From Isurus oxyrinchus (Eukaryota), in NCBI GenBank assembly GCA_026770705.1, contig JANJGN010000052.1, positions 930,001 through 994,000 on the forward strand: a DNA stretch of 64,000 bases. Reading direction: 5' to 3'. The notes under the pieces were generated by a model. The model was not told the origin of the DNA and did not search any database. It saw nothing but the letters and a program-made list of their open reading frames with translations. Shown here piece after piece: positions 1 through 64,000 of this stretch. Both the position numbers and the translations under genes were made by a program. How positions within the stretch are numbered: position 1 is the first letter of the stretch; each line of letters begins with the position of its first letter.

Positions 1-750
1 AGGAAGAGTTGTAGGGGCTGGACGGATTGCAGAGGTAGGGAGGGTTGGAAAGGCTGGTGGAGGTTTCAGAGGTAGGGAAGGCTGCAGGGACTGGAGGAGT
101 TTACAGAGATGGGGGAGTTTTTGGGGCAGGATGGGGTTACAGAGATAGGGAGGGTTGTAGGGGCAGGACGAGGTTACATAGATATGGAGTGTGGCTGGGG
201 CTGAGGGAGGCTACAGAGATAGGGAGGGTTATAATGGCTGGAGGAGTTACAGAGATGAAGGAAACTCTTAGGGACTGGAGGAGGTTACAGAGATAGGGAG
301 GGTTGTAGTGGGCTGGAGGAGGTTACAGAAATATGAAGGGTTGTAAGAGATGGACCAGCTTACAGAGATAGGGAGAGGTATTCGGTCTGGAGGAGTTTGC
401 AGAGATAGTGGAGGTTGTTAGGACTGGAGGAGGCTACAAATATCGCGAGGGTTATCGGGGCTTGAGGAGGTTAAAGAGATAGGGAGGGGTGTTGGGTCCG
501 GAGGAGTTTGCAGTGATAGGAATGGTTTTCGGGATTGGAAGAGAGTACTGAGATAGGAGGGTTGTAGGGACTGGAGGAGTCTCCTGAGATAGGGAGGGTT
601 GTAGGGACTGGAGGAGGCTCCTGAGATAGGGAGGGTTGTAGGGACTGGAGGAGGCTCCTGAGATAGAGAGGGTTGTAGGGACTGGAGGAGGCTCCTGCGA
701 TAGGGAATGTTGCCGTGGATGAAGATAAAGGAGGAGATTACTGTAATAGG
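1..750. repeat. Purine-rich minisatellite, ~37-bp unit (gagatagggagggttgtagggactggaggagg...)
   Basis: Degenerate tandem units directly visible, adjoining the 3' side of the L2-type fragment; same unit on the other strand at ~54600-54770. Confidence 0.85.
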
Positions 751-759
751 GAGGAAAAA

Positions 760-1730
760 TATTCAAAAATTTGGACATTGAGACTTTGCTTGACCAGGAG
801 CCAGTCTCGGTCATCGAGCAGAGCGGGTGATAAGGGAACGGGACTTGGTGTGAGTAAGGACGTGGTCAGCAGTTTTGGATGGCCTCAAGTTTATGGAGTG
901 TAGAGCATGTGTTGGAACAGTCGAGTCTGGAGGTAATGAAGGCGTGGATGAGGGTTTCAGCAGCAGATGAGCTGAGACAGGGTGAAGTCGTACGACGTTA
1001 TGGAGGTGGAAATAGACAGTGTTAGTGAGGGCGCAGATATGAGGCCGGAAGCTCATCTCAGGATCAAATGGGACAACAAAGCTGTGAACAGATTGGCTTC
1101 AATCTCAGAGAGCTGCCAGGGAGAGGAATGGAGTTGGTAGCGAGGGAACAGAGTTTGGATCGAGGAATGAAGACAATGGCTTCAGTCTTTCCAATATTTA
1201 ATTGGAGGGAATTTCTGCCCATCCAGTACTGGATGTCGGATAAGCAGCCTGATAATTTAGCAGCAGTGGAGGAGTCGAGAGAGGTGGTGGTGAGGTAGAG
1301 CTGGGGATCCTCAGTGGACAGGTGAAAACTAATACTGTTCAGATGATGCTGCAAAGCCATTGCAAGTGATTCTCTGGCTACGATGAGATGGATAAGAATG
1401 AAGCCAGGGGAGAGCAGTCCCACCCAGCTGGACGACAGTGGAGAGGGGTTGGAGGAGGATGGTGTGGTCGAGCGTGTCAAAGGCTGCAGACAGATCGAGA
1501 AGGACGAGGAGGGAAAGTTGACCTTTGTCACAGTCACACAGGATGCCATTTGTGACCTTGATAAGAGCTGTTTCAGCACAGTGGCTGGGGTGGGAACCTG
1601 ATTGGAGGGATTCAAACATGGAGTTCCGGGAAAGATGGAACCGGATTCGGGAGATGGAAACACGTTCAAGGACTTTGGAGGGGAAAGAGAGGCTGGAGAT
1701 GGGACGGGGGTTTACACGGACAGTGTGAGG
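760..1730 (-). mobile_element. Degenerate L2/CR1-group LINE reverse transcriptase fragment
   Basis: ORF 1329-1763 has RPISSLSFPSKVLERV...QSG...ETALIKVTN...LLVLLDLSAAFDTLDH; ORF 1064-1669 has WMGRNSLQLNIGKTE; frameshifted. Confidence 0.9.
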
Positions 1731-1983
1731 GGTGGAAGGTGTAGTGGGGAGGAGACACTTCACTCAGGGGGGAGGTGTCATCACCCCTCAGCTCGGTTTA
1801 CGTTACAGCTATGATGTGGATTCAATCACACACAATAAGCTCATGGATCTGGGAGCAGAAATAGACAAATCATTAAAAATAGTGACGCTGGTTAACACGG
1901 CCAAAAAACAAGCAAATCAAACACTATTATTTCCCATTGAGTGTTGGATGTGAATTGGTGAGTAATTATAACACAGCACTTAC

Positions 1984-2361
1984 CAGAAACGTGAAGCTGG
2001 GTTTCAGGGGAAACGTTATGTCTCGGACCATTGCCAAATTTTATCGTGAAAAAATAAGATCCTGCATCTTCCCGTCTGATGTTGTTTATAATCAGGGAAC
2101 AGTCGCCATCTTTCAGGTCTCCAGACAGCCGGGTCCGATGGTGGAACTGTGATAACTCGCGACTGTGACCCTTGGAGTGAAAGGCTATAGACCATTTAGA
2201 CCATTTGTTCTGTATGTATCTTCTCATTTTCCAGATTCCGACCTGTGGTTTCTTTACCAAATCTGATGGATAACTGTAATGACATGGAATCTGTACACAC
2301 GAACCTTCCTGCGCTGTCACCTCTCGTGGAGTGTCACCTTTCCACTCTTGTGACAATCCAA
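1984..2361 (-). CDS. Locus S1: Siglec-type V-set Ig exon, Arg-less (YFFTIK); gene continues beyond left edge
   Basis: ccccag acceptor and gtaag donor; 378 nt, phase 1-1, open; CVQIPC...GDLKDGDCSL...YFF pattern (B-E intra-sheet Cys, no F-strand Cys) typical of Siglec V domains. Confidence 0.92.
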
Positions 2362-2579
2362 CTGGGGAGAGAAATATCAATATTTAACTCTGGATGTTTT
2401 GTTGATCCACTAGACTCAATATCCACCCCCTCCATCACTGGGGCACAGTGGCTGCAGTGTGGAGCATCTACAGGACACACAATGAACTCCACAAGGTATC
2501 ACACCAGATGGAAGAGAATCCTGGACACAAAAGCGGAAAAGTTCATTCTACATTGGTTCATGGTCCTCAGGACCCTGTT

Positions 2580-4278
2580 TGTGCACAAGCCTGCTCTCCA
2601 ACAGAACTGAAGTTGGGGACAATGCATTTGGAATTCCACTGTCCGGGGCATTGGGTTAACTTGCTGATTTTGTTTTAAATCTAACATCTATTTTTGGTCT
2701 GTTGCCTTAAAGGGACTGTAACTGGGAGTCAGGTTAATTAGGAATTTTAGGAGTTATGATAGCAGTCTTGTAGTTATGTATGTGCTTGAAATCCTTTATT
2801 TTGATGACAAATATGTTAATTTATTGTTTTAAATCTCTGACGGTATTGGTGGAGTTATTGCTTCTGAATTAAGTGCACACATCTCATAATAAATACAAAT
2901 TGCAAAATCATTATGATAGTGTGACCAGGTTTCTCTCAGGGACTTGGTCTGCCTGGCACACATCACCTGCCAAGTGATAACACTTTTGTAATATGCCTTT
3001 CAGGGACAGCAGCATGACATCACTCGAGAGGAAGTGTGTCATGTGATTTTTAGGAACTGGTGTTCGCTTAAGTAAGTTCTATGTGTATTTGTGTGCGTTA
3101 GGCAAAAGGTCTATCTTTAAGTTCAAGTTTAGTTTGTATTTCTGTATTTGGGTGTTGAGAAAAGGGGGAACCTGAGTTAAAAAGAAGCCAGCATTCCATT
3201 GAGGTTTTATGACTGTTGAAGGGAAGTCAAAACAAATACAAGGTGTAAGAAACTATGCTGTTGCCTAGTAACAGTGATCCAGAGGGAAGGACCCACAGAG
3301 ACAGAAAAAAACAGAAAAGTACTTTCAGTTCTGTTGAAAGGAGTTGCCAGGAGAAGCAGCAAAGGAGCGGGACAGATAGTCAGTCCCAAAGTAAAGAAGA
3401 AGCCAAATCTATCGAGTTTGACAGGAGAAAGGGCCCAAGAAAACCTTCTAGTCAAATCTGGAAAAGGCCCTGTTAAGTGAAGTTAAGAGTGAGGAGCAGA
3501 AGAAGGCTTCAAGCATAAAGGGAGAAAGCAGCAGGACACAGGCCTAAAGCAAAATAGGCTTGCGAGAAGCCAGAAGATCCTAGGAGACACCACAGGTTGG
3601 TGACTCATTACTACGGCCATGTGAAGCCATGGTGTTCCATTGACACGGCTGAGCATTGGAGAGACAGGGCGTGGAAGGAAGGCTGAATGCACGTGGCGAT
3701 CCAGGGGGCAGGAACATGGGAAGGAGAGTTTGAAATAGTGAAAGTGGTCCCTTGTGGAAGGTGTCTGAGTGAAAGTGTCATGTTGGAGAAGATTCCAAAG
3801 TGAGTTCTTGGAGAGTGGAGATTGGAAACCCTCATAAGAAAGAAGCTTTTCAGTGAGACTGGTTGGCTCACAGTGCAACAAGCGTCTGGGGACAGATGAG
3901 ACATAGAATTTGTTTCAAGTGGGCTCTGCCACTTGCTTTCAGAATGTGGTGTCCCTGACCACAGGTCGTCTATTGGTTTACATCGACTGTGTACTTAGTG
4001 TGAACAAGAGAGTATAAGATAGTTATCGTAACTTGTGTTCTACTTATGAATCTGTAAAGGTATAGATCTGGGTGAATGAGTAATGTCATATAGTTTGTCT
4101 TTCCTAGTTTAATAAATGTTTTATTCTTTTGTTAGAAGTTCATCAGATGACTCCTGTGACTCTGTTCAGTAGCCGCACTCCACATTCCTAAATAAAAAAT
4201 AAAAGTTAGGACCTATCAAGCTGAGTTCCACCCTGGGATCTGACTTGCCCAGTAGTAACGACAGCTGGGATGGTAACA
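2580..4278 (+). mobile_element. LTR-like sequences inserted in S1 intron (two elements ending ...TAACA at ~2982 and ~4278)
   Basis: Absent from the paralogous S2 intron; 2620-2980 resembles the TG...CA-bounded elements at 47831 and 50929; AATAAA near 4110; boundaries approximate. Confidence 0.55.
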
Positions 4279-5081
4279 CCATCCAGTCCAAGTCTCACTT
4301 TGGCCTGTGAGCAGAACACAGCTCACACAGTTTGGCTGCAGGTGTCTCCCAGCTTTCTATCCTTGTATATCTGTTCTCATGTCCCTATTCCAAATAAATG
4401 AACCCACAATGTGTTTACCCAATTCCGTATCAGTGGCTGGTGCCTTTATATCATTATAAAAACACAACATGGTGATCGGTGGTGGCCAAACATTCAGGCA
4501 GCAAGATTCAGTACAGATATGACGTGGTGAACAGCCTTAGATCGAGCTACGTGACATGAGACGATCCTCGATGCTTTGGTCAGACCACAACAGAGACACA
4601 GCATCAGAGAGGGTTGAAATCGCAGTGTACTGACTGCTCAGGAAACCTTTGAAGACACAGTGATGGGAAAGAGCTCAAGTAAAGAGCTGGGGAGCAGACG
4701 GATCCCTCGTGGTGGGATTACAGCACACGGCCTGTAGGTCAGTGAGTGGGACAGTGTGTATCGCCAGGACCAGCAGCAGGTTAGCTCAGTCAGGGAAGGC
4801 GAGTGACCAGGGTGTGGGCTGGATCGATAGTGAGCGAGGGAGAGTCAAACACACAAAAACCATTATAAAAATCAGCCCAGAGAAGTTAGTGATTATAACG
4901 GGCGGCTTCGAGATTGCTGAACAGCAAATTGAATAAAAAACAAAGACTCCATTACTCCGTGGTGTGTTCCTGCCACAACCCGTCTTCGTGGGCGGAGCTT
5001 CGGAAAAGCGCACGAAAGGGGCTAAAGCGACACTCATCCCAGATCCTGTAGGAGAAGGAAGGTCAAAGGAATATTGTCAGA

Positions 5082-6270
5082 ATGTCCACGAAATTCCCCA
5101 GTTTGAACTGGGATGTAGCTGACCGACTATCTGAATTCAGAATGTTTAAACAGCGTACAGAGCTCTGGTTTCCTGATTCAGGTGTGACTGAACCAGACGA
5201 ACAAGCCATAAAAATTCACCTCGCGATTGGGAATGAAGGTCTACACAGGCTGAACACGTCAGGATTAACAGCAGAAGAGCGAAAGGATCCCCAATAGATA
5301 TGGACGATATTGGAAGACAGGTTCAGAATCAGGTTAAACTCCATATTCATCAACTAGAGTTTATGTCATTTCATCAGCCTACACAATCCATAGACCACTT
5401 CATCAGCCGATGTAGAGAAAAGGGTACGCACTGTGATTTCAAACACAGAGTCTGCAGACAGAGTTTTTGAGTTGGTGATCACATCCACTCCCATGGAAGC
5501 CTTCCAGAAAGATCTGCTAGATAAGACCAAAACCTATAGCATTGAAGAGTTACTCAAGGATGGACATAAATATGAAGTGATCCTCGCAGGTCAACAAGCT
5601 TACAGGTCCTCAATACAACATCAATTGTTGACACACTCACTAGAACATCCAAACCTAGTGAGACTTGTGGAAGGTGTGGCCTTCTGCAGGCACCAAGGAA
5701 ATGCCCAGCTTTCCACCAAGCCATCAAGGCTTGTGGCAGAAAGGGCCATTGACAGCGGCAGGGCACTAGAGCAAAGGCTGATGCAGCTACAAAGAGCCGT
5801 GCGCTGATCCAAACAATCCCTGCACAACGGGGAAACTTCAAGCAATAAGGATGACCATCCGCTATCCCATCAGGAACATATACATGTGGTGACTGACAAA
5901 CCAGGAATTGGCGATGATGTACACGACGAGACTAGGAGCGGTGATCGATATTCCACCTCTCACACATATCCTGACGTGGCTTGCCAATAAATTGTGGATT
6001 GTGGTCTTTATTGATCTCTCTGGGCACATCAAATAAACTGAAAATGTTCCCATAGGGGTGGGATTTTCTGGCCCCACCCACTTCCAAGATTGTCTGGTCC
6101 GGCTGAAAGCCAATGGATTTATGTCTGTCCCAGTCTCAGAAACTATCCCATAAACTCAGTTCATGACATAACATTGAAATATGCAGAAAGATTCAACAAT
6201 ATTGGCAGTTTCATGGGAGCTGCAACATTACACCTGCAGGAGAATGCAAGTCTGTCAGACTCCTTGCATT
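5082..6270 (+). mobile_element. Degenerate Ty3/Gypsy gag (Mag-like) with pol remnant
   Basis: MSTKFPSLNW...FRMFKQR...AIGNEG gag N-terminus; decayed double knuckle CGRCG..RKCPAF..ACGRKGH at ~5666-5750; stops and frameshifts. Confidence 0.7.
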
Positions 6271-7645
6271 AAAATTAATACAATCCAACTTTGCCACGCT
6301 ATCTTGAGCCTTAAATGGCCAATAATTTCTATGCCTTCCAGGTTCATTTGCTCTCTTCTAATTTTGGCTGTGCATCTCTCTCTGTTGAACTTCCTCTCGG
6401 GATCCCATCCCCTGCTATATTACTTTAAAGCCTTCTCAATTGCATCAAGGGTGTAATGTCAATTGAAACCAGGGACAACATCAAAGAATGACAATCCCAC
6501 AGATCAATGTGAGCAATTAAAGAAACCTCCAGACAATTTTGCCACCACAAGATCTCGACATAACAGCAGATTACCTCTACGCTTTAGAGACTCAAATATT
6601 CAACAGATCTATACACTTATGTAATTGTCAAGAAATATGAAAATGATACCAGGAACCTCTTGTTCCCTGTCCTTCTCAAAGATCCATCCCTGCAGCAGGA
6701 GCCTGAAGAGTTACTGAAGAGTGGGTCTTAATTTATCAGATTGTAGAATGATCCGGAATAGAAGGATGCCATTTGGCCCATCGAGCCTGTGCTGGGCCTT
6801 TGAAAGATCTGTCCAATTAGTCCCACTCTAACCTCTGCTCTCTCCTCCACAGCCCTGCAAAATGTCCCCTTCAAGTATTTATCTAGTTCCCCTTCTGAAA
6901 GTTCCTGTTGAATCTGCTGCCACCAGCCTTTCAAGCAGTGAGTCAATGGTCTCTCTCTGAGCTGCAAAGTGCTAATGTTCTGAGAACTTTAAACACTGCA
7001 GCAGATCAGAGACAATCATGATAACTCAGAATATTTGACAGTTTTACACACAGACAGCTTTACCTTTCTTCTCTCTTTCAGTTATCTTGCTCCCTTATTG
7101 AAGTATCTAGCATGGTGAGAATGGACAGTAAGTGTGACACTGAACAGCCTGTCTATTCTAGGAGCTGCTGTGTTGTCTTCATGGGAAATTCTGACTAAAA
7201 TCAGCAATAGACACAAAATTTCAGGGCATTGTTATCCGAGTCCCAGCATCAGGATAGACTTCATCCCCCAGTTGGTATCCCTGATTCTCTATTCAGCCGA
7301 TCGCTCCCCTGTCACTGGATGAACTACACTGCCTCCCAGTCCAGCAATGACTCAAATTTCAAATTCTCATCATCGATTTCTTACCCCACCATCCCCCCTC
7401 TACACTCCCAATCCCTGTAACCTCCTCCAACCCTAAAACCCTCTGAGATCTCTGCTCTCCTCCAATTCTGCTGTCAGACAGGGAGTCAGTGTATATCAGT
7501 GAGCACAGGGGTGATGGGTGAATGGGACTTGGTGTCAGTTTGTACACTGGATCACTGCTGAATCGGTTCCCAATCACACTCAATAAGAATGATCTTTTAC
7601 AAAGACTATTAGCCATAAACCTGTCCGAGCTGATGATGTTATTAC

Positions 7646-7685
7646 CTTGGAGAAGTGACAGGAGGAAGTAGGATTTCCCGATCAT
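7646..7685 (-). CDS. Locus S1 leader exon coding part (MIGKSYFLLSLLQ-)
   Basis: ATG 7683-7685, 40 nt, phase-1 donor AG|gtaat; acceptor tttcag at 7728; in frame with the V exon. Confidence 0.85.
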
Positions 7686-8120
7686 TGTCCACTCCCAGAT
7701 ATTTCATAAGCTTCTGACTCTCAAACTCTGAAAGAGAAAGGAGTTAATGAGACCTCACCTCTTGTCCGACAGCTCTCAAGAGATCAGAACTGCTTTTGGA
7801 CAATGTCTTGACAGACTAATTTGATTCTCTGTGGGATGATAGGTGCTCTGCAGAGAGTTACAAGGCTTTAAGAAAGAAAAACATTGAAGGATTTGCATTT
7901 CTATAGCACCTTTCACCACCTCAAGACGTCCCAAAGCTCATGTCTCTGCACTTCCCTCATCCCTTGAGCTAGAAAGATGTTCTGTACAACAGACTTGAGT
8001 CTCACACCCAGATCTCAATAATCAGTAGAAATCTTTCAAAGGCATCAATCATTGGAATCTGTCTTCATAAAGTCACAACATCAACAAAGGACGGTGTTGG
8101 TGGTGGAAGTGAATTCCAAT

Positions 8121-8280
8121 CATTCCGTTACTTACCCAGGACCTGTCCGACTGCTCGTCTGGGGAGGAACTGCCCACATGCTCTGCTTGGGCTGAATGAC
8201 CTCTTCCTGTGCTGCCCCCTCTGTATGTTTAATTAGAAAGGGTTGATGTGTCACTGTGAGACAAAATGAGGAAGTGGGTA
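8121..8280 (-). promoter_or_regulatory. Putative promoter/non-coding exon 1 module of S1
   Basis: Minus-strand donor GG|gtaagt at 8135; AAAATGAGGAAGT PU.1/Spi-type site at ~8263-8275; module recurs at 14860, 15508 and 21440. Confidence 0.6.
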
Positions 8281-8489
8281 ACCAGTGAGAAGATCGAGGA
8301 TGTTTTGTGCTCTCAGCAAAACGTTTACCATGTGATGATCTGTCAGCTCAAATTTGGGCAGCTGTAGTCATGAAGCTTCTCCATTGGCTCCGTGGGTTTA
8401 GACTCCTCCCCCTCACCTCGGAGGCTGAAACTCAGGCGATAAGAGTTCCTAATACAGGTCTCTGGCCTTATGATACATTTCAACGATCC

Positions 8490-9890
8490 CTGTTATCATT
8501 ACGGAGGGAGTGCTGCACTGTCAGCGGGAGTTTACTGTGGGATTGCTGCTCTATCAGAGGGTCAGTACTGAGGGAGTGCTGCACTGTAAGAGGGTCAGTA
8601 CTGAGGGAGTGCTGCACTGTCGGAGGGTCAGTACTGAGGGAGTGCTGCACTGTCATAGGGTCAGTAATGAGGGAGTGCTGCACTGTCAGAAGGTCTGTAC
8701 TGAGTGAGTTCCGCACAGGTGGAGGGTCAGTATTGAGGGGGTGCCGGACTGTGGGAGGGTTTGTACTGACGTAGAGCGGAGTGCGAGGAGATATCCTTTC
8801 ATGACAAAGTTTAACTGGAATTTATTTAAACAGAATTTAAACAGTACTGTGTGTTATTGCAAAAGAAAGGATTTGAGGAACTAACTCTTGTTCCCGTAAG
8901 CCTAAAAATAATTTTCACTGATTTCTATGATTTAGCATTGAAACCTCCCTCTTTGGGCACCAGTCTTGATTGAAACAACTCGCACAGCACTGTGGGAGGG
9001 TGAGTACTGAGGGAATGCTGCACTGTGGGAGGGTGAGAACTGAGGGAGTGCTGCACTGTGGGAGTGTGAGTACTGAGGGAGTGTTGCACTGTGAGAGGGT
9101 CAGTACTGAGGGAGTGCTGCACTGTGGGAGTGTGAGTACTGAGGGAGTGCTGCACTGTGGGAGTGTGAGTACTGAGGGAGTGCTGCACTGTGGGAGAGTG
9201 AGTACTGAGGGAGTGCTGCACTGTCAGAGGGTCAGTAATGTGGGAGTGCTGCACTGTCACAGGATCAGTAATGAGGGAGTGCTGCACTGTCACAGGATCA
9301 GTAATGTGGGAGTGCTGAACTGTCGGCGGGTCTGTACTGAGTGAGTTCCGCACAGTCGGAGGGTCATTATTGAGGGGGTGCTGGACAGTGGGAGGGTTAG
9401 TACTGAGGTAGAGTGGAGCGTGAGGAGATATCCTTTCATGGCAAAGTTTAACTGGAATTTATTTAAACAGAGAGTCTTGTACTGTGTGTTATTGCAAAAG
9501 AAAGGATTTGAGGAACTAAGTCTTGTTCCCGTTAGCCTAAAAATAATTTTCAACGATTTCAATGATTTAGCAATGAAACCTCCCTCTTTGGGCATCAGTC
9601 TTGATTGAAACAACTCACACAGCACTTCAGGAGAGTGAGTACTGAGGGAGGGCTGCACTGTGGGAGAGTGAGTACTGAGGGAGTGCTGCACTGTGGGAGC
9701 GTCAGTACTGAGGGAGGGCTGCACAGTGGGAGGGTGAGCACTGAGGGAGTGCTGCACTGTGGGATCGTCAGTACTGAGGGAGTGCTGAACTGTTGGAAGG
9801 TCAGTAGTGAGGGAGGGATACAGTGTCAGAAGATCAGTCCTGTGGGAGTGCTGCACTGTCAGAAGGTGTGTACCGAGGTAGTGCTGCACA
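8490..9890. repeat. Three blocks of the 33-bp satellite separated by a duplicated ~230-bp spacer
   Basis: Unit cagtactgagggagtgctgcactgtcagagggt (11-aa ORF periodicity); 8770-8990 duplicated at 9405-9625. Confidence 0.92.
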
Positions 9891-10109
9891 CAGCCAGACA
9901 ATGCCGTGGTTATGATGTGTCCACACAGCAGGACTGGGGAGCACCAGGTATAAGGAAAAGTTTCAGCTTGCTGAGGAGAAGAAGGAGAATCTCTCGTTCC
10001 AGGTTTCTCTCCGTACATTAAGAAGCAGGCATGCCGATGTTTCATTGCACTCTGTCTGCTGATGGGAGTCCGCTTGGAAATTGCTGTTTGTGCTGATGGA
10101 AAGAATAAA

Positions 10110-10720
10110 CTTTTCATAAATCGAGGGATTGAGTACAAACACAGGGAGGTTATGCTGAACATTTATAAAGCTCTGGTTAGGTCACAACTAGAGTATTGTG
10201 TCCAGTTCTGGTCTCTTCACTTTGGGAAGGAAGTGAGGGTCCTTGAGAGGGTGGGGAGGAGATTGAGCAGAATGGGTCCAGGGATGAGGGATTTTAGCTA
10301 CAAGGTTGGGTTGGAGAAGCTGGGGTTGTTCTCCTTGGAGCAAAGGAGATTGAGGGGGGATCTGATCGAGGTGTACAAGATGATGATGGGTTTAGATACG
10401 GTAGACAAAGAGAAGCTGTTGCCATTAGCTGATGGGACAAGGACTGGGGGACACAGATTGAAGGTTTTGGGCAGAGGGGGATGTGAGGAGGAACTTTTTT
10501 AAACAGCGAGTGGTAATGAGCTGGAACTCACTGCCTACGAGGATGGTGGAAGCGGAGACGATGAACAATTTCAAAAGGAAATTGGATGGACACTTGAGGG
10601 GAAATAAACTCACAGGGATACGGGGATAGAGAGGGGGAATGGGACTGAGTGGATTGCTCTACAGAGAGACAGCATGGACTCAATGGGCTGAATGGGCTCC
10701 CACTGTGCTGGAATGCCTCT
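10110..10720 (+). mobile_element. CR1-type LINE 3' fragment
   Basis: YKALVRSQLEYCVQFWS...SLEQRRLRGDLIEVYK; closely similar copy on the minus strand at 30500-30950. Confidence 0.92.
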
Positions 10721-10831
10721 CTGATACGAAGGTGATTTTAACCAGGACACTGACCAGTTTCATTGCAACTTAACCCAACATCACACATTATTTGTCCGCA
10801 CTGACTGACCAGATTGTTGCTGTACAAAGCT

Positions 10832-10971
10832 TCAAACAGTCTGTCGACTTCCTTTCACTGTTTGTCTCTCCCAGACACAGACTCCAGTGATAGTGATAAC
10901 CACAGCCACAAGGAATATCACAGCTCGTATTCCCAGGATCAGGATCACGTGCAGAATCTCTCCTCCACTGT
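10832..10971 (-). CDS. Locus S2 terminal exon: TM with intramembrane Arg plus short Tyr-free tail
   Basis: Acceptor ctttctgtgtgttctctag; phase-1 reading (Y)SGGEILHVILILGIRAVIFLVAVVITITGVCVWERQTVKGSRQTV*; hand-translated, frame not in ORF track. Confidence 0.85.
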
Positions 10972-12634
10972 CTAGAGAACACACAGAAAGAAATCATCAC
11001 TGACTCTCCACTTTCAATCTCTCACTCTGGCTGAACAATCAAGCTTCATAACACTGCAACATTTGCTGTAATATTGACCCATCCACTGGGATTCAATGTG
11101 GAATGAATGTTTTCATTGTAAACACTCGAAGAGTGGACAATCGGAACTTTCCCCTTAGCGTGGAACATTGGTGAGAATGGATCATTGTGCTGTTGGACTC
11201 CCTGTCCAATGTTTCTCTCCATCGCTGTGTACAGGATTGTGCTGTAGAAAATTCTGGAAATGTTTAGTGCAGGGTGGAAATCCATCTCGGATGCGTGTGC
11301 GAATCGGGCAGGATCGAGATGGACTCCCCCACGGACTTACACACCCCGCTAAATAAACAGTTCCAATCTTTACCCAGAGAGAGGGGAGAATGTGGAACTC
11401 ACTCCCACTGGGAATGGTTGAGGTGAACAGTATCGATGTATTTAAGGGGCAAGAGGGTCGGTAACCAGAGGGGCACAGATTGACGAACCGGAGGGGGAGA
11501 TGAGGAGAATTTGTTTTGACAGAGCGAGTTGTTGTGATCTGGAAGGTGCTGCCTGAAAGGGTGGTGGAAGCAGATTCAATAGGAACTTTCAAAAGGGGAA
11601 TTGGATAAACACTTGAAGGAGGAAGATGGGGGCAAAGTGGAGTGGTGGTTAGTGGATCTGATTGGATAGAACATTGAAAGACCTGGCACAGGCACAATGG
11701 GCTGAATGGCCTCCTCCTGTGCTGTATCATTCTCCGCTTCCATGATCTCTCCCCCAGTCAGTAACCACTCCAGATCCCTCTTGAAGGTGACAGAGAAACA
11801 GCAACCACCACACCCACTGACAGCACATTCCCGAGGATCACTACTCTCTGGGAAAAGATGAACTCCCCAACATCCAGCCTATTCCTGCTTCCCGGAGAGT
11901 GTAAACACTTCAGGGAGGTGCTGAGGAAGTTCTCAATAAAATGAATTATCAAATCTACCATTTGAGAAATAATTGAATTCCGATGAACTCCCAGCTTGTG
12001 TAGCAAACTGGGAAGTAGATTTGCTTGAAAAGCTGGGAAACACAAGGATTAAGTGCTACAATGCCACCACTGGTGGGAGGCTGTAACTACAGTGTGACGT
12101 TTACATAGGCAGTCATCACTATAAACAGGGGCTTTGGACATAATGGGCACGGAAATAGTGAGAACAGGATGTAAGCTTTTCATCAGCAGGAATTCTCTTA
12201 CTAAACCTCTCCACCTCTCTCTTACTCTCAGATTCACAAAAAAATCACAGAATCAGATAAAGAGGAGTTGGGACTAGTTATTCGTCAAAGGGTTAGGTTT
12301 CAGGTAGCTCCTTAAAGGGAGAGAGAGAGTTGGAGAAGCAGAGAGTATCTATGAGTGCCTCTATGCATCTGAGTGTTTGTACGAGTAATTTCCATATTCT
12401 TCCATAAATATGAATGGGAACACAAATCCCAGAATTCAGCCCACGCTCCAGTGCAGTACTGAGGGAGGTCAGATAACCCATGAGGGAGTCTTGTGCTAGT
12501 GTGTTTGTTTGTGAGTGTGTCTTTGTGTGTGGTCATATATGTGTGTCTGCACGTGTCTATTTAGGTCTGTACGTTTGAGGGTGTTTGTGTAGTATTCGAA
12601 TCTGAGAGAGATGTTGAAGTCTGTGTACACTCAC

Positions 12635-12787
12635 ATTCCACAGTAATGGTTATGAACCCCTCCACTGCTCCATGTTCATTCTCTGCCACACACTGATAGT
12701 CTCCAGTGTCCCTGGATGTAACGTGAGGAATCAGCAACCACAGCTCATTGTTGGAACTTCTTCTGTTCATTTGGACATTCAGATGTC
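12635..12787 (-). pseudogene. Locus S2 5'-truncated C2-set exon
   Basis: MNRRSSNNELWLLIPHVTSRDTGDYQCVAENEHGAVEGFITITVE with gtgag donor; similarity to the 282-nt paralogous exons stops at ~12787 and no acceptor is evident. Confidence 0.88.
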
Positions 12788-13310
12788 ATGGCAGGAATCA
12801 AGAACCCCGTTCGCACGATTACCAACAGAAAGTGAACAACAATTTATACTTAATGGAAAGACAGTGCTGATTGGTTGGCAAGTGGTCTCTGATAGGTGGA
12901 GGTGTTGCCGTGGAGAATGCTGTTTGCGATATGAGAAGTTTAGACAGCTTGTCTCTTCATTCAGCAATAATCATATAAAGATCAATTAACTTCTATCGAC
13001 TGTGAAGCACTTTGAGTGGCCTGAGAATGTGGATACTGAGAACGGGCTGCACTGTCAGAGGGTCAGCGCTGAGGGAGTGCTGATGTAGAATGAAAGATGT
13101 CGGTACAGTTAATGCTTTTCATCATTGATATTAAAGTGATTTTTAGAGGTTGCTTTGGGACTGAACTGGAAGCTATCACCAGGTTATTGAGAATCAGACA
13201 GTGTGTTATAATAAGCTGTGTTTTGTGTTATTATGTAAACGTCACAGTTTGTGTTATTTCCCATTGAGTGTTGGATGTGAATTGTTGAGTAATTATAACA
13301 CAGCACTTAC

Positions 13311-13684
13311 CAGAAACGTGAAGCTGGGTTACAGGATAGTAGCTGTAACTATTCCTGCTGTCAAACTCTATTCTGAAAAAATAAGGTCCTGCATCTTCCC
13401 GTCTGATGTTGTTTATAATCAGGGAACAGTCACCATCTTTCAGGTCTCCAGACAGCCGGGTACGATGGCGGAATCTTTGATCCCTGTGATTGTGACCCTC
13501 GGAGTGAAAGGCTATAGACCATTTAGGCTGTGGGTTCCCATCTATTCCTTTCAACCAGATTCTGCACGTGATCTCCCTACGAAATTTGATAAGTAACTGT
13601 AATGACATGGAATCTGTACACATGAACCTTCCTGTGCTGTCACCTCTCGTGGAGTGTCACCTTTCCACTCTTGTGACAGTCCAA
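13311..13684 (-). pseudogene. Locus S2 Siglec V-set exon (Arg retained, YFFRIE) with frameshift and mutated acceptor
   Basis: 374 nt (1-nt loss near 13562 splits it across ORFs 13551-13733 and 13231-13623); acceptor reads cccccg instead of ccccag. Confidence 0.88.
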
Positions 13685-14387
13685 CGGGGGAGAGAAATAT
13701 CAATATTTGACTCTGGATGGTTTGTAGATCCACTAGACTCGATATCCACCCCCTCCATCACTGGGGCACAGTGGCTGCAGTGTGGACCATCTACAGGACA
13801 CACAAGGAACTCCCCAAGGTTTCACAACAGATAGAAGAGAATCCTGGACACAGGAGTGGACAAGTTCATTCTACATTGGCTCATGGTCCTCAGGACCCTG
13901 TTTAGTGAAGCCAGTCTTCCATCCAACACAGTGTCTACAAGATACACAGGGAAACTGTGTAAATATCTCATCTCTCAACACTGAATGGGCTGAGCTTCAG
14001 TTTAACTTTCAGTATTTTTAAATTTCCATATTGTGGTTGCTATGGTGAAACTGTGCAGGAAGTGTGAGGGCTGGACTCTCTGTCTATTCTCACTGCAGCT
14101 GTGATGTGGTCGTGGTGATTCTCAGTAAAATGAAACCCTCTGATCTCCTCCATCGCCGAGGTTTAGGGAGTGAATTCCAGAGCTCAGGTCCCAGGCAGCT
14201 GTAGGCACGGCCGCCAGTATTGGAGTGATGGGAATTGGGGGATGGTCAAGAGGCCAGATTTGGAGTAACACAGAGATCTGGGAAGTTGATTGGTTGCATT
14301 GCAGGAGGTTACAGAGATAAAGAGATAAGAATGATCTTTTACAAAGACTGTTAAATATAAATCTGTCCAAGCTGACGATGATATTAC

Positions 14388-14448
14388 CTTGGAGAAGTGA
14401 CAAGAGGAAGTAGATTTCCCGATCATTGTCCACTCCCAGATATTCCAT
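14388..14448 (-). pseudogene. Locus S2 leader exon; homologous ATG (14424-14426) is out of frame, upstream ATG (14446-14448) is in frame
   Basis: 39 nt from homologous ATG to donor vs 40 nt in S1; upstream ATG gives MEYLGVDNDREIYFLLSLLQ. Confidence 0.75.
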
Positions 14449-14859
14449 CCACTTCTCACTCTCAAGCTGTGAAAGAGAAAGGAGTTAATGAGACCTCACC
14501 TCTTGTCCGACAGCTCTCGAGAGATCAGAACTGCTTTTAGACAATGTCTTCACAGACTAATTTGATTCTCTGTGGGATGATAGGTGCTCAGCAGAGAGTT
14601 ACAAGGCTTTAAGAAAAACAAACAATGAAGGATTTGCATTTCTATAGCACCTTTCACCACCTCAGGGCATCCCAAAGCTCATGTCTCTGCACTTCCCTCA
14701 TCCCTTGAACTAGAAAGATGTTCGGTACAACAGACTTGAGCCTCACACCCAGATCTCAATAATCAGTAGAAATCTTTCAAAGGCATCAGTCATTGGAATC
14801 TGTCTTTATAAAGTCACAACATCAACAAAGGACGGTGTTGGTGGTGGAAGTGAATTCCA

Positions 14860-15670
14860 ATCGTTCCGTTACTTACCCAGGACCTGTCCGACTGCTCGCC
14901 TGGGGAGGAACTGCCCACACGCTCTGCTTGGGCTGAATGACCTCTTCCTGTGCTGCTCCCTCTGTGTATTTAATGAGAAAGGGTTGATGTGTGTCTGTGA
15001 GTCAAAATGAGGAAGTTGGATCAAAGTGACAGACCAGCTCATGTTTTGAGATGTTGGTGAACTGTTAATCCTTTGTGTCCTGACCCTGTGTTGATATTTC
15101 TGCTCACAGGTGGACAGTCATTGACCAGGAGTTTCTCCTGTGGGTCAGTGGGTTTCACAGCCAAATTCAGGGGGTCAGAATGTTGTGGGATTCAAGACCC
15201 CATTCAGGGGACGTCTGCCCCACAGAGTAGACTGAAACTGCCCAGCGTCAGTCCTGAGGGAGTGCTGCACTGTCGGATGGTCATTACTGCACTATTGTAA
15301 GGTCAGTACTGAGGGAGATCTCCACTGTTTGAGGGTGAGTACTGAGGGAGTGCTGCACTGTCAGAGGGACATTAATCAGGGAGTGCTGCAATGTTGGAGG
15401 ATCAGTACTGAGGGAGTGCTGCACTGTTGAAGGGTCAGTATTAAGGTGCTGATTTACAAGACAGGACAATGGATTAGGAGCCCTCAGAACTCCCCCCGTG
15501 ATTTCCAATCATTCCGTTACTTACCCCGGACCTGTCCGACTGCTCGCCTGGGGAGGAACTGCCCACACGCTCTGCTTGGGCTGAATGACCTCTTCCTGTG
15601 CTGCTCCCTATTTGTGTTTAATTAAAAAGGGTGGATGTGTCACTGTGAGACAAAATGAGGAAGTGCTTGG
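14860..15670 (-). promoter_or_regulatory. Two tandem copies of the promoter/exon-1 module upstream of S2
   Basis: Donors at 14876 and 15524; GAGGAAGT at 15009-15016 and 15657-15664. Confidence 0.55.
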
Positions 15671-15769
15671 TACCAAGTGAGAAAGATGCTCTTTGCCTCG
15701 CACTGTTAGAAAACTGTTAACCCTTTGCGTGCCAAGAATGTTTTTGAAGGGCCATTGACTGTTCACATG

Positions 15770-17630
15770 CAACAAGCTCGAGGGGTTGACTGGGCCTCCT
15801 CCTGTTCCTGTGTAACAGGCTCGAGGAGGGTGAATGGGCCTACTCCTGTTCCTGTGTAACAGGTTCAAGGGGACAGAATGGGCCTCCTCCTGTTCCTGTG
15901 TAACAGGCTCGAGGGGCTGAATGGGCCTCCTCCTGTTTCTGTGTAACAGGCTCATGGGGCACAATGGGTCTCCTCCTGGTTCTGTGTAACAGGCTCGAGG
16001 GGCTGAATGGGCCTCCTCCTGTTCCTGTGTAAAAGGCTCGAGGGGCTGAATGGGCCTCCTCCTGTTCCTGTGTAAAAGGCTCGAGGGGCTGAATGGGCCT
16101 CCTCCTGTTCCTGTGTAACAGGCTCATGGGGGCTGAATGGCCTCCTTCTCTCACTGTGTACCAGGCTCATGGGGCTGAGTGGGCCTCCTCCTGTTCCTGT
16201 GTAAAAGGCTAAAGGGGCTGAATTGGCCTTCCCCAGTTCCTGTGTACCAGGCTCGAGTACATTAGGAGCATCATTGGAAGCAGCGTTTCACTTGCACTTC
16301 CCTCAATTTAATCTACTGCCTTCACTGCTCCCAATGTGGTCTCCTCTACATGGGACAGACCAAACACAGACTGGGTGATCGCTCTGATGAACACCTTCGG
16401 TCTGTCCACAAGCATGACCCAGACCTCCCTGTCGCTTGCCATTTTAACACCCCACCCTGCTCTCATGCCCACATGTCCGTCCTTGGCCTGCTGCATTGTT
16501 CCAGTGAAGCCCAACACAAATAGGAGGAACAACACCTCATCTTCCGACCTGGCACTTTACAGCCTTCCGGTCTGAATATTGAGTTCAACACTTTCAGATC
16601 ATGAACTCTCTCCTCCATCCCCACTCCCTTTCCAATCTCCCTTTTCCATTAATTTATCAGTTTTAATATTTTTTTTATTTATATATTTTTCTTTTCCCAC
16701 ATTTTTCCATTATTTTTAAATGTTTTACATCTGTTGTTGTATCTCTACCTTTTAGCCTATTTCAATCCTTTCCCCCCACCCCACCCCCACTAGGACTATC
16801 TGTCTCTTGCTCGTCCTGCTTTCTACCCTTAATGTCCCCATTAGCACCTTCCTCAGATAATATCACCACCGTCAACACCCCTTTGTCCTTTTGTCTATCA
16901 CATCTTTGGCAACCTCTTCTTTACCTCCACCTATCACTGGCCCACAATCCAGCTCTACCTGCCCCACCCCCTCTACCAGCTAAAACATCACCTCATTTCT
17001 CGATTCCCTTAGTTCTGATGAAGAGTCATACAGACCCAAAACGTCAAGTGTGTTCCTCTCCACAGATCCTGTCAGACCTGCTGAGTTTTTCCAGCTATTT
17101 TTGTTTTTGTTGCCGTTCATGTGGAACAGGCTTGAGTGGCTGAATGGAGCCCCTAATGTTCCTGTGTAACAAGCTTGTGGAGGCTGAATGGGTCTCCTGT
17201 TCCTGTGTAACAGGCTCAAGGGGACAGAATGGGCCTCCTCCTGTTCCTGTGTAACAGGCTCGAGGAGGGTGAATGGGCCTCCTCCTGTTCCTGTGTAACA
17301 GGCTCAAGGGGACAGAATGGGCCTCCTCCTGTTCCTGTGTAACAGGCTCGAGGAGGGTGAATGGGCCTCCTCCTGTTCCTGTGTAACACGTTCAAGGGGA
17401 CAGAATGGGCCTCCTCCTGTTCCTCTGTAAAAGACTCGAGGAGGGTGAATGGGCCTCCTCCTGTTCCTGTGTAACAGGCTCGAGGAGGGTGAATAGGCCT
17501 CCTCCTGTTCCTGTGTAACAGGTTCAAGGGGACAGAATGGGCCTCCTCCTGTTCCTGTGTAACAGGCTTAAGGGAACAGACTGGGCCTCCTCCTGTTCCT
17601 GTGTAACAGGCTCGAGGAGCTGAATGTCCT
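15770..17630. repeat. ~43-bp minisatellite (gaatgggcctcctcctgttcctgtgtaacaggctcgaggggct) split by a Penelope fragment
   Basis: Tandem units at 15770-16258 and 17120-17630; unit resembles the CR1 3' terminus. Confidence 0.9.
16280..17110 (+). mobile_element. Penelope-like element 3' fragment (GIY-YIG region)
   Basis: Closely similar to 55120-55960, which encodes IYCIHCSQCGFLYIGDTK. Confidence 0.85.
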
Positions 17631-17664
17631 CCTCTCATTAAAAATAAATACTGCAGATGCTGTA

Positions 17665-17856
17665 AATCTGAAATAAACACAGAAAATGCTGCATTAACTC
17701 AGCAGGTCTGGCAGCAGCTGTGGAGAGAGAAACAGAGTTTTTGCTTTGAGACTCTGAAGAAGGGTCATACGGACTCGAAATGTTTATTCTGTTTATCTCT
17801 GCACAGATGCTGCCAGACCTACTCAGTTTCTCCAGGATTTTCTGTTTTTATTTCAG
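17665..17856. mobile_element. Short inverted-repeat element (Penelope-terminus-like or MITE-like)
   Basis: ctgaaataaacacagaaaatgc...ggtctggcagca is mirrored by tgctgccagacc...attttctgtttttatttcag; partial copies at 33440-33525 and 61540-61670. Confidence 0.7.
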
Positions 17857-18964
17857 GTGCTCTCTTGTTCCTGTGTAGCACGCTCAAGGGGGCCTCCTCC
17901 TGTTCCGATTCAATGGGCAGTCAAAGCATGTGCCTGATTTTGGACCGCGAACCCAAATCTGTCCTCAGGGCATTGATAGAGGAAATGACCAGTTACAGAT
18001 CAATGCAGGAGGATTATTTATTTTCCCAATCTTTGAATCAAGTATCTCATCAAACACAGAGCGGAAACAGGATCGAGGATGTTGGTCTCTGTAATCTGTA
18101 ACACATCGCAAAGTCCACCCATCCACTCAGCCTTCAGGATGGATGCTAATTGTACTCTCCAAGTGTGAAGGACTAAAATGGTGGTTTATTGCAGCTCTAT
18201 CTCATTCTGTTATCAAAGCTGTCTCATCCATCCAATGACATATTGAAGAAGATAAACCTGCAACCAATTTTTCACATCATAGTTTCCAATGTTCATTGGC
18301 AACATCAATGTAAACATGTCATGCTGAAATGATGTCCTCCCACCAGTGGTGGCACTGTAGCACATCTGTTATCCTCTAAGCTGCAGAGAATTTCTCAACT
18401 CTCCAATCAAATTGTTTCCCTGTTTCCCAGATTCTTGTTTGTTTCGCTGTTTAACGATGAAGTGTAAAATCCAAATATATATCTGAAAATACATTTGACT
18501 ACAAAATGCTGAGTAAATTTTGCCAATCTCCTCTGCTCCAATTATCCACCGATCCTGCATTTCCTGAAGTCTACACTGGCTGATGAATATTCTGTAAACA
18601 CTGACAGACAGAAAGGTGAATAACAGAATGAAAATTAACTCATAATCACGGACACGGGATTGAATTTGTCCGTTCTGTCCTGGTACATCATCGAACGATA
18701 TCTAAAGATATTTACAATCAGAATGGAGAGAAGGATGTTTCCAACAGTGAGGGACAATTCTGAAGGAGGATGTTCGAATTGAAACCCACAGACAATCATC
18801 CTGGATAGATCATTCCGAAGAAATTCCATCAGATTGTAACAAGAGGTTTAAATCTATTTCCTGGGAGTGAGTTCCTGTGGATATTAGGAAGGTAAATTGG
18901 AGTTTTGAATGATTCTCCCGTTCTGTATTCTCCCCACACTGTGTGTGTCTCATTCTTGCTCAGT

Positions 18965-19081
18965 TTATAAATTCCCATAAACAGAATCCTTGGCAAATTC
19001 ACAGTTTGCGTAAAGATCATCATCTGTATCAGGATTGACTCCGCGGTTAGATTTCATTTCCAGATCCTTCTCATCTTTCTT
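18965..19081 (-). CDS. Locus S3 last cytoplasmic exon (KKDEKDLEMKSNRGVNPDTDDDLYANCEFAKDSVYGNL*)
   Basis: Acceptor tttctattacag; phase 0, 39 codons incl. TAA; two Tyr motifs after acidic residues; minus-strand AATAAA at 18185-18190 and 18017-18022. Confidence 0.82.
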   Translation of the reverse strand, partial: KKDEKDLEMKSNRGVNPDTDDDLYANCEFAKDSVYGNL

Positions 19082-19134
19082 CTGTAATAGAAACAGAAAT
19101 GATCAGAGTGACAATCAGAGTGATCAGTGTTTAG

Positions 19135-20710
19135 TATTATTGATCCAAATCAAAAAATTCCATCCACAGTAGAGACATTAATTATTGATACTGAACGGGG
19201 TTTGATTATTGATCCTGAACGATGTTTGATTATTGATTCTGAACGGGGTTTGATTTTTAATTCTGAACGGGGTTTGATTATTGATTCTGAAAAGGGTTTG
19301 ATTATTTATTCTGAATGGGTTTTGATTATTGAATCTGAACGGAGTTTGATTATTGATCCTGAACGTAGTTTGATTATTGATACTGAACAGGGTTTGATTA
19401 TTGATTCTGAACGGGGTTTGATTATTGATACTGAATGGGGTTTGATTATTGATACTGAACGGGGTTAGATTATTGATACTGAACGGGGTTTGATTTTTAA
19501 TACTGAACGGGGTTAGATTATTGATACTGAACGGGGTTTGATTTTTAATTCTGAACGGGGTTTGATTATTGATTCTGAACGGGATTAGATTATTGATACT
19601 GAACAGGTTTGATTTTTAATTCTGAACAGGGTTTGATTATTGATACTGAATGGGGTTTGATTATTGATACTGAATGGGGTTTGATTATTGATTCTGAAAG
19701 GGTTTTGATTATTGAATCTGAACGGGGTTTGATTATTGATCCTGAACGAAGTTAGATTATTGATATTGAACGGGGTTTGATTATTGATATTGAACGGGGT
19801 TTGATTATTGATTCTGAACGGTGTTTGATTATTGATCCTGAACGGAGTTTGATTATTGATACTGAATGGGGTTTGATTATTGATTCTGAACAGTGTTTGA
19901 TTATTGATTCTGAACGGGGTTTGATTATTGATACTGAACGGTGTTTGATTCTTGATTCTGAACTGGGTTTTGATTATTGATTCTGAAAGGGGTTTGATTA
20001 TTGATTCTGAATGGGGTTTGATTATTGATACTAAACGGGGTTGGATTATTGATACTGAACGGGGTTTGATTATGTATACTGAACGGGGTTTGATTATTGA
20101 TTCTGAACGCGGTTTGATTATTGATACTGAGCGGGGTTTGATTATTAATTCTGAACGGGGTTTGTTTATTGATACTGAACGGGGATTGATTATTGATTCT
20201 GAAAGGGGTTTGATTATTGATACTAAACGGGGTTGGTTTATTGATACTGAACGGGGTTTGATTATGTATACTGAACGGGGATTGATTATTGATTCTGTAC
20301 GCGGTTTGATTATTGATTCTGAACGGGGTTTGATTATTAATTCTGAACTGGGTTTGTTTATTGATACTGAACGGGGATTGATTATTGATTCTGAATGGGG
20401 TTTGATTATTAATTCTGAACAGGGTTTGATTATTGATACTGAACGTGGTTTGTTTATTGATACTGAACGGGGATTGATTATTTATTCTGAAAGGGGTTTG
20501 ATTATTAATTCTGAACGGGGTTTGATTATTGATACTGATCGGGGTTTGATTATTGATTCTGAACGGGTTTTATTATTGTTACTGAACGGAGTTTGGTTAT
20601 TGATACTGAACGGGGTTTGATTATTGATTCTGAACGGGGTGTGTTATTGATTCTGAACGGGGTTTGATTATTGATTCTGAACGGGGTTTGATTATTGATT
20701 CTGAACGGTG
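19135..20710. repeat. 24-bp minisatellite (ttgattattgattctgaacggggt)
   Basis: ~1.6 kb of tandem units filling the last S3 intron. Confidence 0.95.
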
Positions 20711-20841
20711 TTGGGTGTGAGTTTGGTTGGGTTTGGGAGTGACTGTATAAAACATTGCAGATACAGGAGTGGAGCAGCCATATCAATAACCAGGCTACTG
20801 GAGCAGCTGAGAGGCTGGGGATCCTGTGGTGTGTGACTCAC

Positions 20842-20947
20842 CTGATTCCTCAAAGCCCAACCACGCTCACAGTTTTCATAAACAGGACCTCGATATTCAT
20901 CAACACGGTGGTTCGATTTGATTCCTGCTTTCCCCTCACCTCTCTTC
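20842..20947 (-). CDS. Locus S3 first cytoplasmic exon (KRGEGKAGIKSNHRVDEYRGPVYENCERGWALRNQ); acceptor reads CG, not AG
   Basis: 106 nt, phase 2 to 0, exactly bridging the TM exon and last exon; donor CAG|gtgagt; polypyrimidine tract present but ends tttcg. Confidence 0.7.
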
Positions 20948-21292
20948 CGAAATAGAGATGGAAATGGACAGAATGACAATCAACATGATGTGTATTCGGT
21001 GTTGGGTTTGATTATTGGGGAGAGAGTTCCAGATTTCCACTCCCCTTTGTGTGAAGAAGTGCTTCCTGACATCACCCCTGAACGGCCTGGCTCCAATCTA
21101 AAGTTCCAGCCCCCTTGTTCTGGACTCCACCCGACCCCCACCACCCACCCCCACCCGAGGGAATAGCTTCTCTCTATCGACCCTATCGAGTGTTTAATCA
21201 GTTTGAACCCCTCAATTAGATCCCTCCTAAATCTTCTAGACCCGAGTGAATATAATCGTAGACTGTGTGTAACCTGTCTGCATAATTTAACC

Positions 21293-21700
21293 AGAAAGAT
21301 GTTCTGTACAACAGACTTGAGCCTCACACCCAGATCTCAATAATCAGTAGAAATCTTTCAAAGGCATCAATCATTGGAATCTGTCTTTATAAAGTCACAA
21401 CATCAACAAAGGACGGTGTTGGTGGTGGAAGTGAATTCCAATCGTTCCGTTACTTACCCAGTACCTGTCCGACTGCTCGCCTGGGGAGGAACTGCCCACA
21501 CGCTCTGCTTGGGCTGAATGACCTCTTCTTGTGCTGCTCCCTCTGTGTATTTAATGAGAAAGGGTTGATGTCTCTCTGTGAGTCAAATCAGGAATTGGGG
21601 AACAATTGTGAAAACCCTTTCATTGAAACGTAGGGCCTTAGTGTTGTGTTGTTAACAAACTGTTAACCCTTTGTGTCCTGACTCTGTGACGTGATTCCTG
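21293..21700 (-). promoter_or_regulatory. Orphan copy of the S1/S2 promoter/exon-1 module inside an S3 intron
   Basis: Near-identical to 14712-15090; donor at 21457; PU.1 core altered to CAGGAATT. Confidence 0.65.
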
Positions 21701-22262
21701 TGTAAAGCTGAGCAGTCGGTGAGCGAGTTTCAATTCACTGCTCACTCCAGGTGTTGAGGTGGATCTTCTGAAGGAGCAGATGTTGCTCAGCGCTCCTTAA
21801 AAATGTGAGAGACTGAACAACGTGTAAGAGGACGAGAGAAAGAATGAGAAGGAGAGCATTAGTGGAGATAAGAGAGAGTGAATGAGAGAGAGAGAGAATG
21901 AGAGAGAAAATGAGAAGGCGTGCATTAGTGGAGGTAAGAGAGAGAGTGAATGAAACATGGAAAAAGGAAAGAGATTGCATTCACTAACAAAAGAAAGGTT
22001 TTCATTTATATCGCACCTTTCACAAACTCAGGAGGTCACAAGGTATCTTATGGTCCGGGTCAACCCTGCCAGTTACAGGACTGAGTTGTGAAACAGTGAG
22101 TGTTGGATGAGATGTTAAACGGTAGGTGAACATCAAAACTCTTCAGGGGCTGTGAAGGGTTTTGGATTGTAAAAGTTGCTATAGAAATGCAAGTTCTTTC
22201 TATAAGGAGAGAAGGTTGAAGAAAACATGTTCAAAAACAACCAATTAAACCTTCACACTTAC

Positions 22263-22359
22263 TTTCTCACACACTTGAAGATGAAGAATCCACTCAGTCC
22301 AACACTCAAACAGATTCCAGCTCCAAGCAATCCTGCTTTCCATTCATTGGAATCTCGCC
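22263..22359 (-). CDS. Locus S3 transmembrane exon (RRDSNEWKAGLLGAGICLSVGLSGFFIFKCVRK)
   Basis: ttacag/gtaag; 97 nt, phase 1 to 2; paralogous to 52623-52719. Confidence 0.88.
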
Positions 22360-22579
22360 CTGTAAAATCAGCCAATGAATGACTCCGGTACAGTTTGAGA
22401 ATGGTTCCCTATGTACATGTAGTAATTCTGAACTTGTGAAGTGATATTGTCTATGCATGAAAGGTCTATACAAATAACATTTATCTATGTAATATTTATT
22501 GATAATATCCATGTACATGCAGGTTTCTATAAGGAGGATTCACATATAACAGGGGTGCCAAGCTGCTGAGGTGACACAC

Positions 22580-23590
22580 AGGACTACATACACACCAAAC
22601 AGCGGAAACAACATGCTACAGACAGAGCAAAGCGATCCCACAACCAACGGGTCAGATCTAAGCTCTGCAGTGCTGCCACATCCAGTCATGAATGGTGATG
22701 GACAATTAAAGATCTAACAGGAGGAGGATGTTCCACAAATATCCCCATCCTTAATGATGGGGGAGCTCAGCACATCAGTGCAAACGACAAGGCTGAAGCA
22801 TTGGCAACCATGTTCAGCCAGAAGTGCTGAGTGGATGCTCCATCTCGGCCTCCTCCAGAGGGTCCCAGCATCACAGATGTCAGCTTTCAGACAATTCGAT
22901 TGACTCCACGTGACATCAGGAATCAGCTGATGATACTGGATACAGCAAAGGCTTTTGGCCCTGGCAACAACCCGGCAACAGGAAATAATGTGGTTACAAG
23001 AACGGGTAAGAGGCTGGGAACTCTGCGGTGAGTAACTCACCTCCTGACTCTCCAAAGCCTGTCCACCATCGACAAGGCACAAGTCAGGATTGTGATGGAA
23101 TAATCTCCACTTGGCTGGATGAGTGCAGCTCCAACAACACTCAAGAAGCTCGACACCATCCAGGAGCAGCTTGTTTGATCGACAGCCCATCCACCAGCAT
23201 AAACATTCATACCCTCCACCACTGGCACACAATGGCAGCAGTGTATGCACCATCTACAAGATGCACTGCAGCAACTCACCAAAGCTTCTTCGACTGCACC
23301 TTCCAAACCCTTAACCTCTTCCACCAAGACAGTTCCAAGTCAGTGAGGTGTGTGACTTGGAAATCAACATGAGGTGGTGGTCTGCCCTGGGACTTGGAAC
23401 TATATCGGCCGTTCCTTCACCGTCGTTGGGTCAAAATCCTGGAACTCCCTCCCTAACAGCACTGTTGGTGTGCCTACACCACATGGACTGCAGTGGTTAA
23501 AGAAGGCAGCTCACCACCACCTTCTCAAGGGGCAGTTACAGATGGGCAATAATTTCTGGCCTTGTCAACAATGCCCACATCCCATGAGCT
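22580..23590 (+). mobile_element. Degenerate non-LTR LINE fragments (CR1/L2 group)
   Basis: Same family as 44800-45850 (RT motifs), 49120-49570 and 52030-52500; shared 3' end aaggcagctcaccaccaccttctcaaggg. Confidence 0.8.
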
Positions 23591-23625
23591 AATAACAAGA
23601 GAATGTAGAATTCTGTGTAACTCAC

Positions 23626-23907
23626 GTTCCACAGTGATGGTTATGAATCCCTCCACTGCTCCATGTTCATTCTCTGCCACACACTGATAGTCTCCAGTGT
23701 CCCTGGATGTAACGTGAGGAATCACCAACCACAGCTCATTGTTGGAACTTGTTCTGTTCATTGGGACATTAAGATGTCGCCACGTCAGGTTAGAAGCTGG
23801 GAAGCTCTCGACAGAGCAGATTATCACTGTAGAATTCCCCTCAATTATATTGATCGATGAAGCGTTAATCATATCAAGAGAAGTAATTGAGAGGTTCTGT
23901 GGAGCAT
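23626..23907 (-). CDS. Locus S3 C2-set exon (domain 5)
   Basis: ttttag/gtgag; 282 nt, phase 1-1; APQNLSI...IICSVESFPASNLTW...DTGDYQCVAENEHG. Confidence 0.9.
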
Positions 23908-24386
23908 CTAAAAACATATAAAGATTTTAGAGTGAGCAAGCACAATGCACATCAAGACTCCATGTATCATCTCTCCGTATCTGATGTCTGAATACAATTC
24001 CAGGCACCTTCCTCAGCATAAGTTCCTCTGTCACATTTATAATGGACACTGCCTATGTAAACTGTCACACTGCAGTTGCATTCCCCCACCAGTTGAGGTG
24101 CTATCAATCTAGAATGAAAGAAACTTTCATTCACATCCTCAGGATTTCGCCAAGCCTTTACAGGCAATGAATTGTATTTGATTGATGGAGCACTGAGGGG
24201 TAAATCTACAATTCACTGTTCAGGAGTTTGGTCATCCAATTCAGGGTCTTGTTGATCTGGAGTTTACCTTCGTTCCATCCAGAATTGGAGCTGACACCAA
24301 GACTCCAGTGCAGTGAGTGCGTGTGGGAGTGCATTTATGTATATGTGTTCAAATCTGAGAGAGTTGTTGAAGTCTGTGTAACTCAC

Positions 24387-24668
24387 GTTCCACAGTGATG
24401 GTTATGAACCCCTCCACTGCTCCATGTTCATTCTCTGCCACACACTGATAGTCTCCAGTGTCCCTGGATGTAACGTGAGGAATCACCAACCACAGCTCAT
24501 TGTTGGAACTTGTTCTGTTCATTGGGACATTAAGATGTCGCCACGTCAGGTTAGAAGTTGGGAAGCTCTCGACTGAGCAGATTATCACTGCAGAATACCC
24601 CTCAATTATATTGATCGATGAAACGTTAATCATATCAAGAGAATTAATTGAGAGATTCTGTGGTGTGT
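24387..24668 (-). CDS. Locus S3 C2-set exon (domain 4), tandem duplicate of domain 5
   Basis: tttcag/gtgag; 282 nt, phase 1-1, open. Confidence 0.9.
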
Positions 24669-24796
24669 CTGAAAACAAATAAAGATCAGTTACTTACATT
24701 GTCTGTGAAGCACTTTGAGAGGCCCTGAGAATGTGAAAGGTCTGATATCAATGTAGGTTCCTTCACCACAAAGCACTTAATTCAGGCAGTCACTAC

Positions 24797-25690
24797 AGCT
24801 CAGTACTGAGGGAGTGCTGTACTGTCGGAGGGTCAGTACTGAGGGAGTGCTGCACTGTTGGAGGGTGGGTACTGTGAAAGCTGCACTGCCGCATAGTCAG
24901 TATTGAGCGAGTACTTCACTGTCGGAGAATGAGTACTGAGGGAGTGCTGCACAGTTGGATGGTCAGTACTGAGGGAGTGCGGCACTGTCGGAGGGTCAGT
25001 ACTGAGGGAGTGCTGCACTGTTGGATGGTCAGTACTGAGGGAGTGCTGCACTGTTGGATGGTCAGTACTGAGGGAGTGCTGCACTGTTGGAGGTTCAGTA
25101 CTGATGGAGTGCTGCACTGTTGGATGGTCAGTACTGAGGGAGTGCTGCAATGTCGGAGGATCAGTACTGAGAGAGTGCTGCATTGTCAGAGGGTCAGTAC
25201 TGAGGGAGTGCTGCACTGTCAGAGGGTCAGTACTGAGAGAGTACTGCACTGTCAGAGGGTCAGTACTGAGGGAGTGCAGCACTGTTGGATGGTCAGTACT
25301 GAGGGAGTGCTGCACTGTCAGATGGTCAGTACTGAAGGAGTGCTGCACTGTTGGATGGTCAGTACTGAGGGAGTGATGCACTGTCGGAGGGTCAGTACTG
25401 AGGGAATGCTGCACTGTCGGAGGGTCAGTACTGGAAGAATGCTGCACTGTCGGATGGTCAGGACTGGAAGATTGCTGCACTGTCAGATGTTCAGTACTGA
25501 GGGAGTGCTGCTCTGTCGGAGGGTCATTACTGAGGAAGTGCTGCATTGTCGGAGGGTCAGTACTGGAAGAGTGCTGCACTGTTGCAGGGTCAGTACTGAG
25601 GGAGTGCTGCACTGTCGGAGGGTCAGTACTGAGGGAGTGCTGCACTGTCGGAGGATCAGTAATTAGGGAGATCTGCACTGTTGGAGGGTG
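24797..25690. repeat. 33-bp satellite
   Basis: Tandem units as at 8490. Confidence 0.95.
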
Positions 25691-27980
25691 ATAAGACCAT
25701 AAGACCACAAGACGTCAGAGCAGAAGGAGGCCATTCGGCCAATCAACTCTGCTCCGCCATTCAATGACACCATGGCTGATCTGACAATCCTCAACTCCAC
25801 TTTCCTGCCTCTTCCCCATAGCCTTTGATTCCCTGACTGATTAAAAAACTGTGTCTCTCAGCCTTGAATATAATTAATGACCCAGCCTCTGCAGCTCTCT
25901 GTAGTAAAGAATTCCACACATTCACTACCCTCTGAGAGAAGAAACTCCTCATCTCTGTCTTAAATGGGTGACCCCTTACTCTGAGATTATGCCCTCTGGT
26001 CCTAGACTCTCCCACAAGGGGAAACAACCTCTCAGCATCTACCCTGTCAAGCACCCTAAGAATCTTATATGTTTCAATAAGGTCAGCTCTCATTCTCCTA
26101 AACTCCAATGAGTACAGGCCCATCCTACTCAACCTCTCCTCATATGAAAATCCCTCCATTACTGAGATCAACCTAGTGAACCTTCTCGGGACTGCCTCCA
26201 ATGCCAGTACATCTTTCCTTAGATAAGGGAACCAAAACTGCTCACAGTATTCTAGGTGTGGTCTAACTAGTGCCTTGTATAGTTTTAGCAAGACTTCCCT
26301 ATTTTTATACTCCATTCCCTTTGAAATAAAGGCCAACATTCCACCTGCCTTCCCTATTAACTGTTGAACTTGTATGTTATCTTTCTGATGACCCCCAAAT
26401 TCCTCTATGCTTCAGCTTTCCAATGTCTTTCTCCATTGAAATAATATTCAGCTCCTCTATACATCCTGTCACAGTGCAGCAGCTCACATTTTCCCACATT
26501 ATATTCCATCTGCCAAGTTGATGTCCACTCACTGAACCTGTCTATGTCCCTCTGTAGACTCTTTGTGTCACCCTCACCACTTGCCTTCCCATCTATTTTT
26601 GTGTCATCCGCAAACTTGGCGAAAGTACATTAATTTCCCTCATCCAAGTCATTAATATATATTGTAAATAATTGTGGCCCCAGCACTGATCCCTGTGGCA
26701 ATCCACAGGTTGACATCCTGAAAATGCCCCCCTTATCTCAAATCTCTGTCTTCTCTTAGTTAGTCGATCCTCTATCCATGCTAATATACTGCCCCCAACA
26801 CCATGGGCTCTTATCTTATTAAGTAGCCTTATATGTGGTAATTTACTGAACAACTTTTGGAAATCCAAATATATTACATCTACTGGTTCCCCTTTATCTA
26901 TCCTGTTTGTTATCTCCTCAAGGAATTCTAATAAATTTGTCATGCATGATTTCCCCTTCATGAAGCCTGTGTGTGATTAAATTATGCATTTCTAAATAGT
27001 CTGCTATTACATCCTTTATAATGGACTCTAACATGTTCCCATTGACAGATGTTAAGCTAACTGGCCTATAGTTTCCTGTTTGTTGTCTCCCTCCCTTTTT
27101 GAATATGGGTGTTACTTTGGCAGATTTCCAATCCTCTGGGAGTTTCCCAGAATCTAAGGATTCTTGGAAGATTAAAACCAGTGCATCCACTATCTCTGCA
27201 TCTACTTCCTTTAATATCCTAAGATGCAACCTATCAGGTCCAGGGGACCTATCAGCCTTGAGACCCATGACTTTCCCTAGTATTATTCTCTAGTGATAGT
27301 TACTGTATTTATTTCCTCCCCCCACCCCCCTTTTGCCCCTTGATTATTTAGTATTTTTGGAATGCTATTAGTGTGTTCTACCGTGAAGACTGATGCAAAG
27401 TATTTATTCAACTCCTCTGTCATTTCCTGGCTCCTCATTATTATTTCCCCAGCCTAGTTCTCTCAGGGGCCTATGTTCACTTTGGTCTCTCTCTCCCTTT
27501 TTATATATTTAAAGAAGCTTTTACTGTCCTTTTTTTATAATTTGCTAGTTTACATAGTTTTCTGCCTCTTTATTTATTTTTTGGTCATCTTCTGTTGGTT
27601 TTTAAAACGTTCCCAATCCTCTGGCTTACCACTAACCATATTGCATGGTTTCTCTTTCAATTTGACACACGCCTGAACTTCTTTGGGTAACCCAGGTTGG
27701 TTTATTCTCTTCCTACAATCCTTCTTCCTCACCGGGATATATCTTTGTTGTGAGTCATGAGATATTTTCTTAAAGATCTGCCATTGTTCATCCAGCATCT
27801 TTTCTGCTAAACCCCTTTCCCAGTCCACTCCAGACAACCCTGTCCTTATTTCTTTGTAATTACACTTATTTAAGTCCAGCACAGTTGTTTCCGACCCAAG
27901 TTTCTCAGTCTCAGAGGGAATGCTGAATTGTACCAGGTTATGGTCATTTTTTTCCAGGGGATCATTTATTCTGAGATACA
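25690..27980 (-). mobile_element. CR1 LINE, 5'-truncated and degenerate
   Basis: SPGPD..HLRILKE, NYRPVSLTS, VDVIYLDFQK, LVRPHLEYC motifs across ORFs 25791-28023. Confidence 0.95.
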
Positions 27981-28159
27981 GTTCAGAGGAAAACCACCCA
28001 TTAATATATCCCGTGTCAGTCACACCGTAGCAATAGAGAATTCCGATGGAATAGGGGCCTTTACCCCAAGGAAGTGGGAATACAAAGAGGCTCGGAGAGA
28101 TGCGTCAGGTTATAAATCTCTGCTCAGAGCCCACCTGCAGTTAGTGGCTTCAGTTGTGG

Positions 28160-28760
28160 GTCCCGCCCCTCAGGGAGGGTATATTGCCCTCCGAGGGGCT
28201 GCAGCCCAGAGTCACCAGAACGATCCCGGGGCTGAAAGGGTTAAATTCTGAGGACAGGTTGCACAGACCAGGCTTGTGTTCCCTCGAGTCTTGAAGATTA
28301 AGGGGTGATCTAATCGAGGGGTTTAAGATGATTAAAGGATTTGATGGGGTCGATAGAGAGAAACTATTTCCCCTGGTGGTGGGGGTGAGGTGAGGGGGTG
28401 GGGGTGAGGGTGGGGGTGGGGGTGGGGGTGGGGGTGGGGGTGAGGGTGGGGGTGGGGGGGTGGGGGTGGGGGTGAGGTGAGGGGGGGTCCAGAACAAGGG
28501 GGCAGAATCTTAAAATTGGAGCCAGGCCGTTCAGGGGGTGATGTCAGGAAGCAATTCTTCACACAAAGGGGGGGTGGAAATCTGGAACTCTCTCCCCCAG
28601 AAAAAGCTGTCGAGGCTGGGAGGGGTCAATTGTAAATTTCAAAACTGACATTGGGAGATTTCTGTTGGGTCGGGGGGTGTTTAAGGTTTAAGGAACCGAG
28701 CTGGGTGGATGGGGTTAATATACAGAACAGCCGTGATCTGATTGAATGGGGGAACAGGCT
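28160..28760 (+). mobile_element. CR1 3' fragment containing a (GGGGGT)n tract at ~28376-28490
   Basis: CR1 3' motifs; related copies at 21015-21290 and 42720-43750 on the minus strand. Confidence 0.8.
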
Positions 28761-29352
28761 GATTATTGAATGACTGGGAATGTCAGCCCAGTGTATGGAT
28801 CGCCAATCTCTAGAATGGGAGGATTCCTCTTCTATTGGAATTCATTCAGTAATGTGGGCATCACTGGCAGGGCCAGCGTTTATTGCCCATCCCTAGTTGC
28901 CCCTTGAGAAGGCGGTGGTGAGCCGCCCGCTCGAATACAACTGAGTGGCATGCCCGGCCCATTCAGAGGGGCAGTTAAGATTCCCCCACATGGCTGTGGG
29001 TCAGGAGTCACATGTAGGCCAGACCGGGTAAGGATGGCAGAATTCCCTCCCTAAAGGAGATTACTGGCCCAGATGGGTTTTTACAACAATCTGGTAGTTT
29101 CATGGTGACCATCACTGAGAATTGTGAACAAACTGTGGAGAAATGTCGACTTGCCAGCCAATCAGCACGCCCTCTTCCCCCGCATCAGAAATGGCTGTTC
29201 CCTTTGAGATTGGGTTTTCTCGTGACTCTGTCCTGACGAGGATTGAAACCTTCGACAGCATGTTTTCAGCAACACCCAAGGGGAGATTTGGTTCACCTCG
29301 GAGTTTGGACAAGATGTGGAATTGTTTAAAAGTCAGGATTGAAATTACTCAC

Positions 29353-29610
29353 ATTCAGTGGGAATTCTAATGGGCAGAGACTGGGAACTGCCCAGGATAC
29401 TTGTTGCTTCACAGTAGTAGGAGATTTCCTCATCGAATCCATAAGGAACTGTAATAGTTTGACCAGCGAGCGCGAGATTCGTCATCTTTCCTTGGGAGAT
29501 CTTAAACCAGGTGAAATTGTGGACTGCTGGATTCCCGTCACTGGAACAACTTAGAGAAATCACCTTTCCTTTTTCCAGTGTCAGCCTGACAGACGTGTTG
29601 TGAGGAGAAT
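29353..29610 (-). CDS. Locus S3 C2-set exon (domain 3), CD22/sialoadhesin-like
   Basis: 258 nt, phase 1-1; YSPHNTSV...LSCSSDGNPAVHNFTWFK...YYCEATSILGSSQS; acceptor AAG, donor gtgag. Confidence 0.88.
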
Positions 29611-30118
29611 CTTTCAAATACAAAATTATCAACACATTAAACACTGAGTGTGATGGAATTCTCTCCAGTTGCCGGGATGAGTGCGGCTCCAACAACACTC
29701 AAGAAGCTCGACACCATCCAGGACAAAGCAGCCCGATTGATTGGCATCCCACCCACCATCTTCAACATTCACTCCCTCCACCATGAACACACATTGTTAG
29801 CAGTGTGCACCATTTTATTAGTGATGATCTTATATTGATGGCCCCTAACTCTTCGTCACTCCGACAAGTGGAGACATCTTCTCCACATCTACCCTATCGA
29901 AACCCTTTCACCATTTTAAGGACCTCGATGAGGTCACCCCCTCAGCCTTCTCTTTTCTAGAGAAAAGAATCCCAGCTTGTTCAGTCTTTCCTGATAGCTA
30001 TAACATCTCAGTTCTGGAATCATCCTTGTCAATCCAACTTGCGCCTTCTCCAATGCCTGATTTAATAGGAGACCGACTCCCCCTCCATCACAAGCATGAT
30101 GTTCTAATCAATACTTAC

Positions 30119-30406
30119 ACTTTACACTCAGAGTAACGGAGCTGACCACTCGATGGCTGGTTTGAGGGTAGTCGCACGTACAGCGGAGAGTTCGTCCATG
30201 ATGCTTGAACGAAGGGTTAAAGGTCAGTAGAGCGGAAACCTCACCACCGTTCTCTGTAATGTTGCTGACCGATGAAGTCAGCAATTCACTCCAGGTTAGA
30301 TTGGGGTGGTTATCAGGGCAGGTGTAGAGGCATTTACAGATGATATGTGCAGGAGTCCCCTCCTGTAAATCCTTCAGGAGCACAATAACTGGCTTATCTG
30401 GAGCAT
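30119..30406 (-). CDS. Locus S3 C2-set exon (domain 2)
   Basis: ttacag/gtaag; 288 nt; DAPDKPVI...ICKCLYTCPDNHPNLTW...LTFNPSFKHHGRTLRC, Siglec domain-2 pattern with the inter-domain Cys. Confidence 0.9.
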
Positions 30407-30499
30407 CTGTAATAGAAAGTTCCAGATGTTAACTGACAAGCAGAAAACAATTTGTATTTGTCCTCTGATTTTTCAATAGGGTCACAGACACTCAGAACA

Positions 30500-30950
30500 C
30501 AGAAGGAGGCCATTGGCCCATCCAGTTCATGCTGTCTCTCTGTAGAGCAATCCAATCAGTCCCATTCCCCCCGCTCTGTCCTCGTATCCCTGTGAGTTTA
30601 TTTCCAATTGTCCGTCCAATTTCCTTTTGAAATTGTTCATCGTCTCCACTTCCACCATCCTCGTAGGCAGCGAGTTCCAGCTCATTACCACTCGCTGTGT
30701 AAAAAAGTTCCTCCTCACATCGCCCCCCACCCACAACCTTCAATCTGTGTCCCCCGGTCCTTGTACCATCAGCTAATGGCAACATCTTCTCTTCGTCTAC
30801 CTTATCTAAACCCATCATCATCTTGTACACCTCGATCAGATCCCCCCTCAATCTCCTTTGTTCCAAGGAGAACAACCCCAGCTCCTCCAACCCAACCTTG
30901 TAGCTAAAATCCCTCATCCCTGGACCCATTCTGCTCAATCTCCTCTCCAC
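30500..30950 (-). mobile_element. CR1-type LINE 3' fragment
   Basis: ORF 30492-30950 nearly identical to the 10062-10502 translation. Confidence 0.9.
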
Positions 30951-30974
30951 CCAGAAGCAAAAAATCAGTTCAGA

Positions 30975-31380
30975 TCAGTACTCTTATCTCGCAGTTTTAC
31001 TGGTGTTCTATATTATTCTATACAAGACCAGTTTGGACCAGTACTCTTATTTCCCAGTTTAACTGGTGTTCTATATTAAGCTATGCAAGACCAGTTTGGA
31101 CCAGTACTCTTATTTCCCAGTTTAACTGGTGTTCTATATTAAGCTATACAAGACCAGTTTGGACCAGTACTCTTATTTCCCAGTTTTACTGGTGTTCTAT
31201 ATTAAGCTATACAAGACCAGTTTGGACCAGTACTCTTATTTCCCAGTTTTACTGGTGTTTTATATTAAGCTATACAAGACCAGTTTGGAGCAGGACTCTT
31301 ATTTCCCAGTTTTACCACTGTTATATGTTAAGCTATACAAGACCAGTTTGGAGCAGGACTCTTATGTCCCAGTTTTTACA
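30975..31380. repeat. 63-bp minisatellite
   Basis: 21-aa periodicity (FYIKLYKTSLDQYSYFPVLLV) in ORF 31129-31428. Confidence 0.9.
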
Positions 31381-32029
31381 GTTTTGTCCTCTTGGACACC
31401 CTTTCTGAAGCTCTTACATCTTTCCTGAAGTGTGGAGGCCCAGCGTTCTGAACAATATTCCAGCTGAGTTCTAACCAGTGATTTATAAAGTTCCCGCATG
31501 ATCTCTTTGCTTTTAACTCAGTTCCTCAGTCTGTTAACACAAGGAAGACATTTTCTTTCTTCATCACCTCAACAATTTGTCCTTTAATCTTTCAGAATGA
31601 GTGCAGAGAGACGCCCAGGTCTCTGCTCACCTACACCTGTCCAAATCATTACTGTCCAATATCTGTCTGTATTCATCCTGACAAAGTGCGTCACTTCACA
31701 CGACACTGCGCTGAACTGCATCAGCCATGTGTCTGCCCACCTCACACTGATCCTGCCCCTCTCATGCCCAATCTCTCCTTATCACTACCCACGGCTTTGC
31801 CAAGTTTCATTCCATCAGAAAACATCATCACTGAGGGACACTTAGCGATTGCCAGCTTCAATGTGTGAGAGCAGATTCTGCTCTGCAATTCCACGTAACT
31901 CCAGGCTGACATGCTCCAGTTAACACATGGGGATGTGGAGCAGTTGCAGCTGAAGTGGGAACAACAGTAAAGTTAAAAACATTTTGATACAAGTGATAAT
32001 TCTCAGACAGAGCAGCACTCACTCGGCAA

Positions 32030-32360
32030 AGACCCCCCAACGGTGCAGCACTCCCTCAATACTGACCCCCCAAAGGTGCAGCACCCCCTCGGTACTCACC
32101 CTCCGACAGTGCAGAACTCCCCCTGTACTGACCCTCCGACAGTACAGCACTCCATCAGTACTGACCCGGTGACAGTGCAGCACTCCCTCAGTACTCACCC
32201 TCCGACAGTGTAGCACTCCCTCAGTACTGACCGTCCGACAGTGCAGCACTCCCGCAGTACTGATGCTCTGACAGTGTGGCACTCGCTCAGTACTGACCCT
32301 CCGACAGTGCAGCACTCCCTCAGTACTGACCCTCTGACAGTGTGGAACTCCCTCAGTACT
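32030..32360. repeat. 33-bp satellite, reverse orientation
   Basis: Tandem acagtgcagcactccctcagtactgaccc units. Confidence 0.9.
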
Positions 32361-32493
32361 GCACCAGATCACATACTGGACTTTGTTCTGACATCTCCTG
32401 GAGCAGGAATTCAACCCATGACTGCCTGGCTCTGAGATGAGAACATGACCCCCTTGTGCTGATAGACTGACTGTGAAAGGAACTGGGACTTAC

Positions 32494-32850
32494 CAAGAAC
32501 CTGGAGTTGGACTGGTTGTGTAAAAGTGTGATCTGTGTAGCCCTCCACATCCACATAAAAGTAATACACATCACTATCTTCAGCTCTGAGACTGTCAATC
32601 CTCACCGAACAATTCTTCCCTTCCAAGTCGCCGATTATTTTAGCACGTCCCACGAATGTGGCCATCGCATAGTTGGGATCTTTGGTGTATGTGATGGTAT
32701 ATTTCCATCTATACCAATATTTATACCAAGCTCCGTGCAGTGCTGTGTAAGAGTGGGAAGGAAAGTCAAAGCTACACGGAATAACCACACAAGAGCTGCT
32801 GATGGCCCTCCGAGACAGCGCCTTCATAGACCATCCCTCTGACGTCACTC
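32494..32850 (-). CDS. Locus S3 divergent Siglec-type V-set exon, Arg replaced by Tyr (YYFYVD)
   Basis: tttcag/gtaag; 357 nt, phase 1-1; CVVIPCSF...GDLEGKNCSVRI...EDSDVYYF. Confidence 0.92.
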
Positions 32851-32889
32851 CTGAAAGGCAACAAGGGAAGAGACAGGACATCAAAAAGC

Positions 32890-33350
32890 AGAATATTACT
32901 TCAATGGAGAGAGGCAGCAGAATGCGGTACAGAGGGATCTGGGTGTCCTTGTACATGAATCACAGAAAGTCAGCATTCAGGAACAGCACGGAATGAGGAA
33001 GGCAAGTGGAATGTTGGCCTTTATTGCAAAGGGATGGAGTATAAAAGGAGGGAAGTCTTGCTACAACTGTACAGGGCGTTGGTGAGATTGTATCAGGAGC
33101 AGTGTGTAGAGTTCTGGTCTCCTTACTTAGGGAGGGATAGACTCTGCATTGGAGGCAGCTCAGAGGAGGATCACTGGGCTGATTCCTGGGATGAAGGGGG
33201 TTTGTCTTATGAGGAAATGTTGAGCAGGTTGGGCCCTGTATCCATTGGAGTTTAGAAGAATGAGAGGTGATCTTATTGAAACATATAAGATTCTGAGGTG
33301 GTGGGGGGTTTGACAGGGTGGATGCTGAGGGGATGTTACCCCTTGTGGGG
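32890..33350 (+). mobile_element. CR1 fragment
   Basis: EYKRREVLLQLYRALVR; closely similar to 62655-63100. Confidence 0.85.
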
Positions 33351-33670
33351 GAATCCTGTGAAGCAATAAGGATGTTTTACTGCATTAAAGGTGCTATATA
33401 AATGCACTGTCATTCCTATTGAAACAAGCTCTCTGATGCACAAACAGAAAATGCTGGAAAAACTCAGCCGGTCTGACAGCATCTGTGGAGAGAGAAACAG
33501 AGTTGGTGTTTCGAGTCCGTATGAGACTTTTGCTTTTGCTAAATTCTCCGACTCGCTATTCACTCACTCTCTGTGTGATCACTAACCCTTTTCTCTAAAA
33601 TTAAATGTTCACTTCCTCACTCCAGGAAAGAATCCAATTCCCTGAGTTCCGATCAGTAATGAATTTGTAC

Positions 33671-33716
33671 CTTGCAGCAAGCTGATGAAGATCAGTATCA
33701 GACCGACCTCTCCCAT
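33671..33716 (-). CDS. Locus S3 leader exon coding part (MGEVGLILIFISLLQ-)
   Basis: ATG 33714-33716 in AAGATGG context; 46 nt, phase-1 donor AG|gtac; acceptor at 33731. Confidence 0.85.
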
Positions 33717-33984
33717 CTTCAGTTCCTCATCTAAATGGAAAATGATAAAGACAGAGACTTTTTCATAAATTGTCCCCAGCGTTTCTTCCTCAAACAATAA
33801 CAACTTGTGGTTAAATGGCACCTTTCAGGGAATTAAACAGCCCCAGGGAATAAACTAACGTCAAGACAAGGAAGGAGAGATTGAGAAGGGACATCGCAAA
33901 CTGATTCACCAAAGACGGCAAAAATTCATTGTTCCCTCACTCCCTGTGCTGGGTGTCCAGCTTTTTCTCTCAGTGAGTTTAGTC

Positions 33985-34870
33985 CTCACAATCTCTATCT
34001 ATCGCAGTCTTCTGCTCTATCTCTCTCTCTCACACACACACATTCTCTCTCTAACACTCACAATCTCTCTCTATCACACTCTTCTGCTCTATCTCTCTCT
34101 CTCACACACACATTCTCTCTCTAACACTGACAATCTGTCTCTATCACACTCTTCTGCTCTATCTCTCTCTCTCACACACACATTCTCTCTCTAACACTCA
34201 CAATCTCTCTCTATCACACTCCTCTGCTCTCTCTCTCTCTCACACACACACATTCTCTCTCTAACACTCACAATCTCTATCTATCGCACTCTTCTGCTCT
34301 ATCTCTCTCTCTCAAACACACTCATTCTCTCTCTGACACACACATTCTCTCTCTCTCAAACTTTCACCATTTCTCTCTATCTCGCTCTTCTGCTGTCTCC
34401 CTCTTTCTCTCTCTCACACACAAGTACCCTCTCTCTCTCTCGCACATTCTCTCTCACACACAAGCACCCTCTCTCTCTCAAACACACTCTCTCACACGCA
34501 CACTCTCTCTCACACACAAGTACCCTCTCTCTCTCTCGCACATTCTCTCTCACACACACTCTCTCTCACACACACTCTCTCTCACACGCACATTCTCTCC
34601 CTCACACACACTCTCTCACACACACACTCTCTCTCAAACACACTCTCTCTCACACACACTCTCTCTCACACGCACATTCTCTCCCTCACACACACTCTCT
34701 CATACACACACTCTCTCTCAAACACACTCTCTCTCACATGCACACTCTCTTCCTCATACACACACACTCTCCCTCACACATGCACACACTCTCTCTATCT
34801 CTTTTTCTCTCTCACACTGTCTCTCTCTCCCGCTCTTTCTCTCTCTCTCTCACACTCTCTCCCTCTTCTC
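33985..34870. repeat. Compound CT/CA simple repeat with a higher-order unit
   Basis: Directly visible. Confidence 0.9.
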
Positions 34871-34934
34871 TCTGATACGGAAGGATTTAAGACCTGCTCA
34901 TGATTTCAGCTCAAAACCCAGGCAGATTCTCCCC

Positions 34935-35495
34935 AGTGAGGGAGTGCTCAGGGGGTGCTGCACTGTCAGAGGGTCAGTGCTGAGGGAGTGCTGCACTGTC
35001 AGAGGGTCAGTGCTGAGGGAGTGCTGCACTGTCAGAGGGTCAGTACTGAGGGAGTGCTGTACAGTCAGAGGGTCAGTACTGAGGGAGTGCTGCACTGTCG
35101 GAGGGTCAGTACTGAGGGAGTGCTGTACAGTCAGAGGGTCAGTACTGAGGGAGTGCTGTACTGTCAATGGGTCAGTACTAAGGGAGTGCTGCACTGTCAG
35201 AGTGTCAGTACTGAGGGAGTGCTGCACGGTCAGAGGATCAGTACTGAGGGAGTGCTGCACTGTCGGAGGGTCAGTGCTGAGGGAGTGCTGCACTGTCAGA
35301 GGGTCAGTACTGAGGGAGTGCTGCACTGTCAGAGTGTCAGTACTGAGGGAGTGCTGCACTGTCAGAGGGTCAGTACTGAGGGAGTGCTGCACTGTCGGAG
35401 GGTCAGTACTGAGGGAGTGCTGCACTGTCAGAGGGTCAGTACTGAGGGAGTGCTGCACTGTCAAAGGGTCAGTACTGAGGGAGTGCTGCACTGTC
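34935..35495. repeat. 33-bp satellite
   Basis: Tandem units. Confidence 0.95.
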
Positions 35496-36586
35496 AGAAC
35501 TACCGTAATTCAGATGATGTTTGAAATTAGCAACATGCCTCATCTAAAATTCTATATCATCAGCTCAATATAAATAGATTAGTCCTGTATGTTTCACTTT
35601 ACTGCAAATTGTTCATGGTTTCATTTCCTTGTTAACCAGGCTCATGTGATGACTATTTTTAAATAATGTTTGTTATTTGGAACAAGGGGCCATGCCTGAA
35701 CAGATAACTGTCGGATCAAGCAGCTGGGATTTTTCTTGAACCTTGCTTCATTCAGATGTTTGCTGCTGGACATGAGATCATTAATGTGTGAATGTAGAAT
35801 CGGAGTCACCTCAGTGAACAGCAGCATTGGTTGAACAGCCTGATCTGCAATAAGAACTGCTGAACACAATGTCCGTTCAGAACAGCTCGGTCCCCGATCA
35901 GAGAAACAGCCTCAGACAGAACCAACTGACGCTGGAATCCATACAATTCATCAACGTGTTGGGAGTTAGTTTGATGTCGGAGATGGAGTGTTACTGGGAA
36001 GGAGGGAACCCGTCAGGATGAACAGCTCGATGTACGACAAGGAAAGGATGAGCTAAGAGGGGTTGGTCACGGACAGACAGAGCGTGTGAAGACTCAACAA
36101 GCTAATGGCAGGTGAAGAGCTGGAAAGGTGTCTTTTCAACACAAAGTTTAGACACAGAACTCGATGTTTGATTGGGTATTTCAAACCAGAGATACTCTTT
36201 ACAGGGTGAATGGACCTTGTCAATAATCCATCCAGCCAACCTCGCCTGGAGATTAGTCCAATATTAGACACTAAACCGAGTCCCCCGTCTGCCCTCTCGG
36301 GCGGGTGTGAAAGATCCCACAGCCACTATTTGGAGGAAGAGCAGGGGGGAGATCTCCCCGGTGTCCTGGGACCAATATTTATCCCTCAACCAACATCACC
36401 AAAAACAGATGCTCACATTGCTGTTTGTGGGAGCTTGCTGTGCGCTAATTGGCTGCTGCGTTTCCTACATTACAACAGTAACCACACTTCGAAAAAAGGG
36501 TGAACTCAACTGTAAAGTGTTCTGGGACATCCAGAGACCATGCTGTACAGAAGAGATTTGACAGGAGCAGCAAGTGTTTTACTTAC

Positions 36587-36860
36587 AGGAGAATGAGTCC
36601 CCAGGGTCGTAGAGTCAATCCTGTCAGATGAATGTCTAACTGGAGACACTTCAGGGAGCTGATCTAATTCTGGAAATGTTCAGTTTACCAGGATCGGAGG
36701 AGAGATGATCTTCCTCTCCTGACTGCATCGGACACGAGGTGAACTGGCTCTGGGAGGAGGGTCAGTGTTAACCCAGTTTTTCTGTGTTTGAGGGAGATGT
36801 GAAACTGGGGAAGTCACGTGGTTTTTTGGTGTGGTCACTCCATGTCTTTATTTGGTGCAG
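36587..36860 (-). promoter_or_regulatory. Putative non-coding exon 1 and promoter of S3
   Basis: Minus-strand donor gtaagt at 36586; motif cluster GAAACTGGGGAAGT (IRF/ETS-like), CACGTG and TGTGGT at ~36800-36836. Confidence 0.45.
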
Positions 36861-37369
36861 CACTCATTTAGTTCATGTCGTTGTTTCAATGCTACAAAAC
36901 CACAGTGCATTCTGGACTATTTCTGCCTGACCTGCTGTCAGATACACACAGTCTGACAGAGAGGCGGAAAAGTGGTCCCTAGCAACCTGTATGACTGTNN
37001 NNNNNNNNNNNNNNNNNNNNNNNNNNNNNNNNNNNNNNNNNNNNNNNNNNNNNNNNNNNNNNNNNNNNNNNNNNNNNNNNNNNNNNNNNNNNNNNNNNNN
37101 NNNNNNNNNNNNNNNNNNNNNNNNNNNNNNNNNNNNNNNTATGCACACGCATACAAACACACGCTCACACACAAACTCACACACACACATACATGCACAT
37201 TTTCTCTTTCTCTCTCTCCTTCTCTCTCTCACACAAACACACTCTCACTCTCTCCCACACATTGTCTTTCTCTCCCACACACTCACACACTCTTTCTGTC
37301 TCTGAGACGGAATGTTGGGGTTTGAGACCGTCTCAAGGTTACAGCTCAAAACGCAGACAGACTCTCCCC

Positions 37370-38095
37370 AGTGAGGGAGTGCTGAGGGCGTGCTGCACTG
37401 TTGGAGGGTCAGTGCTGAGGGAGTGCTGCATTGTTGGAGGGTCAGCACTGAGGAACTGCTGCACTCCCAGAGGGTCAGTACTGAGGGAGTGCTGCACTGT
37501 CACAGGGTCAATACTGAGGGAGCGCGGCACTATCAAAATGTCAGTAGTGAATCAGTGCTGAACTGTTGGACGGTCAGTGTTGAGGGAGTGCTGCACTGTC
37601 AGAGGGTCGGTACTGAGGGAGTGCTGCACTCCCAGAGGGTCAGTACTGAGGGAGTGCTGCACTGTCAGAGGGTCAGTACTGAGGGTGTGCTGAACTCCCA
37701 GAGGGTCAGTACTGTGGGAGAGCTGCACTGTCGGAGGGTCAGTACTGAGGAAGTGCTGCACTGTCGGAGGGTCAGTGCTGAGGGAGTGCTGCACTGTCGG
37801 AGGGTCAGTACTGAGGGAGTGCTGCACTCCCTGAGGGTCAGTACTGAGGGAGAGCTGCACTGTCAGAGGGTCAGTACTGAGGGTGTGCTGAACTCCCAGA
37901 GGGTCAGTACTGAGGGAGAGCTGCACTGTCGGAGGGTCAGTACTGAGGGAGTGCTGCACTACCAGAGGGTCAGTACTGAGGGAGTGCTGCACTGTCCGAA
38001 GGTCAGTAGTGAGGGAGTGCTGCACTGTCAGAGGGTCAGTACTGAGGGAGTGCTGCACTGTCAGAGGGTGGGCACTGAGGGAATGCTGCTCTGTC
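37370..38095. repeat. 33-bp satellite
   Basis: Tandem units; flanks duplicate those of the 34935 block. Confidence 0.95.
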
Positions 38096-38403
38096 AGACC
38101 TGCCATATTTCAGATGACATTTGAAATTAGCAACATGCCTCATGTATAATTATATATCATTAGCTCAAAATAAATAGAGTATTCCTGTACGTTTCACTTT
38201 ACTGTAAATTGTTTGCAGTTTCATTTCCTTAGAAACCAGGCTTGTGTGATCACTATTTTTAAATAATGTTAATAATAAAGATGCAACAATGCACACGCAC
38301 ACAGATACACACACACACACACACACACACATACACAGACGTTCACACTGACACAAGCTCGCACAGGCAGACACACACACATACACAGAAAGGCAGACAG
38401 ACA

Positions 38404-38448
<45 letters not shown>

Positions 38449-41400
38449 GAATTAAAAAAGTTAGAGTCCAATAAAAAACGTAAAAGAATATATGATTAAT
38501 ACATTTGCTTGTCTTTGAGAAATAGATTGCTGACGTTTGCAGCTGTTCAAGGTTAATTGGTTTCCTGTGGCATCCTGGTGGTGATTTGATTCAGATTTGC
38601 ACTTTGTTGAAGATGCTCTGTTAGCTTCAGAAAGAGAGAGAGAGAATTTCTGCTCTTTTCCAGCAGTGTTTTTGAGTGACTGCCATCTTTCTTTTTCCTC
38701 CTACTTTCTCTTATATCTGCTTGACAGAACCTGTTGTTAAACTCCTGTCTGTATATTCCCAAAGGGAATTCGATCAGCATGTCTTGCATTCATTGTTACA
38801 GACCAAGTAATCCCATTTTTTTGATGTTTGCATCTCTGAAACATTTGATGCATTTCAAGATATAGATCAACAGGAGATGGAGACATTTCATTCTCCACAA
38901 GGGGTGTTGAATGTTTGATGAATATCTGCACGGTGAGCAGATCCCATTACTTTGATAGACCTACAGTGATCAGAGTCCAGCGCTTTGCATTTTTAAGGGA
39001 GACCCTGTTTCAAGTGTACACTGACACACCTCAGTGAGAACTTTCATGCAACATGTCTGAAGTGCAATTCATTTGAAGCTTTCCAGAGAAGTGATCAAGT
39101 TTGCAGTATCAGCAATCAGGTGACTCGTGACAGCCATTATTGATCAGTGCCTAATCTTGTACTTTTGAAAAAACAGGTCTCCTTTAAACAGTTCAATACA
39201 TTTTTGGCTCGTTGATGAAGTTAAAGGAAGCTCTGTTATGACATAACAGATGGTAAATGCTGAGCTGTTCAAATCCTGGAGGGAAACTTGAAACAACTGT
39301 CACAACTAATTTCCAACTTGTATGTTTTGAGGTGTGAGCTTTAAATTCAGTAGTAATGAGGTTAAGAGGTTTAAGAGGTAATTCTGTTTACCTCAACAGG
39401 TTCACCACTTGTCTGATGCAGTCAGGAGAGGAAGATCATCTCTCCTCCAAACCTGGTAAACTAAACATTTCCAGAATTGGATCAGTGTCTCCAGTTAGTC
39501 ATTCATCTGACAGGATTGACTCTACAACCCTGGGGACTCATTCTCCTGTAAGTAAAACACTTGCTGCTCCAATCAACTCTCTTCTGTATAGCATGATATT
39601 TGGATGTCCCAAAGCACTTTACAATTTGAGTTCACCCTTTTTTCAAAGTGTAAGAGGTTTTTTATAAAACTAAATTAAACATTGATTAACAAGAAAAATT
39701 ATTTTTAAGCACACACATATATCTATAAATTGCTACTATAATAACTTCTAAATCTCTTAATTAATTTAACTTCCATTTACACTTTTGTTCAGGCAACAGT
39801 AAAACACTGAGACTTTAAAAGTCCCAGGAAAAATAAACGATACTCTGGACAGCTGAGATCAAAATGAGTTATCTTAACTTCAGTCCCTGGAGGCAGCAGC
39901 TTGGGACATGCAGGCTGATGGCTTTTCACCATTGTAAGCTCTTAAAAAGACCAACCCTTACACACAGCCTTCACTCCTTGATACATATTTTCCCCTTTGA
40001 ATGCAAATTCCCATTGTTTTTGTTTTGTCTTTGGACTTTATTTTTGTAATAATACAAATCTCTCATAGTTCTAACTTTTACCAGTAATCTTTGGCAAAAA
40101 TAAACACACTGTTTCTTATCTTCACCTGGCTGGGTGACACATTTCTCTCCTTCTTTGAAAACAATCTAGTTTGGTTTAATTTAAAATGCAAATTGCCCCC
40201 TTTACACTTCACATTCTAAAACTTCCCCATGTTTATCTAACAGTTCAAACCTAACTTCTCTTCTTCCATCAAAACACCCAGACCAGCTTCCTCTAATTCC
40301 AATAAGTCTCACACAAACACATCACAGACACATGTGGACACATAGACATGGACTCTATTTTACAATAAATTCCAATAACATTATGGAGATTATTATATAT
40401 TCCTGACATGCTATCACTCAGTCGCAGTTTCCTGTCANNNNNNNNNNNNNNNNNNNNNNNNNNNNNNNNNNNNNNNNNNNNNNNNNNNNNNNNNNNNNNN
40501 NNNNNNNNNNNNNNNNNNNNNNNNNNNNNNNNNNNNNNNNNNNNNNNNNNNNNNNNNNNNNNNNNNNNNNNNNNNNNNNNNNNNNNNNNNNNNNNNNNNN
40601 NNNNNNNNNNNNNNNNNNNNNNNNNNNNNNNNNNNNNNNNNNNNNNNNNNNNNNNNNNNNNNNNNNNNNNNNNNNNNNNNNNNNNNNNNNNNNNNNNNNN
40701 NNNNNNNNNNNNNNNNNNNNNNNNNNNNNNNNNNNNNNNNTGGTTGACGGGGAGTGAACTGGCTCCCTTTCTATTCAAACCCCATGGTTGGTCACAAAAA
40801 AGGGTTTTAAAATATATTTTCCCCCAAATGCAATTTCCAAAACAATTAAACCACGTTCGGTTGAGTCAAAGAAAGAGTTATTTTACTCGTTACCTAACTG
40901 GAGAAANNNNNNNNNNNNNNNNNNNNNNNNNNNNNNNNNNNNNNNNNNNNNNNNNNNNNNNNNNNNNNNNNNNNNNNNNNNNNNNNNNNNNNNNNNNNNN
41001 NNNNNNNNNNNNNNNNNNNNNNNNNNNNNNNNNNNNNNNNNNNNNNNNNNNNNNNNNNNNNNNNNNNNNNNNNNNNNNNNNNNNNNNNNNNNNNNNNNNN
41101 NNNNNNNNNNNNNNNNNNNNNNNNNNNNNNNNNNNNNNNNNNNNNNNNNNNNNNNNNNNNNNNNNNNNNNNNNNNNNNNNNNNNNNNNNNNNNNNNNNNN
41201 NNNNNNNNNNNNNNNNNNATTATGGAGTCCAATAAAAAATTAAAAGAGTTGTTAGCTTATACTGCAGCGTAGGCTGTGAAGTTTGAAGCTGTTTTAAATT
41301 AGTTGGTTTGCTGTAGAATCCTGTATTTCATCTGGCTCAGATTTTCACGTTGTTGAAGACACTCTGTTAGCTTCAGATATTGTTAAAGGCCAAGTACTCC

Positions 41401-42349
41401 CATTTTTTATCTTTGCATCTCCAAAACATTTGATGCATTTCAAGATATAAATCAACAGGAGATGGGGGTATTGTATCCTCCAGAGGGGGTTTTGAATGGC
41501 TGATGATTATCCGCTTGGTGAGCAGTTCCCACTGTTTTGATAGAACCACAGCTGATCAAAGTCCAGCACTTTGCATTTTAATGCCTTCCTTTTAAGAGTG
41601 TCCCTGTTTGAAGTGCACCCTGACACACCCCAGGCGTGACCTTCCATGCAACTGGTCTGCAGTGCAATTCATTTGAACCTTTCCAGAGAAGTGATCAACT
41701 TCACAGTATCAGCAATCAGATGACTTGTGTCAGCCATTTTTGATCTGTGTACAATCTTGTATTTCTTTGAAAAACAGGTCACTTTTAGACAGTACAATAT
41801 GTCTTTGGTCTGTTAGTTCAGTTGTAGGAAGCTCTTAATCGCAGTTTGCTGTCATTGGGATATTGTCTTTGTGTTTGTATTTGTGCACGTGTGTGAGTGA
41901 ATGTGTGTGTGAATGTGTGAATATGAGAATGTAAGTGTGTTTGTGTCTGTCTGTAAGCGTGTGAGCGTGTGTATGTGTGTTTGTGTATGTGTGTGTGTGT
42001 GTCTATGTGTGTATGTGAGTGTNNNNNNNNNNNNNNNNNNNNNNNNNNNNNNNNNNNNNNNNNNNNNNNNNNNNNNNNNNNNNNNNNNNNNNNNNNNNNN
42101 NNNNNNNNNNNNNNNNNNNNNNNNNNNNNNNNNNNNNNNNNNNNNNNNNNNNNNNNNNNNNNNNNNNNNNNNNNNNNNNNNNNNNNNNNNNNNNNNNNNN
42201 NNNNNNNNNNNNNNNNNNNNNNNNNNNNNNNNNNNNNNNNNNNNNNNNNNNNNNNNNNNNNNNNNNNNNNNNNNNNNNNNNNNNNNNNNNNNNNNNNNNN
42301 NNNNNNNNNNNNNNNNNNNNNNNNNNNNNNNNNNNNNNNNNNNNNNNNA

Positions 42350-42430
42350 ACTTCCCTGAGTGTGGCCGGTGTGTTTAACATTTAAGCCACACAGACAGGA
42401 TGTGGTTAAAAGGTGAAACCACAAGGAGTG
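42350..42430. promoter_or_regulatory. Candidate haematopoietic enhancer (ETS:RUNX composite)
   Basis: ACAGGATGTGGT at 42395-42406, AACCACA at 42417-42423, ACTTCC at 42350; motif evidence only. Confidence 0.4.
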
Positions 42431-44799
42431 AGTGTGTATTCCAGTGACTGTCTCTCTGTGGGTTTCCTGTGGGTTTCTGTGAACTGCCTGTGGTTTTAAA
42501 AAAAATCTTCCAACCCCACATGCACGGCATCAAATAAGGATTTGGAAGATGCAGCTCAGAGAGTAACTAGTCCCTCCTCCACTCTTCATCCTCCTGCTCC
42601 TCTGCGTCCCTCCTCGTCTCTCTCCTCATACTCCCACGCCTCCCCCTCCTCAACCCCCCACCTCCCTCCACCTCATCCTCATCTTTCTCCTCCTCCCCTC
42701 CTCCTCCTGTCGAGTCTGATGCACAGGAACAGGAAGAGGCCATTCAGCCCCTCTAGCCTCCTTCTCTATTTGACTACATCACAGCTGATCTGTATCTTAA
42801 CCCCATCCACCCGCCTCGGTTCCGTGACCCTTAACCCCCGACCCAACAACAATCTCCCAATCTCAGTTTTGAAATTTACAATTGACCCCTCCCAGTCTCG
42901 ACAGCTTTTTCTGGGGGAGAGAGTTCCAGATTTCCACCCCCGCTTTGTGTGAAGAAGTGCTTCCTGACATCACCCCCTGAACGGCCTGGCTCCAATGTTA
43001 ATGTTCTGCCCCCTTGTTCTGAACCCTCCTCACCTCAACCCCACCACCACCCCCANNNNNNNNNNNNNNNNNNNNNNNNNNNNNNNNNNNNNNNNNNNNN
43101 NNNNNNNNNNNNNNNNNNNNNNNNNNNNNNNNNNNNNNNNNNNNNNNNNNNNNNNNNNNNNNNNNNNNNNNNNNNNNNNNNNNNNNNNNNNNNNNNNNNN
43201 NNNNNNNNNNNNNNNNNNNNNNNNNNNNNNNNNNNNNNNNNNNNNNNNNNNNNNNNNNNNNNNNNNNNNNNNNNNNNNNNNNNNNNNNNNNNNNNNNNNN
43301 NNNNNNNNNNNNNNNNNNNNNNNNNNNNNNNNNNNNNNNNNNNNNNNNNNNNNNNNNNNNNNNNNNNNNNNNNNNNNNNNNNNNNNNNNNNNNNNNNNNN
43401 NNNNNNNNNNNNNNNNNNNNNNNNNNNNNNNNNNNNNNNNNNNNNNNNNNNNNNNNNNNNNNNNNNNNNNNNNNNNNNNNNNNNNNNNNNNNNNCCACCA
43501 TCCGGGGAAATAGTTTCTCTCTATCGACCCCATCGAATCCTTTATTCATCTTAAACCCCTCGATTAGATCACCCCTTAATCTTCGAGACTCGAGGGAACA
43601 CAAGCCTGGTCTGTGCAACCTGTCCTCGGGATTTAACCCTTTCAGCCCCGGGATCGTTCTGGTGACTCTGGGCTGCAGCCCCTCCGAGGACAATATCCCC
43701 TCCCTGAGGTGTGGGGTCCAGGACTGACCCCAGTGACTACAGGTGGGGTCTGAGAGGGGCTTTAGAAAACTGTGCCAGACACTTCAAAAACTTCTTAAAC
43801 ACAACCCTGTATCGAGTGCCTTAGAATACTGGGGCCAATATTTACCCCCAACTAACACCCTAAAAACAGATGGTCTGGCTCATTCTCACATTGCTGTTTG
43901 TGGGAGCTTGCTGTGCGCAAATTGACTGTGGTGTTTCCTACATTACAACGGGGATCTGCACTTCAAAGATAGTCCTTCATTCCCTGAGAAATGTTTTTGA
44001 ACAGTGGATGCTGTGGAACAGTAGGAAACATGGCAGACAATTTCTGCACAGCAGGATCCCACAAACAGCAGTGAGATACAGACCCAGAACATCTGTTTTT
44101 TTTTAATGATGTTGGTTTAGGGATAAATATTGGTCCCAGGACACTGGGGATAACTGCCCCACCCGACTCCATACCCACCCCCTACACTTCACCCAAAAAG
44201 TGTCCATGGGGTTTTTGACATCCATCCGAGGTGTCCACTCTGTGCCTGTTCCAGGATCTTGAGGCTCAAGACCCAACACTGGGTTCACTTTGAGCCTATC
44301 CAATCAGGCACAGGGACTGTTCCCACAAACTGCCAGGCCCTGACTTAAGGCTATTGATCCCGCGCGGCATGAGAGGGATGATGGGTTGAAGGTCATCTTT
44401 CACCCGAATCCTGTCTTAACAACATTGTAAACGCAGTGGAAAAATCCCACTGGCCCCTTGTATCTTAACAACATCGTAAACATGACCTAAAGAATCCCCT
44501 GGTCACCCCTGAGTGTTTCTAATATTGTAAATACAGTGGATATATTTCCTCCATCTTCTGAGAGGTAAAACTATGACACTAGAGCACCACCACTGGCAGG
44601 AGGGTGTAACTACAATGTGACATGTTTACATGGGAATGTTACATTACAAATGAAGGTACATGATTGTAAATAATGAAAAGGGCATGTGATAACAGGAAAT
44701 GGTGCCTTGGAGAATGCAGTTATTCACCAGAGTATGGTATTTCATTTGAAAAACAATATAGAGAAATGTCTGAGCATTTTAATTGCTTGTTTTTTATAT

Positions 44800-45850
44800 T
44801 CATTTATGGGATATGGACGGAACTGGCGAGGCCAGAATTATTGCCCATCCCTAATAGCCCTTGAGAATATGGTAATGAGCTGCCTTCTTGAACTGTTGCA
44901 GTCTATGTGGTGTAGGTACACCCACAATGCTGTTAGGGAGGGTGTTCCAGGATTAGGACCCAGTGACTGTGAAGGAACGGCCGATATATTTCCAAGTCAG
45001 GATAGTGAGTGACTTGGAGGGTAACTTCCAGGTGGTGGTGTTACCATGTATCTGCTGCCCTGTAATTCGAGATGGTAGTGGTCGTGTGTTTGAAGGTGCT
45101 GCCTAAGGAGTTTTGGTGAGTTCCTGCAGTGCACCTTGTAGCTGGTACACACTGCTGCTACTGTGTGTCGGTTGTGCAGAGAGTGAATGTTTGTGGATGG
45201 GGAGCCGAACTAGTGGGGCTGCTTTGTCCTGAGTGGTGTTGAGTTTATTGAATCTTGTTGGAGCTGCACTCATCCAGGCAAGTGGAGAGTCTTCCATCAC
45301 ACTCCTGACCTGTGCCTTGAAGACGGTGGACAGGTTTTGGGGAGTCTGGAGTGAGTTACTCACTGCATGATTCCCAGCCTCTGACCTGCTCTTGTAGCCA
45401 CAGTATTTTTATGGCTAGTCCAGTACAATTTCTGGTCAATGGTAACCACCAGGATGTTGATAGTGGGGCATTCAGCAGTGGTAATGTCATTGAACATCAA
45501 GGAGCGATGGTTAGATTCTCTCTTATTGGAGATGGTCATTGCCTGACACTTGTCAGCCCAAGCCTGGATATTGTCCAGGTCTTGCTGCATTTGGACAAGG
45601 ACTGCTTCAGTATCTGAGGAGACGTGAATGGTGCTGAACATTGTGCAATCATCAGTGAACATCCACACTTCTGTCCTTATGATGGAAGGAAGGTCATTGA
45701 TGAAGCAGCTGAAGGTGGTTGGGTCTTGGACACTACCCTGAGTAACTCCTGCAGTGATGTCCTGGAACTGAGATGATTGACCTCCAACAACCACAACTAT
45801 CTTCCTTTGTGCTGGGTATGGCTCCAACCAGTGGAGAGTTTTCCCTCTGT
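44800..45850 (-). mobile_element. Non-LTR LINE RT 3' fragment
   Basis: GVTQGSVQDPTTFSCFINDL...MFTDDCT (PQGS/FADD-like motifs). Confidence 0.9.
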
Positions 45851-47090
45851 TATGATGTGGTAGATGATGTGTGCCGGGGGACCAAATCCACAAGGGAAAC
45901 TTGGTCACACTATCACAACAGTTTTGCGATTTGTATTTATTATGAGATGTGTGCACTGAATTCAGGAGTAATGTGTCAACCAAGACATTTAGAGATCTTA
46001 AAAATTAAATTTTAATATTTATTTAAGATTTAAAGCACACACATAAGGATACGGTTACTACTATAACAAATCCTAAACTTCCTAATTAACCTTGAAGATG
46101 GTGGACAGGCATTGGGAAGTCTGGAAGTGAGCAGTAAAACTCCTTTTAGGCAATAAACCAAAATAGATTTTAGATTTAAAAACAGAACCAGCAAGTTAAC
46201 ACAGAACACACTTGAGAGTGGATTTCCAAATGGCTTTCTCGAACGACAGTCGCTGAACATAACAGACCTATGGACAAATGCCTGGAGGCTTCTTCAAGGC
46301 TGATTCACACACTCTTGTTAGATTTTACATGATCCCCAACATAGCCTTTCATTCTCCTTTGTTGATGTTTCTCTCTCTTTGATATGTAAATTTCATTGTT
46401 CCATATGTCTTTGGAATGATACATTTCCCATAATATAAAAACTTTCATGTTGCCAATGTTGTCAATAACCTTTGGGAAAAATAAACACACTCCTTTGCCT
46501 TGCATATCGGCCTCGTTGTAAACAGACCAACAGCCCTTTGAAATCCAAACAATCCCTTCACTTACCTAAAAATTAAAATTCTCTTTCTCACCTCACATGC
46601 AAAGAAAGCCTCCATGTTCACTCATTAGCATTTCAAGTACATTTCTACACCTAGCTTCTTTTGATAATCTCAAACTTGCAGTCTACCTGACTCCAGGTGT
46701 AATTAAACCACACAGACAGACCCATCTACACTCACACCCATAAACCTAGTTTACAACAAACCAGGAAAATATTAAGCAAATTATTATACTTTCGTACCAC
46801 CCCTGATTCCCATTGACTCCAGTTTTACTCGGGATCCTAGATGCCACACTCGGTCAAATGCAGCCTTGATGTCAAAGGCAGTCACTCTCACCTCACCTTG
46901 TATTAACAGATGTTAAATTATACATAATTCATAAGCTTCTCACAATCTTTTACAGCATGGAAAAAGGTGCAGCATTCAGAAAGCTCACTCAGAACCAATA
47001 AAAAAAAGTTGAGCAACATCATATTTCTGTTCATTACTATTTGGCCATGTTGGCTGCACACACCCCACAGCCCCGCTCCCTGTTTCACAC

Positions 47091-47339
47091 TCAGTTTTTC
47101 TGGAACCTGATCTGTGCGTATTCCGTGTCCTCGCTCCTGTGCACAGTCCTGTCACCGCCGGGCAGCTTTGAAAAGTTGATGTTGGCGTAGAGAAGCTTGG
47201 CGGGATTGTCGGGGTTCCCATGTCCAACATCGCCTCCCACTGGACCTTCAGAGAGATCCCGGGGAGCTGGGGTCTCCCCCTCACTAGTTGTGTCTCTGGT
47301 TGTGTTCCGGGGCTCAGTAATCAGCACGTTCTGTTTACC
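47091..47339 (-). CDS. Locus S4 distal last exon with ITIM (LLYANI) and ITSM (TEYAQI)
   Basis: ctgtag acceptor; phase 0; open to TGA at 47091-47093. Confidence 0.88.
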   Translation of the reverse strand, partial: GKQNVLITEPRNTTRDTTSEGETPAPRDLSEGPVGGDVGHGNPDNPAKLLYANINFSKLPGGDRTVHRSEDTEYAQIRFQKN

Positions 47340-47830
47340 CTACAGAGAAATGGAAACAGAAGATATCCTCACATCAATTACTGGTACTGATAGGGTTAAA
47401 TTATTGTGCAGCCTCATTAGTGTCAGTCGTATCTCAGTGGGTTTAACCCTTTTTTTCACTCTCTTTCTCTGTCTCTCTCGCTTTCTCTCTCTCTTTATAA
47501 TTTAATCTCTATCACACTCCAACAGTGCAGCACTCCCTCAATACTGACCCTCTGACAGTGCAGCACTCCCTCAGTGCTGACCCTCCGACAATACAGCGCT
47601 CCCTCAGTACTGACCCTCTGTCAGTGCAGCACTCCCTCAGTACTGACCCTCCAACAGTGCAGCACTCCCTCAGTACTGACCCTCCAACAGTGCAGCACTC
47701 CCTCGGTAATGGCTCTGGTGAGTGATGGCTTGGAATCTGCACACAGGTGCCTGGTGTGAGGCTCAATAACATGAACCTTGTAATCAGAGAGAGGATGAGA
47801 GAGAGGGAGAGAGGAGGGACAGAGACAGAG

Positions 47831-48764
47831 TGTTATTAATCTATTAATGTTTGTATTATAAATGCAAACTGTCTTTTTAAACAGAGGTTTAGTCTGTGTG
47901 TGTGTCTGTGTGTATTTTAATTGGATTAAAGCCAGCCAGTCTGGGTGCTTTGATGTATAGTAGTTTTCAGATGTAAACAAAGAGGTAAAGTGGTAATTTG
48001 CATTTTTAAATAAAACATTAAATGCCTGAGAGTGAAATCTTAAACCAATCAACGTTTATATTACTAATAAAATTGATACGATGAAAGGGGATTTATTATT
48101 GGAAGAGATGGAGTTCAAAGGTCCTGATGATACATTGCGAATTTACCTTCAAACAGAAGCCATAAGACCATCAGATATAGGAGGAGAAATTAGACCATTC
48201 GGTCCATCGAGTCTGCTCCACCATTCATACATGGCTGATATGTTTCACAAACCCCATTCTCCCACCTTCTCTCCTAACCTTTGATCCCCTGACCAATCAA
48301 GAGCCCATCAATCTCCGTCTTCCTTACACTCAAGAGCTGGGTATAACTTGAGCAGTTTTGTGTGTGCAGAACAGAGGCTTGTAACATCAAAGCAGCTGTA
48401 AGCCTACACCTGTCTGCAAAGGAACCAAAGTGAAAGGAACCTCATTTGGAATTTGTGAGGTGAAAATGCTTTGCCTGGGTGTCTGCTTAAAGATAATGGG
48501 TTGTCTTAGAGGAGATTAGTTTGAGAATTTGTTAAAAATTTATGATGATACTAGTTTGTAGCCATGTGCATATGTTTAACTTGTGTAAATTAATATATGT
48601 CTCAAGTAGTTTGATATAAAACCATCTCAAGAACTGGTGGTCTTATTCCTGAATTTAGAGCTGCATCTCAAACATTCCACTGGGAAATATAGGTTATGAC
48701 AGTTGTTTAAAGTTTCCCTCTGGGATTTTAAACAACAGCCTTTACCAGTTTCTGTGTCATAATA
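47831..48764 (+). mobile_element. Solo LTR-like element (duplicate of 50929-51683) with a short CR1 insert
   Basis: High similarity to the 50929 copy; extra ~48160-48330 segment. Confidence 0.6.
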
Positions 48765-48899
48765 GAGAGACAGCATGATACTGAACCATTGCTGACTCCA
48801 CAGATACAAATCAGTGGGTAACTGGGCTGGGAATCTGGGACATGTGTTGTCTACACACTGAGATTGAAGCTTTGGAGTGAGTGTAAACAGCTCCTGTAC

Positions 48900-48981
48900 C
48901 TGGTGCTTCACACAGAGTGAACTGGGGGTCAATGCAATGTCTCTGGTCCCTGAAACTCTCTCCTCCATCGCTGTCTTTCTC
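48900..48981 (-). CDS. Locus S4 distal first cytoplasmic exon (RKTAMEERVSGTRDIALTPSSLCVKHQ)
   Basis: ttgcag/gtac; 82 nt, phase 2 to 0. Confidence 0.82.
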
Positions 48982-50169
48982 CTGCAATAACACAATATGA
49001 CACTGTGGTTATCATATAGCAGAGAGTCAGTGCAGCACAGACATAGAGCACACTGTAACCTTACACCAATGACTGGACTGTCTCTTTAAATCACTTCTGC
49101 ACAAAGCACAGAATCTAGAATCTTGACACCATCCAGGACAAAGCAGCCCGATTGATCTACAACCCATCCCCCACATTAAACATTCACTCCCTCCACCATG
49201 AACACACAGTGGCAGCAGTGTGTGTACCATCTACAAGATGCACTGCAGCAACTCAGCAAGGCTCCTTCAACAGCACCTTCCAAACCCACGAACTCTACCA
49301 TCTAGAAGGACAAGGGCAGCAGACACATGGGAACACCACCACCTGGAAGTTCCCCTCCAAGTCACTCACCATCCTGACTTGGAAATATATCACCGTTCCT
49401 TCATTGTCGCTGGGTCAAAATCCTGGAACTCCCTCTCTAACAGCACTGTGGGTGTACCTACACCACATGGACCGCAGCGGGTCAAGAAGGCAGCTCACCA
49501 CCACCTTCTCAAGGGCAATTAGGGATGGGCATTAATGCTGACATCACCAGTGACAGACACATTCGATGAAAGAATTAAAAATCTCACAGCTCAATGTATT
49601 TATTGTGACCCTGCTGCACACACTCCCTGTCGAAGGAGCCTTTGTGGTTCTATTGTTAATCGAAGCAGATCAGAGTTACTACAACCACTTGCATTTATAG
49701 CACCTTCAATGTAGCAAAATGTCCTAAGGCTCATCTGGGGATTGTTAGTGACATCTTCACCTGACTCTGAGGCACATGAGGAGATATTAGGGACAGGAGA
49801 CCAACAGCTGAGTCAACAAAGTCAGTTATTAACGGGCATCTTAAAGGAGGAGCTGGAGATAGGGAATGAGAGACAGACACAGAAAGAAAGACAGAGACAG
49901 GGAGAGAGAGAGAGAGAGAGAGGGAGAGAGCGAGAGAGAGAGGGAGAGAGAGAGAGAGAGAGAGAAAGACAGTGAATCTCTATCCCCAATGGCTCAGCAT
50001 CCAGTCCTCTCTGGAGAAGCATTTCATTCCAAACCACACCAACCGCAGCCCAATTCCATCCCTTCCTCCCTCTTTCCCCCTCTCCCCCAGTGGGTGTTTC
50101 CTGTTCCCAGGAATCTCAATCACTACCCCCCACCCCCATACCTCCTCACTCACTCTCCCCATTTCTCAT

Positions 50170-50418
50170 TCAGTTATGCTCGAACCTGATCTGTGCGTAT
50201 TCCGTCTCCACTTCCCTGTGGACAGACCCATCACCACTGGACATCCTCAAGACTTGGGGATTGGCGTAGAGAAACTCTTCAGGTTTGTCAGGGTTCCCAT
50301 GTCCAACATCGCCTCCCACTGCATCTTCAGAGAGACCCCGGAGAGCTGGGGTCTCCCCCTCGCCAGTTGCGTCTCTCTTTGTGTTCTGGGGCTCAGTAAT
50401 CAGCACGTTCTGTTTACC
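50170..50418 (-). CDS. Locus S4 proximal last exon with disrupted ITIM (FLYANP) and ITSM (TEYAQI)
   Basis: ctgtag acceptor; phase 0; open to TGA at 50170-50172. Confidence 0.88.
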   Translation of the reverse strand, partial: GKQNVLITEPQNTKRDATGEGETPALRGLSEDAVGGDVGHGNPDKPEEFLYANPQVLRMSSGDGSVHREVETEYAQIRFEHN

Positions 50419-50928
50419 CTACAGAGAAATCGAAACAGAAGTTATCCTCACATCATTTACTGGCACTGATAGGGTTAAATTATTGTGCAGCCTTGTTAAT
50501 GTCAGTCGTGTCTCAGTTGGTTTAACCCTCTCTCTCATGTCATATGAAAGATACCACCTATGGCAGTGCAACGCTCCCTCAGGACTGACCCTCCGACAGT
50601 GCAGCACTCCCTCAGTACTGACCCTCCGACAGTGCAGCGCTCCCTCATTACTGACCCTCCGACAGTGCAGCGCTCCCTCAGTACTGACACTCCGACAGTG
50701 CAGCTCGCCCTCAGTACTGACCCTCCGACAGTGCAACACTCCCTCAGTACTGACCCTCTGTCAGTCTTGCACTCCCTCGGTAATGGTTCTGGTGAGTGAC
50801 AGTTGGATTCTGCACTCAAGTGTCTGGTGTGAAGCTCATTAACATGCACCTTGTAATCAGAGAGAGGATGAGAGAGAGAGAAAGAGAGAGAGAGAGAAAG
50901 AAAGGGAGGTTGGGATAGAGAGAGAGAC

Positions 50929-51683
50929 TGTCATGATGCGATTAATAAATATCATGTTATTGGAAATTATTTTTATTCACATCGGGGTTTAGTCTGTGGG
51001 TGTGTCTGTGTGTGTTTTAATTGGATTAAAGCCAGCCAGTCTGGGTATTTGATGTATAGTAGTTTTGAGATGTAAACTGAGGCATAAAAATTTGTATTTT
51101 TAAACAGAGCATTCAAAACCTGAGAGTGAAATCTTAAACCAATCAACATTTATTTTATTGATAAAATTGATACTATGACAGAGGATTTATTGTTTGAAGG
51201 GATGGAGTTCAAAGGTCCTGATGATACAATTAGAATTTACATTCAAAGAGAAGAGCTGGGTATAACTTGAGCAGTTTTGTGTGTGCAGAGCAGAGGCTTG
51301 TAACATCAAAGCAGCTGTAAGCCTACACCTGTCTGCAAAGGAACCAAAGTGAAAGGAACCTCATTTGGAATTTGTGAGGTGAAAATGCTTTGCCTGGGTG
51401 TCTGCTTAAATTCTATGGGTTATCTTAGAGGAGATTAGTTTGGGAATTTGTTAAAAAGTTATGATAATACTAGTTTGTAGCCATGTGCATATGTTTAACT
51501 TGTGTTAATTAATAAATGGCTCATGTAGTTTGATATAAAACCATCTCGAGAACTGGTGGTCTTATTCCTGAATTTAGAGCTGCATCTCAAACATTCCACT
51601 GGGAAATATAGGTTATGACAGTTGTTTAAAGTTTCCCTCTGGGATTTTAAACAACAGCCTTTACCAGTTGCTGTGTCATAACA
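50929..51683 (+). mobile_element. Solo LTR-like element
   Basis: TGTCATG...CATAACA inverted termini and internal AATAAA; no clean TSD seen. Confidence 0.65.
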
Positions 51684-51818
51684 GAGAGACAGCATGATAC
51701 TGAAACATTGCTGACTCCACAGGTACAAATCAGTGGGTAACTGGGCTGGGAATCTGGGACACGTGTTGTCTACACACTGAGATTGAAGCTTTGGAGTGAG
51801 TGTAAACAGCTCCTGTAC

Positions 51819-51900
51819 CTGGTGCTTCACAGAGAGTGAACTGGGGCTCAATGCAATGTCACTGGTCCCTGAAACTCTCTCCTCCATCGCTGTCTTTCTC
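51819..51900 (-). CDS. Locus S4 proximal first cytoplasmic exon (RKTAMEERVSGTSDIALSPSSLSVKHQ)
   Basis: ttgcag/gtac; 82 nt, phase 2 to 0. Confidence 0.85.
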
Positions 51901-52622
51901 CTGCAATAACACAATATCACACTGTGGTTATCATATAGCAGAGAGTCAGTGCAGCACAGACACAGAGCCCACTGTTAGCTTACACCAACGACTGGACTGT
52001 CTCTTTAAATCACTTCTGCACAAAGCACAGAATCAAGAAGCTTGACACCATCCACAACAAAGCAGCTCGATTGATCAACACCCCATCCACCACATTAAAC
52101 ATTCACTCCCTCCACCACGAACACACAGTGGAAGCAGTGTGTGTACCATCTACAAGATGCACTGCAGCAACTCAGCAAGGCTCCTTCAACAGCACCTTCC
52201 AAACCCACGACCTCTACCATCTAGAAGGACAAGGGCAGCAGACACATGGGAACACCACCACCTGGAAGTTCCCCTCCAAGTCACTCACCATCCTGACTTG
52301 GAATTATATCACCGTTCCTTCACTGTCGCTGGGTCAAAATCCTGGAACTCCCTCTCTAACAACACTGTGGGTGTACCTACACCACATAGACTGTAGTGGG
52401 TCAAGAAGGCAGCTCACCACCTCTTTCTCAAGGGGCAATTGGGAATGGGCAATTAGTATTGTCCACGCCAATGACAGCCACATTCGATGAAAGAATTTAA
52501 AATCTCACAGCTTAGGAGGAAGCCACTCAGCCCATCGTGCCTGTGCTGGCCTTTTGTAAAAACTGTCCAATTAGTCCTAAGCAAATGTTTAGATTAAAAT
52601 CAAGTTAAATCTTCAGACTTAC

Positions 52623-52719
52623 TTTCTCACACAGATGAAGATGAAGATTCCAGCCAGGAAAACACTCAACATGATCCCAGCCGTGAACAATCCTACTGTC
52701 CATTTACTGGAGTCTCTAC
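52623..52719 (-). CDS. Locus S4 transmembrane exon (GRDSSKWTVGLFTAGIMLSVFLAGIFIFICVRK), uncharged
   Basis: ttacag/gtaag; 97 nt, phase 1 to 2. Confidence 0.9.
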
Positions 52720-53239
52720 CTGTAAAAACAGCCATTAATTACTGCACTACAGGTTTACAATGATGCTCCGATGTATCTCGAGAAGCGATACACTCACTCA
52801 ATGTTTAAATACTCATTCTCGGGCAATGCTGACATTTATTGTCCATCCCTAGTTTCCCCTTGAGAAGGTGGTGGGGGGTCTTCCTCCTGAACCACTGGTT
52901 TGTCCCAAACTGGAAGACCAGTTCAGAGGGCAGGTAAGAGTTAACCATGTTGGTGTCTGAGACTGGAGTCACATATACACCCAGACCTGTTAAAATGGAC
53001 AGGTTTCGCTCCCTTAAGATCATTAGTGACCCATATTATATATGTAATTTCTATATATATGTATCAACTACCCTCCCTAAAATAATCAATTATCACCTCA
53101 ATTTCACGCTGTTGTTTGTGGGATCTTGCTGTGCACAAATCAGCTGTTGCGTTTCCAACATGATAACAGTGAGCTCACTTCGAAACTGCTTTACTGGTTA
53201 TCAAGAGTTTTGGGAATTCCTAAGTATTTTATCAACGCA

Positions 53240-53660
53240 AGTCTTATATTTCGATTTAATCCATGTAACATTTATATATAATATTTATCAATGTGATCCC
53301 TATAGCATAAATTTATAATATTTATCAATATAATCTATGTAACATTTATATATAATTTTTATCCATTTAATTTCTGTAATATTTATATATAATGTTTCTC
53401 GATTTAATCCATGTAACATTTATATATAATATTTATCAATGTAACATATGTAACATTTATATATAATATTTATCCATTTAATCTGTGTAACATTTATATA
53501 TAATTTTTATCAACGTAATCTATGTAACATTTATATAAAATGTTTCTCGATGCAATCGATGTAACATTTATATATAATATTTATCAATGTAATCTATGTA
53601 ACATTTATATATAATGTTTCTCGATGTAATCTATGTAATGTTTATATATAATATTTAGTC
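53240..53660. repeat. AT-rich minisatellite, ~37-bp unit
   Basis: Tandem tgtaacatttatatataatatttatcaatgtaatcta. Confidence 0.9.
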
Positions 53661-54005
53661 GTTTGGGAGGAGAACCTGAGTATTGCTGAGAAAGGACATT
53701 TTGTCAAAGCTTTCTGTCTTGCACCCAATGAAGCAGCTTATCTGGGGGAGAGGGTTCCAGATTTCCACTCCCCTTTGTGTGAAGAAGTGTTTCCTGACAT
53801 CACCCCCTGAACGGCCTGGCTCCAATTTGACCAAGTGTTGCCATTGTCACATGAGGTCAGGTGATTCAAAGCTTGGTCAAAGGGTTATGTTGTAAACAGC
53901 ATCTTAGAGGAGGTAGAGAGAGAGGTGGAGTGGTTGAGGGAGGGAATTCTCGAGTTTAGGGATCAATCCAGCTGAGTGGAGATCGATCCTGAGCGAGTCT
54001 CTCAC

Positions 54006-54299
54006 CTTTGACCCACAGATACATCTTGAACATGGCTTCCCCATGTGGGTTTTGAACCGAGCAGGATGCAATCACTCCCCCCTCATCCTGGGGTCTCATC
54101 AGGGTGAGGAAACCAGTCACCAGATGCCCATCTCTGACCTGCCACGACACAAAACCTCCGTGTGTTTGGTTACCACTGATGTTCGCACTGGGCAGGTGCC
54201 AGGTGAGGTCTCCGGGTGGGTTGGAGGTGGCCACACAGACGCAGGTGACCCCCTCTGATCTCCGAGTGCACTCCGACTGCTGGGAAATCTCCGGCTTAT
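54006..54299 (-). CDS. Locus S4 membrane-proximal Ig exon, MAG domain-5-like
   Basis: 294 nt, phase 1-1; KPEISQQSECTRRSEGVTCVCVATSNPP...CSVQNPHG; the S-x-C...C-x-C...SNP pattern matches MAG and fish Siglecs. Confidence 0.9.
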
Positions 54300-54899
54300 C
54301 TGAGGAGGGAAGGACAACAATGAGACAACGTCATAGCAAAGTTAGAGCGTAAGATAGAATCTTCACACTGAAACACTCATTCCTGCCTTTGTTACCTCTG
54401 CACTCAACTATCCCAACACTCTCCTGCCCGACCTCCCATCTTCCACTCTCCGTAAACATCAGCTCATCCCAAACTCTGCTGTCCCCATGTCCTAACTCAC
54501 ACCGAGTCCCGTTCACACATCACTCCCTGTTGGTCACTGAGCTACACTGGCTCCCGGTCCGACAATACCACAATTTTAAAATTAACATCGTTTCAAATCC
54601 CTCCTTACTCCCTCCCTATCTCTGTAACCTCCTCCAGAACCTTCAACCCTCCCTATCTCTGTAACCTCATCCAGCCGCTTCAACCCTCTCTATCTCTGTA
54701 ACCTCCTCCAGCCCCTACAACCTTCCTTATCTCTGTAAACTCCTCCAGCCTCTACAACCCTCCGAGATCTCGATGCACCTCCAATTCCAGCCTCTTGACC
54801 TTCCCCCGATTCCTATCGCTCCACCATTGGCAGCCGTGCCTTCAGCTGCCTGGATCCTAACCTCTGGAATTCCCTCCCTCATTTCTCACCTCCTTCGGA

Positions 54900-55960
54900 C
54901 AAAATCTGACCACCATCAAAAGCATCTTCCCTTCACCCCCACCCCGTTGGCATTCCACAGGGATCATTCCCTCCAGGACACCCTGGTCCACTCCTCCATC
55001 ACCCCTAGCACCTCAACCCTCTCCGATGACATCTTCCCATGTATTTGCAGAAGGTGCAACACCTGCCCCTTTACTTCCTCCCCCCTCACTGTCCAATGAC
55101 CCAAACACTCCTTCCAGGTGAAGTAGCGCTTCATGCAGACTTCCTTCAATATAATCTACTGCATTCATTGCTCCCAGTGTGGTTTCCTCTACATTGGAGA
55201 CACCAAACACAGACTGGGTGATCGCTCTGATGAACACCTTCGGTCTGTCCACAAGCATGACCCAGACCTCCCTGTCGCTTGCCATTTTAACACCCCACCC
55301 TGCTCTCTTACCCACATGTCCGTCCTTGGCCTGCTGCATTGTTCCAGTGAAGCCCAACGCAAACTGGAGGAACAGCACCTCATCTTCCGACCAGGCACTT
55401 TACAGCCTTCCGGACTGAATATTGAGATCAACAATTCCTGGTCATGAACTCTCTCCTCGATCTTCACTGCTTTTTGAACTTTTGTTTATGTATTCATTTT
55501 AATTGTTTTATTTGTTAACTGTTTTCCACTTATTTTTATTATTACTATTTGAAATTCATTTCCATTTTTCTTGATTGTTTTATCCGCAGATTTTAGTCTA
55601 TTTTCGATCTTTATTCCCTCCACCGTCCCCTCCCCCTGCCACACCCCCACGAGGGCCATCTGTCTCTTTCCAGAGTGCTTACCCTGGTCCGCCCATTATC
55701 ACACTCTGCTTAATGTCACCATTAGCACCTCCTTTATCCAATACCACCACTGTTAACAACCCTTTGACCTTTTGTTTATGACACCTTCCACAATCTCTCC
55801 ATTGCCTCCACCTATCGCTGGTTTTCTATCCAGCTCCACCTGTCCCATGGCCCCTCCTTAGACAGGATATATTTCACCACATGTCTACTTCCCTTTAGCT
55901 CTGAAGAGGAGTCATACAGACTCCAAACGCTAACCCTGTCTTTCTCTCCACAGATGCTGC
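54900..55960 (+). mobile_element. Penelope-like element fragment with GIY-YIG endonuclease
   Basis: NIIYCIHCSQCGFLYIGDTKHRLGDRSDEH...VACHFN...LEEQHLIF..GTLQPSGLN. Confidence 0.92.
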
Positions 55961-56291
55961 CAGATGCTCAGAATCAGCTGGATGGACAGAAAGACCAATG
56001 AGTGGCTTAGATCAAGAGGAGACGTTCAGCAATTAAAAGGGTTGTTCAGGACAGTTAGAGATAGAAAGGTCGTCAAGTACAGAGATTTGAAACGAAGACC
56101 TGACAGCCTTGTCCTCACAACCATTGAAGGAGAAACTGAGAGCAAAAACAGAAAGGGAGAGGAAAAATTGGGTGTGTGGATAACGTGGACTGAGCGAGGA
56201 TTGAAGAAAACTGGATTAAAAACAACACGATCCCAATGGCTCCACGGAGACCACAGAGACAACAAACAAACAAATGTATCTCCACACTCAC

Positions 56292-56573
56292 GTTCCACAG
56301 TGATGGTTATGAACCCCTCCACTGCTCCATGTTCATTCTCTGCCACACACTGATAGTCTCCAGTGTCCCTGGATGTAACGTGAGGAATCACCAACCACAG
56401 CTCATTGTTGGAACTTGTTCTGTTCATTGGGACATTAAGATGTCGCCACGTCAGGTTAGAAGCTGGGAAGCTCTCGACAGAGCAGATTATCACTGCAGAA
56501 TTCCCCTCAATTATATTGATCGATGAAGCGTTAATCATATCAAGAGAAGTAATTGAGAGATTCTGTGGTGCAT
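56292..56573 (-). CDS. Locus S4 C2-set exon (domain 3)
   Basis: ttttag/gtgag; 282 nt; near-identical to 23626-23907. Confidence 0.92.
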
Positions 56574-57439
56574 CTAAAAATATATAAAGATTTTAATGTG
56601 AGCAAACACAGTGCACAGCAAAACTTCCTGTATCTTCTCGCTGTAACTGATGCCTGTGTGCATTTCTAGGCACCCTCTCTCAAGATAAGTTCCTATGTCA
56701 CATTTACAATGGGCACTGCCTATGTAAACTGTCACACTGCAGGAGCATTCTCCCACCAGAGACCCTGCCCATCCAGATTTAAAGAAACAGCCTTTCACAT
56801 CCTCAGAATGTCCCCAAGGGCTTGACAGGCAATGAATTATATTTGATCGATGGAGCACTGAGGGGTAAATCTACAATTCTCTGTTCAGGAGGTTGCTCAT
56901 CCAATTCAGGGTCTTGTTGATCTGGAGTTTACCTTCCTTCAGCACAGAATCGGAGCTGACACCGAGACTCCAGTGCAGCACTGAGAGAGGAGAGGGAACT
57001 CACATGTGTGTATGTGTGTGTGTGTGTTTGTGTTTCTGTACAAGTGAGTGTGTTTGTGTGTGTGTATGTGTGTGTGTGTGTGTTTGTGTTTCTGCACAAG
57101 TGATTNNNNNNNNNNNNNNNNNNNNNNNNNNNNNNNNNNNNNNNNNNNNNNNNNNNNNNNNNNNNNNNNNNNNNNNNNNNNNNNNNNNNNNNNNNNNNNN
57201 NNNNNNNNNNNNNNNNNNNNNNNNNNNNNNNNNNNNNNNNNNNNNNNNNNNNNNNNNATGTGCGTGCTTACGTGTGTGTGTGTGTGTGTGCATGTGTGTG
57301 TGCGTGTGTGTGTTGTGTGTGTGCACGTGTGCGTGTGAATGTGCGTGCTTACATGTGTGTGTGTGTCTGTTGGTGTGTGTCTGGTCTGTGTAACCTGTAA
57401 ACCTAACCCTTCCACACTGATGGTCACAAACATCCCCCA

Positions 57440-58450
57440 CTACCAACAAATTTATCTCAGTAAGGAACATGGCACTGCCAACCTCGTCAATACCATCTTC
57501 TAAACAGGGGATTGGGTAGGAATCTGGTTTTATTGCTGCATTAACCTTGCTGTAATCTATGCAGAATCTGGTTGGAAATGAAATACCTGCTCCTTTTTAC
57601 CTCCCTCCCTACGATGGTATCGTTTTAACATATTGATGTGTCACAGCCGATTCTTTATTCTACAATCTGGGGTGTCTATCAAATAATTTACTTGACCAAC
57701 CCTCCTAATTACCTTGTAGGGACCACTGAACTGCGCTTTCAGAGGCTCCCCCTGCCAAGGCAATGATACTAACAAGTCATCCCCCTGGTTGAGATGTTCG
57801 GGTCACAGCTTGCCTGTCTGCCCCATTCCTTCATCTCTGTTTGAGAAACTATAAGATGTTCTTGTGCCACTTTGGAGGCTCCCATGAGCCGTTCCTGAAA
57901 CATGGACATATCATCTGAAATAGAGGATTCATCCCTCTGTCAGGAATATCTTTCTTTGATGTATTTCAGACAGCCTCTTATCTCGTGTCCATAAGTTATT
58001 CCAAAAAGACTAAAACCTACCGATTCAGTTGGTGAATCTTGTGTGGGAAATACAAGAAAATCCAGTCCTTTGTCCCAGTCATGGGGAGTTCATGACAATA
58101 GCTTCAATCATTGTTTTGAGGGTTTGTTGGTCCCTCTCTAAAGATCCCTGTGTCTATGGATGATATGCTGCGGACTTTAACTGTTTTATACCCAAATTAC
58201 TCATTATGTTCGGAAAATTTTAAGACATAGAGATGGAACCTTGATCTGACTGGATCTCCAGCGGTAATCCATAATGGGTAAAAAAATTGGGTTAACTTCC
58301 CTATTCCTACTTTAGCTGTAATTGTTCCTAAAGGGATGGTCTCTGGAAATCGATTTGTCATATCCATCATAGTAAGGCCATACTGGAGTCTGGCTTTCAT
58401 TTTCGATAATGGTCTAACACAGTCCACTAATGCTCGTATCCAATGGTAAC
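57440..58450 (-). mobile_element. Gypsy pol fragment with integrase upstream of RT (Gmr1-like order)
   Basis: IN core LTMMDMTNRFPETIPL (~58380), then LKAQFSGPYKV (~57730), then RT RFCIDYSKVNAAIKPDSYPIP (~57570). Confidence 0.82.
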
Positions 58451-58589
58451 GGACAATTAGCTCACTGGAGGAGGGGAATCCACAAATATCCCCATCCTCA
58501 ATGAAGGGGGAGCCCAGCACATCAGGGCAAAAGATAAGGCTGAAGCATTTGCTACAACAATTATCCATTTCTGTCTGGCGTAAAAATAA

Positions 58590-60620
58590 GTCAGGAAATG
58601 GTGCTCAACCAGGGCTTACAAAAGAAATTAGGGATAGTATTAGATCCAGAGAGGAGACATAAAATTGCCAGGGGAAGCAGCAATGCTGAGGATTGGGAGC
58701 AGTTTAGAATTCAGCAAAAGTGGACAAAAAGATTGATCAAGAAGGGGAAAATGGAACATGGGAGTAAACTTGCAGGGAACGTAAAAACCGACTGTAAAAG
58801 CTTCTATAAATATGTGAAGAGAGAAAGATTAGCAGTGACCGATGTAGGTTCCTTGCAGTCAGAAAGGGGGGAAATTCTAATGAGAAACAAAGAAATGGCA
58901 GAAGAACTGAACATATATTTTGGTTCTGTCTTCACAAAAGAGGACACAAATAATTTCCCAGGAATGTTAGGGAACCAAGTGTCTAGTGAGAGGGAGGAAT
59001 TGAAGATAATCAGGATTAGTTTTAAAAAATGAATCTGGAGAGATTAATGGGTTAAAGGTTGAACAGTCCCCAGGGCCTGAAAATCTACATCCCAGAGACT
59101 AACGGAAGTGACCCTGGAAATATTGGAAGCACTGGTGGTCATCCTCCAAAATTCTATAGGCTCTGGAGCAGTTCCTATAGATTGGAGGGTGGCAATTGTA
59201 ACTCCACTATTTAAAATAGAAGGGAGAGAAAAAAACTGGGAATTACAGATCAGTTAGTCTAACATGGGGAAAACGCTAGAGCCTATTATATAAGGTGTGC
59301 TAATGGAACGCTTGGAAAGCTTTAATGGGATTCGACAAAATCAGCATGGGTTAATGAAAGGAAAATCATGGTTAACTAATCTATTGGAGATTTTGAAGAT
59401 GTAACGAGTAGAATAGATAAGGGATAACCAGTGGATGTGGTGTATTTAGACTTCAAGAAGGCTTTTGATAAGGTCCTACATGAGGCTAGTGCGCAACATT
59501 AAAGCCCATGGGATTGCGGGTAATTTACTGGCATGGATTGAGAATTGGTCGATAGACAGGAAACAGAGGGTCAGAATAAATTAGTCTTTATCTGAGTGGC
59601 AGGCGGTGACTAGTGGTATACCACAGGGATCCGTGCTTGGGACCTAACTATTCATGATATATATAAATGACTTGGGTGAGGGAGCCAAGTGCAATATTTC
59701 CAGGTTTTCTGATGACACAACGCTGGGTAAGGGTGTGAGCTGTGAGGAGGATGCAAAGAGGCTTCAAGGCGATTTAGACAAGTTGTGTGTGTGGGCAAAC
59801 ACATGGCAGATGATGTGGATGAATGTGACATTGTAGGCTTTGGTGTGAAAAACAGAAAGGCAGAGTATTATTTAAATGGTGATATATTGCGAAATGTGGA
59901 TGTACAAAGGGATCTGGGTGTCCTTGTGCACTAGCCAATGAAAGTAAACAGGCAGGTGCAGCAAGTAATTCGGAAGGCAAATGGTATGTTGGCCTTCATT
60001 GCAAGAGGATTTGTGTTCAGGAGTAGGGATGTCTCACTGCAGTTATACAAGGTCTTGGTGAGACTGCACATGGGGTACTACGTGCCGTTTTGGTCTCCCT
60101 CCCTAAAAAAGGATAGACTTGCCGTCGAGAGAGCGCAGAGAAGGTTCTCTAGGCTGATACCAGGGGCGGCAGGACTGTCGTATGAGGAGAATTGGTACGA
60201 CTGGGTCTGTATTCACTAGAGTTTAGAAGAATGAGAGGAGACCTGAATAAACGTAAGAAATTCTAACAGAGATAGACAGACTGGATGGAGGGAGGATGCA
60301 TCCCTTGGTTGGGGAGTCTAAAACCAAGGGCGACAATCTCAGGATACAGGACAGTCCATTTTGGACTGAGATAGGGAAACATTTCTTCACTCAGAGGGTG
60401 GTCAATCTGTGGAATTCTCCATCACAGAGGCTGTGGAGGCCGGGTCACTGAGTGTATTCAAGAAAGAAACTGATAAATATTTTGATATTAGGGGCATCAA
60501 AGGGTACGGAGAGAAAGCGGGAATAAGGCTTTGAGATAGAGGGTCAGCCTTGATCATATTGAATGGCGGAGAAGGCTTGAAGGGCTGAATGTCCTAATCG
60601 TGCTCCTAGTTTCTATGTAC
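58590..60620 (+). mobile_element. CR1 LINE, 5'-truncated and degenerate
   Basis: KSFYKYV...EMAEELNIYFGSVFT, IYINDL...FSDDT and CR1 3' end. Confidence 0.95.
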
Positions 60621-60990
60621 CTAGGTATCTATAGAACTATCTCTCTCCGTGTTCTATTCTCATGTGACCTTGAGTAATTAATGATAAATACTATCTATTT
60701 ACATTTTTAATATTAAACTTTTATACTACATCTCCCCCAAAATCTTTGACATCAATGAAGACAATATTTATATTATCCTATATTGTCTTTTAAGTTCAAC
60801 CTTGGCCCCCTCTGCCTTATCAGGTAGGCATAAACAATCCCAAGGCTTAATACAGGAAGAGCTCTCCCTGGTCAATATCACTAATAAAAAAGGACCTGTT
60901 TTGTCTTCAACCCAGTGATGTTTGTGGGATCTTGCTCTGCACATTGTATCCTATTACAGCTAATATAGAATCAAGGGTGTCAGTACTTAC

Positions 60991-61287
60991 CTTGTACAGT
61001 TAGTACAAGGGTCCGCTCCGATGAAACAGATGGATATCTCACTCTGCAGCAGAGAGTGTGTCCGTGGTGTTTGAGTGATGGGGTCAGGGTCAGAACAGAA
61101 GTATAGGTCAGAGTGACACCATGCTGAGTTACAGTGTTTGAGACTGATCCAGGTACGTCAGTGGGAGTGTCCCAGGTTAAGACAGGTGCAGCTGTTCCAT
61201 TGCACGTTGTGTTGAAGGTGCAGCTTACATCCACACGCTTTCCTGCAATAATTTCAGCAGGGAATATCGTGGGTTTATCTGTGAAAT
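60991..61287 (-). CDS. Locus S4 C2-set exon (domain 2)
   Basis: gttag/gtaag; 297 nt; DFTDKPTIFP...VSCTFNTTCNG...LTW...SVLTLTPSLKHHGHTLCC. Confidence 0.92.
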
Positions 61288-62145
61288 CTAACAGACAGAG
61301 AATGGATCCTTTTAGAGAAATATAATGTGAAGCATCAGTTCAAATAGAAACCACAGTCCCACAAGAGAAAGCACTTTTACAAGGATGATATGAGAACTGA
61401 GAGGTTACAATGATCAGGAAAGATTTTCTTGCTCTTTGGCAGTAGTGTTTCTGTCTCTCAGCTTAATACACGTTCACTCCGAGACATGTGAATTGAGAAC
61501 ACTGGATGAGAGAAGAGGCTGAGACCAGAGATTGGAGTTAAAAGCAGAATACTGCGGATGCTGGAAATCTGAAACAAAAACAAAAATTGCTGGAAAGACT
61601 CAGCAGGTCTGACAGTATCAGTGGAGAGGAAGACAGGGTTAACGTTTCGAGTCCGTATGACTCTTCATCAGACCAGAGGTTTGAGTTCACTGGCTTCTCA
61701 TTTCCTCAGTGATCTAGGTGATTTAGCACCTTGTGGTTTGTTGGATCTTGCTGTGCACAAACTGCCTGCTGTGTTTTACATCTGTGACTACAATTCAGGA
61801 ATAATTTCATTGGCTGTGAATGGATTTGGATCCTCCTGAGGTGGTAAATTGCGCTGCAGAAATGCACATCTTTCTTTTATCGATACGTCAGACTTTTAAA
61901 CAGGACAGGAGAGATTGATGGGAGTGGTAACCTGATAATACAGTTAATGCTTTTCATCATTGATATTAAAGTGAGTATTAGACGTTGCTTTAGGACTGAA
62001 CTGGAAGCTATCACCAGGTTATTGAGAATCAGACAGTGTGTTATAATAAGCTGTGTTTTGTGTTAATATGTAAATGTCACAGTTTGTGTTATTTCCCATT
62101 GAGTGTTGAATGTGAATTGTTGAGTAATTATAACACAGCACTTAC

Positions 62146-62514
62146 CAGAAACGTGAAGCTGGGTTACAGGATAGTAGTTGTAACTATTACTGCTGTCAAA
62201 TTCTATTCTGAAAAAATAAGGTCCTGCATCTTCCCGTCTGATGTTCTTTATAATCAGGGAACAGTCGCCATCTTTCAGGTCTCCAGACAGCCGGGTCCGA
62301 TGGCGGAACCGTGGTAACTCGTGACTGTGATCCTTGGAGTGAAAGGCAATAGGAGCCCAGGGAATCTGTTTCTCATTATTAAACCAGACTCCACCTCGCG
62401 GTTGGTTTTCCAGACACGATGGATAACTGTAATGACAAGGAATCTGTACACACGAACCTTCCTGCGCTGTCACCTCTCGTGGAGTGTCACCTTTCCACTC
62501 TTGTGAGGGTTCAA
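62146..62514 (-). CDS. Locus S4 Siglec V-set exon with essential Arg (YFFRIE); leader not found in window
   Basis: ccccag/gtaag; 369 nt, phase 1-1, open. Confidence 0.94.
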
Positions 62515-62579
62515 CTGGGGAGAGAAATCTCAATATTTAACTCTGGATGGTTTGTGGATCCACTAGACTCAACTTTACA

Positions 62580-63400
62580 GATGAGGCTGAATTGGGGGGA
62601 TGGTTAATACTGAGGAGAATGGCAACAAATTATTTTGGCAGGATGAATAGAAAAACAGAATATTATTTAAATGGAGACAGGCTGCAGAATGCAGGACAGA
62701 GGGATCTGGGTGTCCTTGTACATGAATCACAGAAAGTCAGCATTCAGGAACACCACGGAATGAGGAAGGCAAGTGGAATGTTGGCCTTTATTGCAAAGGG
62801 ATGGAGTATAAAAGGAGGGACGTCTTGCAACAGCTGCACAGGGTGAGATTGTATCAGGAGCAGTGTGTACAGTTCTGGTCTCCTTACTTAGGGAGGGATA
62901 GACTCTGCATTGGAGGCAGTTCAGAGGAGGTTCACTGGGCTGATTCCTGGGATTAAAGGGTTTGTCCTGTGAGGAAATGGTGAGCAGGTTGGGCCTGTAT
63001 CCATTGGAGTTTAGAAGAATGAGGGGTGACCTTATTGAAACATATCCGATTCCGAGGGGGCTTGACAGGGTGGATGCTGGGAGGATGTTTGCCCCTCGTG
63101 GGGGAATCTAGAACCAGGGAGCACAGTTTCGGAATGAGGACTCTCCCATTTAAGACTGAGATGAGGAGGAATTTCCTCTCTCAGAGGGGCGCTAGCCTGT
63201 GGAATTCTCTTCCCCAGAGAGCAGTGGAGGCTGGGCCATTGAATAGACTCAAGGCTGAGTGAGGCAGGTTTTTGATCGACAAGGGAGTCAAGGGTTTGGG
63301 GGACAGGCAGGAAAATGGAGTTAAGGCCACAACCAGATCTGCGAGAGTAGGCTCGGGGGGCCGAATGGCCTGCTCAAGTCCCTATTTCTTATGTTCCTAC
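62580..63400 (+). mobile_element. CR1 3' fragment
   Basis: YYLNGDRLQ..QRDLGVLV, FKTEMRRNFLSQR..LWNSLP. Confidence 0.9.
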
Positions 63401-64000
63401 ATTCTTACCTTCTTGAAATATTAAAGCTGCAGAATAAACATGCAAGTGACTGACCTGCTCGACCCACCTTCCATCTGGGGGTCCCATGGGGAGGACCCTT
63501 CCTGAGCCAGATCCACCAGCCAACATGGTCTGGATCTGAGCACAGGAGACACGGGGGGGTGTGACTAACAGGCTCCTTGTGACAGGCCCCGTCTGTCCAA
63601 TGGCTGGCTTTCAGCTGCCAAGGCCAGAGTGGTCCTTGCTAAAACCGGCTCAGGACAGGTCAGGACACCTGTGCAGATCCCCTCCAGCGCTGCAGCCTCT
63701 GTACAAACCCCTCATGCGCTTGTGGAGAGACACAAACAAGGCTGCACATTACCGAGGAGAATCCCCTCTACGGACTAAGGGGCTGACTCATCACCTTAAA
63801 CTCAGCAAATGAGGAGGCTCTCACTCGGTATCGGGACTTGGCATTCACTCAATAAAAATAATCAAATGACATTTTGGTCAGAAATCTAAGGAGGTTGTAC
63901 ATTCCCTCAAAAATAAGACTCAAGCTGGGGTCGAGGGTCAAAGGGCAACAACTTATATTTACACAACAACTTGAACATGACAAATCACCCCAAGGTGCTA

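Follow-up and report, generated by a model that had tools for sequence, protein, structure and literature searches.

Analysis of a 64,000-nucleotide stretch of Isurus oxyrinchus DNA (the window) indicated that, taken as a whole, it is probably a slice of an elasmobranch family of CD33-like Siglec genes that is large and has expanded by tandem duplication. The Siglec-type family in the shark is real and old; its members would be built of phase-1 Ig exons followed by one of three alternative 3' cassettes. The exons of four loci (S1 to S4) were all on the minus strand, at the sites where a first-pass annotation had put them, and the positions given there (1984, 10832, 18965, 20842 and 62514) are exact splice or stop positions. 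The four loci had been described as sharing V and C2 exon families and differing in their ends. The different ends were recovered, but S3 shares only the C2b family: between S3 and S4 the C2b exons were 90-98% identical at the amino acid level, whereas the V exons were only 29% and the first C2 exons only 40% identical. No description of an elasmobranch Siglec family with three endings was found in the literature.

Six runs of N interrupt the window, and none of the six touches an exon. Five (36999-43494) lie between the last tail exon of S4 (47091) and the S3 leader (33716); the other (57106-57257), with CA/TG microsatellite on its flanks, is inside the S4 intron between C2a (60991) and C2b (56573). 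Because of these gaps, the adjacency of S3 and S4 and the completeness of the S4 Ig exon set rest on the scaffold. The Ig exons are all phase 1-1, and an exon hidden in a gap would therefore leave the frame unchanged. Phases and splice sites were mutually compatible for all exons of the S3 and S4 chains.

Siglec identity of the exons and the family in sharks and rays

V exons were found at 62514-62146 (S4), 13684-13311 (S2) and 2361-1984 (S1), together with a divergent V exon at 32850-32494 (S3). They matched the Pfam V-set and Ig_CD22 families, and their best PDB matches were Siglec V domains, with E-values of about 1e-15. For the S4 V exon, the top 17 PDB matches were all Siglecs (E 1e-15 to 8e-14) and the next class followed at 1e-7. 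Siglec-5, MAG, Siglec-8, Siglec-7, CD33 and sialoadhesin gave values of 1e-15 to 6e-14; Siglec-15 (2e-7) and CD22 (7e-4) were more distant. The shark V is about equally near to MAG, sialoadhesin and the CD33-related Siglecs, a comparison made by E-value only, which does not give orthology to one subgroup. The S3 V exon matched MAG best (6e-15), followed by Siglec-5 (5e-11) and CD33 (1e-7).

The translations displayed the cysteine pattern of Siglecs: C-x4-C near strand B and (D/N)C(S/T) on strand E, an F strand lacking Cys, and a C-x5-C pair within the first C2 domain. S4 reads SCVQIPC, GDCSL and SCTFNTTC, S3 reads SCVVIPC and KNCSV, and the corresponding disulfides are predicted. The F-strand Arg (YFFR/YYFR) is kept in two of the four V exons, S4 (PYFFRIE) and S2, which are 88.5% identical at the nucleotide level; at this position S1 has Thr and S3 has Tyr. 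We infer that V domains with the kept Arg would bind sialic acid.

Gene models from NCBI and GenBank (lamniform and other sharks, rays), which are automatic predictions, carried the same TM-Arg ending in 9 clusters, the ITIM/ITSM tail in 33 and the YxN tail in 25, and in most of them the endings sit on related V+C2 ectodomains. The tails were interspersed on a V+C2a tree (14 changes against a shuffled mean of 18.2). At the family level, the proposal of three endings on shared ectodomains was borne out by these clusters and by their interspersion. Among great white models, identity with the S4 V exon was 94% for one bearing the TM-Arg ending and 92.5% for one of ITIM type; two great white 'Siglec-12' models (P0193 and P0196) have C-termini 93% identical to the TM-Arg exon of the window, with V and C2a 94-97% identical to those of S4. 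The TM-Arg exon was terminal in eight of the nine clusters bearing it. The family is a natural experiment, in which 3' cassettes are exchanged among near-identical ectodomains.

It is extremely improbable that the tails are unrelated neighbouring genes or chance open frames wrongly attached to Ig exons. The tail exons are short, with repeat-rich introns between them, and the cyt1 exon of S3 is a multi-copy sequence with four copies within the window. Against this, dozens of gene models from more than 15 elasmobranch species place the cassettes directly after Siglec Ig and TM exons, contigs join Ig, TM and yxn1 and lead from yxn1 into yxn2, and the phases all match. Tails belonging to unrelated genes had been named at the outset as an idea that would overturn the reading; contradicted by these models and joints, it is close to refuted.

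The inhibitory gene S4 and its tails

S4 is an intact inhibitory receptor gene, except for the leader exon, which lies beyond the end of the window:

62146-62514, minus strand: Siglec-type V-set exon (phase 1-1) that retains the YFFR Arg; 94% amino acid identity to great white P0193
60991-61278, minus strand: C2a, first C2-set exon, with the C-x5-C pair; 95-98% to great white models
56292-56573, minus strand: C2b exon (I-set/Ig_3)
54006-54299, minus strand: C2d, membrane-proximal; 80% to S. canicula P0207
52623-52719, minus strand: TM exon, uncharged, phase 1 to 2
51819-51900, minus strand: cytA, cytoplasmic, phase 2 to 0
50170-50418, minus strand: tail 1, FLYANP (YxN) and TEYAQI (ITSM), stop
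48900-48981, minus strand: cytA', duplicate of cytA
47091-47339, minus strand: tail 2, LLYANI (ITIM) and TEYAQI (ITSM), stop; 89% to Cetorhinus P0003

S4 has two tandem two-exon tails, YxN plus ITSM followed by ITIM plus ITSM; tail 1 also contains an internal donor (ATCAG/GT), with its end at 50186. Both had been taken for ITIM+ITSM tails, which is correct for the distal tail 2 (LLYANI, TEYAQI) but not for the proximal tail 1, FLYANP not being an ITIM. Two such cassettes are joined in the great white model P0190, and those of S4 could be used alternatively or in concatenated form. Once tyrosine-phosphorylated, the ITIM and ITSM would, judging from the motifs, recruit SHP-type phosphatases.

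Tail 2 is colinear with the tails of tree-shrew CD33 and a turtle Siglec, L[LH]YA[NS][IL][NS]F ... TEY[AS][QE]IR.Q at the C-terminus: tail 2 ends in TEYAQIRFQKN and a stop, and tree-shrew CD33 reads ELHYASLSF...TEYSEIRTQ and a stop. The C-terminal arrangement of CD33-related Siglecs, a proximal ITIM with a distal ITIM-like motif, was found in tail 2, while tail 1 has no ITIM. Because of its colinearity with mammalian and turtle CD33-type tails, the inhibitory tail looks ancient. The cluster had been proposed to be either independently built or very old; for the inhibitory arm an independent origin is disfavoured, and the colinear tails speak for age.

The shark genes share with mammalian CD33-related Siglecs a V-set domain with the YFFR Arg, the cysteine pattern, a C2-set domain, an uncharged TM and a proximal ITIM with a distal ITIM-like motif or ITSM. 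Unlike their mammalian counterparts, the elasmobranch genes add the Ig exons C2b and C2d, stack V domains in some members and have a tandemly duplicated tail cassette. CD33-related Siglecs have been stated to be absent in fish, in a literature that is teleost-based (PMC7226832). The large CD33-type families of sharks and rays, with their mammal-colinear tail, go against this view; if so, the CD33-type brake and the paired-receptor logic would be placed at the base of jawed vertebrates.

S3 and the YxN tail

S3 is an intact receptor gene, in which a MAG-like, Arg-less V domain is combined with a TM-cyt1-yxn1-yxn2 chain:

33671-33716, minus strand: leader MGEVGLILIFISLLQ; matches the N-terminus of P0274
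32494-32850, minus strand: V exon, MAG-like, essential Arg replaced by Tyr (YYFY); 91.5% to P0274
30119-30406, minus strand: first C2 exon; 96.8% to P0274
29353-29610, minus strand: C2c, candidate Ig exon, open, phase 1-1; absent from P0274
24387-24668, minus strand: C2b exon 1, with contig joints
23626-23907, minus strand: C2b exon 2; runs X1 and X6 show its joint with the TM exon
22263-22359, minus strand: TM exon, uncharged, phase 1 to 2
21458-21542, minus strand: 85-nt cyt1 exon (phase 2 to 0), also carried by P0274 and by 17 further models
20842-20946, minus strand: yxn1 exon DEYRGPVYENCE, phase 0-0; 97% to P0274
18965-19081, minus strand: yxn2, terminal exon DDDLYANCEFAKDSVYGNL and stop; a loose end of X1 reads into it; motif conserved

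The great white protein P0274 (RefSeq 'myelin-associated glycoprotein-like isoform X4', 552 aa) follows S3 exon by exon, from its leader through to its stop, with 87-97% amino acid identity; cyt1, yxn1 and yxn2 are among the matching exons. It has the same exons except C2c, which is possibly a cassette exon. The identity is below 100%, and P0274 therefore represents another species or a paralogue. MAG (Siglec-4) is the closest PDB match of the S3 V, and the great white counterpart is named 'MAG-like' by NCBI. In contrast to MAG, S3 has Tyr for the essential Arg, and its downstream exons (two C2b exons, TM and tail) are of the CD33-like-cluster type with a YxN tail.

The three YxN motifs reported for S3 are in the tail, as VYEN, LYAN and VYGN. 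The first-pass annotation had listed the YxN exons but overlooked the 85-nt exon at 21542-21458, which has to be included for translation to enter the YxN frame. Skipping of cyt1 would shift the frame and yield a Tyr-free stump. Evidence on the joints came from runs, that is, contigs taken as RNA only by guess, some of them probably from paralogues or sister species (97-99% alike). One joint links C2b exon 2 to the TM exon at GT..AG (runs X1 and X6), and another links the TM exon to the exon beginning at 20946 (X1 and X2); the latter may or may not include cyt1 letters in between, and a direct join is out of frame. The cyt1 donor was used in a contig of run X5, and an X1 contig with a loose end at 20842 continues into the first 11 bases of yxn2. 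One contig of 1131 nt contains yxn1 and about 950 further bases, in agreement with an AATAAA 775 nt after the stop. Transcripts that never joined the Ig exons to the exon at 10832 or to those at 18965 and 20842 had been expected to speak against the reading; the contigs join S3 Ig, TM and yxn1 and run into yxn2. At the yxn1 acceptor, the window reads CGG, not CAG, before 20946, with an in-frame AG 3 nt downstream.

In alignment, the motif Y[AE]NC-x7-Y[GA]N[IVLM]-COOH closes the third tail and is conserved in sharks of five orders and in rays. The Asn at +2 of the terminal motif was invariant (23 of 23 aligned tails), YENC of yxn1 was kept in three shark orders, and the inner motif was YKSC in two lamniform models (Cmax_S12 and Ccar_CD33l). 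A canonical membrane-proximal ITIM/ITSM is absent from the S3 tail. In many members the terminal [SA][IV]YxN[IVL] fits the ITIM consensus, and the 11-residue Tyr spacing fits an ITAM. What had been called an adaptor-like third class stands as a conserved tail class, its function being a prediction.

We give slightly less than an even chance to the prediction that the third tail is a dock for Grb2-family SH2 adaptors. pYxN is a documented Grb2 site in CD22 (YENV) and Siglec-G/10 (PMC6286995) and in the motif termed immunoglobulin tail tyrosine (ITT) (PMC4263166). CD22 Y4, Siglec-10 and the mIgG ITT similarly have a Tyr with a conserved Asn at +2, CD22 and Siglec-10 providing a Siglec context (PMC6286995, PMC4263166). 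In CD22 and Siglec-G/10 the YxN accompanies ITIMs and in mIgG the ITT accompanies the ITAM-bearing BCR, whereas the shark third tail has YxN tyrosines only; it also differs from all of these by a Cys at +3 of the inner motifs and by ITAM-like spacing. This strictly conserved, YxN-only tail is a testable candidate for Siglec signalling via Grb2-type adaptors alone.

It appears unlikely that the third tail is another inhibitory tail, with the terminal S/A-[IV]-Y-x-N-[IVL] acting as an ITIM that recruits SHP-1/2 and S3 as a second brake. The consensus [SIVL]xYxx[ILV] is matched by SVYGNL in the window and, in rays, by SIYGNI, SIYANV and SIYENV, the first YxN region can be aligned to the part of the inhibitory tail that bears the ITIM (NPD...LYAN..F.K; local score 36 versus 21.9 ± 4.2, reached by 10 of 2000 shuffles), and Grb2 binding in CD22 itself serves inhibition (PMC6286995). 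However, many members have Ala or Pro at position -2, the Asn at +2 of both motifs and the Cys at +3 of the first are invariant although unneeded for an ITIM, and the ITSM present in every inhibitory tail is missing. We also doubt that the tail is a built-in non-canonical ITAM, whose paired tyrosines would engage a Syk-family kinase through its tandem SH2 domains and make the receptor a directly activating Siglec with no adaptor chain. In nearly all sharks and rays the two tyrosines lie 11 residues apart (Yxx[CFW]-x7-Yxx[ILVM], within the x6-8 of ITAMs), each with acidic residues before it. At +3 of the first tyrosine stands Cys (Phe/Trp in two members) rather than Leu/Ile, so that Yxx[LI]-x6-8-Yxx[LI] is not matched despite the fitting x7 spacing, and the spacing differs in bony-fish relatives that end in a similar pair of YxN motifs.

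A three-way system can be put forward tentatively, as a possibility: a brake, an adaptor-coupled accelerator and a self-contained Grb2-type or proto-ITAM receptor. In such a system, the YxN tail would be ancient, pre-dating the shark/ray split, and a remodelled ITIM exon; cyt1 inclusion would be a splice switch that selects the signalling tail over the Tyr-free stump, and the tandem cassettes would be one- and two-dose brakes.

S2, S1 and the comparison with paired receptors

S2 is a decayed gene, and only its TM-Arg terminal exon is intact. Its exons and those of S1 are:

14388-14426, minus strand: S2 leader remnant, 1-nt deletion, 39 nt instead of 40
13311-13684, minus strand: S2 V exon of 374 nt, frameshifted and with in-frame stops; its acceptor reads CG in place of AG, and the Arg codon survives
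12635-12785, minus strand: S2 C2b, 3' half only
10832-10971, minus strand: TM-Arg terminal exon, intact; 93% to the C-termini of great white P0193/P0196
7646-7685, minus strand: S1 leader MIGKSYFLLSLLQ
1984-2361, minus strand: S1 V exon, open; Arg replaced by Thr (SYFFTIKF)

Five lesions were found in S2: a leader frameshift, loss of the V acceptor, a V frameshift, absence of the first C2 exon and reduction of C2b to a half. The exon at 10971-10832 includes ILILGIRAVIFLVAVV and, further on, ERQTVKGSRQTV followed by the stop; its TM contains an Arg, the short cytoplasmic part is 12 residues long, and Tyr is absent. The description of S2 as having a TM Arg and no Tyr is accurate for this exon, but the ectodomain is broken five ways. 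The TM-Arg exon would be the terminal cassette of activating-type members and would pair with an Asp-bearing ITAM adaptor; no adaptor gene of DAP12 or FcR gamma type was found within the window.

That the small lesions are assembly errors, and that S2 is a working activating receptor whose V exon (V2) splices to the TM-Arg exon and forms a true pair with S4, is very unlikely. Each of the three involves a single base, two of them within C runs, and the assembly contains gaps; family members without C2 exist (P0003 is V-V-TM and P0021 is V-TM), both the Arg codon of V2 and the TM-Arg exon are preserved, and V2 closely resembles the S4 V exon (V3), as given above. A working S2 would nevertheless require three independent errors in one gene, and base-calling errors do not explain the absent first C2 exon and the truncated C2b. 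With S2 as a decayed gene, the idea of a working inhibitory/activating pair within the window is not supported: S2 is the only TM-Arg locus, and the lectin domain of S3 is MAG-like.

Siglec-5/14 and Siglec-11/16 also have related ectodomains on an ITIM tail or on a basic-residue TM with a short tail. Exon 10971-10832 has a basic residue in its TM and a short tail that carries no signalling motifs; the basic residue is Arg, as in Siglec-14. Alike ectodomains on opposite ends were found at the family level and, S2 being broken, not in the window. The sharks differ from these pairs in an ectodomain identity of about 80-94%, not >99%, in three endings instead of two, and in the pseudogene-like activating copy of the window. 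The window shows the debris of cassette swapping, in the form of a decayed gene, orphan tail exons and duplicated tails.

S1 had been counted as a locus; its leader and V exon were confirmed, while everything after these two exons, the 3' end included, falls before the window start. S1 would be the 5' end of a further family member.

Organisation of the Siglec-like loci

The first-pass annotation of the four tandem loci was largely accurate; what it had not described was the conservation of the YxN tails as a class and the architecture of the cassettes. Splice sites and phases were assigned by hand, database searches were run exon by exon rather than with a joined spliced model, and window exons entered the tree singly. 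As first annotated, the loci lie on the minus strand: tblastn against the window, using its own open frames and 150 relatives, found Ig and tail exons on that strand only.

The V exons matched Pfam V-set and Ig_CD22. The best solved relatives of V3, the S4 V exon, were Siglec-5, MAG, Siglec-8, Siglec-7, CD33, Siglec-10 and sialoadhesin (E 1e-15 to 6e-14), with Siglec-15 at 2e-7, CD22 at 7e-4 and the Arg of YFFR aligned. We regard these matches to solved Siglecs as decisive for the predicted Siglec assignment. The S3 V exon was nearest to MAG (6e-15, versus 5e-11 for Siglec-5 and 1e-7 for CD33); MAG YYFRGDLGGY is replaced by YYFYVDVEGY. The proposal of shared ectodomain exons held for S1, S2 and S4, and in S3 for C2b only: S3 has C2b as its sole common exon family (90-98%), its identity to S4 falling to 29% in V and 40% in the first C2.

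None of the six N runs in the window touches an exon. Five fall within 36999-43494, between the last S4 exon (47091) and the S3 leader (33716); the sixth (57106-57257), with CA/TG microsatellite on its flanks, sits in the intron that separates C2a from C2b in S4. That S3 and S4 are neighbours, and that all Ig exons of S4 are present, depends on the scaffold. An Ig exon hidden in a gap would leave the frame unchanged because all Ig exons are phase 1-1. All loci contain a 33-bp satellite, present in both orientations within their introns and spacers (8496-9889, 24800-25689, 32002-32361, 34943-35498, 37378-38098, 47517-47708 and 50564-50782), which generates spurious ORFs of great length (STEGVLHC... 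and the other frames of the repeat). LINE-like reverse-transcriptase fragments (Pfam RVT_1) lie on the minus strand between receptor genes, at 1332-1763 and 45363-46004.

Tandem, probably inhibitory tails of S4, the decayed S2 and the 5' end of S1

Every S4 exon was open with compatible phases; the leader lies past the window end.

Exons of S4, the predicted inhibitory gene
62514-62146, minus, V
61278-60991, minus, C2a
56573-56292, minus, C2b
54299-54006, minus, C2d
52719-52623, minus, TM
51900-51819, minus, cytA (cytoplasmic exon)
50418-50170, minus, tail 1, FLYANP (YxN, no ITIM) and TEYAQI
48981-48900, minus, cytA', tandem duplicate
47339-47091, minus, tail 2, tandem duplicate, LLYANI and TEYAQI

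The ITIM plus ITSM composition first ascribed to the S4 tails thus applies to tail 2 and not to tail 1, whose FLYANP is no ITIM. The duplicated unit (50155-52512 versus 47076-49591, 82-95% nucleotide identity) ends before the TM exon, which leaves S4 with a single TM exon for its two tails. Just ahead of the stop, both tail exons contain an internal donor, ATCAG|GT (50186 and 47107, minus strand). Because the great white gene model P0190 uses such a donor to concatenate two tail cassettes via cytA', in one frame with four tyrosine motifs, the S4 tandem tails may be joined as well as chosen. C2a of S4 has one extra cysteine at 61040-61050: HTLCCRVRY, against HTLSCRVRY in every great white model.

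The inhibitory tail was colinear with tree-shrew CD33 and turtle Siglec tails: the two motifs line up, as do the distance between them and the C-terminus. Such short segments gave weak E values (0.003-0.06). The colinearity favours a putative old shared cassette over independent invention, one of the two origins first suggested for the cluster; for the inhibitory arm it is now disfavoured.

S2 is decayed in five ways. Its leader lacks one base (39 nt versus 40), the V acceptor is CG where those of V1 (S1) and V3 are AG, the V exon (374 nt, versus 378 and 369) contains in-frame stops, no C2a exon was found in S2, and only the 3' half of C2b is left (12785-12635). The terminal exon (10971-10832) is intact: its acceptor is good, its TM segment contains Arg, and the 12-residue tail ERQTVKGSRQTV runs to a stop, confirming a TM Arg without Tyr. 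Two great white 'Siglec-12' models, P0193 and P0196, end in sequence that shares 93% identity with this exon, and they match S4 at 94% in V and 94-97% in C2a; the ITIM-type model P0151 matches the S4 V at 92.5%. The first proposal of paired receptors is thus supported at the family level, but the window holds no intact pair, S2 being decayed.

S1 comprises a leader and an open V exon, its remainder being off-window.

Exons of S1
7685-7646, minus, leader
2361-1984, minus, V, open, Arg replaced by Thr

Another frame of the leader region (7707-7648) encodes MKYLGVDNDREILLPPVTSP. The great white model P0011 (isoform X2) begins with this very sequence (100% identity) and looks like an unusual splice product.

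The YxN tail exons of S3

Exons of S3
33716-33671, minus, leader
32850-32494, minus, V
30406-30119, minus, C2
29610-29353, minus, further Ig exon, missing from P0274
24668-24387 and 23907-23626, minus, two C2b
22359-22263, minus, TM, ends in phase 2
21542-21458, minus, cyt1, 85 nt, phase 2 to 0
20946-20842, minus, yxn1, VYENC
19081-18965, minus, yxn2, LYANC ... SVYGNL, stop

The three YxN motifs described for S3 (VYENC, LYANC and SVYGNL) were all recovered; the 85-nt cyt1 exon required for their frame had been missed. After the phase-2 TM exon, the YxN frame of yxn1 and yxn2 is reached only via cyt1, and direct joining of TM to yxn1 gives REVRGKQESNRTTVLMNIEVLFMKTVSVVGL and a stop, free of Tyr. 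P0274, a great white model ('MAG-like isoform X4', 552 aa), matched S3 exon by exon from leader to C-terminus (V 91.5%, C2 96.8%, the two C2b 95-97%, TM 96.8%, cyt1 89%, yxn1 97% and yxn2 87% identity).

Logan contigs from four runs (guessed to be RNA, from two organisms, and probably ranked in part by repeat words) were aligned on 20713-24750 only, that is, on S3. Joints 23626>22359 (C2b2 to TM, a GT..AG intron) and from the TM donor 22263 to 20946 were each found in two runs. One piece of a 1131-nt contig was exactly 20946-20842; the approximately 950 bases of this contig past yxn1 are consistent with an AATAAA 775 nt after the stop. The loose end at 20842, AAGAAAGATGA, is the first bases of yxn2, which appears only in this form as the aligned region excluded a 24-bp satellite (19181-20712). 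In these presumed RNA contigs the link from Ig to YxN exons, named as a check in the first-pass annotation, was seen across 20713-24750 as joints to TM and to 20946, with yxn2 as a loose end. With the limits of yxn1 taken from the contigs and P0274, the coding strand has GG rather than AG just ahead of the exon (20947-20948; CGG before 20946), which may reflect a weakened acceptor, a polymorphism or an error in the assembly. The frame is kept by an AG 3 nt further downstream, and from this and the contig joints the chain Ig-TM-yxn1-yxn2 is supported. A reading of the tails as chance ORFs, or as parts of other genes, was considered and rejected.

The very high contig depth over cyt1 indicates that its sequence is multi-copy; some repeat rows were dropped, and the alignment is silent on cyt1 between TM and yxn1. 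The cyt1 donor (21458) is the precise end of one contig. The predicted inclusion of cyt1 rests on 18 gene models with this exon and on the reading frame. Three further copies on the minus strand (15609-15525, 14961-14877 and 8220-8136) each have an open frame and both splice sites; the leader exons of S2 and S1 are each preceded by one such copy, at a distance of about 450 nt. These copies look like relics of tandem duplications with breakpoints within the tail region. The 24-bp satellite (64 copies) occupies most of the last S3 intron, and the unit of a 43/44-bp satellite (15771-16257 and 17115-17634) resembles part of cyt1 (GAGG.CATTCAGCCC).

Distribution and putative readout of the tail classes

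A 2020 study of fish Siglecs reported that CD33-related Siglecs are absent from fish genomes and did not mention cartilaginous fish (PMC7226832); our search with Siglec and shark terms found no specific paper on shark Siglec families. A full HMMER scan with V3 returned 1409 proteins (E <=0.001). When a great white protein served as the query instead, 116 named clusters were returned, and sharks, rays and skates accounted for all of them. Searching with a tail only (P0007, residues 420-516), under a word filter too strict for short tails, returned just two bamboo-shark proteins. Among 280 fetched proteins, the TM-Arg cassette was counted in 9 clusters, the yxn2-type in 25 and the ITIM/ITSM in 33. 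On a V+C2a tree (105 rows), the 44 labelled rows required 14 changes of tail class versus a shuffled mean of 18.2, a value as low occurring in 3 of 200 shuffles. Each of the three classes had members within a path distance of 0.08-0.12 of the S4 V. Given the weak support of many branches, the tree shows the predicted tail classes interspersed and implies no count of events.

In rays and in sharks of five orders, the aligned C-termini of the YxN tail read D-[IL]-Y-[AE]-N-C-x7-[IV]-Y-[GA]-N-[IVLM]-COOH. The terminal motif always has Asn at +2; in the inner motif, which is YKSC in two lamniform models, Cys at +3 is near-invariant. Nearly all members keep a distance of 11 residues between the tyrosines, and YENC of yxn1 is conserved in Lamniformes, Carcharhiniformes and Orectolobiformes. 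Exons yxn1 and yxn2 are duplicates (local score attained in 2 of 2000 shuffles). The yxn2 segment NPD...LYAN..F.K aligns with the ITIM region of S4 tail 2 (10 of 2000), which suggests that yxn2 derived from an ITIM exon.

Since pYxN is the specificity of the Grb2 SH2 domain, documented for CD22 YENV, Siglec-G/10 and the ITT motif (PMC6286995, PMC4263166), putative Grb2-type docking is the most likely readout of the YxN tail. Two other readings are less probable: an ITIM, in line with the terminal S-x-Y-x-x-[IVL] of many members, and an ITAM-like motif, in line with the x7 spacing.

What the first reader, a model, noticed from the sequence alone, without database searches (positions are those of the whole stretch)
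10832..10971. Hidden activating-type TM exon with intramembrane arginine
The phase-1 reading gives ILHVILILGIRAVIFLVAVVITITGVCVW plus a 13-residue Tyr-free tail and stop. It is unrelated to the 97-nt TM exons of S3/S4. Established: a TM Arg or Lys with a short tail marks receptors that couple to FcR-gamma, DAP12 or DAP10 (LILRA, OSCAR, NKp46, Siglec-14). The phase matches the upstream C2 donor (T+AC=Tyr). The ORF track shows only a wrong frame.
Basis: partly seen in the sequence, partly recalled or inferred. Interest (0 to 1): 0.8.

Follow-up and report, generated by a model that had tools for sequence, protein, structure and literature searches.

The report
Shark arginine membrane exon, dead gene
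This is a real copy of a conserved shark exon that gives Siglec-like immune receptors a membrane anchor with a buried arginine and almost no tail (the usual build of an activating receptor), but the gene it closes here is broken in at least four places, so this copy is most likely a leftover.

Summary
On the minus strand, 10971-10832 is a 140-nt phase-1 coding stretch behind a canonical acceptor. It encodes a 29-residue hydrophobic segment with one Arg, a 12-residue Tyr-free tail and a stop.

It is not a chance ORF. Its 45-aa peptide finds shark proteins that end in the same segment (best E 3e-13). Thirteen of 14 fetched proteins, from six shark species, carry LGIRA 26-34 residues from their C-terminus. 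RefSeq calls them CD33-like, Siglec-12/13/14, sialoadhesin-like, CD22-like, CEACAM5-like and SLAMF9-like.

Contigs of presumed RNA runs join the exon at the predicted acceptor, in frame, to a C2-type exon end. They also show a canonical intron in the 3' untranslated region (3'UTR) after the stop.

The local gene (S2) is dead. Its leader has a 1-nt deletion, its V acceptor reads CG instead of AG, its V exon is frameshifted, and a ~5.5 kb deletion removed the first C2 exon and half of another. The partner exon seen in the RNA is absent from S2, so the RNA probably comes from an intact paralogue or orthologue.

Adaptor coupling is inferred only. The scan already reported this cassette four times on other DNA of this genome. 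This is a further, probably dead, member of a known kind, of low interest.

The parts
10832..10971 (-). Coding part of the terminal exon (140 nt, phase 1). It encodes SGGE, a 29-residue TM segment with Arg, a 12-residue tail and the stop TGA at 10834-10832.
   Evidence: Homology to the C-termini of shark receptors.
10810..10971 (-). Whole exon as used in contigs (162 nt). The acceptor AG is at 10973-10972 and the donor GT at 10809-10808.
   Evidence: loose ends at 10973 in X1 and X2, joint 10092/10810 in X2, and contig 10810-10973 in X5. One search gives the site contexts.
10093..10809 (-). 3'UTR intron of 717 nt, GT..AG on the minus strand, starting 22 nt after the stop. The next exon starts at 10092.
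   Evidence: table 5 (X2, depth 624, ends CT..AC on the + strand) and table 7 (X5 loose end at 10097); acceptor ccatcag|CAC.
12636..12785 (-). Remnant of a C2-type exon of S2: the last 50 codons plus a phase-1 donor. It has no acceptor, lacks the first half, and has TGA directly upstream.
   Evidence: It is 96.3% identical to S4 56284-56444.
13311..13684 (-). V-set exon of S2, 374 nt (S4 has 369, S1 has 378). The acceptor dinucleotide reads CG instead of AG (13686-13685). A 1-nt deletion near 13564 leads to in-frame stops.
   Evidence: table 4: some contigs carry one extra letter at 13564.
14388..14426 (-). Leader exon of S2, 39 nt against 40 nt in S1. The 1-nt deletion after codon 5 shifts the signal-peptide frame.
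12788..13103 (-). Junction filler of the deletion. Here S2 lacks the ~5.5 kb that in S4 (61938-56445) holds the first C2 exon and the 5' half of the later C2 exon. The filler is repeat-like sequence.
   Evidence: flanks 13104-13265 ~ 61939-62100 and 12627-12787 ~ 56284-56444, both 96.3%; no first-C2-type exon between 10972 and 30000.

Best explanation
The stretch is a genuine copy of a conserved shark 'arginine membrane cassette'. This is a terminal coding exon that supplies a transmembrane helix with one buried Arg (motif ILGIRAxIF) and a tail of 5 to 12 residues after the conserved helix-end position (Trp here), without tyrosine.

In intact family members the exon is spliced in phase 1 behind the last Ig exon of Siglec-like and other Ig-superfamily receptors. 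By analogy with Siglec-14/-16, LILRA and activating KIR, the Arg would pair inside the membrane with an Asp of a dimeric signalling adaptor (DAP12, FcR-gamma, CD3-zeta or DAP10 class). That pairing would make the receptor activating. This step is inferred, not shown.

At this locus the exon sits at the 3' end of gene copy S2. S2 is derived from an S4-like gene and is broken by a leader frameshift, a lost V acceptor, a V frameshift and a ~5.5 kb deletion. This copy is therefore most likely an intact-looking relic of a pseudogene. The spliced RNA signal most likely comes from an intact paralogue or orthologue with a near-identical exon.
For: Exon anatomy: canonical acceptor, open phase-1 frame, stop, canonical donor and 3'UTR intron.

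Homology:
- 9 proteins at E<=1e-3 in 1.84e9, and 8 of the 9 match at their extreme C-terminus.
- 3 of 5 and 5 of 24 candidates pass in the two word-based searches.
- 13 of 14 fetched proteins carry LGIRA 26-34 residues from the end, with no Tyr after it.
- Arg is invariant in 11 of 11 aligned rows.
- The matches carry V-set, Ig_CD22 and C2-set domains upstream.
- They come from two shark orders.

RNA-type contigs:
- Exon depth is 4500-6860 in X1, 1300-1600 in X2 and 150-230 in X5. The downstream flank bin (10618-10759) reads 303, 87 and 75.
- Loose ends at 10973 in X1 and X2 read, in frame, as the end of a first-C2-type exon followed by Asp and the exon.

Dead local gene.

Partner exon: it is absent from S2, and the only match in the window is the S4 exon 50 kb upstream, with 2 of 27 mismatches.

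Possible foreign origin of the contigs: five differences from the window in the adjoining intron are shared by runs of two organism labels (table 3).

Earlier scan notes report an intact two-domain paralogue and another dead copy elsewhere in this genome (not tested here).
Against: - The exon itself has no lesion.
- Contigs bridge its acceptor into the upstream intron at 96-98.7% identity (X1 10963-11272, X2 10944-11408, X5 10944-11335). This locus, or a very close copy, is therefore transcribed or present in those runs.
- Low-depth contigs at about 99% identity cover unique intron sequence at 12050-12617 in X1.
- Some contigs restore the V frame at 13564 (table 4), so the V frameshift may be allelic or an assembly error.
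- All runs are Logan contigs whose RNA nature is only guessed, and their organism labels are coded.
- I could not see any paralogue's DNA, so assigning the RNA to another copy is an inference.
- Adaptor pairing is untested.
Confidence: 0.6

Rival explanations
1. The exon is alive at this locus. Either it serves as an alternative terminal exon for an intact upstream gene, with the S4 first-C2 exon at 60990-61339 spliced over about 50 kb to 10971. That would give a short V-C2-TM(Arg) activating isoform beside the long ITIM form. Or S2 is intact in other haplotypes, and the lesions seen here are haplotype-specific or assembly errors.
For: - The loose end joined to the exon matches only the S4 first-C2 exon end in the window (25 of 27). 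Both mismatches are synonymous in the reading.
- All Ig exons here have phase-1 donors, so any of them would join in frame.
- Depth on the exon is high and its edges are sharp.
- Contigs bridge the intron-exon boundary at up to 98.7% identity.
- Some contigs carry the frame-restoring letter at 13564 (table 4).
Against: - The splice would have to pass over the complete S3 gene and the S2 remains.
- Two mismatches in 27 nt.
- Four independent lesions, including a substitution in the acceptor and a 5.5 kb deletion, are unlikely to be assembly errors.
- No protein encoded by this window and ending in this exon appeared in the two word-based searches, which covered lengths of 120-383 and 364-1158 aa. 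Their sensitivity is limited.
- Two-domain genes of exactly this build exist as separate genes in catsharks.
Confidence: 0.25
2. The cassette is real, but its Arg does not dock an ITAM or DAP10 adaptor. It would serve another purpose, for example retention in the ER until pairing with a different partner chain, or helix packing within receptor dimers.
For: No adaptor was examined here. The hydrophobic stretch is unusually long (29 residues) and also holds a His. No paper on shark adaptors or shark activating Siglecs turned up.
Against: The build matches the textbook definition of activating paired receptors: one basic TM residue, a short tail without motifs, and close inhibitory relatives with ITIM tails in the same cluster. 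That definition comes from passages of PMC13358205, sections 4.3.4 and 8, seen. The Arg and its neighbours are invariant across receptor families whose ectodomains are unrelated, which suggests one shared partner.
Confidence: 0.1
3. The stretch is a chance open frame in intronic or repeat DNA and not an exon at all.
For: The ORF is short, and the region is rich in repeats.
Against: E 3e-13 to the C-termini of shark receptors, canonical splice sites on both sides, spliced contigs in three of four runs, and no copy elsewhere in the window.
Confidence: 0.01

Closest known systems
RefSeq models of catshark two-domain receptors: 'sialic acid-binding Ig-like lectin 13' (P0011, 272 aa) and 'lectin 14 isoform X2' (P0012, 273 aa) of Scyliorhinus canicula, and 'CD33-like' XP_072325011.1 (P0001) of S. 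torazame
   Same: The same terminal segment: SGGE..VILILGIRAVIF..CVWER plus a short tail. P0001 is 82% identical over 45 residues and ends with the same KGSRQTV. The segment is joined behind a first-C2 exon ending ..ERTL.L.VQ, with Asp or Tyr at the junction, as in the contigs.
   Different: Those are complete leader-V-C2-TM models. Here the leader, the V exon and the C2 exons of the local gene are broken or missing. They are automatic predictions; I found no paper on them.
Human Siglec-14 and Siglec-16 (activating partners of Siglec-5 and Siglec-11), DAP12-coupled
   Same: They are Siglec-type ectodomains with a short tail and a basic TM residue. They are encoded next to close ITIM-bearing relatives and shaped by duplication and gene conversion (passages of PMC13358205, sections 4.3.4 and 8). 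The cluster here likewise holds ITIM-type neighbours (S3 and S4, per earlier notes) and near-identical Ig exons.
   Different: No sequence similarity of the TM exon to them was shown. Orthology is not implied by the RefSeq names. The adaptor in sharks is unknown. Which residue human Siglec-14 and -16 carry is recalled, not taken from a call.
   Same: One Arg in the outer half of the TM helix and a very short tail.
   Different: Here the Arg is the 11th of 29 hydrophobic residues, which is deeper than I recall for those receptors (recall only, not tested). The ectodomain family also differs.
The other copies of the same cassette in this genome reported by this scan (s1-868598, s1-300793, s1-871670, s1-871938)
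   Same: The same kind of 140-letter exon with a TM Arg and a short tail. One copy is reported as closing an intact two-domain gene and one as a dead copy.
   Different: They lie on other DNA. Their sequences were not visible to me, so identity to this copy is unknown.

Membership tests
Shark Arg-TM terminal cassette (ILGIRAxIF) | Motif LGIRA within a hydrophobic helix, 26-34 residues from the C-terminus | tested here: met
   The window peptide has ILILGIRAVIF. 13 of 14 fetched proteins have the motif at that position.
Shark Arg-TM terminal cassette (ILGIRAxIF) | Phase-1 acceptor, so that it joins behind phase-1 Ig exons; the stop lies in the same exon | tested here: met
   The contig junction is in frame. 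The junction residues D, Y, L and N in homologues fit one donor base plus the first two bases of the cassette exon, which here are AC.
Activating (adaptor-coupled) Ig-superfamily receptors | A single basic residue inside the TM segment | tested here: met
   One Arg, invariant in 11 of 11 aligned rows. The definition comes from passages of PMC13358205.
Activating (adaptor-coupled) Ig-superfamily receptors | Short cytoplasmic tail without ITIM, ITSM or ITAM tyrosines | tested here: met
   The 12-residue tail ERQTVKGSRQTV has no Tyr. None of the 13 homologues has a Tyr after the motif.
Activating (adaptor-coupled) Ig-superfamily receptors | Physical and functional dependence on an Asp-bearing adaptor (DAP12, FcR-gamma, CD3-zeta, DAP10) | not testable with these tools
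   No adaptor sequence is in the window. This needs co-expression or co-precipitation.
Activating (adaptor-coupled) Ig-superfamily receptors | An intact gene: signal peptide and ligand-binding ectodomain in frame with the TM exon | tested here: not met
   For this copy: leader with a 1-nt deletion, V acceptor CG, V exon of 374 nt with stops, first C2 exon deleted. The feature is met in homologues P0011, P0012 and P0006.
Siglec family | N-terminal V-set domain of the Siglec/CD22 type with the conserved Arg of the F strand | tested here: inconclusive
   The S2 V exon is 87% identical to the S4 V exon in its second part and keeps YFFRIEF, but its frame is broken. Homologues hit Pfam V-set and Ig_CD22.
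Siglec family | Binding of sialylated glycans | not testable with these tools
   This needs a binding assay with an intact family member.

The most novel reading that the evidence does not exclude
One membrane cassette with an invariant ILGIRAxIF helix has been shuffled onto at least four kinds of Ig-superfamily ectodomain in sharks of two orders: Siglec/CD33-like, CD22-like, CEACAM5-like and SLAM-like, by RefSeq names. That would imply a single dedicated adaptor and an activating/inhibitory pairing system that is old in sharks. At this locus the exon might still be used, as an alternative end of the upstream ITIM-type gene. One gene would then make both an inhibitory and an activating form by choice of terminal exon.
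Probability: 0.12. Interest if true: 0.6.

Novelty: new member of a known kind. Interest (0 to 1): 0.22.

Why it matters
Paired activating and inhibitory receptors are well studied in mammals and little studied in cartilaginous fishes. The cassette shows that sharks build activating-type Siglec-like receptors in the familiar way, and that they reuse one membrane exon across receptor families.

This particular copy adds little. It documents birth and death in the cluster: a recent S4-like duplicate that lost its ectodomain exons but still carries an intact terminal exon. It also warns that RNA contigs map across near-identical copies.

The scan had already reported the cassette four times on other DNA of this genome.

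Tried and rejected
- Paralogue of the exon inside the window: none. blastn and tblastn at loose thresholds gave a best other hit of E 0.078.
- First-C2-type exon between S2's V exon and the TM exon, or anywhere in 10000-30000: none. tblastn at E<=20 gave only noise, best E 0.61.
- Direct V-to-TM splicing of S2, which would give a one-domain receptor like P0006: it would be in frame (G+AC). I rejected it because the V acceptor is CG and both the leader and the V exon are frameshifted.
- Identity of the X1 and X2 exon contigs with the window: I first read table 3 as showing no differences in the exon. I dropped this because X5's contig has 4 other letters there that the table does not list, and 63 rows are not shown.
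- Literature: seven searches listed no paper on shark Siglecs with a TM Arg or on shark DAP12 or FcR-gamma. Only listings and abstracts were seen, apart from passages of PMC13358205, which has 0 occurrences of 'shark' or 'cartilaginous'. Subscription journals and supplements were not searchable.
- Adaptor choice from the depth of the Arg in the helix: considered and left open. The comparison rests on recall only.
- P0008 (10 short stretches, 47% identity, no LGIRA) was dropped as a low-complexity match.

Full report
**What is there.** The gene lies on the minus strand. Reading downwards from 11000, a pyrimidine tract and AG (10973-10972) are followed at 10971 by AC AGT GGA GGA GAG and onward. 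In phase 1 this gives SGGE, then ILHVILILGIRAVIFLVAVVITITGVCVW, then ERQTVKGSRQTV, then TGA at 10834-10832.
The hydrophobic stretch has 29 residues with a single Arg at its 11th place and a His at its 3rd. The tail has 12 residues and no Tyr.
- A hydropathy scan of all six frames finds this segment and the S4 TM exon (52628-52690) as the only non-repetitive minus-strand windows at or above the threshold used.
- The default ORF listing shows only a 70-aa ORF in another frame. At 20 aa the right frame appears as a 50-aa ORF.
- There is no significant similarity to any other place in the window.

**It is a conserved exon, not a chance frame.** The 45-residue peptide, searched alone with phmmer against 1,835,955,588 representatives, gave 9 proteins at E<=0.001.
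- Eight of these match at their very C-terminus, with E from 3e-13 to 4e-5 and 68-82% identity. The ninth, P0008, is a low-complexity match and was dropped.
- Their names and sources are RefSeq or GenBank models: Scyliorhinus torazame (CD33-like, Siglec-12, a hypothetical protein), Chiloscyllium punctatum (Siglec-13, CD22-like), Hemiscyllium ocellatum (CD22-like), Rhincodon typus (sialoadhesin-like) and Mustelus asterias (SLAM family member 9-like).
- Two word-based searches restricted to the terminal segment added more. One gave S. canicula 'Siglec-13' and 'Siglec-14 isoform X2' (3 hits of 5 candidates). The other gave C. punctatum 'CEACAM5-like' and 'sialoadhesin-like' (5 hits of 24 candidates).
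- Of the 14 proteins fetched, 13 carry LGIRA 26-34 residues before the end, and none has a Tyr after it.
- In the alignment of the window peptide with ten of them, ILGIRA.IF is invariant and the Arg is present in 11 of 11 rows.
- Pfam finds V-set, Ig_CD22, C2-set_2 or other Ig domains upstream.
- The species belong to Carcharhiniformes and Orectolobiformes. Placing the remaining genera in those orders is recalled.

**RNA-type evidence.** One search for runs listed 20 runs, all with coded names, all kept as Logan contigs, and with 'RNA' only guessed. I laid X1 and X2 (one sample, organism A) and X5 and X6 (organism B, two studies) on 10050-14300.
- The two bins over the exon have depths 6860/5950 (X1), 1301/1300 (X2), 149/153 (X5) and 0 (X6). 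The next downstream bin has 303, 87, 75 and 94.
- In X1 and X2 a contig runs up to 10973 and continues with 27 and 21 letters that are not in the laid stretch. Read on the minus strand, these letters are the end of an exon coding ..ERTLVLTVQ plus one G. With the exon's AC this gives Asp and then SGGEILHV. This is the predicted acceptor and the predicted frame.
- A joint 10092/10810 (X2, depth 624) skips 717 nt with GT..AG on the minus strand, and a loose end in X5 at 10097 agrees. The exon is therefore 162 nt and is followed by a 3'UTR intron 22 nt after the stop. Its sites are canonical.
- X5 has a 165-nt contig exactly over 10810-10973, with 4 other letters and 1 inserted letter.

**The partner exon is not in the local gene.** The 27 letters match the window only once at 3 or fewer mismatches. 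That match is the end of the S4 first-C2 exon at 60993-61019, with 2 mismatches.
- tblastn with that exon finds only itself and the distant S3 counterpart at 30111-30419 (35% identity). Even at E<=20 it finds only noise (best E 0.61) between 10000 and 30000.
- The junction seen in RNA therefore cannot come from S2 as assembled here.

**State of the local gene S2.** S2 is an S4-like copy.
- 13104-13265 matches 61939-62100, and 12627-12787 matches 56284-56444, both at 96.3%. The ~5.5 kb lying between these blocks in S4 is replaced in S2 by 316 nt of repeat-like DNA. This removes the first C2 exon and the 5' half of the later C2 exon.
- The remnant at 12636-12785 keeps 50 codons and the phase-1 donor (T|GTGAGT). 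It has TGA directly upstream and no acceptor.
- The V exon (13684-13311) is 374 nt against 369 in S4 and 378 in S1, and it reads into stops after CHYSY...
- Its acceptor dinucleotide is CG where S1 and S4 have AG.
- The leader exon (14426-14388) is 39 nt against 40 in S1, which shifts the signal peptide after five codons.
- That makes four independent lesions. One of them is a substitution, so they are unlikely to be assembly noise.
- Against this, one contig each in X1 and X2 carries an extra letter at 13564 that restores the V frame, while another X2 contig lacks it (tables 4 and 8). The X1 contig is only about 95% identical over 105 nt, which fits a paralogue.

**Where the RNA comes from.**
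- Contigs bridge the acceptor into the upstream intron: X1 10963-11272 (4 differences), X2 10944-11408 (11 differences), X5 10944-11335 (15 differences and 1 gap).
- About 1.2 kb upstream of the exon is covered at roughly a fifth of the exon's depth. Coverage then falls to 13-150.
- Five of the differences (11010, 11051, 11128, 11261, 11292) are shared by X1, X2 and X5, that is by both organism labels (table 3).
- Together with the missing partner exon, this fits best a near-identical exon plus intron at another, intact locus, or the orthologous locus of related species. It fits this copy less well.
- Earlier notes of this scan report such copies on other DNA of the genome: one closing an intact two-domain gene and one dead. 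I did not test those notes.
- I cannot exclude that the exon is used here, for example from the S4 first-C2 exon 50 kb upstream. That is rival 1.

**How it would work.** The build matches the standard definition of the activating member of a paired receptor: a short tail and a basic residue in the membrane that docks an ITAM adaptor (DAP12, CD3-zeta, FcR-gamma) or DAP10. Siglec-14 and Siglec-16 are Siglec examples. This comes from passages of PMC13358205, sections 4.3.4 and 8.
- Invariance of the Arg and its neighbours across receptor families with unrelated ectodomains suggests one shared partner.
- Which adaptor is used, and whether there is any association at all, is not shown. Reasoning from the depth of the Arg in the helix would rest on recall and is left open.

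**Comparison and novelty.** The closest things are the automatic RefSeq models of catsharks with leader, V, first C2 and this cassette.
- None of my seven literature searches listed a paper on them. These covered listings and abstracts only, and supplements were closed.
- The cassette is thus annotated but, as far as I could see, undescribed in print. The scan had already found it four times in this genome.
- This copy is a further member and most likely a relic. I score interest at 0.22.

**Limits.**
- Runs and organisms are coded, and all runs are contigs whose RNA nature is a guess.
- Table 3 is incomplete (63 rows not shown).
- Nothing outside the window could be read, and the runs of N were left alone.

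Noticed in passing
window 10874 and 13736 (table 7, run X2): The same 27-letter loose end follows two unrelated places, one inside the TM exon and one in the intron before the S2 V exon. It is not in the window at 3 or fewer mismatches, and neither place has a canonical splice site. It may be a technical or repeated sequence.
   Followed up: partly
window 10972-12140: About 1.2 kb upstream of the TM exon is covered by contigs at roughly a fifth of the exon's depth in X1 and X2, after which coverage drops. Possible causes are a retained intron, an internal start, or a paralogue with a short intron.
   Followed up: no
window 7583-8699, 14325-15440, 21293-21612: The leader/promoter segment is repeated. 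S1's copy (ATG at 7685) and S2's are 82.6% identical over 1.1 kb. A third partial copy at 21293-21612 is 93.5% identical to 7971-8291.
   Followed up: no
window 23621-23926, 24382-24687, 56286-56591, 12618-12785: One C2-type exon is nearly identical across loci: 92-98% at protein level among S3's two copies and S4's, and 89% for the S2 remnant. The neighbouring exons are far more divergent.
   Followed up: partly
window 8495-9890, 24800-25690, 32000-32365, 34940-35500, 37370-38100: Long arrays of one tandem repeat family recur in the introns and spacers of the cluster on both strands, with shifted self-matches in steps of 33 nt. In translation they give long open frames.
   Followed up: no
window 10062-10707 (+ strand): This is a LINE-like fragment with a reverse-transcriptase-tail ORF, 92% identical to 30498-30952. 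The acceptor of the 3'UTR intron (10093/10092) lies at its edge on the opposite strand.
   Followed up: no
window 13596 (table 7, run X1): A contig matches the 5' part of the S2 V exon and then diverges into a loop sequence that resembles S4's without being identical. This is an expressed further V paralogue or allele.
   Followed up: no

What the first reader, a model, noticed from the sequence alone, without database searches (positions are those of the whole stretch)
18965..22359. Siglec-like receptor with a triple-YxN, adaptor-like cytoplasmic tail
The exon chain TM(phase 2)-20947..20842(phase 0)-19081..18965 gives ...GPVYENC...DDDLYANC...DSVYGNL*. Three pY-x-N motifs match the Grb2/Gads SH2 consensus used by LAT/NTAL, with acidic residues upstream of the last two. 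The terminal SVYGNL also fits the ITIM consensus. The tail is unrelated to the S4 ITIM/ITSM tail although the TM exons are paralogous, implying tail swapping at a phase-2 intron.
Basis: partly seen in the sequence, partly recalled or inferred. Interest (0 to 1): 0.8.

Follow-up and report, generated by a model that had tools for sequence, protein, structure and literature searches.

The report
Shark Siglec tail with YxN tyrosines
This is the end of a shark immune-receptor gene of the Siglec family; its inner tail carries two or three tyrosine motifs of the kind that dock Grb2-type adaptor proteins, and the same tail type occurs at other places in this genome.

Summary
The three YxN motifs are real (VYENC 20880-20869, LYANC 19012-19001, VYGNL-stop 18979-18965) and lie at the 3' end of a minus-strand Siglec-family gene (about 33716 to 18100).

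- The base before 20947 is CG, not AG.
- A fully canonical, in-frame chain is TM 22359-22263, C1 21542-21458, C2 20943-20842, C3 19081-18965.
- Only the Ig-to-TM and TM-to-C1 joints were seen. C2 inclusion and the C3 joint were not.

What the exons are:
- C3 is covered by contigs with a sharp edge at its acceptor. It matches, end to end, the C-terminus of a catshark hypothetical protein (51% identity), which keeps both YxN, the Cys at +3 and the x7 spacing.
- C2 is a partial tandem duplicate of C3 that has lost the ancestral acceptor.
- C3 weakly resembles the neighbouring gene's ITIM exon, so "unrelated tail" is doubtful.

Most likely function: docking of Grb2-family adaptors. This is not tested.

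The scan already found this tail type at other loci of this genome. I found no paper on it.

The parts
33671..33716 (-). Probable leader (signal peptide) exon, MGEVGLILIFISLLQ plus 1 nt, phase-1 donor AAG|GTACAA
   Evidence: script scan for ATG + hydrophobic run + phase-1 GT donor. ORFs of neighbouring paralogues carry a similar ...LLSLLQG. Inferred; no RNA evidence.
32494..32850 (-). V-set exon (357 nt, phase 1-1); Siglec-type; Tyr in place of the sialic-acid-binding Arg
30119..30406 (-). C2-set Ig exon (288 nt, phase 1-1)
29353..29610 (-). Ig exon (258 nt, phase 1-1), AAG acceptor
24387..24668 (-). Ig exon 4 (282 nt, phase 1-1), 95% identical to the next Ig exon
23626..23907 (-). Ig exon 5 (282 nt, phase 1-1); its donor at 23626 is joined to the TM exon in contigs
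   Evidence: Joint 22358/9 -> 23625/6 with CT..AC ends in X1 and X8.
22263..22359 (-). Transmembrane exon (97 nt, phase 1 in, phase 2 out); no charged residue in the membrane span
   Evidence: Both of its joints are seen in X1 and X8. Paralogous exon at 52717-52625.
21458..21542 (-). 85 nt with donor TGG|GTAAGT (phase 2 in, 0 out), or 78 nt with the weaker donor CAG|GTACTG at 21465 (phase 2 in, 2 out)
   Evidence: Joint 21542 -> 22263 with CT..AC ends in X1 (1 contig, 28 nt on the shorter side) and X8 (1 contig, 35 nt). Frames and sites. The choice of donor is inferred.
20842..20943 (-). Tail exon C2 (RGEGKAGIKSNHRVDEYRGPVYENCERGWALRNQ). 102 nt, phase 0-0 with acceptor AAG at 20945-20944, or 100 nt starting at 20941. 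Partial duplicate of C3. Carries YxN motif 1
   Evidence: Its inclusion in mRNA was not observed.
18965..19081 (-). Last coding exon C3 (KKDEKDLEMKSNRGVNPDTDDDLYANCEFAKDSVYGNL, then stop). Carries YxN motifs 2 and 3
   Evidence: Contigs of 4 of 4 runs cover it, and depth stops at 19085. 51% identical over 37 residues, without gaps, to the C-terminus of catshark P0002.
18100..18964 (-). 3' UTR, at least 865 nt. AATAAA at 18190-18185 and at 18022-18017
   Evidence: Contigs of all four runs cover 18100-18964 and some run past 18100. AATAAA sites.
19181..20712 (.). 24-bp satellite, 63.9 copies, filling most of the C2-C3 intron

Best explanation
The region is the 3' end of an apparently intact, transcribed Siglec-family receptor gene of a shark. 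The gene has a leader, an Arg-less V-set domain, four further Ig exons and an uncharged TM.

Exon structure of the tail:
- After the TM exon the tail is encoded by three exons, not two: C1 (21542-21458), C2 (20943-20842) and C3 (19081-18965).
- C3 is the conserved core. It ends the protein with D-D-L-Y-x-N-C-[DE]-F, four residues, then [VL]-Y-x-N-[LI] at the C-terminus.
- C2 arose by tandem duplication of the 5' half of a C3-type exon together with its acceptor flank. It adds a third Y-x-N-C.
- The ancestral CAG acceptor of C2 is now CGG, so C2 must use a weaker AAG three bases downstream.
- At 102 nt and phase 0-0, C2 can be included or skipped without breaking the frame.

Inferred mechanism:
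- On receptor clustering, Src-family kinases phosphorylate the tyrosines.
- The pY-x-N sites then dock SH2 domains of Grb2-family adaptors (Grb2, GRAP, Gads), with a valency of two or three.
- Whether the outcome is stimulatory (as with LAT, CD6, DNAM-1) or inhibitory (as with the CD22 Y4-Grb2 and TIGIT-Grb2-SHIP1 routes) cannot be told from sequence.

Shown:
- the exon borders of TM, C1 (5' side) and C3 (5' edge);
- coverage of C3 and the UTR by contigs;
- conservation of C3 in a catshark;
- the C2/C3 duplication.

Inferred:
- which C1 donor is used;
- C2 inclusion;
- phosphorylation and Grb2 binding.
For: Contig evidence:
- Joints 22359->23626 and 22263->21542 have GT..AG ends, in X1 and X8.
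- 18100-19085 is covered in 4 of 4 runs, while the bins between 19085 and 20660 are at or near zero. That pattern points to RNA, not DNA.

Splice sites and phases:
- All proposed sites are canonical and the phases match.
- All 7 other donors of the gene are GT[AG]AGT, as is the 21458 donor.

Duplication of C2 and C3:
- At DNA level C2 and C3 align across the acceptor flank with score 50, against 17.3 +/- 2.0 (max 24) in 300 shuffles. C3's CAG lies opposite CGG in C2.
- At protein level, 7 of 2000 shuffles reach the C2 vs C3 score and 0 of 2000 reach the C2 vs P0002-tail score. Pairwise E-values are 0.007 and 2e-4.

Conservation:
- C3 is 19/37 identical to the C-terminus of P0002, with no gaps and ending at the same last residue, E 1e-13.
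- P0002 is Scyliorhinus torazame GCB77003.1.
- P0002 was one of 2 hits at E<=0.001 among 1.84 billion representatives.

Other support:
- YxN enrichment: 45 of 20000 shuffles.
- Siglec V domain.
- pYxN as a Grb2/Gads site in CD22, Siglec-10/G, NTAL, LAT, CD6, CD226 and TIGIT (passages read).
Against: - No joint C1->C2, C2->C3 or C1->C3 is among the 15 of 81 joints shown.
- Two organism-B contigs stop fitting at 19085, four bases past the acceptor. Among the exon ends in this locus, only the C1 short donor (...GACAG) would give that overlap. Such a join shifts the frame to a short, tyrosine-free end.
- X7 shows zero depth on the TM and C1 bins although its depth on C3 is 175.
- All runs are contigs and "RNA" is the tool's guess.
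- The C2 acceptor is weak: AAG after a purine-interrupted pyrimidine tract.
- Only one homologue of the tail was found, and it lacks a C2-like motif. It has YVEM upstream instead.
- No binding or phosphorylation data exist.
Confidence: 0.55

Rival explanations
1. The tail is a decayed or retuned inhibitory tail. It descends from the ITIM exon of the neighbouring Siglec genes and still works mainly through SHP-1/2, recruited to the terminal SVYGNL and perhaps to LYANC. On this reading Asn(+2) is an inherited feature of the local ITIMs and not a new Grb2 code.
For: - C3 aligns with the neighbour's ITIM exon (NPDTDDD-LYANCEFAK against NPDNPAKLLYANINFSK). 5 of 2000 shuffles reach the score, and 41 of 2000 for the second neighbour tail. 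Pairwise E is 0.002.
- The neighbours' ITIMs already carry Asn at +2: LLYANI and FLYANP.
- SVYGNL fits the ITIM pattern.
Against: - The +3 residue of the ITIM-homologous motif is Cys in C3, in C2 and in the catshark.
- The catshark terminal motif has Ala at -2.
- The terminal motif ends at +3, so it has none of the further residues that, from my recall, SHP SH2 domains also contact.
- The P0002 tail is not significantly similar to the neighbour tails: 181 and 105 of 2000 shuffles.
- No ITSM is present.
Confidence: 0.15
2. The dominant mRNA skips C2 and uses the short C1 donor (21465). C3 is then read out of frame and the protein ends in a short basic, tyrosine-free tail. The YxN frame would be translated rarely, or only in some tissues.
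For: - Organism-B contigs X7 record 18 and X8 record 29 end at 19085. The 4-nt overlap ACAG matches only the 21465 exon end.
- The C2 acceptor is weakened, CAG to CGG.
- An earlier follow-up of this scan reports such skipping at a paralogous locus (s1-863554). That is a lead only.
Against: - Frame 0 of C3 is conserved to its last residue in a catshark. That requires translation in that frame.
- The 21465 donor (GTACTG) is unlike the 7 other donors of the gene, whereas 21458 is GTAAGT. With donor 21458, skipping C2 stays in frame.
- No such joint is among those displayed.
Confidence: 0.15
3. The C-terminal Y-x-x-[LI] is chiefly a tyrosine-based sorting signal (YxxPhi, recognised by AP-2) that drives endocytosis of the receptor, as is described for other Siglecs. 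On this reading Asn(+2) is incidental.
For: - YGNL and the catshark's YANI both fit YxxPhi at the extreme C-terminus.
- From my recall, not from a call: CD22 and CD33-related Siglecs are endocytic receptors.
Against: - It does not explain Asn at +2 being kept in 2 of 2 aligned motifs between the two sharks and in the C2 copy.
- It does not explain the conserved Y-x-N-C, whose +3 residue is not a bulky hydrophobic.
Confidence: 0.1
4. YxNC-x7-YxN[LI] is an ITAM-like module that recruits Syk-family kinases through their tandem SH2 domains. The receptor would then be self-sufficient for activation.
For: The spacing between the two C3 tyrosines (Y-x-x-C, seven residues, Y-x-x-L) lies within the ITAM range. 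It is the same in the catshark.
Against: - The first +3 residue is Cys, not Leu or Ile, in 3 of 3 copies seen: C3, C2 and P0002.
- An earlier follow-up at a paralogous locus reached the same negative view (s1-863554; a lead only).
Confidence: 0.05

Closest known systems
Scyliorhinus torazame hypothetical protein scyTo_0020535 (GCB77003.1, P0002)
   Same: It has a TM segment followed by a tail whose last 37 residues align without gaps with C3 (51% identity). Both YxN, the Cys at +3, the x7 spacing and the C-terminal end are the same.
   Different: - It is a 158-aa fragmentary gene model with no Ig domains.
- The exon before the C3-like part is unrelated to C1 and C2 and carries YVEM.
- It has no third YxNC.
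CD22 (Siglec-2), tyrosine Y4 in YENV
   Same: It is a Siglec whose tail holds a pYxN site that binds Grb2 (passages of PMC6286995; abstract start of PMC5302901). Motif 1 here is also Y-E-N.
   Different: - In CD22 the Grb2 site sits among three ITIMs that recruit SHP-1. Here no canonical internal ITIM exists.
- The Pfam Ig_CD22 match is below its cut-off, 22.9 against 27 bits.
- The V domain is closer to MAG than to any other solved Siglec.
Siglec-10 / Siglec-G
   Same: It is a CD33-related Siglec with a Grb2-binding site in its tail in addition to other tyrosine motifs (passage of PMC6286995).
   Different: [quoted passage not shown] The tail here is made only of YxN-type tyrosines plus two non-YxN tyrosines.
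LAT and NTAL/LAB transmembrane adaptors
   Same: They carry several YxN sites that dock Grb2/Gads. NTAL has five potential YxN (passage of PMC2196071). LAT Y171 and Y191 are YXN sites for GADS (passage of PMC5440646).
   Different: They are adaptors with minimal ectodomains and a juxtamembrane CxxC palmitoylation site. The protein here is a five-Ig-domain receptor with a single Cys after the TM (FKCVRK). No sequence similarity was found.
CD6, and the ITT-like motifs of CD226 (DNAM-1) and TIGIT
   Same: These are Ig- or SRCR-type receptors that signal through their own pYxN sites: CD6 Y629 with GADS/GRB2, CD226 Y319 with Grb2 depending on Asn +2, and TIGIT Y225 with Grb2.
   Different: They have one YxN each, in unrelated tails, and are not Siglecs.
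Channel catfish IpLITR 1.1b
   Same: It is a fish immunoregulatory Ig receptor with a proposed direct Grb2 YxN site (Y463) in its tail (passages of PMC4810170).
   Different: It has one YxN together with ITIMs and an ITSM, and belongs to a different receptor family.

Membership tests
Siglec family | N-terminal V-set domain of the Siglec type | tested here: met
   the 17 best of 95 solved-structure matches are all Siglecs (MAG 6e-15, sialoadhesin 7e-12, Siglec-5 5.5e-11, then Siglec-7, CD33, Siglec-8, Siglec-10). Pfam V-set, 30.3 bits against a cut-off of 26.
Siglec family | Conserved Arg that binds the sialic acid carboxylate | tested here: not met
   alignment: MAG ...yyfrgdlggy lies opposite ...yyfyvdvegy in this gene, so there is a Tyr where MAG has the Arg. 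The protein may not bind sialic acid.
Siglec family | V domain followed by C2-type Ig domains, a single TM and a tyrosine-bearing tail | tested here: met
   four further phase 1-1 Ig exons, a TM exon and tail exons. The Ig5->TM->C1 joints are seen in contigs.
Grb2-SH2 docking sites (pY-x-N) | Tyr with Asn at +2 | tested here: met
   three of five tail tyrosines. 45 of 20000 shuffles reach three.
Grb2-SH2 docking sites (pY-x-N) | Asn(+2) kept in homologues | tested here: inconclusive
   2 of 2 C3 motifs are kept in the single homologue found, catshark P0002. Motif 1 has no counterpart there.
Grb2-SH2 docking sites (pY-x-N) | Phosphorylation-dependent binding of Grb2/GRAP/Gads | not testable with these tools
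   Needs phosphopeptide pull-downs or binding assays.
LAT/NTAL-type transmembrane adaptors | Very short ectodomain and a juxtamembrane CxxC palmitoylation motif | tested here: not met
   The ectodomain has five Ig exons. The juxtamembrane sequence is FKCVRK, with one Cys. The CxxC feature is as stated in PMC2196071. So it may work like an adaptor, but it is not a member.
ITIM | (I/V/L/S)-x-Y-x-x-(I/V/L) | tested here: inconclusive
   Only the terminal SVYGNL fits. Motifs 1 and 2 have Cys at +3. The catshark counterpart ALYANI has Ala at -2.
ITAM | Yxx(L/I)-x6-8-Yxx(L/I) | tested here: not met
   The spacing fits (x7), but the first +3 residue is Cys in C3, C2 and P0002.
CD22 (Siglec-2) orthologue | CD22-type first Ig domain and a tail with ITIMs around a YENV site | tested here: not met
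   Pfam Ig_CD22 scores 22.9 bits, below its cut-off of 27. The best structural relatives are MAG and sialoadhesin. There are no internal ITIMs.

The most novel reading that the evidence does not exclude
The tail is a splice-programmable signalling module. C1 can be read through or spliced at two donors, and the duplicated exon C2 can be included or skipped. One Arg-less Siglec gene could then give:
- a short tyrosine-free tail;
- a bivalent pYxN tail;
- a trivalent pYxN tail.

The trivalent form would act like a receptor-borne LAT, nucleating Grb2-SOS-type assemblies. This would be a third signalling class beside the ITIM-type and charged-TM-type Siglecs of the same shark cluster.
Probability: 0.15. 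Interest if true: 0.65.

Novelty: new variant of a known kind. Interest (0 to 1): 0.4.

Why it matters
Mammalian Siglecs signal through ITIM/ITIM-like tails or, through a charged TM, DAP12. A single Grb2 site is known as an add-on in CD22 and Siglec-10/G.

A cartilaginous-fish Siglec tail built only around conserved YxN tyrosines would be a third wiring option, found in one of the oldest jawed-vertebrate lineages. If the weak similarity to the ITIM exon holds, it would also show how an ITIM can be converted into a different SH2 code.

- The function is untested.
- The third motif rests on an unverified exon.
- The scan has already met the same tail type at several loci of this genome, and a catshark database entry carries it.

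Tried and rejected
Searches that gave nothing or little:
It covers only proteins of 22-70 aa, so the blank says little.
- Profile word search with P0002 plus the C3 and C2 translations as separate rows (A3): 1 of 33 candidates passed, and that was P0002 itself. The search covers only 87-276 aa.
- HMMER search of 1.84 billion representatives with C3: 2 hits at E<=0.001. I rejected P0001: it is 310 aa, has five matched stretches in a Cys/Asp-rich internal repeat, and has no TM or C-terminal match.
- tblastn of the tail exons and of P0002 against the window: there is no second C2 or C3. C1 has three more copies.

Alignments and readings I set aside:
- A first alignment that included the TM exon (A2) scattered the TM row and was dropped.
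- The depth of about 7-14 in the bin 20661-20857 in all four runs could be the last 16 nt of C2. I do not count it as evidence, because contig depth cannot be placed within a bin.
TM->20941 would be in frame but was not seen.

Literature: searches found 35, 4, 6 and 14 papers holding the terms, of which 15, 4, 5 and 10 were listed. I saw listings only. None of the listed titles or abstract starts deals with shark Siglec tails. Supplements are closed, so tables of shark genome papers (for example PMC8455134, which holds 'Siglec' once and which I did not read) may list such genes.

Not done:
- I did not search a joined spliced model in any tool.
- The third word search, both structure predictions and the Atlas search were left unused because they could not bear on the tail.


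Full report
**What is in the sequence**

On the minus strand the TM exon runs 22359..22263. Its acceptor is TTTTACAG and its donor AAA|GTAAGT. It encodes ...RDSNEWKAGLLGAGICLSVGLSGFFIFKCVR and ends in phase 2.

The last exon runs 19081..18965. Its acceptor is TTACAG and it enters in phase 0. It encodes KKDEKDLEMKSNRGVNPDTDDDLYANCEFAKDSVYGNL followed by TAA.

The middle exon holds ...RVDEYRGPVYENCERGWALRNQ and ends at 20842 with CAG|GTGAGT.

The nearest AGs give exon starts at 20943 (after AAG) or 20941 (after GAG).

**The gene**

Upstream on the same strand lie five phase 1-1 Ig exons with canonical sites:
- 32850-32494
- 30406-30119
- 29610-29353
- 24668-24387
- 23907-23626

A probable leader exon lies at 33716-33671 (inferred).

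Pfam calls the first exon V-set, with a sub-threshold Ig_CD22 match, and the others Ig/I-set/C2. Against solved structures the V exon's 17 best of 95 matches are all Siglecs, led by MAG (6e-15) and sialoadhesin (7e-12). In the MAG alignment the sialic-acid-binding Arg is a Tyr here. So this is a Siglec-family receptor that fails one defining feature.

**RNA-type evidence**

The look-up of sequencing runs listed no run that is on record as RNA. All runs are Logan contigs, with 'RNA?' as a guess. I laid X1 and X5 (organism A) and X7 and X8 (organism B) on 18100-24000.

Two joints have GT..AG ends on the minus strand, each in one contig of X1 and one of X8:
- Ig5 donor 23626 to TM acceptor 22359;
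- TM donor 22263 to 21542.

All four runs cover 18100-19085, and the bins from 19085 to 20660 are at or near zero. This fits an RNA source and a real exon edge at the C3 acceptor.

Only 15 of 81 joints and 32 of about 12,650 contig pieces were displayed. None of the displayed joints involves C2 or the C3 acceptor. So C1->C2, C2->C3 and C1->C3 remain unseen.

**A consistent exon model**

C1 starts at 21542, after ACACAG, and has two possible donors:

| C1 donor | Site | C1 length | Phase | Matching C2 start |
|---|---|---|---|---|
| 21465 | CAG\|GTACTG | 78 nt | 2 in, 2 out | 20941 |
| 21458 | TGG\|GTAAGT | 85 nt | 2 in, 0 out | 20943 |

Both pairings keep the YxN frame. I prefer 21458 + 20943 for four reasons:
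- All 7 other donors of the gene are GT[AG]AGT.
- A G at -3 of an acceptor (GAG) is disfavoured; this is recalled knowledge.
- C3-type exons are phase 0.
- A probably paralogous X8 contig (94% alike) stops exactly at 21458.

In this model C2 is a 102-nt, phase 0-0 exon, so skipping it leaves C3 in frame.

**Origin of C2**

C2 and C3 align at DNA level across about 40 nt of acceptor-side intron and the first 35 nt of exon. The score is 50, against 17.3 +/- 2.0 (maximum 24) in 300 shuffles.

In that alignment C3's ...ATTACAG|AAG lies opposite C2's ...ATTTCGG|AAG.

At protein level, IKSNHRVDEYRG-PVYENCE matches MKSNRGVNPDTDDDLYANCE: 7 of 2000 shuffles reach the score, and pairwise E is 0.007. It matches the catshark tail better still: 0 of 2000 shuffles, E 2e-4.

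Motif 1 is thus a duplicate of motif 2, not an independent invention.

**Conservation**

A HMMER search with the 38 residues of C3 against 1.84 billion representatives gave 2 hits at E<=0.001. One is a spurious repeat protein.

The other, P0002, is Scyliorhinus torazame GCB77003.1, a 158-aa hypothetical protein. Its last 37 residues align with C3 without gaps, 19/37 identical, pairwise E 1e-13. The two proteins end at the same residue...DDLYENCDFVEGALYANI against ...DDLYANCEFAKDSVYGNL.

Both Asn(+2), the Cys(+3) and the seven-residue spacing are kept. This shows that C3 is translated in this frame in sharks.

The catshark exon before it is unrelated to C1 and C2 and carries YVEM.

I could not reach full-length orthologues:
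- The word search is bound to 0.55-1.75 times the query length.
- The joined model was not to be searched.

**Relation to the neighbour's inhibitory tail**

The TM exon at 52717-52625 is paralogous (20 of 31 residues identical, 77% nt) and ends in the same AAA|GTAAGT, phase 2.

C1 has three further copies in the window, at 15608, 14960 and 8219, with 84-96% protein identity and shared flanks. None lies in the neighbour gene. C2 and C3 are unique in the window.

C3 is not simply unrelated to the ITIM/ITSM exon at 47094-47327. NPDTDDD-LYANCEFAK aligns with NPDNPAKLLYANINFSK: 5 of 2000 shuffles reach the score, and 41 of 2000 for the second tail at 50173-50406. BLASTP gives E 0.002 for the first and no alignment for the second.

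Against this reading, the catshark tail is not significantly similar to either neighbour tail: 181 and 105 of 2000 shuffles.

The neighbours' ITIMs already have Asn at +2.

**Function**

pY-x-N is the Grb2/Gads SH2 code. From the papers I saw passages only:
- CD22 Y4 in YENV binds Grb2, and Siglec-10/G has a Grb2 site (PMC6286995).
- NTAL has five potential YxN sites and a CxxC palmitoylation site (PMC2196071).
- LAT Y171 and Y191, and CD6 Y629, are YXN sites for GADS/GRB2 (PMC5440646).
- CD226 Y319 binds Grb2 in a way that depends on Asn +2, and TIGIT Y225 binds Grb2 (PMC9263721).
- Catfish IpLITR 1.1b Y463 is a proposed YxN site (PMC4810170).

My best reading is a Siglec-family receptor that docks Grb2-family adaptors at two or three sites. 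The sign of the signal is unknown.

Three points speak against other readings:
- The terminal motif also fits ITIM and YxxPhi patterns, but its -2 residue is not kept in the catshark.
- The motif ends at +3, which suits Grb2 better than SHP SH2 domains. This is an inference from recalled SH2 binding modes.
- ITAM is not met, because the first +3 residue is Cys in 3 of 3 copies.

**What remains open**

Two organism-B contigs (X7 record 18, with 59 nt beyond; X8 record 29, with 451 nt beyond) stop fitting at 19085, four bases past the C3 acceptor. Among the exon ends here, only the short C1 end (...GACAG) gives a four-base overlap. That join would shift the frame to a short tyrosine-free end.

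X7 has no depth on TM or C1. An X8 contig (21350-21487) crosses both C1 donors unspliced.

These points keep alive a reading in which splicing chooses between a short tail and the YxN tail.

**Earlier notes of this scan**

Earlier notes describe the same YxN tail type at other loci of this genome, together with ITIM-type and charged-TM-type copies. One follow-up reports exon skipping at a paralogous locus. I used these as leads only.

My paper searches (listings only) showed no paper on shark Siglec tails.

**Verdict**

This is a real coding tail and a new variant of a known kind. Interest is moderate.

Noticed in passing
window 19181-20712: A 24-bp satellite (consensus unit ATTATTGATTCTGAACGGGGTTTG, 63.9 copies, 86% matches) fills most of the intron between tail exons C2 and C3.
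   Followed up: no
window 15608-15534, 14960-14886, 8219-8145 (minus strand): Three more copies of the C1 tail exon with shared flanks (86-93% nt). Two of them lie between this gene's 3' end and the next gene's V exon, with no TM exon nearby. They may be relics of a lost gene copy.
   Followed up: partly
window 32494-32850: In the alignment to MAG, the V domain has Tyr where MAG has its sialic-acid-binding Arg (YYFYVDVEGY against YYFRGDLGGY).
   Followed up: partly
window 23604-23925 vs 24365-24686, 56286-56656, 12605-12787: One Ig exon is kept at 94-95% nt identity in two tandem copies within this gene and in two neighbouring genes, although the surrounding sequence is not alike.
   Followed up: no
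window 47094-47327 and 50173-50406 (minus strand): The neighbouring gene's two tail exons carry ITIM-position motifs with Asn at +2 (LLYANI, FLYANP), followed by TEYAQI.
   Followed up: partly
window 18991 and 18998: Two differences in C3 are fixed in the organism-B contigs and present in one minor contig of X1: AAG>GAG (Lys to Glu) and GAA>GAT (Glu to Asp). The second matches the catshark residue. Neither touches a Tyr or an Asn(+2). 66 further differences across the stretch were not displayed.
   Followed up: partly
window 21350-21487: An X8 contig runs unspliced across both C1 donors. Read through, the frame continues for 20 more codons to a stop. This would give a short tail, or it may be pre-mRNA.
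   Followed up: no
window 21017-21292: An interspersed repeat, with copies at 28239-28597, 42914-43055/43495-43638 and 53745-53826, sits between C1 and C2. The homology of the C1 block to its other copies stops exactly there.
   Followed up: no
P0002 residues 106-111: The catshark homologue has a YVEM (YxxM-type) tyrosine upstream of the C3-like part. This gene has nothing alike there.
   Followed up: no

Follow-up and report, generated by a model that had tools for sequence, protein, structure and literature searches.

The closest described counterpart of the receptor reported here is MAG (Siglec-4; PDB 5LFR and 5LFV). The MAG ligand site is formed by the C-C′ loop together with strands F and G, and MAG proteins of all groups from fish to human share a WxxW C-mannosylation motif (PMC5150538); the contact residues are described in the same source and in PMC7226832. 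Siglecs without the essential arginine of strand F have been described in primates: human Siglec-XII carries R122C, ape Siglec-5/14 carry Arg to His, and one orangutan Siglec-14 carries Arg to Tyr. The ape Siglec-5/14 proteins with His or Tyr showed no sialic acid recognition (PMC6288428, PMC7379906). Siglec-6 offers another comparison. Its R122A variant still binds ganglioside liposomes, for which R92 and the inter-domain disulfide are required, and R92 is conserved in all Siglecs, yet Siglec-6 is the only one described as binding this way (PMC10122656). A further report places K126 and W127 of Siglec-6 in contact with the bilayer, describes Arg122 as retained and used in part, and gives no lipid engagement for Siglec-10 despite its apt aromatic and basic residues (PMC12953582). 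Our literature searches for shark or elasmobranch Siglecs, with little coverage of subscription journals, found no paper on the shark and ray lineage described below; in the whale shark genome paper, Siglecs receive a single brief mention.

The window analyzed in this study is a 64,000-nt stretch of the Isurus oxyrinchus genome (GenBank assembly GCA_026770705.1, contig JANJGN010000052.1, positions 930,001 to 994,000 of the forward strand). On its minus strand, positions 32494–32850 were found to be exactly one V-set exon of 357 nt (phase 1-1), bounded by an AG acceptor at 32852–32851 and a GT donor at 32493–32492. The reading frame (32848–32495) encodes a 118-residue V-set domain (Pfam V-set, 1.6e-07), whose residues are numbered here from position 32848. 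By tblastn with orthologs and splice-site checks, ten exons from 33716 to 18965 could be joined into an open 637-aa protein consisting of a signal peptide, the V domain, four more Ig domains, a transmembrane segment and a tail with tyrosine motifs. The features are as follows, all on the minus strand.

33671..33716, minus: exon 1, start codon and signal peptide; GT donor, phase 1
32494..32850, minus: exon 2, Siglec-fold V-set domain (Pfam V-set, predicted model, both joints in contigs)
32687..32734, minus: aromatic C-C′ hairpin G39-Y54, GAWYKYWYRWKYTITY; strand 36–45, turn Y46-R47, strand 48–54
32555..32557, minus: Tyr98, aligned with MAG R118, the essential Arg of Siglecs
32528..32551, minus: acidic F-G loop D100-H107, from alignments
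30119..30406, minus: exon 3, the first of the C2-type Ig domains, carrying the additional Cys C164 (tblastn; joint in contigs)
29353..29610, minus: exon 4, Ig domain; predicted joint
24387..24668, minus: exon 5, Ig domain of a type common to the neighbouring Arg-type genes; predicted joint
23626..23907, minus: exon 6, near-duplicate of exon 5; predicted joint
22263..22359, minus: exon 7, transmembrane segment without a mid-membrane basic residue, 97% to protein P0008
21458..21542, minus: exon 8, cytoplasmic (tblastn and splice sites)
20842..20943, minus: exon 9, cytoplasmic, YxN motif VYENC (tblastn)
18965..19081, minus: exon 10, cytoplasmic, LYANC and a terminal ITIM-type SVYGNL, stop (tblastn and splice sites)

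The joint between exon 1 and the V exon was seen in the RNA-like contigs X1, X6 and X8, and that between the V exon and exon 3 in X1, X2, X6 and X8, while joints past exon 3 are predicted only. RNA-like contigs from three studies and two organisms span the whole V exon without flanking intron bases; they come from runs guessed to be RNA, none of them recorded as such. Contig X1 differs from the V exon of the window by one letter, and because near-identical copies exist, the transcript is not assignable to this particular copy. The Siglec-like receptor gene is intact, with a spliced and strongly conserved V exon. As in Siglecs, the ten-exon model is a type I membrane protein with C2 domains and a tyrosine-motif tail.

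The V domain itself agreed in most respects with what the sequence-only reading had described. The Siglec Cys signature without a Cys on strand F was present as CVVIPC (C20, C25) and NCS (C80), with F97 on strand F; C25 and C80, which would form the B-E pair to judge from the sequence, were invariant, and F97 was found in 18 of 18 orthologs. Strand F reads YYFYV, and Tyr98 aligned to MAG R118, as had been claimed; the essential strand-F Arg of Siglecs is replaced by this Tyr in all 18 orthologs. A putative inter-domain pair, C36/C164 in spliced-protein numbering, is likewise invariant and matches MAG C37-C165 (PMC5150538). The C-C′ string with eight aromatics (three W, five Y) and three basic residues was located at 32734–32687 (residues 39–54). 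Its description as extreme held against relatives, since among 264 other Siglec-like V domains the C-C′ region contained eight aromatics in one, seven in one and six in 24; it is weaker against MAG, whose aromatic-rich C-C′ region has six among 16 residues. All 25 V domains of the Tyr-type family, a set picked by motif, carry 8–10. In a domain-shuffle control (20 aromatics in 118 residues), at least eight aromatics fell within some 16-mer in 3.1% of 20,000 shuffles, so composition alone makes the hairpin only modestly unusual.

MAG was the best sequence match (6e-15, about 30–34% identity) and shares, besides the Cys pattern, the F-G/G-strand pattern Y104, T108 and F109, in which Y104 and T108 match MAG Y124 and T128. 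Unlike MAG, the shark family has Tyr in place of R118 and His or Tyr in place of Y127 (H107 here), lacks the WxxW motif, and consists of multi-copy genes with shuffled tails that form a separate clade. Sialoadhesin (Siglec-1; PDB 1QFO) resembles the shark V domain in fold (TM 0.89) and, in the alignment, in hairpin length, but the identity is 23–24%, and the shark protein differs in having no Arg, five Ig domains and a tyrosine-motif tail. The receptor resembles Siglecs in its fold and probably in its signalling; as it lacks the defining Arg, it should be filed as Siglec-like. Databases label Tyr-type proteins wrongly as MAG, CD22, sialoadhesin or Siglec-10/13/14.

In the AlphaFold2 model of the V domain (pLDDT 91.4, 79-row alignment), strand C covers residues 36–45 and strand C′ residues 48–54, joined by the two-residue turn Y46-R47, and strand F covers residues 93–102. 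The modelled domain has a Siglec fold: Foldseek ranked sialoadhesin and MAG at the top (TM 0.89–0.90), and VIA gave Z 19.4 for MAG and 19.3 for sialoadhesin (rmsd 1.4), its top 31 rows all being Siglecs. A single-sequence fold of the skate ortholog P0175 reached a pLDDT of 39, too low to be of use, and the homodimer prediction for the V domain scored 0.07, which is taken neither for nor against a dimer. Side-chain faces were read from strand alternation with W41 as the core Trp. By this parity Y42, Y44, K49, T51, Y96, Y98 and D100 would lie on the outer GFCC′ face, where MAG has its ligand (PMC5150538), and K43, W45, W48 and Y50 on the opposite side of the hairpin, with Y46 at its tip. Two of the eight aromatics are ordinary Siglec positions, W41 being the core Trp and Y54 the usual Siglec aromatic. 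As the hairpin aromatics would be split over opposite faces, they probably do not form the single aromatic patch that had been proposed; about four of them, though, probably surround the former sialic-acid site together with Y96, Y98, Y104 and H107.

Homologue searches returned 25 matches in one case, and 27 family members plus six distant ones in another. The Tyr-type family covered 16 named shark and ray species at 63–95% identity, the closest being Carcharodon (95%) and Cetorhinus (93%), and the best identity outside it was 39%. The homologue search found no short homologs of 64–207 aa; word-limited searches, which are weak as a sign of absence, recovered no Tyr-clade sequence from chimaeras (Holocephali) or bony fishes; and in the ESM Atlas only CD22/CD33-like V-set clusters matched. 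In the annotated proteins, this V head is combined with no fewer than three distinct sets of stalk, transmembrane segment and tail.

The ortholog alignment (n = 18; the window sequence and 17 others chosen by species, covering 16 species, with Rhinoraja left out) bore out the conservation of the aromatics; their lack of conservation, which would have refuted the sequence-only proposal, was thus not observed. W6, A40, W41, Y44, W45, W48, K49, Y50, Y54 and R68 were invariant, as were Y95, Y96, F97, Y98 and G103, and positions 42 and 104 were always aromatic. Two of the three basic residues were kept, K49 in 18/18 and K43 in 17/18, but position 47 was Tyr in nine, Ser in four, Arg in two, His in two and Lys in one, and is thus basic in 3/18. 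Position 107, which corresponds to MAG Y127, the G-strand aromatic on the glycerol chain of sialic acid, was His in 13 and Tyr in five. Positions 46, 47, 53, 105 and 106 were variable beside invariant residues. The eight residues after Tyr98 included two to four acidic and no basic ones in 30 of the 31 family proteins scored. Averaged over the 18 orthologs, identity was 85% in residues 41–50, as against 71% in the V domain as a whole and 63% in the first C2 domain. Conservation was higher in the Cys-signature stretch 19–32 (0.90–0.92) and in the stretch 91–100 (0.88) than in the hairpin (0.85), so some of it may have a structural cause. At positions 42–50, identity was 83% in 25 motif-picked Tyr-type domains (the 85% above was not motif-picked) and 22% in 18 shark V domains of Arg type, also picked by motif, 16 with Arg and with paralogs mixed; framework identity was near equal, at 72% and 71%, respectively.

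Three trees were built, from 77 and 75 of 136 dereplicated rows and from 40 hand-picked rows, with group labels such as ‘CD33like’ being our own. The Tyr clade was fully supported in all of them (100/100 in the V+C2 tree). Within the clade, that tree sets rays apart from sharks, so the site predates the shark-ray divergence; this indicates that the Tyr clade descends from the elasmobranch ancestor, which is roughly 270–300 million years old. Orthology to MAG was considered and rejected: MAG and the Tyr clade were separate in the topologies of all three trees, and the WxxW C-mannosylation motif was absent, a single Trp (W6) being found in all 18 orthologs. Another Arg-less clade, distinct from this one and marked by Trp in place of the Arg (YxW[IV][DN]P), comprised 33 of 289 V domains; with some Ile, Gly or Ser members included, its support was 99/99. 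Its hosts are gar, teleosts (tarpon, tilapia), amphibians (frog), turtles and Varanus, and its proteins, among them P0027, P0029, P0060, P0062, P0096, P0100, P0105, P0130 and P0168, are unnamed in databases. The Tyr and Trp-type clades were joined weakly, at SH-aLRT 87 in one tree and at 82/80 in the V+C2 tree, there together with one Arg-bearing row, whereas the mixture-model tree placed the Tyr clade with three Arg-bearing rows at 89/90 and not with the Trp-type clade; the joining is unstable between trees, all of which retained the trait columns, and common ancestry is not claimed.

Arg-less primate Siglecs, which share with the shark family a Siglec architecture lacking that residue, are for the most part interpreted as recent functional losses. 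They represent recent, often polymorphic point changes, whereas the shark Tyr is fixed and accompanied by a rebuilt invariant surface. Fixation of the Tyr before the shark-ray split, with a loop frozen where its neighbours are hypervariable, points to a gained and conserved function. The domain is small and foldable and has named residues, and it could serve as a probe of what else the Siglec fold recognises; it also bears on what early jawed-vertebrate inhibitory receptors sensed.

From the sequence, a different ligand class had been proposed, such as a neutral or sulfated glycan, a lipid or a protein. To judge from the lost Arg and the conserved aromatics, a ligand different from that of canonical sialic acid recognition is likely. 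No canonical salt bridge to sialic acid can form, and the acidic F-G loop would repel a carboxylate or sulfate, which disfavours the sulfated part of the proposal. Tentatively, we favour a neutral glycan or a glycolipid/lipid at the membrane as the putative ligand, bound via the old lectin face; this reading is plausible without being one we would call probable. Y42, Y44, Y96 and Y98, with Y104 and H107, would make up a platform for stacking against sugar rings on the GFCC′ face, and D100, E102, D106 and H107 might hydrogen-bond sugar hydroxyls. The W45-x-x-W48-K49 hairpin tip would make the loop more rigid and might contact the bilayer in the manner of Siglec-6 K126/W127, and the tail, with its ITIM-type SVYGNL and two YxN motifs, could dampen or tune signalling. 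The MAG site is made up of the C-C′ loop and strands F and G, where the shark invariant residues lie, which supports reuse of this face. A few invariant residues amid variable neighbours are what would be expected where the ligand is chemically fixed, and the invariant aromatic and acidic residues flanked by variable ones fit such a ligand. A membrane-associated neutral glycan or lipid also agrees with the frozen hairpin, as compared with 22% identity in Arg-type paralogs at an equal framework, although that comparison set mixes paralogs and other V segments are as conserved as the hairpin or more so. Contact of a Siglec V domain with the bilayer through Trp and Lys has a precedent in Siglec-6, a possible analogue whose binding does not rest on the canonical Arg; however, Siglec-6 needs sialic acid, its KW pair lies beside strands F/G and not on the C-C′ hairpin, and Siglec-10 shows no lipid engagement (PMC12953582).

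Tyr/Trp-rich GFCC′ faces are also a typical protein-binding surface of Ig domains, which counts against a glycan or lipid. The aromatic face might instead bind a conserved protein, a self-marker or a member of the cluster, as in CD2/SLAM, nectin and CD200R, and we regard this as possible but somewhat unlikely. Flat sheet faces rich in Tyr are characteristic of the interfaces that Ig domains form with proteins, and by parity Y42, Y44, Y96 and Y98 would make up such a face. Arg loss with long conservation would fit an endogenous partner, and the use of one V head on several stalks and tails also speaks for a protein ligand. Immune receptor-protein interfaces, however, usually drift between distant species, unlike the site residues here, which are invariant from skates to lamniform sharks, and the domain, derived from a lectin site, retains the MAG-like Y104 and T108.

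It appears improbable that sialylated glycolipids are still bound without the canonical Arg, by analogy with Siglec-6 in bilayers. The liposome binding of Siglec-6 R122A and the inter-domain Cys pair apparently kept in the shark protein speak for it, as does the invariant R68, which stands 30 residues before Tyr98 and would thus reproduce the R92-R122 spacing. Nevertheless, R92 is common to all Siglecs while only Siglec-6 binds so (PMC10122656), Siglec-6 retains its Arg and partly uses it (PMC12953582), and ape Siglec-5/14 with His or Tyr have no sialic acid recognition (PMC6288428, PMC7379906). The acidic F-G loop of the shark family also disfavours such binding. Quite improbable, in our view, is a mainly structural role of the aromatics as a Trp-zipper-like hairpin beside a ligand-free old site: W45 and W48 flank the two-residue turn in the model, W41 and Y54 are ordinary positions and other segments are equally conserved, but the invariant, by parity outward Tyr98 and Y44 and the contrast with the hypervariable Arg-type loop would be left unexplained. 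A polyanionic glycan, sulfated or otherwise, is highly improbable as a ligand of the basic residues, for although K43 and K49 are conserved, R47 is not, the F-G loop is acidic with no base in 30/31 proteins, and K43 would by parity face away from the ligand side. An LPS-binding hairpin and an aromatic cage for choline were also considered and set aside.

The favoured reading of a neutral glycan or lipid ligand could be widened to an unrecognised second branch of the Siglec fold in jawed vertebrates that reads lipids or neutral glycolipids in place of sialic acid, made up of the Tyr clade and possibly the Trp-type clade; we consider this extension unlikely. The frozen W-x-x-W-K hairpin and the Tyr platform would then be a binding site carried on varied signalling tails. 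If true, a lipid/neutral-glycolipid site would have been grafted onto different tails inside a giant shark Siglec cluster.

In the shark's own genome, 150 V matches were scored, among them 16 whole copies at 95–99% identity and 103 rows (102 loci) of partial copies at 86–96%, the further 31 being distant V domains; these counts may include haplotype duplicates. Ten codons vary synonymously and ten non-synonymously among the whole copies. The sole amino-acid change in residues 39–54 is I52V, and the Y98 codon varies only synonymously. All 14 partial loci examined (L017–L030) break after Y96 (window-equivalent 32561), just before Tyr98, and reach a stop three codons past the break; one ancient break was apparently multiplied together with the cluster. 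The broken form is present in one RNA-like X2 contig. In L018, the degenerate sequence after the break (about 429–1490, minus strand) presumably resembles a Gypsy-type LTR gag with zinc knuckle and protease.

A MAG V-domain query against the same genome gave one Arg-bearing V exon at 44% (L061, 1447–1902, minus strand, contig C8), which lies outside the cluster and lacks the first Cys of the CxxIPC motif as well as the MAG motifs; true MAG did not turn up with this query, and the match does not bear on orthology. For an Arg-type V exon of the window (62147–62506, minus strand), no fewer than 150 copies with 92% identity or higher were found on contigs C52, C71, C121, C150, C189 and others, which make up a very large Siglec-like cluster spanning many megabases. 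Elsewhere in the window, a V exon at 1985–2353 (minus strand) carries Thr in place of the Arg (YFFTIKF), and its C-C′ loop (WKMRRYIQNKWSKW) is long and rich in W, K and R. An Arg-type V exon at about 13312–13706 (minus strand) is split over two frames and is probably a pseudogene, and a partial Ig exon lies at 12636–12785. Downstream of the upstream Arg-type gene, cytoplasmic exons are duplicated (47094–47363, 50173–50457, 48876–49001 and 51795–51920, minus strand); one of them ends in an ITIM/ITSM-type pair (LLYANI, TEYAQI), and alternative tails are possible.

What the first reader, a model, noticed from the sequence alone, without database searches (positions are those of the whole stretch)
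47091..52719. One TM exon followed by two tandem two-exon tails: a possible splice-selectable ITIM switch
A ~3-kb duplication copies both cytoplasmic exons, but similarity ends at ~49590/52510, about 110 bp short of the TM, so only one TM exists. Both cassettes are open with intact splice sites and the same phases. The proximal tail has FLYANP (ITIM +3 residue is Pro) plus TEYAQI. The distal tail has LLYANI plus TEYAQI. Substitutions concentrate between the two Tyr. Inference: alternative last exons yield ITSM-only vs ITIM+ITSM isoforms of one sialic-acid-binding receptor.
Basis: partly seen in the sequence, partly recalled or inferred. Interest (0 to 1): 0.8.

Follow-up and report, generated by a model that had tools for sequence, protein, structure and literature searches.

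The report
Shark Siglec gene, doubled signalling tail
A shark immune-receptor gene of the Siglec type carries its two-exon inner signalling tail twice in a row, and gene models of a close relative suggest that the first copy is spliced in series with the second or skipped, which differs from the proposed choice between two alternative gene ends.

Summary
On the minus strand, one TM exon (52719-52623) is followed by two open, phase-matched two-exon tail cassettes. Cassette A is 51900-51819 plus 50418-50170, with FLYANP and TEYAQI. Cassette B is 48981-48900 plus 47339-47091, with LLYANI and TEYAQI. They lie in a duplication (52512-50155 vs 49591-47076) that stops 110 nt short of the TM exon.

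It is not an assembly artefact. The same layout, an A-type unit followed by a B-type unit, occurs in NCBI gene models of great white shark, and doubled A+A tails occur there and in basking shark. Window A2 groups with their first units (100/98).

It has the same phase as the TM donor, so A1+A2' (315 nt) is an in-frame module. Twelve lamniform models join the tails in series there. One great white gene has isoforms for serial inclusion, TM-to-B1, A1-to-B2, and an A-only frameshift form. No isoform ends at A2's own stop.

The scan had already found this layout at two other loci of this genome (s1-865407, s1-865411). No paper describing it was found.

The parts
62144..62545 (-). V-set exon of the Siglec-like gene, with the sialic-acid-binding-type arginine in FFRIE
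   Evidence: ORF list. Pfam V-set 1.5e-12 and Ig_CD22 3.3e-09. PDB Siglec-5/8/7/CD33 at E about 1e-15, with YFFRIE aligned to YFFRVE. tblastn with P0066. Limits approximate.
60986..61300 (-). First C2-set exon
   Evidence: Pfam C2-set_2 6e-08. 93% identical to Carcharodon P0029/P0020. Limits approximate.
56263..56577 (-). Second Ig (I/C2-set) exon
   Evidence: Pfam Ig_3/I-set. 88-90% identical to P0029/P0066. Limits approximate.
54001..54318 (-). Membrane-proximal Ig exon
   Evidence: tblastn 91-94% to P0029/P0066/P0020. No Pfam hit for the 80-aa piece tested. Limits approximate.
52623..52719 (-). The single transmembrane exon (97 nt). It has no charged residue in the membrane span. Its donor AAA|gtaagt leaves 2 nt.
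   Evidence: Translation and phase. Splice contexts. 88-97% identical to Carcharodon models.
50155..52512 (-). Copy 1 of the duplicated segment (intron part, A1, intron, A2, and about 15 nt beyond the stop)
   Evidence: blastn. Global alignment and identity profile.
51819..51900 (-). Exon A1 (82 nt), first cytoplasmic exon of cassette A
   Evidence: 79/82 nt identical to B1.
50170..50418 (-). Exon A2 (249 nt with stop): FLYANP and TEYAQI. It contains an internal 5' splice site CAG|gttcga; the last exon base is 50186, so A2' = 50418-50186 = 233 nt.
   Evidence: Internal donor context and in-frame serial product. The junction ...TEYAQI-R-(R/K)K... occurs in 12 lamniform models.
49592..50154 (-). 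Spacer between the copies. It would be the 3' UTR of A2 if A2 is terminal, or intron in the serial form. It has no counterpart after B2.
49599..49604 (-). The only AATAAA after A2's stop (565 nt downstream), 8 nt before the start of copy 2
   Evidence: Regex scan. This is a consensus match only; its use was not tested.
47076..49591 (-). Copy 2 of the duplicated segment, with a 175-nt insertion at 48334-48160 where identity falls from about 96% to about 83%
48900..48981 (-). Exon B1 (82 nt)
47091..47339 (-). Exon B2 (249 nt with stop): LLYANI (canonical ITIM) and TEYAQI (ITSM-type). C-terminus RFQKN as in other B-type tails.
   Evidence: 88-89% identical to the second units of Carcharodon P0029/P0066.

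Best explanation
This is the 3' end of an inhibitory-type Siglec-like receptor gene of a lamniform shark. Its two-exon cytoplasmic tail was duplicated in tandem before this species split from the great white shark lineage.

The first cassette works as an in-frame, skippable module, not as a separate gene end. Exon A2 contains a 5' splice site (CAG|GTTCGA) 12 nt before its stop codon. This donor leaves 2 nt, exactly as the TM exon donor does. So A1+A2' (82+233 = 315 nt, 105 codons) can be spliced onto B1 or left out without changing the frame.

Expected products:
- Serial tail with four tyrosine motifs: FLYANP, TEYAQI, LLYANI, TEYAQI.
- B-only tail with the canonical ITIM plus the ITSM-type motif, by TM-to-B1 or A1-to-B2 splicing.
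- A-only tail without a canonical ITIM, probably minor, by A2'-to-B2 frameshift or by polyadenylation after A2.

Splicing would thus set the number and kind of SH2 docking sites on one sialic-acid-sensing ectodomain.

What is shown: the anatomy, the frames, the conservation, and the annotated isoforms in a relative.
What is inferred: that the same splicing occurs in this species, and all of the signalling consequences. LLYANI would recruit SHP-1/2-type phosphatases. Y-A-N sites would bind Grb2-type SH2 domains, as the YEND site of CD22 does.
For: Anatomy and frames:
-. All six exon combinations were translated locally. Serial, TM-B1-B2 and A1-B2 are in frame to B2's stop. A2'-B2 ends 6 codons after the junction.

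Relatives, from the HMMER search of tail exon 2 and two word searches:
- Relatives occur only in sharks and are named Siglec or CD33-like by NCBI.
- Twelve models from Carcharodon and Cetorhinus carry two tails joined at ...TEYAQI-R-(R/K)K....
- One Carcharodon gene (XP_041037215-221) has the same A-type then B-type order. Its isoforms are serial (X1, X2, X6), TM-B1-B2 (X4), A1-B2 (X5) and A2'-B2 (X3).
- That gene and P0029 are colinear with the window at 88-97% identity per exon.

Tree of the 77-aa units:
- Window A2 groups with the first units of P0017/P0029/P0030 (100/98).
- A-type units form a clade (100/99) nested among B-type units.
- The two tails are therefore old, distinct types.

Constraint:
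- The A2/B2 exon flanks differ at 16 of 174 sites. The adjacent intron differs at 135 of 800 sites (Fisher p = 0.011).
- The motifs LYAN and TEYAQIRF are invariant.
Against: - No RNA evidence from this genome. Read laying laid nothing.
- The relative's isoforms are automatic NCBI predictions.
- The internal donor is weak on its face. It departs from the consensus at +3, +4 and +6. It is also a by-product of the conserved Arg-Phe codons present in single-tail genes.
- Pairwise dN/dS between A2 and B2 is about 1 (0.97). Protein-level constraint on both copies is therefore not demonstrated by that measure.
- The window gene is a co-orthologue of the Carcharodon gene with isoforms X1-X6, not necessarily its strict orthologue.
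Confidence: 0.6

Rival explanations
1. Two mutually exclusive alternative last-exon cassettes each end at their own stop and poly(A) site. They give an A-only (ITSM-only) isoform or a B-only (ITIM+ITSM) isoform.
For: - A2 has its own stop, and the only AATAAA downstream (49604-49599) is followed by a U/GU-rich stretch.
- B-only isoforms by both proposed junctions exist in the relative's annotation: P0067 and P0062.
Against: - No annotated isoform in the relative ends at A2's own stop.
- Twelve models use A2 as an internal exon.
- The post-donor codons of A2 (RFEHN) depart from the A-type consensus RFKRN. B2 keeps RFQKN exactly. This fits relaxed constraint on A2's last codons.
Confidence: 0.2
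2. Only one cassette is used in this species. The other is a silent relic of the duplication, still open by chance.
For: - dN/dS between A2 and B2 is about 1.
- Scan note s1-865411 reports another doubled-tail locus of this genome where one copy carries a stop (not checked here).
- No expression data exist for this locus.
Against: - Both cassettes keep open frames, all splice sites and both Tyr motifs.
- Both are about 88-90% identical to their counterparts in Carcharodon, like the Ig exons of the same gene.
- The exon flanks are more conserved than the intron (p = 0.011).
Confidence: 0.15
3. False duplication: two alleles or haplotypes assembled in tandem.
For: The first 1.26 kb of the copies is about 95% identical.
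Against: - The copies are of two different, phylogenetically old tail types.
- The type core is only 64% identical.
- Copy 2 starts inside an intron, without a TM exon and next to a unique spacer.
- The same A-then-B order is present in several independent Carcharodon models, and A+A doubles occur in Cetorhinus.
Confidence: 0.02

Closest known systems
NCBI gene models of Carcharodon carcharias 'myelin-associated glycoprotein-like' isoforms X1-X6 (XP_041037215-221) and 'sialic acid-binding Ig-like lectin 10' (XP_041037239)
   Same: Same exon order, same A-type then B-type doubled tail and same junction residue (R) at the internal donor. Identity is 88-97% per exon.
   Different: They come from another species or paralogue. 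These models carry an extra Ig exon that is absent from the window. They are predictions, not studied proteins.
CD33-related Siglecs of mammals (CD33, Siglec-5/7/8/9/10)
   Same: The V-set domain has the conserved arginine, and these are the best PDB matches. The tail has a membrane-proximal ITIM and a distal TEY-type motif. The similarity of the tail motifs to mammalian tails is from my own knowledge and was not tested here.
   Different: Orthology to the mammalian CD33-related group was not established. The tail is doubled. The first copy has Pro at ITIM +3.
CD22 (Siglec-2) tail with several ITIMs and a Grb2-binding YEND site
   Same: The serial form would be a multi-tyrosine Siglec tail mixing ITIMs with a Y-x-N site. 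In CD22, the Y4/YEND site recruits Grb2 independently of the ITIMs (PMC5302901).
   Different: In CD22 all tyrosines sit in one constitutive tail. Here the number of motifs would be set by including or skipping a duplicated exon pair.
Splice isoforms that add or remove an ITIM-type tail, e.g. NKp44-1 vs NKp44-2/3
   Same: Alternative splicing gives one receptor tails with or without an ITIM-like motif (PMC13072323).
   Different: NKp44 has no tandem duplicated, phase-matched cassette and no serial inclusion.
Composite terminal exon with an internal donor competing with a proximal poly(A) site (immunoglobulin mu secreted/membrane choice; from my own knowledge)
   Same: A2 has both its own stop with an AATAAA downstream and an internal donor leading to further exons.
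   Different: Use of the proximal poly(A) site is unproven here. The outcome would be a change in tail length, not a secreted-versus-membrane change.

Membership tests
Siglec (sialic acid-binding Ig-like lectin) family | N-terminal V-set Ig domain of the Siglec type | tested here: met
   Pfam V-set 1.5e-12 and Ig_CD22 3.3e-09. The top 17 PDB matches are all Siglecs (Siglec-5/8/7/10, CD33, MAG, sialoadhesin) at E 1e-15 to 1e-13.
Siglec (sialic acid-binding Ig-like lectin) family | Conserved arginine on strand F that binds the sialic acid carboxylate | tested here: met
   YFFRIE of the window aligns with YFFRVE of Siglec-5 (alignment).
Siglec (sialic acid-binding Ig-like lectin) family | Actual binding of sialylated glycans | not testable with these tools
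   Needs glycan-binding assays.
Inhibitory ITIM/ITSM receptor tail | ITIM consensus [SIVL]-x-Y-x-x-[IVL] | tested here: met
   Cassette B: L-L-Y-A-N-I. Cassette A fails it: F-L-Y-A-N-P has Phe at -2 and Pro at +3.
Inhibitory ITIM/ITSM receptor tail | ITSM-type motif T-x-Y-x-x-[VI] | tested here: met
   T-E-Y-A-Q-I in both cassettes, with no nucleotide change across codons 72-79.
Inhibitory ITIM/ITSM receptor tail | Phosphorylation-dependent recruitment of SHP-1/SHP-2 (or SAP) | not testable with these tools
   Needs phosphopeptide or cell assays.
   AATAAA lies 565 nt after A2's stop. After B2 there are AGTAAA at 261 nt and AATAAA at 1067 and 1149 nt. No isoform of the annotated relative ends at A2's stop. 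Usage in this genome was not testable.
In-frame cassette (skippable or serial module) | Module length divisible by 3, with entry and exit phases matching the flanking exons | tested here: met
   A1+A2' = 82+233 = 315 nt. The TM donor and the A2 internal donor both leave 2 nt. Serial and skipped forms all read through to B2's stop.
In-frame cassette (skippable or serial module) | Transcripts with and without the module | tested here: inconclusive
   Both are present as annotated isoforms X1/X2/X6 versus X4/X5 of a Carcharodon gene. There is no RNA evidence for this genome.

The most novel reading that the evidence does not exclude
Lamniform sharks have turned the Siglec inhibitory tail into a phase-matched, repeatable exon-pair module. 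Each copy ends in a donor compatible with the next copy's first exon. Tandem amplification plus splicing can then set the number of tyrosine docking sites at two or four. They can also set whether a canonical ITIM is present on one ligand-binding ectodomain. This would be a splice-controlled gain control for an inhibitory receptor, not described in print.
Probability: 0.35. Interest if true: 0.6.

Novelty: new variant of a known kind. Interest (0 to 1): 0.4.

Why it matters
Inhibitory and activating Siglecs set thresholds for innate and B-cell responses in mammals. How far back such tuning goes is poorly documented. I found no paper on shark Siglec tails.

A duplicated, phase-matched tail module used in series or skipped would be a compact way to vary inhibitory strength without changing ligand specificity. 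It would also give an evolutionary route from two-tyrosine CD33-type tails to many-tyrosine CD22-type tails.

The practical value is limited. Automatic annotation of two other lamniform sharks already predicts these forms. This scan has met the same layout at two other loci of this genome.

Tried and rejected
There is therefore no RNA or read-depth evidence. One later local regex scan for poly(A) signals read through that stretch inside a script only.
The Carcharodon and Cetorhinus loci and their transcript support could not be inspected.
- A word search with the aligned 82-aa tail exons found nothing in the 45-143 aa range.
Joined exons were only translated locally to check frames.
- I first favoured 'B is a relic of a partial gene duplication' and rejected it.
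- I rejected haplotype mis-assembly on the tree and the cross-species evidence.
- Whole-exon dN/dS (0.97) proved uninformative. The exon is a mosaic of well-kept flanks and a type-specific core.
- Paper searches for shark or cartilaginous-fish Siglecs returned nothing relevant.
Full report
**Observation**

The gene lies on the minus strand. Its Siglec-type exons are:
- V-set exon, about 62545-62144.
- Three further Ig exons, about 61300-60986, 56577-56263 and 54318-54001.
- One TM exon, 52719-52623.

The V exon matches Pfam V-set and Ig_CD22. Its best solved relatives are Siglec-5, -8, -7, CD33, Siglec-10, MAG and sialoadhesin at E 1e-15 to 1e-13. The window's YFFRIE aligns on Siglec-5's YFFRVE, which is the sialic-acid arginine.

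Two cassettes follow the TM exon:
- Cassette A: A1 51900-51819 and A2 50418-50170.
- Cassette B: B1 48981-48900 and B2 47339-47091.

Lengths are 97, 82, 249, 82 and 249 nt. The TM exon leaves two bases, the 82-nt exons take one, and the last exons start in phase 0. Both cassettes are open. Acceptors and donors are intact and nearly identical. A carries FLYANP and TEYAQI. B carries LLYANI and TEYAQI. No other copy of these exons is in the window.

**The duplication**

blastn and a global alignment give this identity profile:
- 52512-51252 vs 49591-48332: 94-97%. Exon A1/B1 is 79/82.
- A 175-nt insertion in copy 2 (48334-48160) marks the break.
- 51251-50419: 82-84%.
- Inside exon 2: 90.6% for codons 1-46, 64% for codons 47-71, and 91.7% for codons 72 to the stop.

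Similarity ends about 15 nt after both stops. The 18 bases upstream of 52512 do not match. The 563-nt spacer 50154-49592 has no counterpart after B2.

The sharp step from about 96% to about 83% at an indel suggests a recombinant origin. The upstream half of copy 2 looks like a close copy of A. The downstream half seems to come from a B-type tail, or else gene conversion was limited to the upstream half. This is inference.

**Relatives**

I searched the spliced model exon by exon and left out the step of searching with the joined model.
- A word search with the two aligned 82-aa tail exons found nothing among proteins of 45-143 aa.
- The HMMER search of representatives found 12 proteins, all shark Siglec-like models.
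- Word searches with the tails of two database proteins added more. Cluster look-ups gave names and accessions.

Species represented are Carcharodon carcharias, Cetorhinus maximus, Stegostoma, Hemiscyllium, Rhincodon, Scyliorhinus, Mustelus and Pristiophorus. Proteins from outside the Lamniformes cover only about half of a doubled-tail query, meaning they have one tail.

**The missed donor**

Twelve Carcharodon and Cetorhinus models contain two tails in series, joined at ...TEYAQI-R-(R/K)K.... In the window this corresponds to CAG|GTTCGA inside A2, with the last exon base at 50186, 12 nt before the stop. It leaves AG, which the first G of B1 completes to Arg. This is the same phase as the TM donor. 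A1+A2' is 315 nt, so it is an in-frame module.

I translated the combinations locally:
- Serial: four Tyr motifs, ending at B2's stop.
- TM-B1-B2 and A1-B2: LLYANI plus TEYAQI.
- A2'-B2: stops six codons after the junction, giving an A-only tail.
- A1-B1-B2: out of frame.

**Isoforms in a relative**

One great white shark gene (XP_041037215-221) has the same A-type first unit and B-type second unit. Its isoforms are:
- X1, X2, X6: serial.
- X4: TM to B1.
- X5: A1 to B2.
- X3: A2' to B2.

No isoform ends at A2's own stop. This gene and XP_041037239 are colinear with the window at 88-97% identity per exon. They have one extra Ig exon that the window lacks.

NCBI's pipeline normally reports alternative isoforms on transcript evidence. 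That statement is from my own knowledge.

**History and constraint**

A tree of the 77-aa tail units shows:
- A-type units (Y-A-N-P ... RFKRN) form a clade (100/99).
- That clade is nested among B-type units (Y-A-N-I-N-F-S-K-L-P ... RFQKN).
- B-type units are the only kind found in other shark orders.
- Window A2 groups with the first units of three Carcharodon models (100/98).

The low identity of codons 47-71 therefore reflects two old tail types, not decay. FLYANP belongs to a conserved variant.

Whole-exon dN/dS is 0.97 and is uninformative for such a mosaic. The exon flanks differ less than the adjacent intron: 16/174 against 135/800, p = 0.011. Both units are about 88-90% identical to their Carcharodon counterparts, like the Ig exons. 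B2 keeps the B-type C-terminus exactly. A2's post-donor codons (RFEHN) depart from RFKRN. That fits A2's last codons being mostly intronic.

**Mechanism**

The best-supported reading is a skippable or serial tail module followed by a constitutive terminal B cassette. The poly(A) route after A2 is possible but unproven: AATAAA lies at 49604-49599, 8 nt before copy 2.

The signalling consequences are inferred. LLYANI plus TEYAQI would recruit phosphatases as in other ITIM receptors. Y-A-N sites fit the Grb2-type Y-x-N site known from CD22 (PMC5302901). Splice isoforms that add an ITIM-type tail are known, for example NKp44-1 (PMC13072323).

**Limits**

Those places were sent to no search tool afterwards.
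I redid the analysis from coordinates.
- Scan notes s1-865407 and s1-865411 describe the same doubled-tail layout at other loci of this genome.

**Verdict**

The feature is real and conserved. It is a new variant of a known kind, already predicted by automatic annotation and not found in print.

Noticed in passing
window 54234-53956 (minus): Reading through the donor of the membrane-proximal Ig exon gives ...VKGERLAQDRSPLSWIDP and then a stop. This is almost the same extension as Carcharodon model P0036 (...VKGERLAQDRSPLSWIDH). It may be a conserved soluble isoform made by intron retention.
   Followed up: partly
window 56263-54318 (minus): The extra Ig exon of Carcharodon P0066/P0029 (about residues 375-457 of P0066) has no counterpart between the second and the membrane-proximal Ig exons of the window gene. 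Only about 29% hits appear elsewhere in the window.
   Followed up: partly
window 50865-50560, 47725-47517 and 53171-53731: There are 33-nt tandem repeats inside the cassette introns of both copies, and 37-nt tandem repeats in the intron upstream of the TM exon.
   Followed up: no
window about 46900-45200 (minus): A fragment resembling a LINE reverse transcriptase lies downstream of B2, inside what would be its long 3' UTR if the AATAAA at 46023 or 45941 is used.
   Followed up: no
window 52293-52097 and 45000-45192: The first 400 nt of each duplicated copy look like an interspersed repeat. Another copy lies inverted at 45000-45192 at 85% identity. The upstream duplication boundary may coincide with the end of a transposable element.
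   Followed up: no
Cetorhinus proteins P0002 and P0021: Two basking shark models with quite different ectodomains share an identical TM and B-type tail sequence. They are either read-through models sharing terminal exons or very recent duplicates.
   Followed up: no
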